Of a stretch of 64,000 nt of DNA, positions 1-64,000 are shown piece by piece (position 1 is the first letter of the stretch; every line of letters begins with the position of its first letter). This DNA is from Reclinomonas americana ATCC 50394. Its lineage: Eukaryota. The position numbers were made by a program, and so were the translations under genes. A model generated the notes under the pieces. The model worked only from the letters and a program-made list of their open reading frames with translations. It searched no databases and was not told the DNA's origin. Location of the stretch: assembly GCA_048213135.1 (NCBI GenBank), contig PS015140.1, positions 1-64,000 on the forward strand. Direction: 5' to 3'.

Positions 1-739
1 GGGGAGAGAGAGAGGAAAGAAGGAGAGAGAGGGAGAGGGAGGAGGGGAGAGAGAGGGAGAGGGAGAGGGAGAGGGAAGAGGGAGAGGGAGAGGGGGAGAG
101 AGAGGGAGAGGAAGAGGGAGAGGGAGGGAGAGAGGGAGGGAGAGAAAGGGAGAGGGAGGGAGGGAGAAAGACAGAGAGAGAAAGAGACATAGACAAAGAA
201 AGACAGAGAGAGAAAGAGAAATGGACAGAGAAAGACAGGAGAGAAAGGAAGAGAGAGAGCGAGAGAGAAAACAAGACAACCAACAACACAGGGGCAAAGA
301 GACAGAGAAACAAGGAGAGACTGCCGAGACAAAAAGAGAGAAATCTCCCTCTGGCAGTCTGCCTTTCTGTTTTTCTGTCGCTGACATTGTACCTCTCTCT
401 CCCTCAGACGGACAGAGAGGGAGACACACAAATACTGAGAGAGAGAGAGAAGAGACAGAGAAAGAGAGACAAAAGGAGACTTCCAGAGACACAGGGAGAC
501 TTCCATAGACAAAGGGACACTGACAGAGACAAAGAGAGACTTCCAGAGAGAAAGGGGGACTGACAGAGAGAAAGGGAGACAAAGGGAGACTGACAGAGAC
601 AAAGGGAGACACTTAAACACAGAGGCAAAGAGACTCCAGAGACGAAGAGAGACCCCCACAGACAAAGGGAGACTGACAGATTTCCAGAGACCAAGGGAAC
701 CTGACATAGAGAAGAGAGAGAAGCACTCAAAATGCACAC

Positions 740-1908
740 CTCGCACAATCGCCTGGCCTTCTCCACACATCGAATGTACTCCACCGGAATGCTCAGCAGT
801 GTCGTCGGAGAACCACCACCAGCCATCGCCACAGCACCTCCTCCCCCCACACCTCCAAGACCTCCACCAGCAGGAGGGGGCACAGACACCACCAGCACAC
901 CTCCACTCGCACCTCCACTCGCACCACCTCCACTGCCCACCAGACCACCTCCACTGCTCCCTCCACTGCCCAGCTCCACTGCAACACCAGCAGCACCACT
1001 ACCACCACTTGACTGCATCAGTGGCGCACTGCCAACAGTGGCCGAGGAGGACGACAACGAGGAGGACAGTGAGGGAAGAGTGGTCGTCGGAGGTCCCACG
1101 CCCACTGCATTGCCACTGATGTTGCCACTGTTGCTGCTGCTGCTGCTGCTGCCTCCGACGGAGACAACAGTGGGGAGAGAGAGGGCAGGGCGGAGGGCGG
1201 ATTCAACGAGGTCGCTGAGTCGCTCCTGAGAAACGAAGGGGGAAGAAAGGTGAGAGGAAAGGGTGAGATAAATCGTCGCCTAAGGATGACTTAGGTGTTG
1301 ATAGGTGAGTGAGTGAGTGAGGAAGGCGGAAAGGGAGAGGAAGGGGAAGGGAAGGGTGAGTGAGTTAGTAAAGGAGTGAGTGTGCAAAAGTGTGCGTGTG
1401 CGTCAGTGTGTGAGTGTGAGAGTGTGAGAGAGTTTGCAGTGTGCGTGTAATTGTGTGTGTGTGATAGTGTGTGAGGAAGGGCGAGAAAGAGCGGAGAGTT
1501 AAGTGAAGAGTGTGAAAAAAACGTGCAAAAGTGTGCAAAAGTGTGCGAAAGTGTGTGATTGAGTGCGTGTTTGAGTGTGTGGGTGTGAGTGTGAGTGTAT
1601 GAGTGAGTGAGTGAGTGTGTGAGGAAGGGAGAGAAAGAGAGAAGAGTTGAGAGAGTGAAAAGTGTGCAAAAAGTGTGCAAAAATGTGTGTTTGAGTGTGT
1701 GTTTGAGTGTGTGAGTGTGAGTGTGTGAGTGTGAGTGTATAAGTGAGTGAGTGAGTGTGTGAGGAAGGGCGAGAAAGAGAGAAGAGTTGAGTGAGTGAAA
1801 AGTGTGCAAAAAGTGTGCAAAAGTGTGTGAGAGTGTGTGAGTGTGTGAGTGTTTGCACTTAACTGTGGCGGAGACGAGTTGCCGGAGAGCGCGATCCATT
1901 GCCGACAT
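740..1908 (-). CDS. Hypothetical Gly/Ser-rich protein, 5' part (exons 1908-1864 and 1225-740; continues off the left edge)
   Basis: ATG at 1908. GT..AG splicing joins MSAMDRALRQLVSAT to ERLSDLVESALRP...VEYIRCVEKARRLCE in frame, followed by a GTGTGC donor at 739. No family recognised. Confidence 0.6.
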
Positions 1909-1995
1909 CTTTGTTTGTGAGTGTGTTGGTGTTTGTGATTGAGTGTGAGGGTTACCGGCTAGTGTGTGTGTAACCTTTTCGGGGGAATTTCGACT

Positions 1996-2011
1996 GACCG
2001 TTGAAACGGTC
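1996..2011. promoter_or_regulatory. Inverted pair of AACGG (MYB/MSA-like) elements in the 168-bp divergent promoter upstream of ASPM
   Basis: GACCGTT-GA-AACGGTC is a perfect 7-bp inverted repeat; the function is inferred. Confidence 0.35.
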
Positions 2012-2076
2012 TTTTTTTCCTTGCATTGTGTGAGATAGGAAAAGAGAGAGCAGTGTGTGTGTGTGTGTGATTGGAG

Positions 2077-5000
2077 ATGGAGACGACGCGTGTGGAGGGT
2101 GTGGTGTTGGCCGATGGTGCGTTGCAGGAAGAGAGAGAGTCTTTTTCTTTGTCACTCTGCTTGTGTCATTCACAAAGGCCACTCCTTGTGCGCCCTCTCC
2201 ATTGCTTTCCCTCTGTGCGTCCTCTCCTTCACCAGCTTACTCTCTCTCTCCTCTCTCTCTTTCGTTCTTCGTTGCCTGCAAAGCCTGTTGTCATTCTGCT
2301 CTCCTTTCCTCACACGCCGATCTTTTCCTTCCCCTCCTTCTCTACCTTCTCCACTTCTCCACCTTCCCCTCATACTTCCTTATACCCCTTCCCCTCCTCC
2401 TCCTCCTTCCCCCTCCTTCCCCACTCTTCCNNNNNNNNNNNNNNNNNNNNNNNNNNNNNNNNNNNNNNNNNNNNNNNNNNNNNNNNNNNNNNNNNNNNNN
2501 NNNNNNNNNNNNNNNNNNNNNNNNNNNNNNNNNNNNNNNNNNNNNNNNNNNNNNNNNNNNNNNNNNNNNNNNNNNNNNNNNNNNNNNNNNNNNNNNNNNN
2601 NNNNNNNNNNNNNNNNNNNNNNNNNNNNNNNNNNNNNNNNNNNNNNNNNNNNNNNNNNNNNNNNNNNNNNNNNNNNNNNNNNNNNNNNNNNNNNNNNNNN
2701 NNNNNNNNNNNNNNNNNNNNNNNNNNNNNNNNNNNNNNNNNNNNNNNNNNNNNNNNNNNNNNNNNNNNNNNNNNNNNNNNNNNNNNNNNNNNNNNNNNNN
2801 NNNNNNNNNNNNNNNNNNNNNNNNNNNNNNNNNNNNNNNNNNNNNNNNNNNNNNNNNNNNNNNNNNNNNCCTTCCCCTCCTTCCCCCTCCTTACCCCTCT
2901 CCTCCCCCTCTCTTCCCCTCCTTCCCCTCCTTCCCCTTCTCTTCCCCTTCTCTTCCCCTCATTCCCCCTCCTCCACCTCCTCTTACACTCCTTCCCCCTC
3001 CTTCCCCCTCCTTCCCCCACCTTCTCCCCCCTTTGCCATTCACCTCACCTCCCCTTCCCCTCGTACAGCCGACAAGGAAAACACCTTCACCACCATCAAG
3101 CGCTCCTCGGTGAACCCCTTCACCAACCCACAGAATGCGCTCCTCCGCCAAGGACACAAGCACTCGCGCACTTTCAGCGGTGCCAGCATCTCGCTGCAGA
3201 ACATGGGCACTCCGCCACTCGCGGCCACCAACATCAAGGCCTCAGAGGTCGCCTCGCCCGCCGTGTCGTGCACCAGTGCCAGCACGGAGGTGGCCACCAC
3301 GTCGAAGAAGGTTCGTGAGAAAGGAGAAGAGAAGAGAAAAAGGGCATTGTCCCTCATTCTTGCCATCCTTCCATCCGACTCCTTCCCCTCCCGTCCTCCT
3401 CTCTGTGCACTCCGACTTACCCCCAGCCTTATCGTGAAACTCCTTCTTTCTCTCCATCCTTGCCAACCTTCTCTTTCTCGAATAACCCATTTCCAGCGCG
3501 TCCCTTCCTCATCCTGATGTTCTTCTCTTTCCCTGTTACTCTTCCTCTTCTCTTTCTCCTTCTTCCTCATCGTTTTCTTGCTCTTGTTCTCCATCTGTTC
3601 TTACTCTTGTTATCCTCTCAATCTTTCTCCTCCTGCCGTTGCTTTTCCCCTTGCCCTTGTTCTTCCTATTCCTCATTCCCGTCTCCTTCTCTTCTCTTCC
3701 TTTTCCTCGTTCCCCTTCTTCTCCTTCCCCGTCTCCTTCCTCATTTCCCTCCTCTCCTTCTCCTTCTCTCCACCCTTTCCCTTCTCCTTCCCCTTCTCCA
3801 TTCCCTTCCCCTTCTCCATTCCCTTCCCCTTCTCCATTCCCTTCCCCTTCTCCATTCCCTTCTCTTTTGCCTTCTCATTCTCCCTTCCCCTCTCCTTTCC
3901 CTTCTCCTTTCCCTTCTCCTTTCCCTTCTCCTTTCCTTTCTCCTTTACCTTCTCTCTTCCCCCTTCTTCTTTCCCTTCTCCTTTCCCTTCTCGTTTCCCT
4001 TCTCCTTTCCCTTCCCCCGTTTCCCTTCCCCCTTTCCCTTCCCCTTTTCCCGTCCCCTTTCCCTTCCCCCTCACCCTTCCCCCTCACCCTTCCCCCTCAC
4101 CCTTCCCCCTCACCCTCCTTTCCCCATTCTCCCTTTCCTGCTACAGCGCCGCTCAACTGCCAGCGAGAAGAAAAACAAGAGACGCTCGTCATCCGTCGAC
4201 GAACTGCAGCCAGTGCTCTTTATTCGCGCCTCCCGCGAGTTGCGCTTCTCACTGGAGGGCACCAAGAAGACCGCCGCAGCAGCCAAAGATAAGCAGGCGA
4301 CGCCTCCCCCTACCGCCGCGGCTGTGGCGGCAGTCGAGGAGGTGGTGGTAAAGGAGAAGGAGGAGGAAGACGAGGGCCCGCTTGACGATCTCCCGCAATT
4401 GGAGCTAGTGGCCTTTTCACAGACTCCGTGGGTCGAATTTGCCAACGCCGTGCCCGGCGAGACCTCGGTGCAGCGACTGGTGTTGCGCAACACAGGCATG
4501 CAGGCGCGTGCAGTGCGACTGGCCAAGCTCCCCGATCAGACCACGTGGAAAGTGCGTCAGCTGCCGCAGGTGGACACGGACACCATCACCGTGGCCTCGT
4601 TTGCGACGGCGGTGCTGCACATTGAGTGGACGCCGGCTGATTTCGGGGGCGTCAAGGGCAGCCTCCTGCTGATGATGGACGGCAGATTCCGTCTGCAGGT
4701 GCACCTGGCCGGTCACACGGTGGACGCCGCCAAGTGTCGAAAGGTGTGAGGGTGGGCAGTGGCATGATTCCTTTTTCCGCCATTCCTCTTTTTTTACTGC
4801 TTCTTCCCTCCCCTTTCCCTTCCCGCTCATTTCCTCTCTGTGCAGCGCAAGGCCGCCAAGCCCGCCACTCGTGACCCAGACCTGATCAAACGTCAGCACA
4901 CTGCCGATCAGGTTTGCTTTTCTCCTGTTTTTATCCTTTTATGTGTCCCACCCACTCATCCTTCTCCCCTCTCCCACAGTCGACCGCCGACTTGAGCTGC

Positions 5001-8000
5001 GTTTCGGCGGCGACCACTGCCGTCGAAACCTCGGCGGTGGCGAGGCCAGCGGCGGATCGCGAGGGGTTCCGCGCCGTCAAACTGGATCGGCGAATCTTGG
5101 AGGGCACTGTCGGCGTCCCGGCCGCGCAGCGCAAAGCGCCGACCAAGGCCAAGGAATTCAACCTGGGCGTGGGCGGCACTCGTGTCGGTCTGCCGGACAA
5201 GCCCACCGACACATCGTCGGTGGCTGTCGAAGACGCGCCGCCGGTCAGCGCCAGGTCCGAGACAGCGGAGGTCAAGAAAAAGGCCAAGGTGGTGGTGGAG
5301 ACCACCACCAAGAAGGAGGTCAAGACGGCAGCCGCTCCAGCTCCCACCAAGAAGCAGCCGCTAAAGCCTGCCGCTGCCGCTGCGCCAGCTGCGCCCAGTG
5401 TCAAGCCAGCTGATGCACCGACGGCCGGCAAGTCGCTGTACCGCAACCCCGGTCAATTCAAGGCGGGTGGTGCCGGCAAGGGCCTGCAATTGAAGAAGCT
5501 GCCTGGCCGCAAGCAGCCTTCTACTGCCGCCGCCGCCGCCGCCGATGCTTCGTTTGCCACCGAAGGCGACGATGCTGCGTCGTTGATGGATGCCAGGTTT
5601 GCGTATCCAGCTTTTCTTTTTCTTCTCTCCTCCCCGCTCACCACCCCTTTCCCCCACCTTCGCAGCATGACGAGCAATGTGTCTGTGGCCTCCTCGTCGT
5701 TCCGCTCCGTGACCCGCTTCAGTACGGCCTCCAATGTGACGCACTCGCAGCGCTCACGCAACATGTTTGCCGAGGACCGCTGGATGGAGAAGCAGGAGCG
5801 CGCCTTCCTCAACTTCCTCAATCACATGCTGCTGCGCTCAAACGAAACTGTCGACGCCTTCTCCAACCACATTGACGTGCGTCGCTTGTCATCGTCGGCT
5901 CCGGAGGGCGACACACGCGACGCGGTCATGCTGCCGATTCGGTGTCTGGAGAAGAACCGCAAACTGCGCTCGATTCGTCGACGCGCCTGCGTGCTCTTCC
6001 AGAACGACGCTTTCGGCCACATGATTCAAGTGCTGGAGCAGGAGATCGAAACCGGCCGCCTGGCCACACGCAGCGATCGCCCGCTGCATGCCGACGTCGG
6101 TCTGCAGGGACACTTCCTCAATCTCCTCCTCTGCTACAACCCCATCTGGCTGCGCCTCGGTCTCGAAACGCTCTTCAACGAGATCATTCCCATGGCCTCG
6201 TACGACGACGTGACGACGCTGCGCGACTACATTCGCCAGGTTGGAATGCAGATTTTGCTGGTTTCTTCATGGTGCGCGCTCACTCTACTCGTCTCGCGCA
6301 GCGTCTCATTTTCCACGAGGAGGTGGCCAGTCAGTACAGCAACTCGGCCGGCATTCTGCAGCAGGACGAGTTTGCCACGCGCATGAGCCACATGACCCTC
6401 TGCCGCTTCTTCATTCTGGTGCTCTTCCTGGATGTTGCGAAGCGTCAGCGCATCTTGCCCGAGGATATCTGCCTGTTTACGACGGTGAGTCACGGGAGAC
6501 AGTTTCTGGTGCGCTGTCTTTCTCTCCTTTTTTTGCGAAGAGCTCACATGCCTCGACGGAACAGACGGCATCGATCAAATCGAGCAAGAACCTGCTGGTG
6601 GAGTACACCCGGCTGTTTATGAGCGGCGAAGGCAATGTCATTCGCCATCTGCGGCTGCTGGGCTACGAGGTGTGTCGCACATGTGAAGATGAGTAACTGG
6701 TCGCTTGTTTCGCTCAATCATTCGCGCCAGGTGACCTGTGAGCAATCGCCACTGGAGGAGTACAACTTTGCCACCACCGACCTCGCTGTGGATTTGCGCG
6801 ATGGTCTGCGTCTGTGCAAGCTGATTGAGAAACTCGGCGGCCGTCAGGATATCTGCAAGGTTGGCAGACGTGCCTGGTTTTTCATCTGCATTCTTCCTCT
6901 CTCGCTCCTGTCGCTGCTTTTCAACTTCATTTCGACTCTCATTTCTTCGTCTCTTCCCTCACCTTCTCTCCTACCTCGTTTCCCTCGTCTTACTTTCTCT
7001 TCCCTCGCCTTCTTACCCTCTTCTCTCCATCAGCTCTCGCGTCGTTCCTTCCCTCTCCCTGCCTTCCATGTCCCTTCCTCTCCGTCCCTCTTCCTCTTCC
7101 CTTCCTCTTCCTGTTGCTCTTGCTCTTGCTCTTGCTCTTGCTCTTGCTCTTGCTCTTGCTCTTGCTCTTGCTCTTGCTCTTGCTCTTGCTCTTGCTCTTN
7201 NNNNNNNNNNNNNNNNNNNAGGAAGAGGAAGAGGAAGAGGAAGAGGAAGAGGAAGAGGAAGAGGAAGAGGAAGAGGAAGAGGAAGAGGAAGAGGAAGAGG
7301 AAGAGAAAGAGGAAGAGCAAGAGCAAGAGCNNNNNNNNNNNNNNNNNNNNCTTCCTCTTCCTCTTCCTCTTCCTCTTCCTCTTCCTCTTCCTCTTCTTCC
7401 TCTTCCTCTTCCTCTTCCTCTTCCTCTTCCTCATCCTCATCCTCTTCCTCATCCTCTTCCTCATCCTCTTCCTCATCCCCTTCCTCATCCTCTCCCTTCT
7501 CCCTTCTCCCATCTCCCTTCTCCCTTCTCCCTTCTCCCTTCTCCCTTCTCCCTTCTCCCTTCTCCCATCTCCCTTCTCCCTTCTCCCTTCTCCCATCCCC
7601 CTTCCCCCTTCGCCCCTTCCCCTTCCCCCTTCGCCCCTTCCTCACCTCCCCCCTCACACAGACCCTTCGCATGCCGGCTGCAAACGCCTCGCAAAAGACC
7701 TTCAACGTGGAGGTCGCGCTCAAGGCGCTGCAGGAGGCCGGTGTGGACCTGTCGGACTTCATGTGCAACTCCCTGTCGGAGACGCGCGACTTGGATGAGA
7801 CTGTCGGTGAGCACGCAATACCTTCTTCCGTTACCTTTTCTTCTTGACTCTTACTGCGTGCTCCGCAGGCGACGAAGAGGACATTATGTTCCTCCGTCTG
7901 GCCAAGACCAACAAGCGCGTGATCACCGCCAAGGACATTGTCACCGGTCACCGTCAGCGAACACTGGCATTGTTGTGGAAGATCATTGCCCACTGGCAGA

Positions 8001-11000
8001 TTCCGGCGCTGGTCAATGTGGCCGAGTTGCGCGAGGAGACGCAGCGCATCTTCAACCGGTTCCCGATCCTGAAGGTGCAGTGCGATAAGCGATGATGAAG
8101 AGTTGGCTGGCTTTGAAAAATACTTACTTGTCGATTTTGTCGCAGGCTCACGCCACTCAAACCGATCGCACCAAGCACTACTTCCGCGCCGAGGAGCTGC
8201 AGACGCTTCTCGAGTGGACACAAGCCGTGTGCGAAATCTACAACTACTCAGTCACCAACTTTACCAGCTCGTTTGGCGACGGCAAGGCGTTGTGCCTGCT
8301 CATTCACCACTACCAGCCTGGCTTGCTGCCGCTCGATTCGATTCGCGAGACTCGCAGTGACATTGCCGGTCGCGAGCATGGAGGCAGCGACGGGGAGGGC
8401 GACGAGGAGATGGACGAGAGTGAGGTATGCCGCTGTGGCGGAGATCGACCACGCGGCTCTTTATTGTCCTCACACTTAAGTCCACGCGCAGCGCAAGGTG
8501 TGGCGCATGAGTTTCAGCCCGACCACTGGCCGACCGGCGCCCGCCCTGCGAACGTTGCTGGACAACGAGAAGCAGAATCTGCTGCTGGCCGCCCGCATGT
8601 CGCAGCAACTCGGCAATGTGCCACTGATTGGTGAGCGAAAGTCGCTCATTTCGTCTTGCTCATCCTTCCCCCTCCCTCACACACCTCCCTTGCAGTGAAC
8701 ATTGCCGACATGCACGACCAGATTCCAGACGAAAAGGTGGTCATCACCTTTGTGGCGTACCTGGCCAATCGCCTGCTCGACCTGCGCAAGGGCAGCCAGG
8801 CGGCCTATGTCATTCAGAATTGGTGGCTGAACATCAAGGCCAAGCGTCAACTGGCGGCCTCCAAACAGGCTGCTGGCACCATTGGCCGTGCGTTCCGCGG
8901 TTTCCTGGAGCGCAAGGAGGCCACACGACGCGAGAGAGCGGCGAAGCGCATCCAAGCCGCGTGGCGCGCCAGCTGCTGCCGCGCACAAGTGCGCGTGTTG
9001 CGTGCCGAGCGCGCTCAAGACGATGTGGTGGTGGCTCGAGTGCTGACCGCAGTGCGCTCGCGGTACGACGAGATGACTGTGGCGTTCAGGCAGAAGCGCG
9101 CCGAGCTGGCGTCTGTGTGCATTCAGGTGTGGTCGCCAAAGTTGAAGCAAAGGCACAGAATCCGTGAGCTCACTCTCTTTTTTCATCGCAGTCGTGGTTC
9201 CGCGCTGCGATCGCGCACCGTCGATATGTAACTCTCCGCGGTGGTTTTACCAAGCTGCAGGCCATGTGGCGCGCTCGCGCATCACGCCGTTCGTTCTTGC
9301 AGCTGCGACAGGCCACTGTTTGCTTGCAGGCGCATGCCCGAGCGTGGTCGGCCTCGCGCCGTTTCCTGGCAATCAAGTCTGCCGCCATTCACCTGCAAGG
9401 CGTGTGGCGACACCGCCAGTTCCGCCAGCGGCTGGCACAGGTGAGCAGAGAAAGAAGCGAGTGGCCGTGGTGATTACATTGCTGACATTTGGTATCTGTG
9501 TGTGCACAGCTCCGTCTGGCGTTCAACAAGGCTGCCGCGCTCATTCAGCGTCGTTTTGCGGTGTATCGCGCACGTCGTGAGTACCTGGCCACCATGCAAA
9601 AGATTGCCGCCGTGCAGCGTCAGTGCAAGAAGTGGTGAGTGGCAGTTGAGGGGAAGGAAAAACGAAGGGAGGGTGAGAAGGGGGGAGATTCGGGGAGGTC
9701 TTTGTCATATCTCTTTCAGTTTTCTATATAACACCATGAGTCTCTCAGCATGTCTGCGTATCAGACTGCCTTGGCTGCGGGATTACTCGTGGTTCCAGTC
9801 TCGATTGAGTTCTCTATCTGTCTCTTTCATGCACACGCTTGTTTGTCCTCCGTTTTTTGCTCTCTCTCTCTCTCCTTTTGCGCTGTTCATTTGTTGGAAT
9901 TATGCCCATTGATTGTTTCCACGGCCATTTTCTCGCTCCCTTTATTCCTGCTCTTTCGTACACTTATCATCGGACGCGTTCCAGACTCTGCCTCTGCCTT
10001 ACGGGCTGTGAGTTTTCTGGTTTCCCTTTCCTGCCTCTCTCTCGCACACATTGTCTGTCTCTCACTGCCTCTTTCTCTCTCTCTCTCCGCCTTTCTCTCA
10101 CTGCCTCTTTCTCTCACTACCTCTTCTCTCACTGCCTCCTTCTCTCACTGCCTTTCTTGCACTGCCTCCTTCTCTCACTACCTCTTCTCTCACTGCCTCC
10201 TTCTCTCTCCGCCTTTCTTGCACTGCCTCCTTCTCTCACTGCCTTCTTCTCTCACTGCCTCCTTCTCTCACTGCCTCCTTCTCTCACTGCCTTCTTCTCT
10301 CACTGCCTCCTTCTCTCACTGCCTCCTTCTCTCACTGCCTCTCTCTCGCACCCACACTACCTCTCACTTCTGTTCTTCCTTTCCCTATTTGCGAATCTCC
10401 TTGTACAGGCTGGCAACGAGGCAGCAGAGCGCAACTGTCATCCAATCCGCCTGGCGCCAATTCATCGTCCGCCGCCAGTATGCTTCCCAGATGGCATCGC
10501 TCGTGCGTGTGCAGTCGTTCATCCGTGGCCGTCTTGTTCGAGCGCGCTTTGTGGCCAGTCGGCAGGCTGCAATTCGACTGCAATCCGTCGTTCGCATGGT
10601 ACGATTTGTTCCTCACATGGAGTCCTTTCGATTGTAATCTCACGCCTCGCTACATTTCGCGTAGCACTCTGCACGCACTCACTTCCTGCGCCAACGCTCT
10701 GCGGTGACGACTCTTTCCGCTGCATATCGCAGCTGGAAGCAGCAGCGACAGTACACGCAACAGCGCACCGCCGCCATCAAGCTTCAGTCGATGGCTCGCA
10801 TGTCGGCGCAACGCAAGAGGTGCGTATTATCAATCGCAAAGCCCTCGCATGTCAAGCTCTCTCTTGTCTCACTTGCCGCCGATGCACAGCTTCATGGTCA
10901 CCAAGAGCGCCACGATTGTGGTGCAGTCGGCGTACCGTGCGCTGGTGGCCCGACGGGCAGTGACAGCCATGCGCCATGCTCGCCTGCTGCGAGCCACCAT

Positions 11001-14000
11001 TCTGTGCCAGTCGCTGGCACGCACTCGCCACGCTCGCGCAGTGTACCTGCAGCAGCGGCGTGACGTTGTGCAGCTGCAAGCTTGCATTCGTTCATGGATT
11101 CAGCGCCGCCGATTTGTGGCACTGCGTGAAGCGGCGATCACTGCACAGTCGTTCTGGCGCATGTTTGTGGCACGCCAGCGATACACGGCGCTGCAGCGTG
11201 CGGCGCAGACGATGCAGACGGCATTCCGTCGTCGTCAGGCGCTTGTGCGATATCGCAGCGCACGCGCGGCCATTATCAACATGCAGAAGGTGTGGCGCGG
11301 TCGATGCGCCCGGCTGTGGTTTGCCCGACAAGTGCAAGCGGTTCGCGTTGTCCAGTCGTTTATCCGCATGGTGCCGTCGCGAGTAAGGTGAAAAGGGTCA
11401 AGGGTCCTTCCCCTCCTTCCCCTCCTTCTCCTCCTTCTCCTCCTTCTTCTCCTTCTCCTCCTCCTCCTCCTCCTCCTTCTCCTCCTTCCTCCTCCTTCTC
11501 CTCCTTCCTCCTCCTTCTCCTCCTTCTCCTCCTTCTCCCCTTCTCCCCTTCTCCTCCTTTTCTCCTTTCTCACCCCCTTCTCCCTTGCGCACAGATTCGT
11601 GAAGCAACGCCGCGCGGCGGTGATCGTCCAGGCAGCTGCACGCATGTGGATTGCTCGTCACCAATTTGAGCGCACCCGCCGTTGCATCATTACGACGCAG
11701 GCGGTGGCCCGCCAATTCATGTTGCGTTGCATCTATGACACTCTCTCTTCCCGAATAGCAAAGTTGCTGACTGCCACTTCCTTGCCCCTTAGTGCACGCC
11801 GCGACTACCTCCACACACGACGCAGCATTGTTAGCATTCAGAGTCTTGTGCGCGGCTTCCTGGATCGCCGTACGGCCAGCCGCCGCCTGGCAGCCATTGT
11901 GCTGGTGCAAGCCTGTGCTCGCTCGTGGCGCCAGCGACGCATGTACGTCACACTGCGCGCAGCCGCAATGCGCACGCAAGTGTTGTGGCGTGCCAAGCGT
12001 GCCGGTGCAATGTGCGTTGCCTTCTAGTTTCTTTGCCACCAACCCCCGCCACGTCGTGCCTCATTCATTCGCATTCACAGCGCACGCGCCCAATTCCTTC
12101 GCCTGCGCCGCGCCACCACCACACTGCAGAGTGCAGTTCGCGGGCTCTACGCTCGTCGCCAATTCACCTCCACTCGCCGTGCCATTGTGCGCCTGCAGGC
12201 CATGGTACGCGGCCGCCAGCAGACGATGCAATATACTCGTCTGCGAAATGCCGCTTGCGTCATGCAGCAGCGCTGGCGTGCGCGAGTGGCCGCCTTGCAG
12301 TTTCGCTTCCCGTACTCTCGCCCCCTGAGTCGTTGATCTTTCTCACTTTCCCTGTTTGCATCCTCAGTGCTCGTGAGCAGTACACATACACTCGCAATGC
12401 GGTGGTGTTGCTGCAGTCGATGCGTCGCATGGCGTGCGTTCGCCGCGAGTTCACCAATCTCCGCGAGGCCGCAGTCGTGTTCCAGAAGAATGCGCGCAGC
12501 TGGCTCACTCGCCGTCAGTACGCTGCCACTCGTGCGGCGGCATTGACCGTGCAGGCTCGTCGCCGAGCACTTTTGGCGGGTCGTCGGTGCGTAGCAAAGT
12601 GTCTCTAGAAGACGTGCTGTTCTCAGAAAGAAGACTGACAAGAAGAATGTATCACACACAGGGACCTGGCTGCCTTCCAGCACGCCCGGCAATCCGCCAT
12701 TCGCGTGCAAGCATGGTGGCGTGCTCGTTTGGCTTCCATCCGCTGGCAGTCCATGCGCGCTGCCTGCATTCGCTTGCAGGCCTGGACACGTGGTCGTCAG
12801 CAGCAGGCTCGCTACACGACCATGCGCCGCGCGGCAATTCGCATTGCCGCCACTGTTCGTCGTCATCGCGCACAACAGCAGTTCACGCAACTGCGCCTCG
12901 CTGCCATCTCTGTGCAGTCGCACTTCCGTCGCTTGTGCGCCGTGCGACTGGCCTCCCAGCTGCGAGTGGAGCGTGAGGAACGCATTCGCGTGGAGAAGCT
13001 GCGAAACGCCGCGGCCGTGCACATTCAGCGCCTGTTCCGCACGTACATGCTGCGCAGTCGACGAGTGGAGTATGTGCAGGCGGTGGCCTGCATCTCACAC
13101 TGGTGGATTGGCGTGGTGACTCGACGGGCGTACATTCAGCTGCAGGAGGTGAGTGTGCGCGAGAGAAGGGAATGGGTCTGAGAAGAAAAGAGATCTCTCT
13201 TTGGGAGAAGCAAGAGAGCTCTCTGTGAGAAGAGAGCTCTCTGTGAGAAGAGAAAAGAGACCTCCTTCTCTTTAACAGAAGTGAAAAGAGAACTATTCGC
13301 TCTCGCTGAGAAGAAGAGAGATCTCTCTGTGAGCAGAGAAAAGAGAACTCTCTTTGTGAAAAGAAAAGAGAGCTCCCTCTGTGGGAAGAAACGAGAATTT
13401 TCTTCCTCTCTGAGAAGAGAAAAGAACTCTCTCAGAGAAGAAAAGAGAACTCCTTCAGAGAAGAAAGAGAACTCCCTGTGGGAGAAAAGAGAATTTTCTT
13501 TCTCTCTCTTTGAGAGAAGATGGAGAGCTCTCTCACAGAGAAGAAAAGAACTCTCTCTCTCTCTCAGAGAAGAAACGAACTCTCTCTCAGAGAAGAAACG
13601 AACTCTCTCTCAGAGAAGAAACGAACTCTCTCTCAGAGAAGAAAGAACTCTTTCTCTCTGAGAAGAAAAGGAGAACTCTCTCTCTCTCCCTTTCACTCTT
13701 GCTACTCCATTGCCTTGTCTCTTAAACTGTGGTGCGTGTCGCAGAACATTCGCCAGGAGCAATCGCGACGTCTGGCTGCGACTGTGAATATTCAGCGCAT
13801 GGTGCGTGGTTTCCTGCAGCGACGCCGCTACCAGCGCACGCTCGCCGGCGTCGTCCGCATGCAGGCAATGTGGCGAGGTCATGCGGTGCGCAAGGCCAAC
13901 AGCCGCCGCGTGGAGCGCACTCGGGCCAAGATTCGCGCCGTGTCGGCGCATGTGCCAGAAGATCGCAAGCTGCGCCACCGCACAAGCAGCGCCTTGTCGG

Positions 14001-14848
14001 TGCTGCTCACCAGCAAGACGCTGTCGTTCTTGTTGCAGGCCTGCGAGACTCTTGGTACGTGCACACAAACACACACGCGCTGTGGATGGAAGGAGGCTCA
14101 CTTTCTCACGATGCGCGACAGAGATCACCACGCGCCTGCTGAAGGAGTGCTGCGTGCGTCTGGTGGAGGAGGATGCGGTGCCCATCATCTTTGCGCTGAT
14201 TCGCTCGTGCAATCGGAGCAAGCCGCATCAGGAGGTGCTGCGATTGTGCTTGAGGTGAGAAGCGAAGAGTTTATCGGCAAGACGTCACCAAATGCCGTTG
14301 CTGACTGTTTTTTCCCTTGCTTCCAGAATTCTGGTGCACGTGTCGCGCCACACCGAGTTTGTGAGTGCCGTGTATGAGTGCGAAAACAGTGTGGACACGC
14401 TGTCGGAGCTGCTGCAAATGTTCCGAGACCGCCACGAAGTCCTCAGCGACGTATTCGCCGTGCTGTTCAGCTTTGCCAGCGACGCACGCCGAGCATCGGT
14501 GAGTGCACTTGCGTGGCAATTGTTGCCTGCATTAGAGACTCACTCCCCCGCCATTCTGCGCAGGCAATCTTCCACATGAAGGACGTGATGAAGCGCCTCA
14601 ACGGCATCAAGGCCATCCTCAGCACCAAGTTCAAGGTGGAGTCGTACAAGCAACCGCGCGCTGGCACCTCAGCTGCGCCCGCCGCCTCGGCCTCCTCTGC
14701 CGGCGTGCAGTCGAGTCTCGAGCAACTGCAAGCACTCGTTGCCTTGGTGGAATCCGCGCGCCACTGGCAGCCCGAATCCGACGATGGCGATGCCTCGTCG
14801 ACCGTGTCGTCGTCGTCGTCGTCGATGCAGGATGATGGCGCGCACTGA
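2077..14848 (+). CDS. ASPM: Abnormal spindle-like microcephaly-associated protein (ASH domain, CH domains, long IQ-repeat region, C-terminal helical region); about 28 exons
   Basis: ASH-like segment (VEFANAVPGETSVQRLVLRNTG); ASPM hallmark DVGLQGHFLNLLLCYNPIWLRLGLE; CH motifs DLRDGLRLCKLIE, KDIVTGHRQRTLALLWKII and VTNFTSSFGDGKALCLLIHHYQP; PDEKVVITFVAYL; dozens of IQxxxR motifs at 8800-13900; C-terminal IRSCNRSKPH. Exons join in frame with GT-AG introns. A gap at 2431-2869 lies in intron 1. Confidence 0.95.
10060..10345 (+). repeat. Intronic (CTCACTGCCTCCTTCT)n minisatellite in ASPM
   Basis: Tandem ~16-bp units. Confidence 0.85.
13180..13685 (+). repeat. Intronic ~23-bp minisatellite (GAGAAGAAACGAACTCTCTCTCA)n in ASPM
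   Basis: Degenerate copies grade into exact copies at 13560-13640. Confidence 0.8.
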
Positions 14849-14982
14849 ATACTGAAAATGAATCGAAGTTTGAATTGCTGTATGGAGGGGCAAAGGGGGA
14901 AGACGAAGGCTGTCAAGTCCACAAGGAAAGGTGTCCTGCAAAGTGAGGACTAGCTTTTCAATCCGTCGCCATTCAGAGCAGC

Positions 14983-16074
14983 ATGTCAATCGCTCCTCAC
15001 ACGCTCCCGCACAAGTGCCTGCTCGGTCACAACAAGTCGGTGTGGTCTGTGGCCGTCACTCCCGACGGTCTGCATGCTGTGAGTGGCGGCATCGACAAGA
15101 CAGTGCGAGTGTGGTCGCTGGCGACTGGAGAACAAGTGCGGCGACTAGAGGGGCACAAGCACTGGGTAGCATGCGTCACTGTCGCACCCGATGGTCACAT
15201 TGTGAGCGGCGGTGAGGACAGGACTGTGCGTGTGTGGTCTCTCGAGAGCGGCGATGAGGTGCGACGAATGGAGGGACACACAGATTGTGTGTCATCTGTC
15301 GCCGTGTCTCCAGATGGTGTGTACCTGGCGAGTGGGAGCCATGATTTCACAGTGCGAGTGTGGTTGATGGTGAGTGGACGCGCGTTGCAGACGCTCATTG
15401 GGCACAACAGCGCCGTCTGCTCTGTGGCCTTCACTCCTGACGCGCAGCACATTGTCAGTGGTGGTACCGACGCGCGTGTGCGAGTGTGGTACGTGGAGAG
15501 TGGGGAGGAGGTGATGCGGATGGTGGGTCACACTTTAGCTGTGTTCTCGGTTGCTGTCACCGCCGACGGTCTTCATGTGGTGAGTGGGAGTGATGACAAA
15601 ACAGTGCGAGTGTGGTCGCTGGAGAGTGGGGCGGAGGAGCGACAGATGGAGGAGCACACTGGGTGGGTGCGGTCGGTGGCTGTCGTTCTCTCCAGTCCAC
15701 GCACTATGGTGAGCGGCAGCTGCGACAAGACCGTGCGAGTGTGGTGCGTGGAAAGTGGGGCGCAGCGGTGGCGGCTGAAGGGGCACACCAGTGCAGTGCG
15801 GTCGGTTGCCGTCACTCGCGATGGCCTGCACATTGTGAGTGGTGGTGAGGACTGTACGGTGCGGGTGTGGTCCACGCCGTGCGGCCTCGCGAAGGAGGAG
15901 CTGGAGTGTACTCGGGTGGCAATGCGCGTCGTGCAGGAGATGGTGAGAGAGGAGGCAGAGGAGGAGGCAGAGGATCCGCGCTGCTTGGTGGAGATTGTGC
16001 TGCGCTGCTTCTTGGTGGAGGAGGCGGAGGTGGTGGTGCATCGGTGTTTCCATGATGACCGCCTCCGACTGTGA
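14983..16074 (+). CDS. WD40 array gene 1 (7 WD40 repeats + conserved C-terminal tail), intronless
   Basis: Seven GH..V..VAVTPDG..VSG..D.TVRVW repeats, then GLAKEELEC...EDPRCLVEIVLRCFLVEEAEVVVHRCF. Confidence 0.9.
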   Translation: MSIAPHTLPHKCLLGHNKSVWSVAVTPDGLHAVSGGIDKTVRVWSLATGEQVRRLEGHKHWVACVTVAPDGHIVSGGEDRTVRVWSLESGDEVRRMEGHTDCVSSVAVSPDGVYLASGSHDFTVRVWLMVSGRALQTLIGHNSAVCSVAFTPDAQHIVSGGTDARVRVWYVESGEEVMRMVGHTLAVFSVAVTADGLHVVSGSDDKTVRVWSLESGAEERQMEEHTGWVRSVAVVLSSPRTMVSGSCDKTVRVWCVESGAQRWRLKGHTSAVRSVAVTRDGLHIVSGGEDCTVRVWSTPCGLAKEELECTRVAMRVVQEMVREEAEEEAEDPRCLVEIVLRCFLVEEAEVVVHRCFHDDRLRL

Positions 16075-16398
16075 CGAAGGAAGAAGGATGGTCTTGGCTG
16101 GCTTCATGTGAGTGTCTTTTTCTGCCTTGCACGCACGAGAGGAGAGCGAGAAACCTCGCTGCCTGGCGGAGATTGTGATGCGTTGCTTCTTGGTGGAGGA
16201 GGCCGCTCCGTTTGTTCTTCGTTTCGTGTTTCCTTTTCGCTTCTTGATGGTTTACTACTATGTATGTATGCATTAAAGCAACCAACTCACTCATTCCGAG
16301 ACGACGGAGGCAAACGTCGGCGAAGGCACAATGTCCGTGCGAAATCATTGTCACGTCAATCACGCACGCACGCAGACCGTCTTTCTCTCTCTCGCACC

Positions 16399-17475
16399 AT
16401 GTCACTGACACTCCCGCACAAGTGTCTGCGCGGGCACACCGACTATGTGTCATCCGTCGCATTCACTCCCGACGGCCAACACATCGTGAGCGGGAGTTAC
16501 GATAATACCGTGCGAGTGTGGTCGCTGGCGACTGGAGAACAAGTGCGGCGACTAGCTGGGCACGCGCACTGGGTGGCATGTGTCACTGTCACCCCCGATA
16601 GTCTCCATATTGTCAGTGGCGGTGTGGACATGACGGTGCGTGTGTGGTCTCTCGAGAGTGGCGAGGAGGTGCGACGAATGGAGGGACACACACAATGCGT
16701 GTCATCTGTCGCCGTGTCTCCGGATGGTGTGTACCTGGCGAGTGGAAGCTATGATTCCACAGTGCGAGTGTGGTCGATGGTGAGTGGACGATCGTTGAAG
16801 GCGCTCATCGGGCACAACTACGACGTCTGTTCTGTGGCCTTCACTCCCGACGCACAACACATTGTCAGTGGTGGAATAGACGGTCGTGTGCGAGTGTGGT
16901 GCGTGGAGAGCGGGGAGGAGGTGAGGCGGATGGAAGGCCACACTTTGCCGGTGCTCTCCGTTGCTGTCACCGCCGACGGTGTCCACGTCGTGAGTGGCAG
17001 CGAAGACAGAACAGTGCGACTGTGGTCGCTGGAGAGTGGGAAGGAGGAGCGACTGATGGAAGGGCACACTGGGTGGGTGTGGTCAGTCACAGCTTCTCCC
17101 AGCGGTCGACACGCATTGAGCGGAGGAAATGATGTGCGTGTGTGGTCGCTGGCGAGTGGGCAGGAGGTCCTTCGGTTGGAGGAACACGATGAGGCTGTAT
17201 CGTCTGTCGCCGCCTCTCCCGACAGTCGGCGCATTGTGAGTGGGAGCCTGGACCTCACCATCCGGGTGTGGACCACTCTGTTCGGCCTTGCGGAGGAGGA
17301 GCTGGAGAGTGCGCGGGCGGCAATGTGCATTGTGCAGGAGATGGTGAGAGAGGAGGCAGAGGAGGAGGCAGAGGATCCGCGCTGCTTGGCGGAGATTGTG
17401 ATGCGCTGCTTCTTGGTGGAGGAGGCGGAGGTGGTGATGCATCGGTGTTTCAATCATGAACGCCTCCGACTGTAA
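16399..17475 (+). CDS. WD40 array gene 2
   Basis: Start placed at the conserved MSLTLPHKCLRGH; 7 repeats + tail. Confidence 0.9.
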   Translation: MSLTLPHKCLRGHTDYVSSVAFTPDGQHIVSGSYDNTVRVWSLATGEQVRRLAGHAHWVACVTVTPDSLHIVSGGVDMTVRVWSLESGEEVRRMEGHTQCVSSVAVSPDGVYLASGSYDSTVRVWSMVSGRSLKALIGHNYDVCSVAFTPDAQHIVSGGIDGRVRVWCVESGEEVRRMEGHTLPVLSVAVTADGVHVVSGSEDRTVRLWSLESGKEERLMEGHTGWVWSVTASPSGRHALSGGNDVRVWSLASGQEVLRLEEHDEAVSSVAASPDSRRIVSGSLDLTIRVWTTLFGLAEEELESARAAMCIVQEMVREEAEEEAEDPRCLAEIVMRCFLVEEAEVVMHRCFNHERLRL

Positions 17476-18006
17476 CGAAGGAAGAAGGATTATCCTGCCA
17501 GTTCATTGTGCGTGTCTTCTTTCTGCCTTGCACGCACGAGAGGAGAGCGAGAAACCTCGCTGATGCGCTCCTTCTCTGTGTGTCAGCGACGATCGCGTCC
17601 GACTTTGGCCTGCCTTCTTTGTTTCTTGTTTCTTTCAGCTTCATGATGTTGTTGTACTTTGTACGTATAAAAGCAACCAAGTCACTCATTCCGAGACGAC
17701 GGAGGCAAACGTCGGCGAAGGCACAATGTCCGTGCGAAATCATTGTCACGTCAATCACACACGCACACAGAGCGTTCTCTCTCGCCCACGCACCCTCACA
17801 CTCCCTCTCCCTCTCCTCCCTCTCTCTCTCTCTCTCTCTCTCACACTATCGTCTACTNNNNNNNNNNNNNNNNNNNNATCCGTCGCGAAATACACTTGTT
17901 CACGTCAATACACACACGCACACAGAGCGTCTCTCTCGCCCACCGCACCCTCCACACTCCCTCCTCCCTCCTCCTCCCTCCTCTCTCTCTCTCTCTCTCT
18001 CGCACC

Positions 18007-19089
18007 ATGTCACTGACACTCCCACGCAAGTACCTGCGTGGGCACACCGGTTCCGTCTGGTCAATCGCCCTCTTCCCCGATGGCCTGCACGCTGCGACGG
18101 GAAGCCTGGATATGACCGTGCGAGTGTGGTTGCTGGCGAGTGGCGAAGAAGTGCGACGATTTGAGGGGCACACGGAATGGGTGGCGTGCGTAGCAGTTGC
18201 TGCCGATGGTCAGCACGTGGTGAGTGGGGCATACGACGATACAGTACGAGTGTGGCCACTGGCGGATGGAGAGCAAGTGCGAGTGCTGAAGGGACACACT
18301 GATGCGGTGTGGGCTGTCGCGATCACTCCCGATAGCCAGTACATTGTGAGTGGGAGCGCGGATGACACCGTGCGCGTGTGGTCACTGGCGAGCGGTGAGC
18401 AACTGAGACTGTTGGAGGGACACACTGTGTGGGTGAACGCTGTCACTGTCACTCCCGATGGACAACTCGTTGTGAGTGGCAGCACCGACACCACTTTGCG
18501 TTTGTGGTCTGCGGCAAGCGGAGAACAAGTGCGGCAACTGGAGGGCCACAGTGCCATGGTGTCGTCCATTGCTGTCACCCCCGATGGCCGGCACATTGTC
18601 AGTGGCAGTCGCGACGAAACAGTGCGCGTGTGGTGCACGGAGAGCGGAGAGGAAGTGCGACGGATGGAAGGGCACAGCGAATGGGTGCAGTCTGTTGCCG
18701 TCACTCCCGATGGTCAGCACATTATCAGCGGGGGTGACGACAAGACCGTGCGCGTGTGGTCGCTGGCGAGCGGGGAGGAATTGTGGCGATTGGAGAAGCA
18801 TGTTGGAAACGTGCGATGCGCTGTTGTCAGTCTCGACGGCCAGTACATTGTGTGCAGCAGTGAGGAGAATACGGTGCAGATGTGGTTCACGCCGTGCGGC
18901 CTCGCAAAGGAGGAGCTGGAGTGTGCGCGGGTGGCAATGTGTGCAGTGCAGGAGATGGTGAGAGAGGAGGCAGAGGAGGAGGCAGAGGATCCGCGCTGCC
19001 TGGTGGAGATTGTGATGCGCTGCTTCTTGGTTGAGGAGGCGGAGGTGATGGTGCGTCGGTGTTTCAATGATGACCGCCTCCGGTTGTGA
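18007..19089 (+). CDS. WD40 array gene 3
   Basis: MSLTLPRKYLRGH start; 7 repeats + tail. Confidence 0.9.
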   Translation: MSLTLPRKYLRGHTGSVWSIALFPDGLHAATGSLDMTVRVWLLASGEEVRRFEGHTEWVACVAVAADGQHVVSGAYDDTVRVWPLADGEQVRVLKGHTDAVWAVAITPDSQYIVSGSADDTVRVWSLASGEQLRLLEGHTVWVNAVTVTPDGQLVVSGSTDTTLRLWSAASGEQVRQLEGHSAMVSSIAVTPDGRHIVSGSRDETVRVWCTESGEEVRRMEGHSEWVQSVAVTPDGQHIISGGDDKTVRVWSLASGEELWRLEKHVGNVRCAVVSLDGQYIVCSSEENTVQMWFTPCGLAKEELECARVAMCAVQEMVREEAEEEAEDPRCLVEIVMRCFLVEEAEVMVRRCFNDDRLRL

Positions 19090-19479
19090 CGTGGGAAGAA
19101 GGATGGTTTTGGCTATTCATTGTGCGTGTCTACTTTCTGTCTTGCACGCACAAGAGGGGGGCGAGGAATCTCACAGCCTTGGCGGAGATGGTGCTGCGCT
19201 GTTTCTTGGTGGAGGAGGCGACGTCGAGGATTGTCTTGCAGAAGTGTTTCCATGATGGCGGCCTCCGCTTGCGACCAACGAAGAAGAAAGGTGGTGGCTG
19301 CAGTTCTCTTCTGCGCGCGGCAGAGTTTCTGCTGTTTTGTTTGCATTAAACAACCAGGAAATGCAGTGCCTCCTCATTTCGATAAACGTCGGGCGGTATG
19401 TCCTTATCATCTACCACCACACGCTCGGAGAATTCCGTTTCTCTCTCTTTGCTCTCTCCCTCTCTTATACACACACGTC

Positions 19480-20565
19480 ATGTCACTGACGCTCCCGCAC
19501 AAGTGCCTGCTCGGTCACAACAGTTCGGTGTGGTGTGTGGCTGTCACTCCCGACGGTTTGCATGCTGTGAGTGGCAGCATCGACAAGACAGTGCGAGTGT
19601 GGTCGCTGGCGACTGGAGAAGAAGTGCGGCGACTGGAGGGACACAAGCACTGGGTAGCATGCGTCACTGTTACTCCCGATGGTCTCCACATTGTGAGTGG
19701 CGGCGTGGACAGGACTGTGCGTGTGTGGTCTCTCGAGAGTGGCGAGGAGGTGCGGCGATTGGAGGGACACACAGATTGTGTGTCATCTGTCGCCGTGTCT
19801 CCCGATGGTGTGTACTTGGCGAGTGGAAGTCACGATTCCACAGTGCATGTGTGGTCGATGGTGAATGGGCGATCGTTGAAGGCACTCATTGGACACACCG
19901 ACGCCGTCTGTTCTGTGGCCTTCACTCCCGACGCGCAACACATTGTCAGCGGTGGCGCAGACGCGCGTGTGCGAGTGTGGTGCGTGGAGAGTGGGGAGGA
20001 GGTGAGGCGGATGGTGGGTCACGCTTCGCCGGTGCTCGCCGTTGCTGTCACCGCCGACGGCGTCCACGTCGTGAGTGGGAGTGATGACAAGACAGTGCGA
20101 GTGTGGTCGTTGGAGAGTGGGGCGGAGAAGCGACTGATAAAGGAACACACTGGGTGGGTGTGGTCGGTGGCTGGCACTCCCTCCAGTCCAAGCACTATGG
20201 TGAGCGGCAGCTGGGACAAGACCGTGCGAGTGTGGTGCTTGGAAAGTGGGGCGGAGCGGTGGCGACTGGAGGGGCACGTCTGTGCAGTGCGGTCTGTTGC
20301 CGTCACTCGCGACGGTCTGCACATTGTGAGTGGTGGTGAGGACTGTGCGGTGCGGGTGTGGTCCACGCCGTGCGCTCTGGCTCGGCAGGAGCTGGAGTGT
20401 GCACGGGCGGCAATGTGCATTGTGCAGGAAATGGTGAGAGAGGAGGCAGAGGAGGAGAGCGAGGATCCGCGCTGCTTGGTGGAGATTGTGATGCGCTGCT
20501 TCTTGGTGGAGGAGGCGGAGGTGTTGGTGCATCGGTGTTTCCATGATGACCGCCTCCGACTGTGA
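19480..20565 (+). CDS. WD40 array gene 4
   Basis: MSLTLPHKCLLGH start; close paralog of genes 1 and 5. Confidence 0.9.
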   Translation: MSLTLPHKCLLGHNSSVWCVAVTPDGLHAVSGSIDKTVRVWSLATGEEVRRLEGHKHWVACVTVTPDGLHIVSGGVDRTVRVWSLESGEEVRRLEGHTDCVSSVAVSPDGVYLASGSHDSTVHVWSMVNGRSLKALIGHTDAVCSVAFTPDAQHIVSGGADARVRVWCVESGEEVRRMVGHASPVLAVAVTADGVHVVSGSDDKTVRVWSLESGAEKRLIKEHTGWVWSVAGTPSSPSTMVSGSWDKTVRVWCLESGAERWRLEGHVCAVRSVAVTRDGLHIVSGGEDCAVRVWSTPCALARQELECARAAMCIVQEMVREEAEEESEDPRCLVEIVMRCFLVEEAEVLVHRCFHDDRLRL

Positions 20566-20920
20566 CTTGGGAAGAAGGATGGTTTTGGCTATTCATTGTG
20601 CGTGTCTACTTTCTGTCTTGCACGCACAAGAGGGGGGCGAGGAATCTCACAGCCTTGGCGGAGATGGTGCTGCGCTGCTTCTTGGTCGAGGAGGCGGAAG
20701 TTGTCTTGCAGCAATGTTTCAATGATGGCGGCCTCCGATTGTGACGAAGGATGAAGAATGGTGGTGGCTGCAGTTCTCTTCTGCGCACGACAGAGTTGCT
20801 GCTGTTCTGTTTGCATTAATGTGAGATAAACGTCGGGCGGTATGTCCTTATCATCTACCACGCGCTCGGAGAATTCCGTTTCACTCTCTTTGCTCTCGCC
20901 CTCTCTTATACACACACGTC

Positions 20921-22006
20921 ATGTCACTGACGCTCCCGCACAAGTGCCTGCTCGGTCACAACAAGTCGGTGTGGTGTGTGGCCGTCACTCCAGACGGTCT
21001 GCATGCTGTGAGTGGCGGCATCGACAAGACAGTGCGAGTGTGGTCACTGGCGACTGGAGAAGAAGTGCGGCGACTAGAGGGACACGCGCACTGGGTAGCA
21101 TGCGTCACTGTCGCACACGATGGTCTTCACATTGTGAGTGGCGGTGTGGACAGGACTGTGCGTGTGTGGTCTCTCGAGAGTGGCGAGGAGGTGCGACGAA
21201 TGGAGGGACACACAGATTGTGTGTCATCTGTCGCCGTGTCTCCCGATGGTGTGTACTTGGCGAGTGGGAGCCACGATTTCACAGTGCGAGTGTGGTTGAT
21301 GGTGAGTGGACGCGCGTTGCAGACGCTCATTGGGCACAACAGCGCCGTCAGTTCTGTGGCCTTCACTCCCGACGCACAGCACATTGTCAGCGGTGGTGCA
21401 GACGCGCGTGTGCGAGTGTGGTGCGTGGAGAGCGGAGTGGAGGTGAGGCGCATTCATGGCCACACTTCGCCGGTGCTCGCCGTAGCTGTCACTGCCGACG
21501 GCATCCACGTCGTGAGCGGGAGTTATGACAAGACAGTGCGAGTGTGGTCGCTGGAGAGTGGGAAGGAGGAGCGACGGATGGAGGAGCACACTGCTTGGGT
21601 GTGGTCGGTGGCTGTCGTTCCCTCCAGTCCACGCACTATGGTGAGCGGCAGCTGGGACAAGACTGTGCGAGTGTGGTGTGTGGAAAGTGGGGCGGAGCGG
21701 TGGCGACTAGAGGGGCACACCAGTGCAGTGCGGTCGGTTGCCGTCACTCGCGATGGCCTGCACATTGTGAGTGGTGGTGAGGACTGTGCGGTGCGGGTGT
21801 GGTCCACGCCATGCGGCCTCGCGAAGGAGGAGCTGGAGTGTGCTCGGGCGGCAATGTGCATTGTACAAGAGATGCTGCGAGAGGAGGCAGAGGAGGAGGC
21901 AGAGGATCCGCGCTGCTTGGTGGAGATTGTGCTGCGCTGCTTCTTGGTGGAGGAGGCGGAGATGGTGGTGCATCGGTGTTTCAATGATGACCTCCTCCGG
22001 TTGTGA
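20921..22006 (+). CDS. WD40 array gene 5
   Basis: MSLTLPHKCLLGH start; close paralog of genes 1 and 4. Confidence 0.9.
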   Translation: MSLTLPHKCLLGHNKSVWCVAVTPDGLHAVSGGIDKTVRVWSLATGEEVRRLEGHAHWVACVTVAHDGLHIVSGGVDRTVRVWSLESGEEVRRMEGHTDCVSSVAVSPDGVYLASGSHDFTVRVWLMVSGRALQTLIGHNSAVSSVAFTPDAQHIVSGGADARVRVWCVESGVEVRRIHGHTSPVLAVAVTADGIHVVSGSYDKTVRVWSLESGKEERRMEEHTAWVWSVAVVPSSPRTMVSGSWDKTVRVWCVESGAERWRLEGHTSAVRSVAVTRDGLHIVSGGEDCAVRVWSTPCGLAKEELECARAAMCIVQEMLREEAEEEAEDPRCLVEIVLRCFLVEEAEMVVHRCFNDDLLRL

Positions 22007-22069
22007 CGTGGGAAGAAGGATTATCTTGGCTGGTTTCATTGTACGTGTCTTCTTTCTGCCTTGCACGCA

Positions 22070-22450
22070 CGAGAGGAGAGCGAGAATCCTCGCTGCCTGG
22101 CGGTCTTGATCGAGGAGGTGCATCGGTGTTTTGCTGACGATCGTCTCCGGTTGTGACGAAGGAAGAAGGATGGTCTTGGCTGTTCATTGTACGTATTTTC
22201 TTTCTGCCGTGCACGCACGAGAGGAGAGCGAGGAGCTTCGCAGCCTGGCGGAGATCGTGCTGCGCTGGTTCTTGGTGGAGGATGCGGACGTGATGGTGCA
22301 ACGGTGTTTTGCTGACGATCGCATCCGACTGTGACGTGGGAAGAAGGATGGAGTTGAGCGTGTCTTCTTTCTGCCTTGCACACACGAGAGGAGTGCGAGA
22401 AACCTCGCTGATGCGCTGCTTCTCTGTGTTTCAGCGACGATCGCCACCGA
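22070..22450 (+). pseudogene. Serial degenerate duplicates of the WD40-gene tail plus 3'UTR (also at about 16137-16202, 17536-17570, 19150-19272 and 20628-20744)
   Basis: Intergenic copies translate as REESEELRSLAEIVLRWFLVEDADVMVQRCFADDRIRL* and similar; the more complete copies are followed by the same GGAAGAAGGAT-type 3'UTR start. Confidence 0.75.
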
Positions 22451-22657
22451 CTGTGACCTGCCCCTTCTTTATTTCGTGTTTTCTTTCAGCTTCATGATGG
22501 TGTACTACTTTGTAATAAAGCAACCAAGTCACTCATTCCGATACGACGCAGGCAAACGTCGGCGAAGGCGCAGTGTCCTTGTGAAACCGACGTCAATCAC
22601 GCACGCACTCCCTCTCCCTCTCCTCACTATCTCTCTCTCTCTCCTCACTCTCCCGCC

Positions 22658-23710
22658 ATGTCACTGACACTCCCTCACAAATGCCTGCGCGGGCACACCG
22701 ACTTTGTGTCGTCCGTCGCATTCACTCCCAACGGCCAGCACATCGTGAGCGGGAGTTCAGATGAAACCGTCCGAGTGTGGTCTGTGGTTAGCTGTGAGCA
22801 AGTGCGAGTGCTGGAGGGACATGACGGCGGGGTGACTTCTGTGGCCGTCACTCCTGACGGTCAACACGCTGTCAGCGGAGGCATGGACAAGACAGTGCGT
22901 ATGTGGTCACTGGCGAGCGGCGAGCAAGTGCGACGGTTTGATGGGCACAGTGGGGAGGTGTGGTCTGTCGCCGTCACTCCGGACGGGCAGCATGTGGTGA
23001 GCGCGAGTGACGATCACACGGTGCGAGTGTGGTCTGTGGCGAGTGGTGATGAGGTGCGCCGGTTGGAGGCACACGGTCGGCAGGTCTATTCTGTCGCTGT
23101 CGCTCCCACTGGCGAGTACATTGTGAGCGGGCACCACGACAACACCGTTCGCGTGTGGTCGCTGGCGAGCGGAGAGGAGGTGCGACGGTTGAAGGGGCAC
23201 ACTGAGTGGGTGCAATCGGTTGCCGTCACCCCCGATGGTCTCCACGTGGTGAGTGGCGGCGAAGACAAGGCGCTGCGAGTGTGGTCACTGGCGAGCGGGG
23301 AGGAGATGTGGCGGATGGAGGGGCACACAAGAACGGTGTATTCGGTCGCCGTCACACCGAGCGGTCGACACGCTCTGAGTGGAGGAAACGACGAGACGGC
23401 GCGTGTGTGGTCGCTGGCGACTGGCAAGGAAGTGTATCGGCTGGAGGGACACGATGAGGCGGTGTCGTCTGTTGCCGCCTCTCCCGACAGTCGGCGCATT
23501 GTGAGTGGGAGCCTGGACCTGACCATCCGGGTGTGGACCACTCCGTGCGGTCTCGCGGAGGAGGAGCTGGAGTGTGTGCGGGCGGCAATGTGCATTGTGC
23601 AGGAAATGGTGAGAGAGGAGGCAGAGGATCCGCGCTGCTTGGTGGAGATTGTGATGCGGTGCTTCTTGGTTGAGGAGGCGGAGGTGGTGCTGCATCGATC
23701 GGTGTTGTAG
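22658..23710 (+). CDS. WD40 array gene 6
   Basis: MSLTLPHKCLRGH start; 7 repeats; tail slightly shortened, ending HRSVL. Confidence 0.9.
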   Translation: MSLTLPHKCLRGHTDFVSSVAFTPNGQHIVSGSSDETVRVWSVVSCEQVRVLEGHDGGVTSVAVTPDGQHAVSGGMDKTVRMWSLASGEQVRRFDGHSGEVWSVAVTPDGQHVVSASDDHTVRVWSVASGDEVRRLEAHGRQVYSVAVAPTGEYIVSGHHDNTVRVWSLASGEEVRRLKGHTEWVQSVAVTPDGLHVVSGGEDKALRVWSLASGEEMWRMEGHTRTVYSVAVTPSGRHALSGGNDETARVWSLATGKEVYRLEGHDEAVSSVAASPDSRRIVSGSLDLTIRVWTTPCGLAEEELECVRAAMCIVQEMVREEAEDPRCLVEIVMRCFLVEEAEVVLHRSVL

Positions 23711-23962
23711 TGATCGCTTGTAACTTGAGTTCTGTGTGTCTATTCTTTGCCTATTGACGGTGTCCAACTTGCACTGTATGAATTAAAGCAACCACGTTAT
23801 CTTTGTTGAGACAAGCACAGAAGTTGAGTCCGTCGTCGAAGGCCCGAAAACATTGCTTTTTGTCCTCGACATCATCCATTGAACACGCACCGTCTCTCCC
23901 TCTCCCTCTCCCTCTCCCTCATTCGCTCTCTCTCTCTCTCTCTCTCCTCAATCTCTCACAAC

Positions 23963-25021
23963 ATGTCGTTCACTCTGCCACACAAGTGGCTGAGCGAGCA
24001 CACAAGAGCCTGGCACACCGGCTATGTGATGTGTGTCGCATTCACTCCCAATGGCCAGCACATCATAAGTGGGAGTTGTGATACCACCGTGCGCGTGTGG
24101 TCTGTGACGAGTGGACAAGAAGTGCAACAGATGAAGGGACACGCCAACCAGGTTTTTTCTGTCGCCGTCACTCCCGACTGTCGGCATGTGGTGAGTGGCA
24201 GTAAGGACACAACAGTGCGATTGTGGTCACTGGCGAGTGGGAAGGAGGTACGACGGATGGAGGGACACAGTGATGCGGTGTGGTCTGTCGCTGTCACCCC
24301 GGACGGGCAGCATGTGGTGAGCGGGGGCGATGATCACACAGTACGAGTGTGGTCTGTGGCGAGTGGTGACGAAGTGCGTCGGCTGGAGGGACACACAGAA
24401 ACAGTGTGGTGTGTCGCCGTCGCTCCTGACGGTGAGCATGTGCTCAGTGGGAGCGCTGACATGACAGTGCGCATGTGGTCGCTGGCAAGTGGCGAGGAAG
24501 TGCGACGGCTGGAAGGGCACACTGGATGGGTGATATCTGTCGCCGTTACTCCCGATGGTCTCCACGCGGTGAGTGGCGGTGACGACAGCACTGTGCGAGT
24601 GTGGTCGATGGTGACCGGGGAAGAGGTGCGACGAATGAGGGGACCCTTCGATACAGTGAATAGTGTCGCCGTCACTCCCGATGGTCAGCACGTTGTCAGT
24701 GGAGGAGACGATTTCACTGTGCGTGTGCGGTCGCTGGCGAGTGGGCAGGAAGTGCGACGGTTGGAGGGCGACATTTGTGCCGTCTCTCCCGATGGTCAGC
24801 ATATTGTCTATGCGTGCAAGGACGCGATCCGAGTGTGGTCCACGCCGAGAGGCCTGGCTCGACAGGAGCTGGAGTGTGCGTGCTCAGCCATGCATGTGGT
24901 GCAGGAAATGCAGAGCGACAACCCGCGCTGCCTGGTCGAGATTGTGATGCGGTGCTTCTTGGTTGAGGAGGCGGAGGTGGTGGTGCATCGGTGTTTCAAC
25001 GAGGACCGCCTCCGCTGGTGA
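23963..25021 (+). CDS. WD40 array gene 7
   Basis: MSFTLPHKWL start; seventh repeat partly deleted; tail present. Confidence 0.85.
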   Translation: MSFTLPHKWLSEHTRAWHTGYVMCVAFTPNGQHIISGSCDTTVRVWSVTSGQEVQQMKGHANQVFSVAVTPDCRHVVSGSKDTTVRLWSLASGKEVRRMEGHSDAVWSVAVTPDGQHVVSGGDDHTVRVWSVASGDEVRRLEGHTETVWCVAVAPDGEHVLSGSADMTVRMWSLASGEEVRRLEGHTGWVISVAVTPDGLHAVSGGDDSTVRVWSMVTGEEVRRMRGPFDTVNSVAVTPDGQHVVSGGDDFTVRVRSLASGQEVRRLEGDICAVSPDGQHIVYACKDAIRVWSTPRGLARQELECACSAMHVVQEMQSDNPRCLVEIVMRCFLVEEAEVVVHRCFNEDRLRW

Positions 25022-25192
25022 CGGAGGAAGAAGAATGGGCTGTGCGTTGCTCTTTTACGTACAACAGAGTACTGCTGTTTTGTATATAAACCATGATGTG
25101 CATTCCTCCATTCCGAGACGCCTCAGGGAAAACGTCGACGAAGAGTGTCCTCGTCCTCAGTCTCGTTTTCCCTCCTATCCCACTCTCGCGCC

Positions 25193-26251
25193 ATGTCGCT
25201 GACTCTGCCTCACAAGTGCCTGCGTGGACACACCGACTCTGTGACGTGCGCCACGTTCACTCCCGACGGCCAGCACATCATAAGCGGGAGTTGTGATATG
25301 ACCGTGCGAGTGTGGTCGGTGACGAGTGGAGAGGAGGTGCGAGTGCTGGAGGGGCACACAGATGAGGTGCTCTGTGTCGCCGTCACCCCTGACTGTGAAC
25401 ACGTTGTGAGTGGTGGTGAGGATAGGACTGTACGTGTGTGGTCACTGGCGAGTGGGGAGGAGGTGCGCCGACTGCAAGGCCACAAAAAAGCGGTGCTGTG
25501 TCTCTCCGTCACTCCTGATGCGCTCCACGTTTTGAGTGGAAGTTGGGACAACACAGTGCGAGTGTGGTCGCTGGCCAGCGGGGAGGAAGTGGGTCGGCTT
25601 GAGGGACACGATGGGCAGGTCTATTCTGTCGCCGTCACTCCCGACGGTCAACACGCTGTGAGTGGGAGTTCTGACACGACACTGCGAGTGTGGTCGCTGG
25701 CAAGTGGCGAGGAAGTGCGACGGCTGGAGGGGCACACTAGCTGGGTGTACTCGGTCGCTGTCACTCCCGATGGTCTGCACGTGGTGAGTGGCTGCGACGA
25801 CAGCACTGTGCGAGTGTGGTCACTGGCAAGCGGCGAAGAGGTGCGACGGTTGGAGGGGGACATTGGATCGGTGCTCTCGGCTGCCGTCACTCCCGATGGT
25901 CAGCACGTTGTCAGTGGCGGCGTCGACAGCATCGTGCGTGTGTGGTCGCTGGCAAGTGGGCAGGAGGCGCGTCGGCTGGCGGTACACACTTACATGTCGT
26001 GTGTTGTCGTCTCTCCCAACGGGCGGCACATTGTGAGTGGCAGTGAGGACCTCACAGTCCGAGTGTGGTCCACACAGTTTGGTCTGGCGCAGGAGGAGCT
26101 TGACAGCGCACGGCTGGCAATGCACGCCGTGCAGGAGATGCAGCGACGAGAGGAGAGTGAGGATCTGCGGTGTTTGGTGGAGATCGTGCTCCGCTGCTTC
26201 ATGGTCGAGGAGGCGGAGGTGGTGGTGCATCGGTGTGTTGGTCTCCTTTGA
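25193..26251 (+). CDS. WD40 array gene 8
   Basis: MSLTLPHKCLRGH start; 7 repeats + tail ending HRCVGLL. Confidence 0.9.
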   Translation: MSLTLPHKCLRGHTDSVTCATFTPDGQHIISGSCDMTVRVWSVTSGEEVRVLEGHTDEVLCVAVTPDCEHVVSGGEDRTVRVWSLASGEEVRRLQGHKKAVLCLSVTPDALHVLSGSWDNTVRVWSLASGEEVGRLEGHDGQVYSVAVTPDGQHAVSGSSDTTLRVWSLASGEEVRRLEGHTSWVYSVAVTPDGLHVVSGCDDSTVRVWSLASGEEVRRLEGDIGSVLSAAVTPDGQHVVSGGVDSIVRVWSLASGQEARRLAVHTYMSCVVVSPNGRHIVSGSEDLTVRVWSTQFGLAQEELDSARLAMHAVQEMQRREESEDLRCLVEIVLRCFMVEEAEVVVHRCVGLL

Positions 26252-26445
26252 GAAGAGTTGGCTGTGTTGTCCTTTTGCGTGTCTTTCTATGTCGCTTGTT
26301 GTTGGTGTTGTAGCGCTGTGAGTGTATTAAAAACAACGAGACGCTGAGTTTATTCGCACCCCATTCAGAGACGCTGCAGGTGAACGTCGACGAAGCGTGT
26401 CCTCGTACTTTCAATCACTCTCTCCTCACCTCCCACGCTCGAACC

Positions 26446-27513
26446 ATGTCACTGGCGCTGCCACACAAGTGCCTGCGTGGACATTCTTGTATCGTGACGT
26501 GTGTCGCGTTCACTCCCGATGGCCAGCACATCATAAGCGGGAGTGAAGATGCCACCGTGCGAGTATGGTCGGTGAGGAGCGGAGAACAGGTGCGAGTGCT
26601 GGAGGGACACATAGATGAAGTGTTCTCCGTCGCCGTCACTCCCGACTGTGAACACGTTGTGAGTGGTGGTGAGGATAAGACTGTACGTGTGTGGTCACTG
26701 GCGAGTGGGGAGGAGGTGCGTCGACTGCAAGGCCACAGACGAAAGGTGCTGTGTCTCTCCATCACTCCTGATGGTCTCCACGTTCTGAGTGGAAGTTGGG
26801 AGCACGCAGTGCGAGTGTGGTCACTGGCCAGCGGGGAGGAAGTGAGACGGCTGGAAGGACACACGTGGGCCGTGTTCTCTGTCGCCGTCACTCCCAACGG
26901 TCAACACGCTGTGAGTGGGAGCGCTGACACCACAGTACGACTGTGGTCGCTGGCAAGTGGCGAGGAAGTGCGTCGACTGGAAGGTCACACGAGTAGGGTG
27001 TGGTCAGTGGCAGTGACACCCGATGGCGAGCACGTGGTGAGTGGAGGTGACGACTGTACGATACATGTGTGGTCACTGGCAAGTGGAGAGGAGGTGCGAC
27101 GGTTGGAGGGAGACATTGGATCGATGCTCTCGGTTGCCGTCACTCCCGATGGTCAGCACATTGTGAGTGGTGGTACGGGCTGCAGAAATTCTGTGCTTGT
27201 GTGGTCGCTGGCGCGTGGGCAGGAAGTGCGTCGGTTGGAAGGACACACTGAAACCGTGTCGTCTGTTGCCGTCTCTCCCAACGGGTGGCACATTGTGAGC
27301 GGCGACGAGGATAACACGATCCGAGTGTGGTCCACGCCGTTTGGTCTGGCTCGGGAGGAGCTGGAGTGTGCGCGTGCGGCAATGTGCGGTGTGCAGGAGA
27401 TGCAGCGACGAGAGGAGGCAGAGGATCCGCGCTGCTTGGCAGAGATCGTGCTCCGCTGCTTCATGGTCGAGGAGGCGCAGGTGGTGGTGCATAGATGTGT
27501 TGGTCTCCTTTGA
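26446..27513 (+). CDS. WD40 array gene 9
   Basis: MSLALPHKCLRGH start; close paralog of gene 8. Confidence 0.9.
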   Translation: MSLALPHKCLRGHSCIVTCVAFTPDGQHIISGSEDATVRVWSVRSGEQVRVLEGHIDEVFSVAVTPDCEHVVSGGEDKTVRVWSLASGEEVRRLQGHRRKVLCLSITPDGLHVLSGSWEHAVRVWSLASGEEVRRLEGHTWAVFSVAVTPNGQHAVSGSADTTVRLWSLASGEEVRRLEGHTSRVWSVAVTPDGEHVVSGGDDCTIHVWSLASGEEVRRLEGDIGSMLSVAVTPDGQHIVSGGTGCRNSVLVWSLARGQEVRRLEGHTETVSSVAVSPNGWHIVSGDEDNTIRVWSTPFGLAREELECARAAMCGVQEMQRREEAEDPRCLAEIVLRCFMVEEAQVVVHRCVGLL

Positions 27514-27692
27514 CAAGAGTTGGCTGTGTCGCCCTTCTGCGTGTCTTTCTATGTCGCTTGTTGTTGGTGTTGTAGTGCTGTGAGTGTATTATAAACCAAC
27601 GAGACGCTGAGTTGACGCTGCAGGTGAACGTCGACGATGAGCGTCCTCGTCCTCAATCGCATTTGTCTCCTCTCTCTTCTCACGCTCGAACC

Positions 27693-28754
27693 ATGTCACT
27701 GACACTCCCACACAAGTGCCTGCGCGGACACACCCGAGAGGTGCTCGCTGTCGCCGTCACTCCCGATGGCCAGCACATCGTAAGTGGGAGTGAAGATGCC
27801 ACTGTGCGAGTGTGGTCTGTGAGGAGCGGAGAACAAGTGCGAGTGCTGAGGGGACATGGCGGAGGGGTGACTTCTGTGGCAGTCACTCCCGATGGGCAGC
27901 ACGTGGTGAGTGGTGGCGATGATAACACCATGCGATTATGGAATGTGGCAAGTGGCGAGGAAGTACGGCAGTTCGAAGGACACACTGGTGCGGTGCACTC
28001 TGTCGCTGTCACTCCCGACGGTCAGCATGTGGTGAGTGGGAGTGAGGACCGGAGTGGGCGAGTGTGGTCGCTGGCGAGTGGGAAGGAACTGCGGCGGCTG
28101 CAGGGTCTCATCTTTGTGGTGTGCTCTATCGCCGTCACTCCCGACGGGCAGCACATTGTCGGCGCGAATGGGGACGAGACCGTGCACGTGTGGTCGCTGG
28201 TGAGTGGCGAGGAAGTGCGACGGCTGAAGGGGCACACTGAAATGGTGTGGTGTGTCGCCGTCGCTCCTGACGGTGAGCATGTGGTGAGCGGGAGTGACGA
28301 CACAACAGTGAGATTGTGGTCGCTGGCGAGTGGCACGGAAGTGCGGCGGATGGAAGGTCACACTAGCACGGTGTACTCGGTCGCTGTCACTCCCAGCGGT
28401 CAGCACGTTGTTAGCGGAAGTGAGGACAACACCGTGCGAGTGTGGTCGCTGGCGAGTGGCACAGAAGTGCGTCGGTTGGAAGGACACACTGACTGGGCGA
28501 CTGCTGTCGCCGTCTCTCCCGACGGGCAGCGCATGGTGTGCAGCAGCACAGAGCACACTGTGCGAGTGTGGTCCACTCCGTGGTGTCTGGCTCGGGAGGA
28601 GCTTGACAGCGCACGGCTGGCAATGTGCGGTGTGCAGGAGATGCAGCAACGAGAGGAGAGCGAGGATCTGCGGTGTTTGGCAGAGATCGTGCTCCGCTGC
28701 TTCCTTGTCGAGGAGGCGGAGGTGGTGGTGCATCGGTGTTTTAGCGATGACTGA
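27693..28754 (+). CDS. WD40 array gene 10
   Basis: MSLTLPHKCLRGH start; 7 repeats + tail ending HRCFSDD. Confidence 0.9.
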   Translation: MSLTLPHKCLRGHTREVLAVAVTPDGQHIVSGSEDATVRVWSVRSGEQVRVLRGHGGGVTSVAVTPDGQHVVSGGDDNTMRLWNVASGEEVRQFEGHTGAVHSVAVTPDGQHVVSGSEDRSGRVWSLASGKELRRLQGLIFVVCSIAVTPDGQHIVGANGDETVHVWSLVSGEEVRRLKGHTEMVWCVAVAPDGEHVVSGSDDTTVRLWSLASGTEVRRMEGHTSTVYSVAVTPSGQHVVSGSEDNTVRVWSLASGTEVRRLEGHTDWATAVAVSPDGQRMVCSSTEHTVRVWSTPWCLAREELDSARLAMCGVQEMQQREESEDLRCLAEIVLRCFLVEEAEVVVHRCFSDD

Positions 28755-29739
28755 CAGAGGAAGAAGGATGGGGTTGCCTGCATTTCTCTTCTACGTGTCT
28801 TTCTGTTTCGCCTGTTGTTTGGTGTTTTTTGAGTGTATAAGAGCAACAAGACGCACATATTACACCTGTGTTGATATCCAAAACATTGGTGAGGGCAGCG
28901 ACAGGAACAACAACAACAACNNNNNNNNNNNNNNNNNNNNNNNNNNNNNNNNNNNNNNNNNNNNNNNNNNNNNNNNNNNNNNNNNNNNNNNNNNNNNNNN
29001 NNNNNNNNNNNNNNNNNNNNNNNNNNNNNNNNNNNNNNNNNNNNNNNNNNNNNNNNNNNNNNNNNNNNNNNNNNNNNNNNNNNNNNNNNTTCTGCGATAG
29101 TACACGCCACATCGAATTCGGGGAAAGGCCATAAGCCAGGCAAACAAAGCAAAGCAAAGTCGCTGCGGACCGGATCCGGATCCGAGCAGCAAGCAAAGCG
29201 GTGGAGGTAAAAAGCTGAACGACAAACCGCGACAACAACATGCACTTCAACTGTTCGCGACGCCGCTAGAGTTTGGACCATCATTGCAGATGAGTGCAGA
29301 CTAATTGCAAGTCGAAATGGGAGGCAGAAGGCCTTTGCAGAAAAACCAAAATCAATTCCGGTTTCTCGAGTTCGAATTCCACCAGAAGACTCTTACTGTG
29401 GTGTCGCCAGAGTCCTTAATGTAGCCATTGGTTCTCAAGGCTCGGGGTGCTTGAACCGTACCGCGGCTGCGAGCTCGAGGCGCAGTTGCGAACTGCAAGT
29501 CGAATTCGGATCGATATCTGGAAATCTGCGCGGACTCAGCAAATAACACGCGGATTGCTTTCATCCTTAACCCGCTCCACTCTCGCTTCACATCACGCGG
29601 CATAAAAAAGCCCATTTTTGCATTTCACCGTCAATTCGAACGATCGCCGAACCGGAGTCCGCTCGCCGAATCCGTCGGCGATCGCTCGCGCCGTCGTCAT
29701 CTAATCCATCATCTTCTCATCCACTCACACGCGAAAGCC

Positions 29740-37255
<7,516 letters not shown>

Positions 37256-37473
37256 TAGTGTGAGCGTCGCGGTATCGGCTTTCATAGTAGAGTGTGTGTT
37301 TGTTGTTGACCGTCCCACCGTTGTGGCTGCCTCCTCCTCCACTTCCACCCACACCCACTGCTGCTCCCTCAAGTGCTGAATTATTCTTGTGGGCGCACAC
37401 ACACGGTTATTATTTTTTTGTTTAGCAGAGCTCACGTCAATAATACACGTTGACGTTGTTGTTGGCCATTATC

Positions 37474-40161
37474 TCACTGCGGGACAGTGGCCGCCTTGGC
37501 GGTCCACACCACCAGACTCCATCGTTCTCCGGCAGTCAACTTGTTCACACCGTGCACGTGGAAACCGAGGTGGATCACACCTGTGCGGGTGCGTTTTCAA
37601 GACAGGTCAAAAGCTATGAGCTGAGGGTGATGACGAAGGGCAACACGCACCCATGCCAACTGCGTGGCGATAATACTGCGGTTCGCGAGTGTGCGCATCA
37701 GCATCTCGTCCCTCCACGCCTTGAAAGTACAGCTCGGCACCCTCGAACTCGCGGCCGAGGCACACGTTCAGCGTGACCGAGCTGTGGTCCACGTGCGTGG
37801 CGAGGTCCGTGTCCTCACCGACCTGAGAGGAGGTTAAGGGAGAAGGGGGGTGAGAAGGGAAGGGAGGAAAGGGAGGAAAGGGAAAGGGAGGGGGGAGAGG
37901 GATACAAGGGAAAGGGAGAGGAAGGGCAAGGAGAGGGGAGAGGAGGGGAAGATGGATAAGTGGTAGAAAGACGGAAAAAGGAAGAAGAAAGGGAGAGGGA
38001 GATAAGAGGTGAAAGGGAAGAAGTGGAAGGAGAGATGCCTTTGCAGGCAGAGGAAGAGAGCTACCAAAGAGAGGGAGGGAGTGGAGGGAGGAAGGACAAC
38101 TATACAGGGAGAGGCGGAAGGAAGAAAGGGAAAGGGAGGGGGTGGGAGAGAGAGAGAGGAGGGAGGAAAGATGAGAATGGGAAGGAACGACGACGAGGGG
38201 AGGGCGAAGGGGTGGCTGTGCAGGCAAAAGGAGGACTGAAGAAAGGAGGCAGGGGGCACGAAGGGGAAGGGAAGGGGAGAGGAGACGAAGGAGGAGAAGG
38301 AAGAGGAAGAAGGGGAAGAAGGGAAGAGAAACGAGGAGGAAGGAAAGCGAGAGGGAGAGGCGATCGAGAGAAAGACATGGAGAGCGAGGCGAGCGATAAA
38401 GAGAAGGAGGAAGATGTAAAAGAAGGACAACTTAGTAGGGAGGGAATGAGAAAGAGGCAAGGGGAGAGGTGGAAACCTTGTAGCGAATGGAGAACGAGTG
38501 GTGCTTGTACACGTTGAGCGGATACTGGTCCGGGAAGAACACACGGGTCACGGGGTTCATCTGCGAGGAGGAGGGAGGTGGTGAGCGCGGGAACGTGGGC
38601 GACTGGGCGTCAATGGCACACTGACCACTTTGGCAACCAGGTGAGACACGGTCGTGGCGAAGCCAATGTGGTCAATCACTGTGAGAGTAAGGCGAGGTGA
38701 GCATGCTTTGTTCAGTGAAAGAAATCTCCTACGACTCACCAGTGCCGTAGTTGTTCATGCTGCGCACAGGGAAAGTGAGAAAGAGCAAGAGGTCCGCAGG
38801 AGGAGTTTAAGAGAATGAGGCAAACCTGTTGGGTCGGCGGACCTCCAGCTGCTCCTCGTCTGCAAAGGCGCGGAAGTGCTCGAGTTCTGCGTGCATGGTT
38901 AGTGAGCGAGAAGTGGGAGAAGGGGTGTGGAGGGTAAGAAGAGAAGACTTGCCTTGAATCAGGCGCTCGCACCATTCGGGTTGCAACATGGGCACCATGA
39001 ATACACCGGGCATGATCTGAATAAGAGGAAGGGGAGGAGAAAGGAAGGGTGAGGGGAGAGAGGGAGAGAGAGCAGAGAGCAGAGGGCGAGAGGGAGAGGG
39101 AGAGGGAGAGGGAGAGGGAGAGGGAGAGGGGAGAGGGAGAGGGAGAGGGAGAGGAGAGGGAGAGGGAGGAGGGAGAGGAGAGGAAGAGGATGAGGGAGGG
39201 GAGGGGAGAGGGGAAGTGAGAGGGAAAGGGGAGGTNNNNNNNNNNNNNNNNNNNNGGCAGAGGCAGAGGCAGAGGCAGAGGCAGAGGCAGAGGCAGAGGC
39301 AGAGGCAGGGCAGAGGCAGAGGCAGAGGCAGAGGCAGAGGCAGAGGCAGAGGCAGAGGCAGAGGCAGAGGCAGAGGCAGAGGCAGAGGCAGAGGCAGAGG
39401 CAGAGGCAGAGGCAGAGGCAGAGGCAGAGGCAGAGGCAGAGGCACAGGAGGAGGCAGAAAAAACAGGGACAGGCACAAGCACAGGCAGAGACACACGCAG
39501 AGACACAGGACGAGGGAGAGGCAGAGGAAGAGGCAGAAGAAGCAAATGGAGTTGCCACGTCTCCTCCATCCTTTCTGTCTCGATCCTCCAAAGCAGACCT
39601 CGGAAAATTGATACTCGGCAGACCACGCGGGGTCCAACACAAACTCGCGCGCCGCATGCGGTGCCACTTGCATGGCCATGCGACATCGGTCGGCCAGTGC
39701 CAGCAGCGACGGATGCAAGATGCCCTCCCTCACGCCCGGCGTCGCAAAGTCGTAGACCTGCGGCGCGGATGTGAGACTGAGGATATGGCACGGACTCACA
39801 TATTCGTAGACACACCTGCGGATGCAGTCTCGTGTACTTTTCACGCACGGCTGTGCGGATCCGCGACTTGTAGTCCTGCTCTTCCTCGAGCGCCGCCTGA
39901 CGACAAATCTGCAAACACAGAGTGCGTCAATACGACACCTCCTTCAGCGCACACATTCCCTCTGCGCAAGCTCACCCTGCGCAGTCGCGCCTGATCCTCC
40001 TCGGCGATGCGCTGACACGCTGCCTTGAGCTCCACGTCCATCATCGCCGACTTGGAGGACAGTGCTGACGAGGAACAAAATGAGGACAGGTGAAGGAGGA
40101 GGATAAATCTCTCTCTCTCTCTCTCTCTCTCTCNNNNNNNNNNNNNNNNNNNNAGGAGGAG

Positions 40162-40219
<58 letters not shown>

Positions 40220-42248
40220 CCGCACCGGCCTCCCATTCGGTGACACGCTGTCGCAACCACGCCACATCGGCCTCGGAGGGCGCATGACGCAGCACCAACT
40301 CGATCATCTCGTCCACCTTGCTGGCCAGGCGCGGCTTGAGGTAGCGCAGTGGCAGCAGCAGCTCGACGGTGCTGTAGCCGAGGGCGTCGACGCCCATGGG
40401 GGAGCAGCCGCCACGCAGAAGCATCTCCAGGGTGGCTTGCTCGCCTTGCAGGCAGGCGAGGTGGACGGCGGTTCTGGAGAGGGGGAGGGAATGAGAGAGG
40501 GAAGAAGGGAAAGAGAGAGGGAAGAAAGGAAAGAGAGCAGAGAAAGGCGACAGGAGTGCGTGGAAATGAAGGCAGGGAGCGAGATGCATTTAAAATAGGG
40601 GGTGGGTGCCGTGGAAGAGCAGACAAGTAAGATGAGAGGGGAGCTGGGAAAGGTGACATCATGAATGCGATCGAGGCGAATGGAGCAACAGAAAAAGCGA
40701 GGATGGAAGGAGCAGAACGAGAGAGGCAGTATGGAATGCGAATGAACGAGAATTGAGAATGGAAGGGAGAGCACATCTCAAAAGCACAGGTGAGGAGGGA
40801 GTGGGGATGGCGACCAGAGGAAAAATAGCAGCAAGAGCAGAGGAGGTTGTAGAGAGAGTGGAGATGCACGGAGTAATAATTGGCAACATGAGTGCGTGGA
40901 GAGAGCAACACACCGTCCACCGCAGAAGCACACGGGGATGTTGCTGATGCGGAACTCGCGGTTGACGGTGACAATGTCGCGGTGGACGCGGTCGGGCGGG
41001 AGCGAGAGGAGATACTGTGAGGAGGGGAGTGAGTAAGGAGACAGGATGGTGGGTGGGAATAAGGAGAGGCAAAGGAGGGGAGAGAAGGAGGTGAATGCTT
41101 CACGACGTGGCCAAGCAGAGCGAAGATCGCGAGAGCGAGAGAGCCAAAAGCACGTGCAGATGAGCGCGACGTTGCCATAGCTCCCGACGGTCGGCACATT
41201 GTTAGTGGGAGTGAAGATAAGAGCGTGCGCGTGTGGTCACTGGCGAGTGGGGAAGACGTGCAAAGGATGGAGAGGCACGCCGGATGGGTGCAGTGTGTCG
41301 CCGTCACTCCCAATGGTCAGCATGTGGTGAGTGGGAGTTTAGATACGACGAGCGGGAGAGTAAAGTGGAAAAACAAGAAGCGCTGCAATAGGAGACGGAG
41401 GAATATGGAATTCAAGATATGACGACGAGCTCCCCGCGTATAACACGTGGGCAGCATCTGTCATCTGAGTACGATTGAAAAGAGAAGGCAGAGTGCAGAG
41501 AAGGCAGAGTGCAGAGAAGGCCACATGCAAATTACGGATCTCATGCATGGGAGGATGAGGAAGTGCACCGCAAAAGGAGACGGAAGAGTGCAGATCGCGA
41601 TTGTGCCATGCTGACACCGCAAAGGAGACTGGCAGCGGCAAAGGCAGCAGACGAGTGCAAGGAGTGGCCAGCAGGAAACACAGGCTGAAAGAGCAGTGCT
41701 TTCCCAATTCCCTCGAGTGACCCATCAAGCCCCTCACCTCCAGCACATTCATCGATCCCTCCAGAGTCGCACTCAGCAGCGCGGTGTTGCCGGAGACCAC
41801 AGCAGCGTTCAGGTTGAGATCCGGCAGAGCCTGTCAGCGCGGAATATCACTCCTTTGCATTCTCTGCACTCTGCATGCAAGAGACACACGCACACACCTC
41901 CACCAGCTCGCGCAGCAACTCCACATTGTCAGTCATGGCCAGTGCCTCCAGGAGACGCGGAAGCTCCTCTGCGATGAGTTCTGTTCGCATTTGTGAGTGA
42001 GTGTGAGTGAGAGAGCGGGGGAGAGAGTCGTTCGAGTGTGGAAGGGTACCTGGGTGACTGCGAATGGCCTCGTGATACGCATCAGTGTCGCCAGTCCACC
42101 TGCATTGAGCAAAGAGAAGAAGAATGAGATGTGTGTTCTGTGTGTGTGAGAGAGATACAGTGACTCACAATGCATGTGCAGCACGGTCAAACGGCGTCTT
42201 CTCCTCGCGGCGCTCCAGTGGGCATGCAGCGGCCTCCTCCTCGCTCAT
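37474..42248 (-). CDS. N-terminal ankyrin repeats fused to an OGFOD2-like 2OG-Fe(II) oxygenase domain; about 14 exons
   Basis: Spliced: MSEEEAAAC...SGNTALLSATLEGSMNVLE|YLL...TAVHLACLQGEQATLEMLLRGG (ankyrin); KYTRLHPQVY; IQELEHF..RPNSMNNYG; HHSFSIRYKVGEDTDLATHVDHSSVTLNVCLGREFEGAELYF (HxD); HVHGVNKLTAGERWSLVVW (distal His and 2OG-binding Arg). Confidence 0.85.
41171..41350 (+). pseudogene. Orphan WD40 fragment (about 1.5 repeats), antisense within intron 41015-41737 of the oxygenase gene
   Basis: VAIAPDGRHIVSGSEDKSVRVWSLASGEDVQRMERHAGWVQCVAVTPNGQHVVSGSLDTT is clearly the array family but has no start and no tail. Confidence 0.85.
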
Positions 42249-42915
42249 TGTGTGTCGTGTTTCGTTGATAGAAAGCAGATGCTGTCCAGCAGGACGTTTG
42301 GACCTCGGTGGACGCCTGTGGACGAGCACAGATGCATGGCGTAGATGACGTATACAAGGAGGCTAACTGCATATACAGCTGCATCACAGCTCACTTCGTA
42401 GCGACGTCGATTGTAGAGAGCGGTCAACGTCGCAGCTGCGATATCGATATCGATATCGGTGTTCCACTCGACTCAGCGATCGACGTCGCTGGAGAGCTGT
42501 GTGGTACGACTGAACCATAGTAAAGTCCGCGAGCTTGAGTCTTGCAGTGGGCCTGGGTTTGAGGCGGAGCTCGAGAAGCGAAACTGCAAATCGAAATTCG
42601 AATTCGAAAGGGCCGAGCCAGCAGGTACGAGAGTCCGCGGGCGTTGCCACTGGCTATACAATAGGCAGACGGAAGTTGGGAAGTGACGCAGAACCTTTCG
42701 CAGCCGCTGCTGCGACCAGAACTTTCAAGTCCGACGTCGACGTCTCGATCTGCGACTTCGTGATCGCCCTTGCCTGCATTGCTGCATCGTTCCTCGCTGC
42801 ATAGGCGGTACCCTGACACACACCACTCTCTTTACAGCACACCACGCACGCTCACTGGTTCAGAGACAACTCTAGCTAAACTCGCAGGACATCTGATCTT
42901 CATTGCCTCTCTCTC

Positions 42916-44265
42916 ATGGACGAGCTGCTTCGTGCCATCCACAGCCTCCTCCGCGAGCTCACCACTTTTCTCCACATGCTGCTCAACACCGCTCGCCACC
43001 ACACGCACACCTTCTCCTCTCGCTGGCTCCGTTTCCTCTTCATTCCCGCGCCTTTTGCCTCAATCTCTTCAACACCAAGTGCGCCTTCCGATGCGCGCTT
43101 TGCTGTATGGGAGGCGGCAGTACGCACCCGTGAAGCCCGCATCAAAGCCGGCCTTCTCACCGACATAAAGTCCCCCAAAACACCTGAGAAAAAGGCACCT
43201 GCTGCTGCACTGGTCACGCAGCGCAGTGTCGGTCGCCCGCCTCTGCGCGTGGACACGGAGGAGTGGAAGGAAAAGGAGAAGGAGGAGGAGAAGAAGAAGA
43301 AGACGAAGACAGTTGCCAGCCTCGGAGACAACTGCACGGGACACCTGATCTTCATTGCCTCTCACATGGACGAGCTGCTTCGTGCCATTCACAGCCTCCT
43401 CCGCGAGCTCTCCACTCTCCTCCACATGCTGCTCAACACCGCTCGCCACCACACGCACACCTTCTCCTCTCGCTGGCTTCGTTTCCTCCTCATTCCCGCG
43501 CCTTTTGCGTCTATCTCGTCACCAAGTGCGCCTTCCGATGCGCGCTTTGCTGTCTGGGAGGCGGCAGTGCGCACCCGTGAAGCCCGCATCAAAGCCGGAC
43601 TTCTCACCGACATAAAGCCACCTAAACCTGCTGAAAAGGCGACGAAAAAGGCACCTGCTGCTGCTGCACTGGTCACGCAGCGCAGTGTCGGTCGCCCGCC
43701 TCTGCGCGTGGACACGGAGGAGTGGAAGGAAAAGGAGAAGGAGGAGAAGAAGAAGACAGTTGCCAGCCACGGAGACAACTGCACGGGACACCTTGTCTTC
43801 ATCAGTCTCTCTCTCATGGACGAGCTGCTTCGTGCCATCCACAGTCTCCTCCGCGAGCTCTCCACTCTCCTCCACATGCTCCTCACCACCGCTCGCCACC
43901 ACACGCACACCTTCTCCTCTCGCTGGCTCCGTTTCCTCCTCATTCCCGCGCCTTTTGCCTCTATCTCGTCACCAAGCGCGCCTTCCGATGCGCGTTTCGC
44001 TGTATGGGAGGCGGCAGTACGCACCCGTGAAGCCCGCATCAAAGCCGGACTTCTCACCGATGTAAAGTCACCTAAACCTGCTGAAAAGGCGACGAAAAAG
44101 GCGCCAGCTGCTGCTGCACTGGCCACGCAGCGCAGTGTCGGTCGCCCGCCTCTGCGCGTGGACACGGAGGAGTGGGTGCGTGAGGTGCCGCGATGGAGGC
44201 CGTGGACGCACGCGACGCCGTTGCAGAGGCTGCGCATGCCGCTCTTTCCACCTCCATCCGCTTGA
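42916..44265 (+). CDS. Hypothetical protein made of three ~150-aa tandem repeats
   Basis: ATGGACGAGCTGCTTCGTGCC recurs at 42916, 43366 and 43816; the 449-aa frame stays open across indels; no recognisable domain. Confidence 0.45.
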   Translation: MDELLRAIHSLLRELTTFLHMLLNTARHHTHTFSSRWLRFLFIPAPFASISSTPSAPSDARFAVWEAAVRTREARIKAGLLTDIKSPKTPEKKAPAAALVTQRSVGRPPLRVDTEEWKEKEKEEEKKKKTKTVASLGDNCTGHLIFIASHMDELLRAIHSLLRELSTLLHMLLNTARHHTHTFSSRWLRFLLIPAPFASISSPSAPSDARFAVWEAAVRTREARIKAGLLTDIKPPKPAEKATKKAPAAAALVTQRSVGRPPLRVDTEEWKEKEKEEKKKTVASHGDNCTGHLVFISLSLMDELLRAIHSLLRELSTLLHMLLTTARHHTHTFSSRWLRFLLIPAPFASISSPSAPSDARFAVWEAAVRTREARIKAGLLTDVKSPKPAEKATKKAPAAAALATQRSVGRPPLRVDTEEWVREVPRWRPWTHATPLQRLRMPLFPPPSA

Positions 44266-44305
44266 TCGACAGAGACGGGGAGAGAGTGGTGACTGTGTGT
44301 GTGTG

Positions 44306-47300
44306 ATGTTGCGCGTGGCTGGTGCGCTTGGGCTTAAGCAGTCGGCCTCGCCGCCGCCTACGTTTGGCTTGTCTGCGCTGAATCAGTCTGTTGCGTGCGT
44401 GGAGAGGAAGTGGGTGAAGAAGAGGGAGACTTGTTTCTCTTTCTCTCTCTCTCCCTCTCTCTCCCTCTCTCTCTCTCTTGTGTACATTCCTTTACCTTGT
44501 CTCTGTCATTCTCTATGTCGCTTCTTGCACTTTGTTTCTTGCTTCTCCCTCTTTGTTCTTCTTCTTCTTTTCTTCTTGCCTCCCTCTCCCTCTCTCTCTG
44601 TGCTCTTCCCTCTCGCCACCATGTATTCTGTTGCTCTTCTCTTCACTGTTTAGTGCTCACTCTTCCATCCTCCTCTCCTCTCCCTCTCTCTATCTCTTCC
44701 CCTAGGCCTCCCTGCACTCAAAACGCGTTTCTCCTTGCATTTCGCGCTCATATTCTCTCTTGCGCGCCACAGGTCAACCTGCACAAGGCAATGTGCGCGC
44801 CCGTCATTGCAGTCGAGTAACCTGCTCGCCCCTCACTGTCTCTCTGCCATTTGCTGAGTGCGTTTCTCCTATTTGTTGTTGCAGTTTCTGATTTGGATTG
44901 CGCACGGGTTGTCGTCATCGACGCCGATTGTTCCGCTGGTGTATTTGGCGTTGCATGGAGCGTATGGCGCGTGTTGGGTGCTGAAGAGCGTGTGCTTCCG
45001 CGATCGGGGCTTTGACATTGTTGCGTGGCGCTGCGGGGCGTGGGCGGAGTCTCGCCGGAGTGATGGTTGATTCTGTGCCGGTTTTCGCTCTCTGTGGATG
45101 TAATGCTACCCTGTTTCCCTCCCATATCTGTTGTTGATGGTGTCCCTCCCCTGTCTCTTCTCTATTCCTCTCTTCACTTTGTGTGGATGGTGTGCATTTA
45201 CCCTGTTTCTCTTCCGTATTTGCTCGCTAACCATACCGCTTCCCCGTCTCTTCTCCTTGTGGATATGCTTTCCTCCCATATCTGTTGTTGGTGGTACCTC
45301 TTCCCCGTCTCTTCCCCTTTCGTCTCTTCTCTTCCCCTCTCTTCTCGTGACTGCACTCTCCCTGTTCGATTTTTGCCTCTCTCTTCCCCCGTCGCATATC
45401 CTTTCATCTGTTCTCTTCTCTTCCCCTCTTCAGTGTGGTTCTACCCTGTTTCTCTTCCGTATTTGCTCGCTAACCATACCGCTTCCCCGTCTCTTCTCCT
45501 TGTGGATGTGCTTTCCTGTCCGGTTCTGTCTTATGTTGTCTCGTCCTTGTATCTTACTCCCCTCGTCTCTTCTCTTTCCCTCTCTCCGCCCTGCGTAGAT
45601 GTACTTTCCCTGATCTGTTTGTCTCTCATTCCCGTCGCTTATCGTTTCATCTCTTCTCTTTTCTTCCCCTCTTCACTTGGTGTGGGTGTGGTTCTGCCCT
45701 GCTTTTCTCCCGTGTGTCTGCTCTCTGATGGTGCCTCCCCTGGCACTTCTCTTTCGTCTCCTCGCTCTATGTGGATGTGCATTCCCTGTTGGTTCTGCTG
45801 TCTTATCCCGCCTCTTCTCCGTTCGTCTTGTCCCTTCTCTGCGTGGATGTATTTTTTCCCTTGTTTCGTATCTGCCCTCTTTTTGTTCTCTCGTCTCTCG
45901 TCTCTCGTCTCTCTCTCTCTCTCTCACTCTCTCTTCTCCTTTACCTCTTCTTTCTCTCCCCTCTCTCCGCTAAAGGGCGATTCATCTTGTCTCTGAGTGA
46001 CGGACATTTGCTTCTTCTGACCTTCCTTCTCGTGTTTGTGCGAATCCTGATCCCCGTTTTCCTTGACGCTCACCTCCTTTGCCCTTCACGATGCAGCCTC
46101 TTCCATGGTACCTGTTCGCGTTCACGCAGTTCTCCGCTGGATTGCACTGGTGAGTCCACTACTCGGCACCATGTTTCCCTTGAGTTCCAACCCCTCGGCG
46201 CTGCAGGGTCAACTCGTGGCTGATTGTGCGCTCGGACCACCGTGATACGTCGCCGTGGACGGTGTGCCTCTCGGTGGCTCTCGTGTGCATGGGCATGTTT
46301 GGTGCGTTGTGGGAAAGGAAAGGCATGGGGTTTGCGTACTGCATCTCACTCCAGATTGTCGCAATTGCAGCGCTGTACACGGCCGACTGCCAAAAGGTGC
46401 GCGTCACTGCAGCTGCATATCAATCGCCCTGCTCGCTCATCTCCTTTCTATCCCAGCACTTTGTGATGAAGTACAACTCTGGGAAGCTGATGACTGACGG
46501 CGTGTTCGGTGAGTGGGCTGAAGAGGAGAGGAGCGGTACATTGATGGTTCTGCTTGCGCTACATCCTCCACACGACACCTTGCACATGGTCTTTGTAGCT
46601 GTAACCCTCTCCTCGTTTCCACAGTTTCATTCTCCACACCTCCCTTTCTTTTCAGTTTATCTCTGCATCTTTCGTTTTCCATTCTTCTTCTTGTTATTTG
46701 TAATCCACGCCACCATACCCTTCATCGTTCGAGTGACACGTGAGAGATTTCATTCTGCGCAGTCCCTTCTACTTCACACTTGTTCTTCTTCGTTCGAGTG
46801 ACACATGACGTACAGACTCTTGGACGCATTCGTGTCACGTCATTTCGTCCGGCTGTGTTGCACCGCATATCCCAGTCCGTGCAGAATCTCCCCTCCGCTT
46901 TTCGTTCCTTCTGTTTCTGGCGTGCATCACTGTCCTACTCTGTTCAAGATGTACACACCTGGAACTGAAGTCCATTCACCTTCTGTAACTATATCATGTG
47001 CACCCTGCTATCGTTCTTCATTCCAATGGCTTGAGAGTGACTATGCACTCATTGGCAGTTTCTGCCCGTCTCATTCCTTTCGTCCCTTATGTCTTGTGCT
47101 CCTCACTGCCCTATTCACCGTTACGACGGGTACGCGGAATAGCGACTGTCACTCTTCTTTTCTTCCGCCCCTCCCCCTTCCTCATCTCCCTCATCCCTCC
47201 TTCTCCCCACTGGCAGCCCGCGTCCGCAACACCAACTACCTCGGCGAGATGCTGCTGTACACCGGCTTCAACATCCTCTCCACCTCGCCCCTCATCTCCT

Positions 47301-47434
47301 TCTCCATTCTCGCCTGCTCGTGGTTCGGCCTCTTCACCCCCAACATGCTGGTCAAGGACAAGAGCCTGTCGCGCTACCCCGGATGGGAAGAGTACCGCCG
47401 CCACTCGGCGCTAGTGATTCCCTTCTTGCTGTGA
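44306..47434 (+). CDS. DUF1295 / steroid 5-alpha-reductase-like membrane protein; about 8 exons
   Basis: Spliced motifs VNLHK, VYLALHGAYGACWVLKS, ADCQKHFVMKYNSGKLMTDGVFARVRNTNYLGEMLLY and PNMLVKDKSLSRYPGWEEYRRHSALVIPFLL*; the start codon is inferred. Confidence 0.85.
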
Positions 47435-47506
47435 AGAATATCAATGACGATAAAGGTGCAAAACATAAACAGAGCGTGTAATCGAGGAAAGAGAGACAGA
47501 GAGAGC

Positions 47507-48030
47507 TCAGTCCCCCATTATTCTCATCGGTACCATGCGGACGCTGTTGCGACGGAACGACGCGGGGCGCGCGACGGCCGCAAAGCGCGGGAAGCAGTCT
47601 TCGCGGAGAGAGCGGAGCACTGGTACACGCGCTGGATGAGCATCATCGGTAAGGGCAAGGCAACGAGTGGTAAACAAGACTCACCATGAACCAAAACCGG
47701 CCCAAATACGCCCATGGAGCCTCCCTCCGGTTGCCACACCTTTGAATTCGTTGGCGACAAGCCGCTTGATATCGACGGCGGGGAGGCCAGGTCGGTAAAA
47801 GGCAACGGCTCGGCCTCGCAGATGCGACGCACGCGCTGCAGCAGGGTCAAATCAGCGGGCTCCTCGAAGCGTTGCGAGCACTGTGTGGTGGTTGTGATGG
47901 TGAGGGAGGGCAAGCATTAAAGGGGGGAGATGGCCGACAAACCTCGTACACCACGTCGTGCGGCAGGTTAAGTTCATGCTGACCGTACTGCATCACGAAC
48001 TCTGCGGTAGGGAATGAGCGACGAGCGAGC

Positions 48031-48068
<38 letters not shown>

Positions 48069-48133
48069 TGAGAGAGAGGAGGAGTGATGAGAGAGAGAGA
48101 GGGAGTGATGAGAGAAGAGAGAGAGGGAGTGAT

Positions 48134-48216
<83 letters not shown>

Positions 48217-48757
48217 NNNNNNNNNNNNNNNNNNNNGAGACGGCGGCAATCAATCAACTCACCTTGGTACAGATCCTTGGCGATGAGTTCGGCTTCGGAC
48301 CAGTCGTTGGGATTGGAAGGTACGCAGGACGGATCGTGGCGCTCCTTGGCCAACTGTCTTCGCCAGACCTCCACCATGGCCACGAAGAGTTCGTTCTCCA
48401 GCTGTCCGCAAAAGGGAGAAGTGGGTGAGACGCGAAAGTGAAAGGGAGGTGAAGCACAAGAGAGACATGGAAGGGAGTAAGAATCAGCACACTCTGCTCA
48501 AGTTGCAAACTCTCGCAACCACCTGTATTTCTTCTCTTCTCCTTCCTCTATCGTTGTCCTCTCCTTCTATCACTCTTTCTCTCTCTTTTGTGACACAAGA
48601 AGCCCATCAGGAGCGGCTGCAAATCCCTATCTACGCACCCATCTCCTTGTCTGATTGACTTCTGCGCTCACAAACAATCTCATACTTTCACTCTGCCTAT
48701 GATGCATTCACCACTTCCATTTGTCTTCTCTTCTCCTTCCTTTATCGGTGTCCTCTC

Positions 48758-48817
<60 letters not shown>

Positions 48818-48880
48818 NNNNNNNNNNNNNNNNNNNNTCTCTCTCTCTCTTCTTCGTCGTCTCTCTCTCTCTCTCTCTCT

Positions 48881-48921
<41 letters not shown>

Positions 48922-50387
48922 TGAGAAACAAGACATTTATCAGGAGATGCTGCACATCCCTTTCTGCGCACATACTTCATCACAACAAACTCACATATAA
49001 CTTTCACCACCTCCTCTCCATCTCTCCTTCTCTCTCGTCTTGCCAAAGATTTAAAAACCTATCGGCTGTCGTTGAATTTCTCGCACTCTCTCCGTTCCTC
49101 TCGCATTCTCTCCACTCGTGTCTCCCGGTTTCCCGTGTTCTCCTTGACTCGTTTACACATGAACGCACAGTCACTCCTATGTAGTGCCTGAGACACAAGC
49201 TTGATGGCGGGCGTTGCAACTCCATATTTCACCAGCTCTCTCTCACTCTCTCTCTCTCAAGATTCAAACAACCTATCGGCTGCCGTGACTCCCGGTTGCC
49301 CGTGTTCTCTCTTTCACTTGTTTACACACAAACGCACAACACTGCTACTTAGTGCCTGAAACACAAGCTTATGGCAGGTATTGCATCCCCAAATTTCATG
49401 CGTTCTCTCTCTCTCTCTCACTCTCAATTCCCTTCCCCTCCCTTTTCCCTTAGCCTTTCCCTCCCTCCCCCACTCACCGCCAGCTGTCGCATCAAGTGCT
49501 CGCGGAACTGACTGCGAACCTGCGTCCCACACACGACAACCAAGTGAGGACACGAAACACACTCACCCTTCGTTCACAAGCACACTCAACATCTGGGTCC
49601 GACATGGCCTCGGCAAACGACAGCGAGTCGAGCAGCGACTGCTCCTTCTCAGTGCTCTGCTCCGAACGCGCTCGGCTGGCCCAGAAATCCAACACCAGCG
49701 TCATGAAGGCACCAAAGAGTCCGGGAATGGTAATCAGCAAAGTGGCAAACGCCGGTCCGAGGGCGTCGGCGTTGCCAAAGGGCGAACTCGTGGCGGTGAT
49801 GCCGACCGCAACTGCAAGAGAGGGAGAGTGAGCCCGCAGTGCGGACTTGCGCAATGCAGTCTCCACACTCAACTCGGCGCGAAAATCACTTCCGCGATAG
49901 CGATGCACAGTAGCTCGTTGCGATGATACAGCGCGTCACGAATGCCTGTTGCGTTGTAAGACAAGGAATGTAGGATCAGGAGAGTGAGGTCCAATAATCA
50001 CGCACGACGCAGGCGGAACGCTGCAGCGGCCAGGCCGACCGCATACAGCAGATCCACAATGCTCGTAATCAGCGAGCCGTACTCCTCGATCCAGCCGCAG
50101 AAGCAGAACTGCTGGCTGGCCGGATTTGGAGGGAAGATCCACGCCCACGAGGACACACCGTATTTGATGGATACCACGGCTGCGCCAAGTGGGGACGTGA
50201 GGGCGGAAGGATAAAAGGGAAAGGGGTGTAAAAGGGAAAGGGGGTGCAACAGGGAAGGGAGGGGATACAAGGGGATGGGAATGTGGAACAATAGAGTGCA
50301 CCAAAGAAAATGAAGTGACAAGCAACAATAATGAAGAAAAGGGCAAGGTACAGAGAAGACGGTGCGGAATTAAGATCAGAGAGAGAA

Positions 50388-50418
<31 letters not shown>

Positions 50419-52490
50419 CAGAGAGAGAGAGACAGAGAGAGAGAGAGGAGGAGAGAGAGAGAACGAAGAGAGAGAGAGAGAGAGACAAACACGATACTCA
50501 TGGGAAGAAAAGTGACGAAAACAGGAGGAACAGAAGGCAAGTAACGTGGAGAGAGCGAGAAAGGGAAAGATGAAAAGAATGCAGTAGAGGAAAATTTCGA
50601 TGTTCAAGAGGGATGAAGTGACCCACACGATACGCAAGGGCAGAGCAGAGAGCGAGAACGGGAAGATTGTACGCCAAGTGAGACACATACACCGAAGTTC
50701 AAGAGACATGAAGAGACGCACAAAATGGAACAAGCGAAGAGGATAGGGCGCGAAAAGGGAAATGGCGAAGCTACCACGACAGATTAGAGATGACAACGAC
50801 GTATTCAAGGGAGACGAAATGACGCACGCAACAGGAATGGAAGGGAAAGCAGAGAGGAGAGAGCGAGAAAGGGAAAGATGGAGAGCTTGTATGCCAGATG
50901 TGATACAAACTTCGATGCAAGAGAGACGAAACATACATACACACACACTCTCACACACAAACACACACTGCACTCACTGCACTCACGAACACACACAGCA
51001 CTCACTGCACTCACGAACACACACACACACACAGAGAGAGAGAGCGAGAAAGGGAGAGCATACACAAAGCATAAGGCCACGTCATGCAAGACACCACCAA
51101 CGCACCAAACATGATCAAAAAGTAAAAGATGGCCAGAACCAGTGACCACCACAGCAGGCGCGTCTCGGAAAAGTACGCCGCTCGCCGATACATGCGCTTG
51201 TGCTTGTCACTGGACTGCAGGCGCACTTCCTCGGTTGGTTGCTGCGATACGTCCTGGTACAGCGCGAAGGAGGCCTTGAACTTGAGTTCTAATCTGTACA
51301 TGCGGAAGATCTGCCCGCGACACATCAAGAAATGAGCGCCTATTCTTTTGCTGCATTTCCCCTGTTTCTCTTCCCACCTGCAGCGTGGCAAACACAGCGA
51401 ATGCCCACGTGGCCAGGAACGGAGCGTGACACCACGCGGTATTCGCCTCGGTGACCACCACTTCCAACCATCTGGAAATGCATGCGTCAGCGTGGTGATG
51501 GAATTGTGCGAGAGATGGGTGGATTTACGCAACAATACCAGCGAGCCGATGACATAGGAGGCCGCACCCAGCAGTGGCGATCGTTTGCTCAGTCGCCTTC
51601 TGAAGACGACGAAGAACTGCGTGGAGGAGAAGGGGGTGAGATGGGAAGGGGATGAGGAGGGGAAAGGGAGGGGGAAGGAGGGAAAGAGTGGAAGAGGAGA
51701 AGAGGGAAAGAGGAGAAGAGGGAAAGAGGGAGAAGAAGAGAAAAGAGGAAGCGGAAGGCGATGAGGAAGAGGACGAGGGAAAAGAAGGACGGATGAGGAA
51801 GAGAAAGAGGGAAGAGGCAGAGGCAGAGAATGAGGAAGAGAAAGAAGAAGCGGACGAGAACGAGGAAGAGGAAGTAGCTGAGGAGGAAGAGGAAGAAGGG
51901 GAAGAGGAAGAGGAAGAGGAAGAGGAAGAGGAAGAGGAAGAGGAAGAGGAAGAGGCAGAGGAAGAGGGAAGAGGGAAGAGGGAAGAGGGAAGAGGGAAGA
52001 GGGAAGAGGGAAGAGGGAAGAGGGAAGAGGGAAGAGGAAGAGGAAGAGGAAGAGGAAAGACGGAGGGGAAAGACGGAAGGGGGAAGCGGAAGGGGGAAGC
52101 GGAAGGGGGAAGGGGGAAGANNNNNNNNNNNNNNNNNNNNCCTTCTCTCTCACACACACACGCCACTCACAATGCCAATCAACGACGCCAATGCTCCCGC
52201 AATACTCCACACCGCCTTTGCACACACGCACAACACAATCAATGGGGAAAATCGCATTAGACTGCAAACTCTCTTCTCGCACACACAGCACACACACACT
52301 CACCTGATTAAACGGAGTCGCCCACATTGGCGCAAACCCAGCCGCAATCCACGTCATGAGCGCACTGATGCACTCTGCACACAACAAAGAGAGAGAGAAA
52401 GAGAGAGAAAGAGAAAGTGAATAACTCCGCCTCCTCACTCACACAATTAACGAAGACATGCGCACCGGGAGAAGGCGGCACGTCCGCCAT
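47507..52490 (-). CDS. 7TM-RGS protein (multi-pass membrane domain + C-terminal regulator of G-protein signalling domain); about 12 exons
   Basis: About seven hydrophobic segments, including FATLQIFRMYRL and RRIRDALYHRNELL, then the RGS pattern SFAEAMSDPD|VRSQFREHLMRQLA|LENELFVAMVEVWR..IAKDLYQEFV..QHELNLPHDV..VLRSLREDCFPRF. Confidence 0.8.
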
Positions 52491-52619
52491 CTCAGCAAAC
52501 ACGCGCGCGCAAAGAGAGAAACACGGCAGAGGCACACACAAGTGCGCGCGCGAGAAGCGTGTGACTGTGGACAGATGAGCGCGCGCGAGCGAACTGTCCT
52601 AGCGCTGTTGAAAACGGAG

Positions 52620-53260
52620 GGGAGGAGGCCGGATGCAACTTGCGGCAGATGCGAAACGTAGTTCACTAGCTGGTGGAGGCGATAGACGGGTCAGAACTGC
52701 TTTCCTGCTTTCCAAACGCGAATTGTTCGAATTCATTGCACGCGAAGAATTCGATTGCAGAATGGTCGGATGCAACTTTCGGGAGATGCACAACGCAGTG
52801 CACCAGCTGATGGAGGCGATGCAAGGATCGGAACAGAATTCACGATTTCTAATTCAGCTGCAAGTCGTGGAGAAATCGATTGCGATGCGCAGCGAGCGTG
52901 AAACTTAGAACGGGAAGGTCGGACGCAGCATGTTACAGCTGCATAGCGCAGTGCGCCAGCTGGTAATGGCGATGTAAGAATAGCTTTCCTGCTTCTATGT
53001 GCGGGCAAACGCGAATTATCAGCGCGAAGAGAATGCAGCCTGAGAGGGTAAGGTCGGACACACCATATCACAGATGCACTTGTGCAATTCAGAACCTGGC
53101 AGAGGCACTAGAACGCTTAAAACTGCTTTCCTGCATTCTGTGTGCGGATAAACGCGAATTGTCCTCTCTGATGGAAAGCAGACAAGGGAGGGCCGGATGC
53201 AGGATATAAGAGATGAATACTATAGTACGTGAGCTGGTAAATGAAGTATAAATGAAGTAC
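52620..53260 (+). repeat. Degenerate ~140-bp tandem repeat (about 5 units) in a divergent intergenic region
   Basis: GGYCGGAYRCA recurs at about 52627, 52764, 52916, 53052 and 53191; AGCTG-T/GGCGAT and GCTTTCCTGC..AAACGCGAATT recur in several units. Confidence 0.65.
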
Positions 53261-53530
53261 ACGAGTCAGAACTGCATAGAATGCCAGCCTTCTCAAGTCA
53301 AGCTAGCGCGCGAGCACATTAATATTGTCCATGCGATGAGAAACCAAACACACAATGTCGCATGCACCTTTCTGCAAACGTTTCTCGCATCACAGGAGCT
53401 TACAGACTTGCTTCCTGCTTTAGAACCACCTTTCCTCCTATCCCCTCCTGCAATCCCGCGTGCGCGGACAATGGACAAAGCATCTGTCCCTCCACCATCT
53501 GTCCCGCCATCACACACTCACACTCACACA

Positions 53531-55769
53531 ATGCCGCCAAAACGCAAGCAACGACGGGCGACTGCCTCCTCCGCCAAGGGCGACTCTGCCGGCGACGACG
53601 CCGAGATGGAGATGCACGACGCCGGCTCCGCAGCCGCCGCGCACGAGACATCACCATCTGCGCCATCGTCTGCAGCCGGCGACGACCACGACGCAGCCGC
53701 TGCACACGCAGAGGGAGCAGCAGCACCTGCAGCACCAGCAGCGCACGACGACGACGACGAGTTGCTGGAGAGTTTGTTGTCGGAGGGCGGCGGCATGGCA
53801 AATGGCGACAACAGCACAAGCAACGCAAACCCCCCCTCGGCCTCAACCAACACTGCCACCAGTGACACGCAAGCCTCTGCTGCTCCTTCCTCTGCTGCTG
53901 CTGCTGCGCCTCGCAAGCACGTGGTCGCGCCCTCGCCCATGCTGAGTGCAGCGGCCAAGGCAGCCGCGGCCTCGGCAGCCAGTCGCACAGCATCAACACC
54001 TTCCACTGTTGCAGGCAATGGTGCGCAGAGTGTGCCGCAGGTGAAGGTGACTGCGCCGACTCCGCAACCGGCGAGTCCAGAGGGAACTGGTGCTGCGGCG
54101 GCGGCGGCTGCGGCTGCGGCTGCTGCGGCTGCGTTGAGTCATGTGTTGGGAGCGGAGGATGATCCGCGTGTGCATCGTGCGAAGCGCTTTGGGATTCCGT
54201 TGGTGAGTGGGAAAAGGCGAAGGAGCGATGAGTGGGATAAGAAAAGGGGACAATAGGAGTGGGCTTGTGTGAGGCACGGCTGTTGTGTATGTGTGTGTGT
54301 GCAGCTTGCGTGTGGAGCATTGGTGAGAGAGTGCCTGGGAGCGTTGGCTGTGGAGAGGGCGATGGGGAAAGGGGACAATATGAGTGGGCTTGTGACTTTG
54401 CGGGTTGTTAGGCGCGGCTGTTGTTGTGTGTGTGCAGCTTGTGTGACGTAATGGAGTGAGAGTGCCTGTGGGAGCGTTGGCTGTGGAGAGGGCGATGGGG
54501 AAAAGGGGACAATAAGAGTGGGCTTGTGACTTTGCGGGTTGGTAGACGCGGCTGCTGTTGTGTGTGTGTGCAGCTTGTGCGTGTGTGAGGTAGTGTGGGA
54601 GAGAGTGCCTGTGGGAGCGTTGGCGGTGGAGATTGGGGAGAGGCAAAGTTGAACATGCATGTTTTTTTTGTTGTTGTTGTGCGTCCCGCTCATTGTGTGA
54701 TTCGTTTTGTGTGTGTTGTTTGTCTTTGTGTACGATATGCTGATGCATGGTTCGTTGTGCGTTGCTTTGCCTCTCGCTATCTCCTTCTGTAAGAATACTT
54801 TTGTCTTGTGCTCCACGCTGTATCTGTCATCTCCCCATCGTATTCGTGTGCTTGTCTTCTCTCCCTCTCTCTCTCTCTCTCTCTCCTTTCCTTCCCTCTG
54901 ACAGTCACTTTTCTTCACTCTTTCTCTCNNNNNNNNNNNNNNNNNNNNNNNNNNNNNNNNNNNNNNNNNNNNNNNNNNNNNNNNNNNNNNNNNNNNNNNN
55001 NNNNNNNNNNNNNNNNNNNNNNNNNNNNNNNNNNNNNNNNNNNNNNNNNNNNNNNNNNNNNNNNNNNNNNNNNNNNNNNNNNNNNNNNNNNNNNNNNNNN
55101 NNACGCTGTCTGTCTTCTTCTCATCGTCGTGTTCGTGTGATTGTCTCGTCTGTCTTGCTCTCTTGTGTGTTGGTTTCTTGTGTTTCTCTGCTTCAGCGTG
55201 GCGTCGAGCATGTTGGGGGACGTTGTTGGGGCAGTGAATTGAGAGAAGCACAACTAAGTCTGCGTGTCTGTTCTCTTCTGCACGAGTATCATGTGCACCT
55301 CTCTCTCTCTCTCTTTCCTTCACTCTGTCTGTCGCTCCTTCACTCTTTCTCTGTTTTCTCCTCATCTTATTCGTGTGCTTGTCTCGTCTCGCTTGCTCTC
55401 TCGTGTGTTGGTTTCTTGTGCTCCTCTGCTTCAGCGTGACGTCGAGCAAGTTGGGGGACGTTGTTGCGGCAATGAATAGAGAGAAGCGCAGCTAACTCTG
55501 CGTGTCTGTCCTCTTCTGTATGAGTATTATGTGCACCTCTCTCTCCTCTCTCTCTGCCGAGAACGTGTTCCGTGATCCGAGTGCGTGAAGAACAGAGAAG
55601 GGAGAAGTGCAGTGGAACGTGCATTGTAGAGGCAGAGAGCGGTGTACGCGTTTGGGACTCGAGGGTTTCGGGCGCAGAGCAGCAGCAGCTGATTTGGGTC
55701 CAATTGCAAGCTGTCTCGATCTTCCACCCTTCTCTCGCTCGAATGCGTTCATGCTCTATGCTCTCTCTT

Positions 55770-55807
<38 letters not shown>

Positions 55808-57018
55808 ATGATGTTGTTTGTGATTTCGTTCTCGCTCACTTTGCGAAACGCGCGCATGAGTGTTCTCTCTCACTGTTTGGGTTCGTTGATTGTGATCACA
55901 AGCAAGGCGTCTTGCTTCCTCTCTATCTCTCCCTCCCTCCCTCTCTGTGCCGTTCGTTTCTTCCGACAAGTCGTTTCCTCCTCATCCTTGTCGTGCGTTT
56001 CCCGAGTCCAATTGCTGCACCGACTGCACTGTGTGACACACTTCTGATTCGTCCTCCTCCTATCTCCGTTTTTCCACTCTCATACCGTGTCATCAAGTTG
56101 CACCTGGGCTGTTGTACAGATCTTGCAAAGCTGTGTTCCTGCAGCGTTGTTCTCCGCCGCGACCTCTCTGGTCACTGGTGTCTCAGCCCTATGCACTCTT
56201 CTCTCTCTCTATCGCCCTTCTCCTCCCCTCTCTTTCCTTACAGCCACCCCCTTCCCCCTTCTCCATCCCTCCCTTCTTCTCCTTTCCCTTCCTTTCCTCC
56301 CCTTGCCTTCTTCTCATTTCCCCTCCTTTCCTCCCCTTCCTTCTCTCCCTCTCTCCCTCTCATTCTTCCCCTCGCTTTCCTCACACCCTCCCTCACCTTA
56401 ATCTTACCCCCTTCCCCCTATCCCTCCTTCTCCCTCCACCTCCCCTCCCTTTCTCACACCCTCCCCCCTCCCCCTCTCTCCCCCTTTCCCTCCTTAGAAC
56501 ATCCCCCCCGAGGACCGCGTCAAGGCCCGCGCGAACCGCTTCGGCAAGCAATCGCCCACCGGCTCCTCAACCCCGCAATCCCTGGCGAGCCCACCGAAGG
56601 CCGCCTCTCCTGCCGCTACTGCTCCCGCTCACATTGTAAAACCGACCTCACCGCCGTCGGCTGAGGAACTCGAGCGAATCGAGAAGCGCAAGCGGAGGTT
56701 TGGTGAATTGACGAGCACCACGGCCAAGACCGTTGTGGCCTCGGTGACCTCCACCGCTGTCGAGGTGTGTGTGTCATGGTCTCTTCTGGACTCGAAACAG
56801 CGTTGCTCATCCCCTCTCTTTCCCTCGGGCAGGCCTCGTTGAGCGCCGAGGAGCAGGAGAAGGTGCGGCAAAGGGCGATGCGCTTTGCGTCACAGGAGGA
56901 GAAGGAATTCGAGGAGCGGAAGCGGAGACGGTTGGGCCGGTTTACGTCGGCTGTCGGTGGCGAGGCCGCGTCGGACGGTGCCGCAGCGCACAATGAGTCG
57001 ATGGAGGTGCAGTTGTGA
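53531..57018 (+). CDS. Tho1/SARNP/MOS11-like nuclear RNA-export factor (repeated RxxRFG motifs); exons 53531-54202, 56499-56765 and 56833-57018
   Basis: NLS-like MPPKRKQRR; motifs HRAKRFGIP, KARANRFG, EKRKRRFG, QRAMRFA and RRRLGRF match the Tho1/MOS11 C-terminal repeats; no SAP domain seen. Confidence 0.6.
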
Positions 57019-57910
57019 GCGCCGGGGGGCCTCGAGGCAGTGCTCTCTTTCTTTCTTTGTGTGTGTGTCAGTTTCTCATGTGATGGCGACAACTATGCCG
57101 TGGTACAGTGTGATGTTTCGAGGGGAGGGGTGAGTGAGAGAAGAGGTGAAAATCATGGGGGTCTCTCGTCGCTCTCCACCTCGAAAGTGGGCGAAAAGTG
57201 AATGTGAAATCGTGTGATTTTACGGGAGCGGATGCAGCGATGAATGTTAAGGCAGCGATGGACACGGGCGCCATCTCTTGGATCAACAACCGACAAGCCT
57301 GCGGTTCTGCGCCAGCAACATTTCCCGATCGCCTCCCCTGCGATCGCAGTCGGCTCACAAACAAGGAGGTTTTCCGTCACGGAGGAACTCGTTCGCCTGT
57401 AGCGATTACAACTCCTCTGCAAGATGCGCAACGTAAAGGCACTGGTGTGGGAGCTTCGTGCAGGTCAGGCCTCATTCGTGAACTGGCGGGCATTGGGTGT
57501 GCCGAGCTGCACGAGAAGGCACTGGTGGGCTCCAAGCAGCTCATCCGCACAGTACCGGTATCGTCGAGAGCAGGCGATGCTGGCCTCAGCTTCCGCTCCC
57601 GTACTCATTTCCTCGGATGACCACGGACTTTCTCCTTTCTCGTGTTCCTCTTCCACTTCTTCCTTCCTGCTTCCTTCTTGCTTTTCGTCCCTTCTCTTCA
57701 ATCGTGTCTGCCACTGTGCCATCTTGCCCTTCTCCCTCTCCTTCTCGACAACCTGCCTATTCGCAAGGGTCTTATGTGCAGAGCGAAGAGCGAGACCTGT
57801 GTCAATTGTTCGCAGGCACTGCGCCGTCCCTCTTCCCCACAAGTTACAGAAAGGATTCGTCATTTAAATGTATTGTGTGGTTGACTATGAGAAGAATACC
57901 TGCGCCCTTA

Positions 57911-60900
57911 TCACGACGCCTTGGTGGGCGACAGCACGAGCGTGCCGTTGCTGCTGGCAGTGACCTGCATGGATTTGTCATCTGCGAGACAAATTGTAAG
58001 GACGCAGCGCTGCCATCGCTCCTCCTTGCACACAGTCGCTCCTCTTCTCGCTGTCGCTGCGTCGCTCCTCTTCTCGCTGTCGCTGCGTCGCTCCTCTTCT
58101 CGCTCTGTCGCTGCGTCGCTCCTCATCTCGCTCCGTCACTGCGTCGCTCCTCCTCTCGCTGCGTCGCTGCGTCGCTCCTCCTCTCGCTGTCGCTGCGTCG
58201 CTCCTCTTCTCGCTGCGTCGCTGCGTCGCTCCTCTTCTCGCTCTGTCGCTGCGTCGCTCCTCTTCTCGCTNNNNNNNNNNNNNNNNNNNNTCGCTGCGTC
58301 GCTCCACCTCTCGCTATCGCTGCGTCGCTCCTCTTCTCGCTATCGCTGCGTCGCTCCTCTTCTCGCCGTGAACTCACCTGGCAGTGGCACATCTTCGCCC
58401 ATCATGCGAATGTCGACGGCGTGGCGCAGGTACGTGCGGCGAGCAATCAGGAAGGCCGCCAGGCCGAGGAAACCACCGGTCACCAGCGGCACCCACGGCA
58501 TGGGCGTCGAGACGAACGACGGGTGTGTGAAGAGGCTGAGAAGGCCGAGGAAGAGGTACTTGCCGGAGGAGGTGGCTGTGGATAATCAGCAAGTCATGGC
58601 GAAGAAATAAGCGCATCATCTTCTCACTCACCGAGGGTGGTGAGTGCACCGGTGGCGCCAAACAACTTGCCCTGGTGATCACGCGAGACGGCTTCGGAGA
58701 GCAGGCCGTTGACCGCCATGCTGCTGACGTAGAAGAGGCTGTTGGGGATCAGCAGGAGGTATACTTGCCATGACTGCGATGGGGAGAAGGGAGGGGGTGA
58801 GGGGAAGTGAGGGGAAGGGAGGGTGAGGGGTAAGGAGGGGTTAAGGGAGGGGAAAAAGTAACGATGAAGGGAGAGGAGAATGCCAGTGGGAAGAGAGAAG
58901 GAAAGAAGAACAAAGGAATGACGGCGGGAGAGAGATCAGAAGATAGAGAGAGAGAAGAAGAAGAGGGCGAGAAGAGAGAAGGAAAGTGAAGCGAGCAAGA
59001 TGCCAGTTTTCTTATTTCCTTTCTCCCTTACTCTCAGCTGTTTCGTCGCTTTCCGTCTTCTTTGTCTGCCCGCTATCGTGGCGACGAGACACACCGCAGG
59101 TTCTCCTTCTCACTCTCTCCACCTCTTGCTCTCCTCAATTTCACTCTCACTCTCTTCATAAGAAATCCTCCCTCTCGCCCTGAGACTTTTTTCCAGCTGC
59201 TCAGTCCCGTATCGCGTTGCCTGCCACTTGGCTGCCGCTGTTGTAGTTGTAACAACGAGGTACGCTGCAGCACTGCCTCTTGCTCTCTGTCTGTTTCTCG
59301 TTCTCTATCTGTTTCTCTCCCTCTCCAACTCTCTCTCTCTCTCTCTCTCTCTCTCNNNNNNNNNNNNNNNNNNNNCTCTCTCTCTCTCTCTCTCTCTCTT
59401 CTCCCTCCCTCGATTCACTCTCTCCCCCTCCCATTCTCTCCTCCTCCTCCTTTCCCTCTTACCCCCACGCACATTAGTGGACATGGCAAGCCCAAAGTAG
59501 GCCACCATGAGACACGCAAGACCGATCAACGACGTGGTCGGCCGCCCAAAGTGCTTCACGACTCGCTTCAGCAGCACGCCCTGCACAATGCACGCCAGAA
59601 CGCCTGCCGCCACCACCAACCACAAGTCAGCAATCAATCAATCAACAATAACGTGCCCTCTTTCCCTACCAGAGAAAGCCAACGACGAGTACGTCTGGCG
59701 CGAGGTCCACTCGAGTTGCATTTGCGCAAAGAAGGCCCACGTGGAGGTCATCGCCTGCACCGCCATGTAGATCAAGAACAGCAGTCTCGCCAGGCTCCAA
59801 ATGAGTGGCGAGCTCAGCAGCGATCTGCACACAATCAAAGCTCAGTCATCTCCTTCTTATTGTGCGCACTCCCTGCAAACCTCACAAGCTTTCTCGTTTC
59901 AGTCATGCTTTTGCACTCCGTCCCTCACTCCCATCTCCCTCCTTCGCTCAGCTCTCTCTCTCTCTCTCCTCATTGAGAAAGGGTGAGAGGAGAAGAGAGG
60001 AGAGAAGGAGAGTAGAGGACCGGAGAGGAGGGACAGAACAGGAGAACAAAGAAGAGGCACGACAAGAGGGGAGAGGAGAGAGCAGGAAAGAAGAGAGAGG
60101 AGGAGGGGACAGGACAGGAGAACAAAGAAGAGGCACGACAAGAGGGGAGAGGAGAGAGCAGGAGAGAAGAGAGAGGAGGAGGGGGAGATCTCTCTCTCTC
60201 TCTCCCTTCCCCCTCCTCCCCTTCCCTTCCCTTCTCTCTCTCTCTCTCTCCCCTTTCCCTCTCCACAGGGACGCAACGACACACTCTGCAGCGGCGACAC
60301 ATCATTCCACCGCAGACTCTTCAACTCGGCCACCGACGAGATCAACGAGTGATGCCGCGAGCGATCGAGCGTCTCCTCAAACGCCACCAGCACATACACC
60401 AGCGCCACGGCCAGTGTGCAGGCAGCTGCAGCGCTGATCTCGCGTGCCGACCAGCCCGCATGTGTCAGGTACGCTCCCAACGCCGGCCCGAGCATGAATC
60501 CGATGCCTGCCGCCACATGAGTCGGAGGAGAATGAGGAGAAGAGGAAGACACTTGGTGGCACGCACCAAACGACATGCCCATGAGTCCGAATCGCGTCGT
60601 CCGCTGTGCCGGCGTGCTCACATCGGCAATCACGGCCTGGTTGATCGAAAAGTGCACGGTGGAGATGCCGGCGAGGCACTTGGCGAACACGACCATCGAC
60701 ACGCGATGCGAACCGCTCAGTACCCAGTACTCCACAATTCCGCCAATCATCGCGTACACCAACATCGGCTTGCGCCCAACGCTTTTGCAAAGGAAAAGAG
60801 TCAGCATGCAACTGCAATGATCCGAACACGGTGTTTTTCGCGCGCTTTTCTCTGTGCCTCACCGATCACTGAGTGCGCCGAGCAGCGGAGTCAGGAAGCA

Positions 60901-61290
60901 CAACAGAAGGCTCTTGGTTCCATCGCCGACTCCGGCGTAGAACGAGGCCTCGGAGATGACTTGATCGCGCGATGCTTGCACGCCTTTTCTGGCAAAGTCT
61001 GTGTGCAGAGAAGAGAGTGAGGCAGAGCATTGTGTGTGCCAAGTCAACAGAGAGGCGCACACACCTTCTTCCACCAGTGAGCGGAGCAGGAGTGGCGAGG
61101 TGACATTGGTGAGACCGATGGCGAGAGAGACGAGAGTTTGCACGAGAATGACTGAGGCCAGTGTGCGACGAGGGTTGGCGTGGCTGAGAGGAGAGGTGGG
61201 TTCACCGGAGGATGCGCTGTCGGGTTGCATTTCTCTCTCTGCGACGAGGAGAAGGGAGACGGATCGGTTGGCAGGAGGGACACTTGTCAT
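57911..61290 (-). CDS. MFS transporter, TetA/MFSD14(HIAT)-like; about 9 exons
   Basis: Motif A [74 protein letters not shown]; stop at 57911. Confidence 0.88.
58020..58365. repeat. Intronic ~26-bp minisatellite (CGCTGCGTCGCTCCTCTTCTCGCTGT)n
   Basis: Tandem copies in the last MFS intron, with a small gap inside. Confidence 0.85.
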
Positions 61291-61822
61291 CAAATGTCTG
61301 AAAGGACGTGAGCACGGACGGAAGGAGGAGGTATGGAGAGCGAGGGTGGAAGGTGGGACACCACCTGCGGCTGATCATGATCGCCTTTGCGGGCTCGCTG
61401 CGGTGGTCGATGGCTGGATCCGCTGCGGTTCGAATTCCGGCTCCGTGCGCGTGCTATAAATATTATAATTACCCGCTGCGGGTGCGCCCATACATGTACG
61501 CTATGCATGGATCCGGATCATGGAAAGGTTCGCCGGTCGTTGCCGTCGTCGTCTCAACTTTCGGAGGGAGGGAGACTTTATTATTTTTCAAAAATAAAAA
61601 AGTAATGATGCCCAACTTCAATGATCTATCGACATTGGTGGTGAGGCTGGCGGTGCAGGTGATACTACACACCTCACTTGCCTTCAATTCAATCGACTTT
61701 TGTTGACTTTCGTTGGCTTACTGACTGACAGCTATAGATCGACGCCGTCGCACTTGCAATATTAATCGCATGCACAGCCAGCCAACCGTCAACTACATTC
61801 ACATCGGCTGGCAAGGTATTCA

Positions 61823-61854
<32 letters not shown>

Positions 61855-61919
61855 NNNNNNNNNNNNNNNNNNNNTAACTACTACTACTACTACGTACGTC
61901 GTCGACGTACGTACTACTA

Positions 61920-62028
<109 letters not shown>

Positions 62029-62310
62029 TCTCTCTCTCTCACACACCTTCCTCCCCATATGCACCTATTCCCTCCTCGCCCACTTGTACATCAAGGCAAG
62101 ACAACACACAGTGCATCTTGGGATTGTTTACGCCAAACTCACAAGTATTAAGAAGTTCACTCCAAACCGCGAACAGCTGCATGATGATCTCCAATGTGTC
62201 AATCATTGACGCTTGCGTCGTCGTCTTCATCGCCAGCAGGGCTCACATCATCGTCATCGAACGAAGACTCATCGCCCATCTTCGTCATCCTCATCGTCGC
62301 TCCCGTCCCC

Positions 62311-64000
62311 CTAGTCGGTCACTTCCTCGATGCCGACGCCACCCACAGCACCAAGCGCATTGGTGAAATCGGGCAAGACGGTGCCGAAGATGCGTTCCAC
62401 AAGCCCGCGAGTGTGTTGACGTATGAATAGCATCACCCTGCCGGACACCCGGGCGGTGTACGCAGAACCGAACGCCGTGCTGCGAAGAAGAGTCACACGA
62501 TCCACCGCAGGAGTCACCAGATCTGCCTGCTCATGAAGAGACACTTCATCTCCAGTAAACAGTGACCACACTCGCACTGTATTGTCAGACCCGCCACTTA
62601 TAATGTGCTGGCCATCGGGTGTCACTGCCACTGCAAACACCCGACTCGTGTGGCCTTCCAGTCGGCGTACCTCCTCACCACTTGCCATTGACCACAACCT
62701 CAGAGTATTGTCATTACTGCCACTTACAATGTGCTGACCATCGGGTGTCACTGCCACTGCAAATACCGCGCCAGTGTGGCCTTCCAGTCGCCGTACCTCC
62801 TCGCCACTTGCCATCGACCACATCCTTACATCGTCCCCGTCGTTGGAGATGAACAAACTCCCGCTGCAACTCACAATGTGCTGCCCATCGGGTGTTACAG
62901 CCACTGCCGACACCGACTCTGTGTGCCCCTCCAGTCGGCGCACCTCCTCGCCATTTGCCAGCGACCACACTCGTACAGTCTTGTCGAAACTGCCACTCAC
63001 AATGTGCTGGCCATCCGGCGTCACTGTCACCGCAAACACCCTCTCCGTGTTGTCCTCCAATCGGCGCACCTCCTCACCACTTGCCAGCGACCACACCCGT
63101 ATAGTCTTGTCCTCACTGCCACTCACAATGTGCAGGCCATCGGGTGTCACCGCCACTGCCCACACCTTATCCGTGTGGCCTTCCAGTCGGCGCATCTCCT
63201 CGCCACTTGCCAGTGACCACACCCGTACAGTCTTGTCCCAACTGCCACTAACAATGTGCTGGCCATCAGGTGTCACTGCCACTGCAAGCACCCTACTCGT
63301 GTGGCCTTCCAGTCGGCACACCTCCTCGCCACTCGACAGCGACCACACCAGTACCGTCTTGTCCCAACTGCCACTCACAACATGCTGGCCATTGGGTGTC
63401 ACTGCCACTGTATACACCCAATCTGTGTGACCTTCCAGTCGGCGTACCTCCTCGCCACTTGCCACAGACCACATCCGCACAGTCTCGTCCCCACTGCCAC
63501 TCACAATGTGCTGGCCATCGGGTGCCACTGCCACTGCCCACACCCTACTCGTGTGACCTTCCAATCGGCGCACCTCCTCGCCACTTGCCACCGACCACAT
63601 CCGCACAGTCTTGTCATCACTGCCACTCAGAATGCGCTGGCCATCGGGTGTCACTGCCACTGCAGATACCGATCTCGCGTGGCCTTCGAGTCGGCGCACC
63701 TCCTCGCCACTTGCCGCCGACCACACCCGCACAGTATTGTCATCGCTGCCACTCACGATGAACTGCCCATCGGGTGTCACTGCCACTGCATACACCCTAC
63801 TCGTGTGCCCTTCCAGTCGGCGCACCTCCTCGCCACTTGCCACCGACCACACTCGTATAGTCCCGTCCCCACTGCCACTCACAATGTGATGGCCATCGGG
63901 TGTCACTGCCACTGCATGCACCGAATTCGTGTGGCCTTCCAGTCGGCGCACCTCCTCGCCACTTGCCACCGACCACACCCATACAGTCCCGCCTTCACAG
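62311..64000 (-). CDS. WD40 protein with at least 11 near-identical 126-bp repeats and an unrelated C-terminal tail; 5' end outside the window
   Basis: ORF 62311-63978 stays open to the edge; repeats LEGHT..V.AVAVTPDGQHIVSGS.D.TVRVWS.ASGEEVRR belong to the same family as the array. Confidence 0.9.
   Translation of the reverse strand, partial: CEGGTVWVWSVASGEEVRRLEGHTNSVHAVAVTPDGHHIVSGSGDGTIRVWSVASGEEVRRLEGHTSRVYAVAVTPDGQFIVSGSDDNTVRVWSAASGEEVRRLEGHARSVSAVAVTPDGQRILSGSDDKTVRMWSVASGEEVRRLEGHTSRVWAVAVAPDGQHIVSGSGDETVRMWSVASGEEVRRLEGHTDWVYTVAVTPNGQHVVSGSWDKTVLVWSLSSGEEVCRLEGHTSRVLAVAVTPDGQHIVSGSWDKTVRVWSLASGEEMRRLEGHTDKVWAVAVTPDGLHIVSGSEDKTIRVWSLASGEEVRRLEDNTERVFAVTVTPDGQHIVSGSFDKTVRVWSLANGEEVRRLEGHTESVSAVAVTPDGQHIVSCSGSLFISNDGDDVRMWSMASGEEVRRLEGHTGAVFAVAVTPDGQHIVSGSNDNTLRLWSMASGEEVRRLEGHTSRVFAVAVTPDGQHIISGGSDNTVRVWSLFTGDEVSLHEQADLVTPAVDRVTLLRSTAFGSAYTARVSGRVMLFIRQHTRGLVERIFGTVLPDFTNALGAVGGVGIEEVTD

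Follow-up and report, generated by a model that had tools for sequence, protein, structure and literature searches.

The window analysed here is a 64-kb stretch of DNA from Reclinomonas americana ATCC 50394 (GCA_048213135.1, contig PS015140.1, positions 1 to 64,000, forward strand), belonging to a draft assembly and containing 18 N runs. A preliminary description had listed 20 donors in it whose consensus is displaced by one base, and all 20 strings were found at the positions and on the strands that it gave. A donor with G at +5 is termed ordinary and one with G at +6, without +5 G, displaced; in the sequences, a slash marks the exon-intron border. Two genes could be used for profile testing and contain 13 of the 20 listed donors:

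30907..37255, plus strand: part of an ABCG half-transporter gene, 26 exon pieces and 23 scored introns, 10 displaced donors
44306..47434, plus strand: DUF1295/steroid-reductase-like gene, 7 exons and 6 introns, 3 displaced and 3 ordinary donors

The ABCG profile was built from 17 independent half-transporter homologues and the DUF1295-like profile from 49 homologues; each in-frame, stop-free GT-AG alternative within ±60/75 nt was scored, with donor positions set by protein homology and the consensus not used. The spliced ABCG model aligns colinearly with its profile at 554 bits, and the DUF1295-like model reaches 200 bits against its own, being the top-scoring choice at 6 of 6 introns. Together, the two genes provided 29 profile-verified introns with 14 ordinary, 13 displaced and 2 other donors. 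The whole window was also parsed by a donor-blind parser, which knows only GT and delivered 79 introns. The displaced donors of the ABCG gene open the following introns:

32255..32316, plus strand: 62-nt intron, aca/GTTCCGT, top by 10.9 bits, donor-blind parser in agreement
32583..32651, plus strand: 69-nt intron, aca/GTTGCGA, 4.5 bits ahead of its nearest in-frame competitor (21 options in all), donor-blind parser in agreement
33403..33479, plus strand: 77-nt intron, ttc/GTTGCGC, followed by a 5-nt exon, top by 9.8 bits
33674..33738, plus strand: 65-nt intron, aat/GTTTCGT, no other in-frame donor within ±60 nt
34135..35302, plus strand: 1168-nt intron with an N run inside, gaa/GTTGTGT, a donor candidate with margins of only 1.4 and 3.5 bits
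35630..35689, plus strand: 60-nt intron, tct/GTTGCGT, sole alternative donor 15.7 bits lower
36207..36268, plus strand: 62-nt intron, tac/GTTGCGA, 9.7 bits better than in-frame cgt/GTGACT, donor-blind parser in agreement
36425..36490, plus strand: 66-nt intron, att/GTTGCGT, followed by a 1-nt exon, top by 10.5 bits, donor-blind parser in agreement
36492..36583, plus strand: 92-nt intron, c/GTTGCGT, after the 1-nt exon, top by 16.1 bits
36716..36789, plus strand: 74-nt intron, ggg/GTTGCGT, top by 5.6 bits, donor-blind parser in agreement

The GT-AG cut at 33403 yields the invariant His of the conserved H-loop. The rival of 32255 is the in-frame cga/GTGAGC at 32270, with which the intron would measure 47 nt, and the close competitors of 34135 include gtt/GTGTTT at 34138, 3 nt downstream. 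For the region of 36425 and 36492, the best one-intron solution scored 10.8 bits lower, and at 36492 a variant of equal score takes the C at 36531 as 1-nt exon and GTTGCTG as donor; the 1-nt exon may instead be an assembly error. The donor at 36716 is the only displaced one preceded by G. In the DUF1295-like gene, the displaced donors belong to three introns:

44390..44772, plus strand: 383-nt intron, tct/GTTGCGT, a donor candidate only 1.8-2.3 bits above 44399 and 44414, with GTGCGT beginning 5 nt downstream
44812..44884, plus strand: 73-nt intron, gca/GTCGAGT, one alternative donor 4.5 bits lower, a stop after 6 nt on read-through
45020..46096, plus strand: 1077-nt intron, att/GTTGCGT, alternatives at least 21.4 bits lower, gapless alignment over the junction

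At 13 of 13 profile-tested sites in the two genes, the listed donor was the top-scoring one, which speaks for displaced donors being real as a class; eight of these sites are strong (at least 9 bits or no rival donor), three have margins of 4.5-5.6 bits and two of less than 4 bits. The remaining listed donors lie outside the two genes:

11721..11792, plus strand: 72-nt intron of an ASPM-like gene, cat/GTTGCGT, sole in-frame pair with a good acceptor
12300..12367, plus strand: 68-nt intron of the ASPM-like gene, gca/GTTTCGC, a stop after 36 nt on read-through, donor-blind parser in agreement
51472..51533, minus strand: 62-nt intron of a membrane-protein gene, att/GTTGCGT, donor-blind parser in agreement
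49812..49873, minus strand: 62-nt intron, cga/GTTGAGT, immediate stop on read-through, donor-blind parser in agreement
49520..49590, minus strand: 71-nt intron, gat/GTTGAGT, an ambiguous candidate
60270..60277, minus strand: proposed donor gtc/GTTGCGT of an MFS transporter gene, string present
1857..1863, minus strand: proposed donor aca/GTTAAGT, string present

Four of them (11721, 12300, 49873 and 51533) are backed by frame, acceptor or repeat spacing. The intron at 11721 keeps the frame even if retained, the IQ spacing being 23 residues when spliced versus 47 when retained, and at 12300 the rival donor at 12312 leads to a unit of 31 residues, not 27; both listed donors match the 23/27-residue IQ lattice of the ASPM-like gene itself. 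Among the four in-frame pairs at 51533 and the two at 49873, where the other pair makes a 44-nt intron with a poor acceptor, the listed one alone has a pyrimidine-rich CAG acceptor. At 49590, the rival is an in-frame agg/GTGAGT at 49566, 24 nt downstream, which would leave an intron of 47 nt, the shortest verified intron having 57 nt. For 60277, the next exon was looked for and not found, and a homologue search gave no matches; the reading frames flanking 1863 are of low complexity, and no homology to them was found. Together with 34135, 44390 and 49590, these two make five of the 20 listed sites that count as candidates only. As regards the use of nearby canonical donors in place of the listed ones, a possibility raised by the preliminary description itself, the profiles favour the displaced donor at each of their 13 sites, and 49590 with its in-frame competitor is ambiguous.

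The two classes differ on both sides of the cut. Ordinary donors read G/GT(G/T)NG(T/C), such as GTGCGT, GTGAGT or GTTTGT, with an exonic G preceding them nearly always, and show +3 G in 11 and +6 T in 9 of the 14 introns of the two genes. Displaced donors read N/GTTGCGT, less often GTTGAGT, GTTTCG or GTTCCG, their core being shifted one base intronward with G at +6. In the 13 displaced introns of the two genes, positions +3 to +7 are T, G, C, G and T in 12, 11, 11, 13 and 10 cases, while +5 is C in 11 and, by class definition, never G; across the 20 listed sites, T stands at +3 in 19, G at +6 in 20 and T at +7 in 16. GTTGCG is the motif at 12 of the 20 listed sites; among the 13 verified displaced donors, it accounts for 9. 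Since the T-G-C-G-T at +3 to +7 copies +2 to +6 of ordinary GTGCGT, the pattern fits a U1 pairing shifted by one base.

Concerning the exon end, G was found at -1 in 12 of 14 ordinary versus 1 of 13 displaced donors (29 verified introns; Fisher 6.9e-5), the latter being the level of unused GT sites (9.3%) and the exon end of this class thus unconstrained. The non-G exon end claimed for 19 of the 20 listed sites was confirmed (T 8, A 7, C 4, G 1). After an exonic G, donors take many forms (GTGAG, GTGCG, GTGTG, GTTTG, GTTTCC, GTCTCT); among the 14 verified ones after non-G, 12 belong to the displaced class and 8 of these read GTTGCG. CA stands directly 5' of GT at 5 of 20 listed sites versus 5.1% of unused GT sites (p=0.003), as predicted by a one-base shift of CAG/GT, and A at -1 occurs at 7 of 20 versus 14.6% (p=0.02).

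In the two verified genes, 9 of 11 sense-strand copies of GTTGCG are donors (696 GT sites, 29 donors; hypergeometric 5e-12), and G at +6 occurs in 13 of the 15 donors lacking +5 G versus 21% of unused GT sites (1e-7). GTTGCG is not enriched over the whole window (23 + 17 copies), and at least six exonic copies on the sense strand are apparently unused, so that the motif alone is insufficient. The estimate of about one fifth of introns in the preliminary description proved fair: parsing the entire window donor-blind gave 18 displaced donors among 79 introns (23%), and the two verified genes have 13 in 29, the sample being small (64 kb, two genes, 13 verified displaced donors). The donor-blind parser recovered 12 of the 20 listed sites and the same association with the -1 base (p=3e-9), and outside the two verified genes this was replicated with 34 ordinary donors (29 after G) versus 8 displaced ones (0 after G; p=1.1e-5). 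Displaced donors are distributed unevenly, in 10 of 23 ABCG introns versus 0 of 10 short introns in an ankyrin/OGFOD2-like stretch.

Regarding their type, the verified displaced introns match U2-type GT-AG introns, each of the 13 running from GT to AG with top profile score. At the 3' end, 11 of them have CAG, one AAG and one TAG; 10 of 13 displaced versus 11 of 14 ordinary introns carry a branch-like CT(C/G/A)A(C/T) motif at 9-50 nt from the 3' end, and 15 nt there hold on average 9.9 versus 10.9 pyrimidines. Both classes share one 3' architecture of branch-like CTSAY, pyrimidine tract and CAG, and short introns of both measure 57-92 nt. Introns of the U12 type (minor spliceosome) resemble the displaced ones in forming a second donor class beside a major one; this assignment was rejected, as no (A/G)TATCCTT donor is present, TCCTT occurs within the first 12 nt in 0 of 13 and the 3' signals are those of ordinary introns. 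An introner-type (transposon-derived) origin was likewise rejected, the intron bodies being without real similarity: all-against-all blastn-short of 22 short introns returned only low-complexity matches of 8-17 nt.

The displaced donor class is well supported by these sequence comparisons, and from it we infer a mechanism: in this organism, two registers appear to be in routine use when the splicing machinery recognises intron starts. The best explanation of the two classes of GT-AG donors, to which we give an even chance, would be that U1 snRNA binds the displaced one shifted by one base. The first intron G would pair at the usual place of the exonic -1 G, the U at +2 would stand opposite a mismatch and +3 to +7 would pair like the normal +2 to +6, with the near-exclusive GCG core offsetting the lost pair. 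The cut would remain 5' of GU, since its position would be decided at a later step, by U5/U6 rather than by U1. A shifted (+1) pairing of U1 has been described experimentally for human atypical 5' splice sites (Roca and Krainer 2009, cited in PMC4856993), which are rarities in the account of PMC4856993. As far as described there, those sites agree with ours in GU at +1/+2, U at +3, a core one base inward, G at +6, U at +7, an exon end without G (here with CA before GU in a quarter) and a cut 5' of GU, here a predicted one; they differ in that the class of this window is not rare (18 of 79 introns when parsed donor-blind, 13 of 29 verified ones) and has the core GCG, not AAG. Donors of a register known but very rare in humans would thus open about a fifth to a quarter of introns here.

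The displaced core, the absence of +5 G, the dispensable -1 G and the preference for CA are what a shifted (+1) register would leave in the sequence, and when folded by nearest-neighbour rules with the U1 5' end from PMC4856993, CA/GUUGCGU, GUUGAGU and GUUAAGU sites fall into that register. With this human-type U1 5' end, the shifted duplexes of GUUGCGU are weak, at -0.3 to -2.4 kcal/mol (AUU/GUUGCGU -0.3), and the commonest -1 base at the listed sites, T (8 of 20), finds no partner in that register. An ordinary GUGCGU lacking -1 G would be expected to form a duplex that is no weaker, so the strong preference of non-G exon ends for displaced donors is not accounted for by U1 pairing on its own. 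The earlier proposal that the first intron G replaces the exonic -1 G is partly supported, being compatible with the sequence statistics.

The same real class could also arise if U1 stayed in its normal register with one U of +2/+3 bulged out, G+1 and the exon end both pairing as they normally do. From +3 on, GUU-GCGU suits a one-U bulge as well as a shift, and at 36716, the sole site after G, the fold leaves the exonic G's paired; among 201,541 human donors, Table 3 of PMC4856993 counts 68 in the +2/+3 and 51 in the +3 register, and the bulge +2/+3 donors outlined there (Roca et al. 2012 as cited; Tan et al. 2016, PMC4856993) share the arrangement of GU, extra U and core. A bulge keeps the exon pairing, however, and should favour a -1 G, which was seen at background level (1 of 13, background 9.3%) versus 12 of 14 ordinary donors, and CA, not AG, is enriched 5' of GT; we hold a bulge to be unlikely. 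Rather unlikely, though the first to be considered beside the shifted register, is a lineage-specific version of the split into exon-driven (AG//GUNNN) and intron-driven (NN//GURAG) donors, in which the displaced motif would be recognised mainly by the U6 ACAGA box/U5 loop 1, or by a protein, for instance U1-C or LUC7, instead of a shifted U1 helix. Such classes are reported for several species in the accounts of PMC11732430 and PMC9803359, and as characterised there they resemble ours in pairing an exon-G-leaning class with one that has a constrained intron motif and a free exon end. A seesaw of this kind was indeed observed, exon-end G being inversely related to the strength of the intron motif, with varied donors after exonic G and almost all GTTGCG after non-G, and it could account for a preference that U1 pairing energy by itself fails to explain. 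Yet the published intron motif lies at +3 to +5, where no RAG was found here; the present one is shifted by one base to +4 to +6 (GCG or GAG; GUUGCG, not GURAG/GUGCG), where it would pair nowhere in the usual U6 register, and our exon-G class retains +5 G, 12 of 14 ordinary donors combining rather than trading the two G's.

A dedicated variant U1 (or U6) snRNA, for instance a U1 changed at position 8, with which GUUGCGU would be free of mismatches, is quite improbable in our judgement. The weak pairing of standard U1 and the sharpness of a class that is nearly invariant, as for a dedicated guide (GTTGCG in 12 of 20 listed and 9 of 13 verified sites), would suit it; both classes adjoin within single genes and have their 3' signals in common, however, and an Rfam search of the 64-kb window found no snRNA and hence no U1, U6 or U5 gene. 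That the class is an artefact, with frames picked to fit the pattern, errors of a draft assembly with its 18 N runs, or chance GTTGCG, appears very improbable: homology profiles independent of the window favour the displaced donor at each of the 13 sites tested, the donor-blind parser recovers both the class and its link to the -1 base, in the rest of the window too, and enrichment stands at 5e-12 for GTTGCG as donor and 1e-7 for +6 G. These findings outweigh, in our view, the lack of window-wide enrichment of GTTGCG (about 40 copies), the junction requiring a 1-nt exon and the perfect ordinary in-frame donors a few codons downstream of 32255 and 49590.

Atypical donor consensus sequences are also known from a green alga, Ostreococcus lucimarinus, in which the donor consensus outside chromosome 2 is GTGCGTG (Irimia and Roy 2008, PMC2483917). 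That genome is intron-poor while our window is intron-dense, and a displaced GTTGCG class is unmentioned in the sections of PMC2483917 drawn on here; the strong ordinary core GTGCGT is common to both.

As judged from the sequence, displaced donors, meaning 5' splice sites of the GTTGCGT type with G at +6 and not at the +5 of ordinary donors (GTGCGT, GTGAGT), form a real and statistically solid class in this window. The window is eukaryotic DNA with a G+C content of about 55%, from a draft assembly, and contains 18 N runs; its introns are numerous and mostly 57-92 nt long. The genes and coding stretches found are as follows.

Gene content of the window
~2.1-14.8 kb, plus strand: ASPM-like gene with ASH and CH domains and a long IQ array
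15-28.8 kb and 62.3-64 kb: WD40 gene family, in tandem
30.9-37.3 kb, plus strand: ABCG half-transporter
41.2-37.5 kb, minus strand: ankyrin and OGFOD2-like coding stretches
44.3-47.4 kb, plus strand: DUF1295/steroid-reductase-like gene
~52.3-47.7 kb, minus strand: multi-pass membrane-protein gene
60.8-58.4 kb, minus strand: MFS transporter

The minus-strand membrane-protein gene, which may be RGS-like, gave no match when an exon was compared with PDB sequences and its exons with Pfam, and an Rfam scan of the 64-kb window found no RNA gene. The WD40-repeat paralogues number at least nine in tandem (14947-28800, plus; 62311-63999, minus), are mostly single-exon and share a common C-terminal tail. 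Several introns contain long tandem repeats that are CT-rich on the sense strand (31108-32007, 32908-33192, 34341-35279, 45199-45675 and others), one of them, in the ABCG gene, consisting of 35 copies of a 26-bp unit.

The preliminary description had named 20 displaced donors, 19 of them after a base other than G; all 20 strings lie at the claimed coordinates and strands, and the count of 19 is correct. GTTGCG occurs 23 times on the plus and 17 times on the minus strand of the window, about the composition expectation and without enrichment, so the question is whether these particular copies are donors. Exonic sense-strand copies at 6434, 8026, 8997, 35748 and 44308 (plus) and 40257 (minus) appear unused, and the hexamer alone is therefore insufficient for donor use. 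T follows at +7 in 9 of 12 donor copies versus 2 of 10 non-donor copies.

Two genes allowed a test by homology. For the ABCG gene, a word-index protein search with one exon gave no match; a profile was built by searching one 55-residue exon against 1.84 billion representatives, which yielded 100 relatives, 17 half-size ones being kept. The model of 26 exon pieces aligns colinearly to this profile with 554 bits and without gaps across the conserved motifs. When all in-frame, stop-free GT-AG pairs within 60 nt of either end were scored for its 23 introns (168 proteins), the proposed displaced donor scored best at each of its 10 sites in the gene. For the DUF1295-like gene, 49 homologues came from a word search with its last exon; the seven-exon model reached 200 bits against their profile and was best at all six introns, three of which have displaced donors and three ordinary donors following G. 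The evidence at each site is given below.

Candidate displaced donors (first base of the intron GT; margins are over the best alternative unless stated; a slash marks a splice boundary)
32255, plus, ABCG: 10.9 bits, the alternative being an in-frame GTGAGC that looks ordinary and lies 15 nt downstream
32583, plus, ABCG: 4.5 bits
33403, plus, ABCG: 9.8 bits
33674, plus, ABCG: no alternative donor
34135, plus, ABCG: alternatives only 1.4 and 3.5 bits lower, small margins that do not settle the donor
35630, plus, ABCG: 15.7 bits
36207, plus, ABCG: 9.7 bits
36425, plus, ABCG: 10.5 bits
36492, plus, ABCG: 16.1 bits
36716, plus, ABCG: 5.6 bits
44390, plus, DUF1295-like: only 1.8 bits, a small margin that does not settle the donor; a perfect GTGCGT begins five bases downstream
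44812, plus, DUF1295-like: 4.5 bits over a single alternative
45020, plus, DUF1295-like: 21.4 bits over any other donor
11721, plus, ASPM-like: splicing preserves the gene's own 23-residue IQ spacing, in-frame retention gives 47
12300, plus, ASPM-like: read-through meets a stop after 36 nt; splicing gives a 27-residue unit, known elsewhere in the gene, and the sole rival 31
49873 and 51533, minus: the sole in-frame GT-AG pairs with a pyrimidine-rich CAG acceptor
49590, minus: a rival in-frame AGG/GTGAGT 24 nt downstream (49566) would leave an intron of 47 nt, against a minimum of 57 nt among the verified introns
1863 and 60277, minus: candidates, string present at these positions

A word-index protein search with an exon of the MFS gene, to which candidate donor 60277 belongs, gave no match. 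The ASPM-like frame is interrupted by a stop at 8074-8104 (plus), where the sole GT-AG pair is 28 nt apart and offers no workable intron; this may be a draft frame error or an unrecognised splice.

The ABCG model requires two very small exons, one of 5 nt (33480-33484, plus), the source of the H-loop His-Gln, and one of a single nucleotide, the C in CAG/C/GTTGC, which can be placed at 36491 or 36531 (plus) with equal scores. Both were best in an exhaustive search that allowed two introns at most, the best one-intron solutions being 17.4 and 10.8 bits lower, respectively; the 1-nt exon could instead reflect an error of one base in the assembly. One ABCG exon also contains a run of 89 N (33559-33647). 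The residues encoded on its two sides adjoin each other in the family profile, save for a single missing residue, and the true gap is thus probably far smaller than written.

The 29 introns verified by these profiles comprise 14 with ordinary, 13 with displaced and two with other donors. G ends the exon at 12 of the 14 ordinary versus one of the 13 displaced sites (6.9e-5). Among the 696 sense-strand GT sites of the two genes, GTTGCG occurs 11 times and is a donor in nine (hypergeometric 5e-12), and +6 G is present in 13 of the 15 donors without +5 G, compared with 21% of GT sites unused as donors (1e-7). From +3 to +7, the displaced class has T, G, C, G and T in 12, 11, 11, 13 and 10 of 13, while the ordinary class has +3 G in 11, +5 G in 14 and +6 T in 9 of 14. 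Since unused GT sites follow G in 9.3% of cases, the displaced class shows no depletion of -1 G, just no selection for it. Of the 20 sites of the preliminary description, five have CA before GT (p = 0.003; 5.1% of unused sites) and seven have A at -1 (p = 0.02; 14.6%).

A donor-blind parser, which scores codon usage, intron composition, acceptor and intron length and knows of the donor only that it is GT, picked 12 of the 20 sites. For intron length it used a prior trained on the ABCG introns verified by profile. Its 79 introns comprise 43 with +5 G (37 after G), 18 with +6 G and no +5 G (one after G) and 18 others (six after G), the association of -1 G with donor class being highly significant (Fisher 2.9e-9). 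Outside the two profile-tested genes, 29 of 34 ordinary and none of eight displaced donors follow G (p = 1.1e-5). The parser misses the 5-nt and 1-nt exons and is doubtful in long introns, and some calls are surely wrong; its errors are blind to the pattern under test.

Several readings of the class were rejected. Displaced introns have no U12-type donor motif, and their branch-like motif, pyrimidine tract and CAG are like those of ordinary introns. Their bodies share no common sequence, which speaks against an introner, repeat or mobile-element origin. A derivation from GTTTGC by loss of one T leaves the invariant +6 G and the +7 T unmatched in GTTTG(C/T)N donors, and moving both cuts one base later, which preserves the frame, would replace the invariant H-loop His at 33403.

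Recognition of intron starts in a shifted or bulged register has been documented at a handful of human sites and in minigene experiments; the displaced class is a variant of a known, normally very rare kind of donor. Pairing of U1 one base inward has, in our judgement, about an even chance of explaining the class. This mechanism, which we infer from the sequence, predicts the pattern observed: the intronic G would replace the exonic G, positions +3 to +7 would stand in for +2 to +6, and CA before GT would correspond to the CA of CAG. When folded with a U1 5' end of human type, displaced sites fell in the shifted register with little energy. The shifted register is established at rare human sites according to PMC4856993, which also counts 68 and 51 of 201,541 human donors in two related registers, bulge +2/+3 and +3. 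A bulge, in which one U is looped out of the normal register, is a poorer fit here, since -1 G should then still be preferred. Pairing alone does not account for why non-G exon ends prefer GTTGCG over GTGCGT; other rival explanations are that the motif is read at the U6/U5 stage or by a protein, or that a variant snRNA serves the class. The known split of donors into exon-driven and intron-driven classes, as described in PMC11732430, offers a wider frame; here the intron-driven motif lies one base further in. We consider it rather improbable that the lineage routinely uncouples the position of U1 binding from the cut, with a fifth to nearly half of a gene's introns read in a register off by one base, perhaps by a U1 or U6 variant of their own; intron positions would then no longer depend on the exon-end G, and coding sequence at exon ends and intron-gain sites would be less constrained.

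The literature found for shifted and bulged registers is human-centred. Among the papers searched for GTTGCG together with intron and splice, and for six displaced heptamers, none treats them as donors; a prior description may still exist, for instance in the organism's genome paper or in supplements such as Supplementary Data File 1 of PMC4856993 (a human site list). One near neighbour, the GTGCGTG donor consensus of Ostreococcus (PMC2483917), concerns the ordinary class. With N/GTTGCGT serving about a quarter of introns, the organism would be a natural test system for intron-start recognition: how the cut site is fixed once U1 leaves, how far U6/U5 tolerate an extra base, and whether the exon-end G is required by U1, U5 or neither. 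Gene finders with a single matrix will misplace such donors and may take an ordinary-looking GT a few codons downstream (32270, 49566), adding false residues to proteins.

The +7 T of GTTGCGT donors (44390-44402 and eight others) places another GT five bases inside the intron, which at the 44390 donor (44395) begins a perfect GTGCGT; used as a tandem donor, such a GT would shift the frame. Just upstream of the DUF1295-like gene, a 450-bp unit is repeated 2.8 times with 91% identity (42887-44175). The nearest homologues found for this gene (44306-47434, plus) are about 205 residues long, and the names of several come from bacterial metagenome bins; if the gene is of bacterial origin, all six introns would be gains.

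Follow-up and report, generated by a model that had tools for sequence, protein, structure and literature searches.

A tandem array of ten intronless WD40 propeller genes with a common C-terminal tail in Reclinomonas americana: a candidate adaptor family

The first 64,000 nucleotides of contig PS015140.1 of Reclinomonas americana ATCC 50394 (the stretch of DNA that was analyzed, referred to below as the window) contain a series of WD40 genes that share a C-terminal tail. ORFs were taken from a standard-code listing and from a script run over the window. The listing revealed ten intact plus-strand ORFs of 350–363 aa each between positions 14983 and 28754 (Table 1). The gaps between consecutive genes, from gene 1 to gene 10, are 324, 531, 390, 355, 651, 252, 171, 194 and 179 bp. 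This confirmed the initial annotation, which had described ten intact, closely spaced WD40 ORFs on the same strand. In genes 2 and 4 the longest ORF opens upstream (at 16264 and 19252) of the conserved MSLTLPHK start (16399 and 19480, respectively); such in-frame extensions are present in these two genes only, are short and lack conservation.

Each ORF is unbroken through seven blades and the tail, and AlphaFold models gene 1 with 28 confident strands, which supports the earlier claim that the array genes are intronless. The neighbours had been described as intron-rich, and this stood to the extent that two nearby genes, CH/IQ upstream and ABC-2 downstream, are both divided into many short coding pieces. 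Rfam searches at gathering thresholds gave no match within the window, and a protein search with a flanking MFS ORF gave none at E <= 1e-5. Runs of N are present within the array (a 20-N scaffold gap between genes 2 and 3, 17858–17877) and after gene 10 (169 N, 28921–29089), so that copy order across the first gap and total copy number rest on scaffolding.

Table 1. Genes of the WD40 array and associated sequence features
Feature	Position	Strand	Remarks
Gene 1	14983..16074	+	363 aa; 7-blade WD40 propeller and 67-aa tail
Relic of second tail half, 3' region of gene 1	16133..16243	+	tblastn E 6e-10
Upstream box AACGTCGRCGAWG	16313..16325	+	copy preceding gene 2
Further exact copies of the box	17708, 22555, 25131, 26383, 27627	+	before genes 3, 6, 8, 9, 10
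Gene 2	16399..17475	+	358 aa; mosaic: blades 2-5 like gene 1, remainder like gene 6
Gene 3	18007..19089	+	360 aa; most divergent propeller; tail and 3' flank homogenised with genes 1, 4, 5
Relic half-tail behind gene 3	19149..19271	+	
Gene 4	19480..20565	+	361 aa
Relic half-tail behind gene 4	20637..20741	+	in-frame stop at homologous position ends relic
Gene 5	20921..22006	+	361 aa
Two relic half-tails behind gene 5	22046..22331	+	
Gene 6	22658..23710	+	350 aa; 57-aa tail
Gene 7	23963..25021	+	352 aa; 5-residue insertion in blade 1; blade 7 short (36 aa); VRVR for VRVW ending one blade
Gene 8	25193..26251	+	352 aa; blade 5 like gene 7, remainder like gene 9
Gene 9	26446..27513	+	355 aa
Gene 10	27693..28754	+	353 aa; tail nearest to gene 8 tail

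All ten proteins matched the Pfam WD40 family (PF00400; best E 3.5e-81), with 6–7 stretches above the Pfam threshold in each of three proteins inspected in detail. Among the matches listed for the ten proteins (25 of 59 families), every family was a WD40 or beta-propeller family, and a NACHT/NB-ARC NTPase of the STAND/NLR type fused to the repeats was not found there. The proposed architecture of a propeller plus tail without an NTPase was thus borne out, both in this set and among the best 25 matches per protein for three proteins; the ORFs start at blade 1. In the AlphaFold model of gene 1 (mean pLDDT 87.7) the 28 strands lie within residues 10–297, and pLDDT exceeds 90 in all 10-residue blocks over residues 11–300 except one block at 80. 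A strand at residues 10–14, before blade 1, is consistent with velcro closure of a propeller with four-stranded blades. The MS(I/L/F)..LP(H/R)K leader noted initially does open all ten proteins, but the model places it as the N-terminal strand closing blade 7 and not as a separate module. A cytosolic location is probable, since no hydrophobic stretch was seen at the N-terminus on reading by eye.

Foldseek and phmmer identified 2ymu, PkwA and the designed seven-blade proteins WRAP-T/Tako8 as the nearest solved relatives or folds (2ymu_A, E 6.9e-213; PkwA 5yzv, TM-score 0.97 normalised to target). A full-length protein search returned 5249 generic WD40 matches, and the best 120 of 5249 were all at or below 55% identity. 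Mean internal repeat identity is 0.50–0.60 across the ten genes. The claim of self-similar repeats held as regards their bacterial/STAND-like type, but their identity is below the 80–100% published for fungal HNWD repeats. By the cut-offs of Hu et al. 2017 (0.7 for highly and 0.4 for moderately repetitive WD40 proteins) the array genes fall in the moderately repetitive class, below the highly repetitive (HIC) cut-off. The blades keep their identity between genes: 56 of the 70 array repeats are closest to the same blade of another gene.

Comparison of the repeats showed variation to be concentrated on the top, ligand-binding face of the propeller. In an alignment of all 70, the most variable columns were GH+2, GH+3, GH+5, D-1 and D+1 (3.4–3.7 bits, 14–18 residue types), which flank near-invariant V, D and W. 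Top-face positions differ between blades in any WD40 protein. Between paralogues, the amino-acid difference was 80% at 21 hotspot codons chosen a priori against 33% elsewhere, and hotspot positions were often occupied by W, Y or F. Three of the five most variable columns correspond to R1-2, R1 and D-1, which are named as WD40 top-face hotspots by Wu et al. 2012 (PMC3419727).

The initial annotation had proposed a diversifying receptor/adaptor repertoire. The focus of variation on the top face agrees with this, but positive selection was not detected: in seven unsaturated pairs, omega at the 21 hotspot codons ranged from 0.21 to 1.49, and by low-power pairwise counting among recombining paralogues it was never significantly above 1 (p 0.23–1). 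In one of the seven it was significantly below 1; in the closest pair, genes 4 and 5, hotspot pN (0.04) was lower than propeller pS (0.16; p = 0.02). These values fit relaxed constraint as well as diversifying selection. Since hotspot omega never significantly exceeds 1, we infer, rather than demonstrate, that the propellers are binding modules of differing specificity.

Over whole propellers and tails the picture is one of constraint and age. Propeller omega was 0.25–0.38 (about 0.3) in all 45 gene pairs, at dS of 0.17–1.30, and tail omega was 0.13–0.67 in 44 of 45 pairs, the exception being genes 1 and 2 (1.10). Purifying selection thus acts on the propeller scaffold as well as on the tail, and the copies are old, with propeller dS reaching about 1.0–1.3.

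The array genes are also mosaics, the nearest-neighbour gene switching segment by segment along their length. In gene 2, gene 1 is favoured at 149 of 175 informative sites inside codon columns 45–235 and at only 23 of 117 outside. In maximum chi-square analysis the observed value was reached in none of 200 shuffles for each of three triplets tested. The ends of the genes behave differently from the blades: genes 3 and 4 are 99% identical in their 3' flanks and just 56–74% identical in their blades. In eight within-subgroup pairs tested, pS was 0.16–0.31 in the tail against 0.48–0.58 in the propeller (Fisher p 0.003 to 1.5e-6), whereas two between-subgroup pairs tested gave no difference. The array falls into two subgroups, inside each of which tails and 3' flanks have been homogenised. 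Because tail dS is 2–3 times below propeller dS within subgroups and equal to it between them, gene conversion, and not protein-level selection alone, has helped to keep the tail constant inside a subgroup. Overall, recombination or gene conversion has moved segments the size of a blade, as well as tails and 3' flanks, between the array genes. The segment switches, the chi-square results and the tail and flank homogenisation bear out the earlier view of a duplicating family, with duplication and exchange between paralogues around a conserved tail. The locus offers a clean case of two regimes side by side in each gene: the propeller diverges and is exchanged piecewise, and the tail and 3' flank evolve in concert.

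Further sequence features lie between the genes. Half-tail relics lie behind four of them (genes 1, 3, 4 and 5), and those of gene 5 sit where the CDS end and 3' flank are duplicated in tandem (148 nt; 21967–22251). The sequence AACGTCGRCGAWG has six exact plus-strand matches, all upstream of array genes; with at most one mismatch, nine matches were found against 0.66 expected.

The common tail reported initially is alignable in all ten proteins (57–67 aa, 81% mean column identity) and is specific to the family; it is predicted to begin with a long helix, from which an acidic linker leads to an amphipathic 'VLRCF' helix. The model of gene 1 has tail helices at 299–325, 332–344 and 347–355, with the tail poorly placed and its second half at low confidence (pLDDT 33–56). 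When two of the ten tails were scanned with Pfam at E up to 10, neither an F-box nor a SOCS box nor any other family came up, apart from a chance-level match at E = 1. Reading of the tail by eye showed no BC-box-like L-x3-C-x3-[AILV] spacing. A zinc finger was ruled out because only one Cys, that of 'RCF', is invariant in 12 aligned tails. Complex prediction for two copies of the 67-aa tail returned a score of 0.00 and 'no answer', which speaks neither for nor against binding.

A tail profile run against 1.84 billion representative proteins from public genomes and metagenomes recovered two relatives only. P0121, an EST-derived fragment of 116 aa labelled Reclinomonas americana, covers the last blade and the tail (E 2.6e-20) and is 57–64% identical to eight of the ten array proteins. 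P0122 is a contig-derived protein of 394 aa, 23–28% identical over its full length and with the tail at its C-terminus. With these two sequences, the architecture of propeller plus tail is conserved outside the array as well. The nearest tail-bearing relative carries a jakobid EST label. A word search for the tail among longer proteins found only P0122, which was already part of the query alignment; in a scan of metagenome contigs the tail pattern occurred at 88 stretches, none of which was confirmed, and an ESM Atlas search with the tail gave no usable match. A faint tail-like C-terminus in P0045, one of seven proteins aligned from the best 120 matches, was rejected because hhalign gave it a probability of only 4.9% (E 0.008).

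On balance, and with considerable reserve, we lean towards a lineage-specific family of WD40 adaptors that stand alone, have diversified in specificity and have in common a tail for docking or assembly. Ten functional intronless paralogues would each supply a seven-blade propeller closed by its N-terminal strand; the propellers would bind different targets, and the common tail would dock all of them onto one shared partner or, alternatively, assemble them into oligomers. The pathway served might be defence, protein turnover or another one. This logic would resemble that of substrate receptors. F-box/WD40 proteins and WD40 proteins with a SOCS box (WSB type) combine a propeller with a short helical box, which is C-terminal in WSB proteins. 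What they and the array have in common is a variable propeller joined to a helical module that is short (about 40–60 aa) and constant; unlike them, the array gives no such profile match in the two of ten tails scanned or among the full-length matches listed. The comparison is an analogy only, because neither these boxes nor any other family was found in the two tails scanned.

Other known systems match the array in part. In the HNWD genes of Podospora anserina (HET-E, HET-D, NWD), the number of repeats varies, the repeats of one gene are 80–100% identical, and HET and NACHT domains are fused to them. These genes and the array both have repeats of the 42-residue type, in each of which a few hypervariable codons map to the predicted interaction surface, and both show recombination between paralogues. 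The array differs in its internal identity of 0.50–0.60, in seven blades fixed in a conserved order, in the absence of an NTPase or effector domain among the matches listed and in its novel C-terminal tail. The repetitive WD40 proteins of bacteria and protists, highly conserved except at hotspot sites according to Hu et al. 2017, include the closest sequences and folds (2ymu, PkwA 5yzv) and show the same hotspot-restricted variation; their repeats are usually more numerous, and other domains are usually fused to them. No repetitive WD40 member bearing the array tail was found by the tail profile (1.84 billion proteins) or by the word search. The Gcp1-3 and Pex7-like WD40 proteins of jakobids and heteroloboseans (PMC8134430) were considered because of the Reclinomonas match; membership would require specific relatedness to Pex7 and co-occurrence with mitochondrial T2SS genes, and a Pex7-named Pfam family was absent among the matches listed for the array proteins. 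The open-access literature searched yielded no account of a comparable array of stand-alone WD40 propellers with a tail.

The data could also be explained by ordinary paralogues of similar or redundant function, serving dosage or a structural or scaffold role, with hotspots as relaxed surface loops and the tail as a structural extension. Hotspot omega near 1 and not above it, the low hotspot pN of genes 4 and 5 and a uniform overall omega of 0.3 agree with this. Redundancy, however, predicts decay or homogenisation over the full length, yet the genes are homogenised in the tail only; all ten copies are intact at dS up to about 1, with the 80% residue difference at hotspots often involving W, Y or F. 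We give this explanation a minor but real chance. That the copies are non-functional, being retrocopies, pseudogenes or an artefact of collapsed or duplicated haplotypes in the assembly, is highly improbable. The lack of introns beside neighbours split into pieces, the N gaps within and directly behind the array and the shortened blade 7 of gene 7 would fit, but all ten ORFs are intact at omega of about 0.3, and blades differ by about 5–45% in nucleotides, far beyond haplotypes. The flanks, too, are particular to each copy and contain conserved upstream boxes, and a homologue (P0121) is present among protist ESTs.

Recent horizontal transfer of a bacterial WD40 gene followed by local amplification is equally hard to credit. 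Against the absence of introns, the nearest solved relatives (Nostoc 2ymu, then actinobacterial PkwA) and the cyanobacterial and planctomycete proteins among the source-named rows of the best 120 of 5249 matches (most rows being without an organism name) stand a GC3 matching that of the host (0.62–0.72 against 0.70–0.77 in four flanking coding pieces), the age of the copies and the same repeat type in other genes of the window. The tail relatives are likewise an EST fragment labelled Reclinomonas americana and a contig protein, with no third in 1.84 billion proteins. An immune or non-self repertoire was proposed initially: the variable propellers would recognise molecules of pathogens or other foreign molecules, and the tail would relay the signal to one executor shared by all copies, like NLR sensors acting in trans. 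The repeat type and variable positions are as described for the WD40 sensors of the fungal HET-E/HET-D NLRs and for highly repetitive WD40 proteins, a highly repetitive WD40 gene (internal identity 0.77) lies in the same window, and the array genes are mosaics of one another. However, the matches listed (25 of 59 families) included neither an NTPase nor a death-fold, TIR or other effector domain, and within the window the tail is confined to the array. Hotspot omega is never significantly above 1, and the copies are old (dS about 1) with blades keeping position (56 of 70), unlike the fast turnover of HNWD repeats. PADLOC gave all ten proteins only one generic and uninformative match, to the WD40-like part of the large model HEAT-ARM_XIII. 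We regard this explanation as quite unlikely.

A more far-reaching proposal, doubtful though conceivable, is an NTPase-free germline-encoded recognition repertoire, in which old but continually reshuffled propellers with different binding faces would plug through the helical tail into a single signalling/cell-death or degradation hub. The sensor part of an NLR-like system would then be supplied in trans, and recombination that holds the plug constant would have left the relic half-tails behind as its footprints.

In fungi and bacteria, STAND/NLR proteins are known to use self-similar WD40 repeats, variable at their contact residues, as sensor ends. Here such a propeller occurs on its own, with seven fixed blades, in ten tandem copies and with a tail that belongs to no described family and has almost no public relatives. 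If the tail is a docking or assembly module, the locus would represent a new mode of linking variable binding proteins to one effector that they share, in a lineage of eukaryotes that has been little studied, and would supply a short, testable protein-protein interaction motif.

The repeat type of the array is present also in other genes of the window. One of these, a minus-strand gene at 62314–63999, is highly repetitive: its ten regular 42-aa repeats that were compared have a mean identity of 0.77, above the 0.7 cut-off, and vary at the same repeat positions as the array genes.

The analysis of open reading frames (standard code) on the plus strand at 14983-28754 revealed ten ORFs of 350-363 aa each, separated by spacers of 171-651 bp; for genes 2 and 4 the start was set at the conserved N-terminal leader, MS(I/L/F)..LP(H/R)K. 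Full-length alignment of the ten proteins gave a mean column identity of 74%, and identity to the gene 1 product ranged from 57 to 90%. Pfam WD40 was matched by all ten. The last 57-67 residues form a tail that is common to all ten proteins (mean column identity 81%) and for which a Pfam scan of two of the ten tails (E up to 10) yielded no family. The array of ten intact tandem genes with a common tail, as reported in the initial annotation, is thus real. That annotation also described each product as a propeller plus tail with no NTPase, and this held as far as the first 25 of the 59 Pfam families listed for these proteins, among which only WD40 or propeller families were found. The window is interrupted by 18 N runs (1557 N in total). 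Since one of 20 N (17858-17877) separates genes 2 and 3 and another of 169 N (28921-29089) lies just 3′ of gene 10, the copy number is a minimum and the gene order across the former gap depends on scaffolding.

Positions of the array genes, of partial tail copies (relics) and of other features in the window
Feature	Position	Strand	Remarks
CH-domain/IQ gene, many pieces	7800-14400	+	upstream of array; calponin-homology E 1.3e-9; many IQ-like motifs
Gene 1	14983-16074	+	ORF
Relic	16133-16243	+	3′ of gene 1
Gene 2	16399-17475	+	ORF from conserved start
Gene 3	18007-19089	+	ORF
Relic	19149-19271	+	3′ of gene 3
Gene 4	19480-20565	+	ORF from conserved start
Relic	20637-20741	+	3′ of gene 4
Gene 5	20921-22006	+	ORF
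Relic	22046-22331	+	3′ of gene 5
Gene 6	22658-23710	+	ORF
Gene 7	23963-25021	+	ORF
Gene 8	25193-26251	+	ORF
Gene 9	26446-27513	+	ORF
Gene 10	27693-28754	+	ORF
ABC-2-type transporter, several pieces	30900-36600	+	downstream of array; weak Pfam matches under curated cut-offs
WD40 fragment	41105-41368	+	about two repeats of the array type; isolated, in repeat-rich region
MFS_1 transporter ORF	59300-60900	-	E 5.4e-10
Long WD40 ORF	62314-63999	-	at least 11 repeats of 42 aa, array type; runs off window

The protein encoded by gene 1 was modelled with AlphaFold2 using the alignment of the ten paralogues as input (mean pLDDT 87.7, pTM 0.83). In the model, residues 10-297 hold 28 strands arranged as seven four-stranded blades. 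The leader supplies the first strand (residues 10-14) and is hence a ring-closing strand of the propeller and not a targeting peptide. In the modelled tail, a long helix (299-325, pLDDT 72-79) precedes two short ones (332-344 and 347-355, pLDDT 33-56). Foldseek neighbours of the propeller included the WD40 domain of PkwA (5yzv, TM-score 0.97 on target), designed seven-blade WRAP-T proteins and 2ymu; the last, as 2ymu_A, was also the top solved relative by sequence (E 6.9e-213) and is titled 'Structure of a highly repetitive propeller structure'. The Foldseek alignments end at about 300 columns, so no solved structure matches the tail. An array protein is therefore predicted by the model to consist of a seven-blade propeller and a helical orphan tail.

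A profile of the ten tails was compared with 1.84 billion representative proteins and gave two matches. P0121, an ORF of 116 aa, comes from a EukProt EST that carries the label Reclinomonas americana, and comprises the last blade and the full tail; it is 57-64% identical to eight array proteins and 43% identical to those of genes 3 and 7, over longer gapped alignments. As this record derives from an EST, a homologue is transcribed in its organism. P0122 is a 394-aa protein from a 2262-bp contig with an array-type tail at its C-terminus and a whole-length identity to array proteins of only 23-28%, so the propeller-plus-tail unit predates the array. The array architecture is shared by both distant sequences. 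Word-based, metagenome and Atlas searches found no further tail relatives; the window's own proteins did not turn up in the metagenome or Atlas collections. The 12 aligned tails share the invariant residues T2, L6, A7, E10, L11, A17, V21, E23, L39, V43, R45, C46, F47, E50, A52 and R58, in a pattern of two amphipathic helices with a 'VLRCF' core. A zinc site was considered for the tail, and the single invariant cysteine argues against it.

To locate variation within the propellers, the ten proteins were split into 70 repeats and these were aligned. Most columns are nearly fixed, as in the case of H (65/70), D (66/70) and W (69/70), while five columns hold 14-18 residue types each (3.4-3.7 bits): residues 2, 3 and 5 after GH and those directly before and after the conserved Asp. 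Three of the five coincide with the top-face interaction hotspots R1-2, R1 and D-1, where R1 belongs to (V/L/I)-R1-R2-(V/L/I), as set out in the hotspot definition of Wu et al. 2012 (PMC3419727). Paralogues differ from one another at 80% of residues in these 21 codons, chosen a priori, versus 33% in the remaining propeller. Replacements are focused on known contact positions.

The propeller scaffold is under purifying selection: omega was 0.25-0.38 in all 45 gene pairs (Nei-Gojobori counts). Together with a dS ranging from 0.17 (genes 1 and 5) to 1.30, this indicates that the copies are old and constrained, and are neither recent duplicates nor pseudogenes. At the hotspot codons, omega in the seven pairs with the least saturation was 0.21-1.49 compared with 0.26-0.36 in the rest, and the excess of replacements at hotspots was significant in three of them (p 0.007-0.035). 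In none of the seven was hotspot pN significantly above synonymous divergence, and for genes 4 and 5 it was significantly below. Omega values of 0.6-3.4 were obtained at the five columns picked afterwards by entropy, but this choice is circular and there is saturation in the deep pairs. The binding face thus shows fast replacement at a roughly neutral rate. Positive selection, for which the initial annotation had proposed site-wise dN/dS estimates, was not demonstrated by these counts.

Nearest partners were traced along the genes by nucleotide identity of individual blades. Blades 1 and 7 of gene 2 share 90% identity with gene 6; its blades 2-5 share 84-93% with genes 1, 4 and 5 but only 52-76% with gene 6. 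For gene 8 the partner is gene 9 in every blade but the fifth, which shares 90% identity with gene 7. In two-breakpoint maximum chi-square analysis of three triplets, none of 200 shuffles exceeded the observed value in any of them. The array genes have exchanged segments and are mosaics. The nearest repeat was the same blade of another gene in 56 of 70 cases, a different blade of another gene in 13 and a different blade of the same gene in one; the first figure identifies whole-gene duplication with in-register exchange as the main process. Out-of-register similarity was seen in a few cases, such as blade 5 of gene 10 and blade 4 of gene 7. Internal repeat identity of the array genes (0.50-0.60) makes them 'moderately repetitive' by the cut-offs stated in Hu et al. 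2017 (PMC5587647), and is far below the 80-100% quoted for fungal HNWD repeats in PMC12222747.

Exchange at the 3′ end follows two sets of genes. At the nucleotide level, genes 1-6 have tails that are 87-93% identical, and the tails of genes 8-10 are 84-89% identical; propellers inside these sets are as low as 52-75%. Synonymous difference in eight within-set pairs was 0.16-0.31 in the tail versus 0.48-0.58 in the propeller (Fisher p 0.003 to 1.5e-6), while in the two between-set pairs tested the tail value equalled that of the propeller. In the 80 nt past the stop codon genes 3 and 4 are 99% identical, and other pairs among genes 1-5 are 79-92% identical. The low within-set tail values and the similar flanks indicate that gene conversion, acting within two subgroups, homogenises both the tail and the 3′ flank. 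Beyond this, the two subgroups share a tail that is conserved at the protein level (omega about 0.2).

The relics correspond to the last 30-40 tail codons, including the last helix, and lie 60-220 nt past the stop codons. Behind genes 4 and 5 their frame is open and ends in a stop at the homologous position; behind gene 5 the CDS end plus 3′ flank is tandemly duplicated (148 nt). The relics are footprints of tail and 3′-flank exchange. Because a pyrimidine-rich stretch ending in AG precedes each relic, use as an alternative last exon is also possible.

At the 5′ side, the box AACGTCGRCGAWG has exactly six plus-strand copies in the window, each lying 5′ of an array gene: at 62-103 nt from the ATG in genes 2, 6, 8, 9 and 10, and farther away, beyond the N gap, in gene 3. 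With up to one mismatch allowed, nine matches were found in the window, where chance would give 0.66. Start codons of array genes are preceded by CT-rich tracts. Each gene copy hence has its own conserved upstream element, which fits individually controlled genes; duplication alone could also account for these similarities. GC3 is 0.62-0.72 in the array genes, close to the 0.70-0.77 of four flanking coding pieces, and so does not point to a recent foreign source.

We propose that the propellers bind different ligands and that the tail may serve as a common docking or assembly module, so that the family would represent a set of interchangeable adaptors. A role in defence, as originally suggested, is possible, although no effector or NTPase domain is among the families listed for the array proteins and positive selection was not demonstrated. 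Self-similar WD40 sensors are the known part of this picture, and the stand-alone form with a novel tail is the new one.

Gene 7 departs furthest from the repeat pattern: blade 1 has a 5-residue insertion, blade 7 is only 36 aa, 'GPFD' replaces 'GHT' and one blade terminates in VRVR. It may be degenerating, though its ORF is intact.

The long minus-strand WD40 ORF is 'highly repetitive' (mean internal identity 0.77 over 10 regular 42-aa repeats), so the genome also has classic genes of this class. It varies only at the hotspot positions variable in the array; within the window it has no array tail, its C-terminus being different. Its N-terminal part, beyond the window, possibly carries an NTPase or effector domain. 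The array is an older, fixed-length offshoot of the repeat stock that it shares with such genes. The isolated WD40 fragment represents an exon of a split gene or else a relic.

The domain set of the CH-domain/IQ gene is that of abnormal-spindle (ASPM)-type proteins. The MFS ORF had no match in a word-based protein search at E <= 1e-5, and no Rfam family reached its gathering score anywhere in the window. The window is rich in CT/GA and CA/TG-type microsatellites and in low-complexity tracts (long SLSL..., THSL... and RERE... frames). A 461-codon open frame at 42880-44262 (plus strand) is composed of three near-identical tandem units of about 150 aa, each starting with MDELLRAIHSLLREL.
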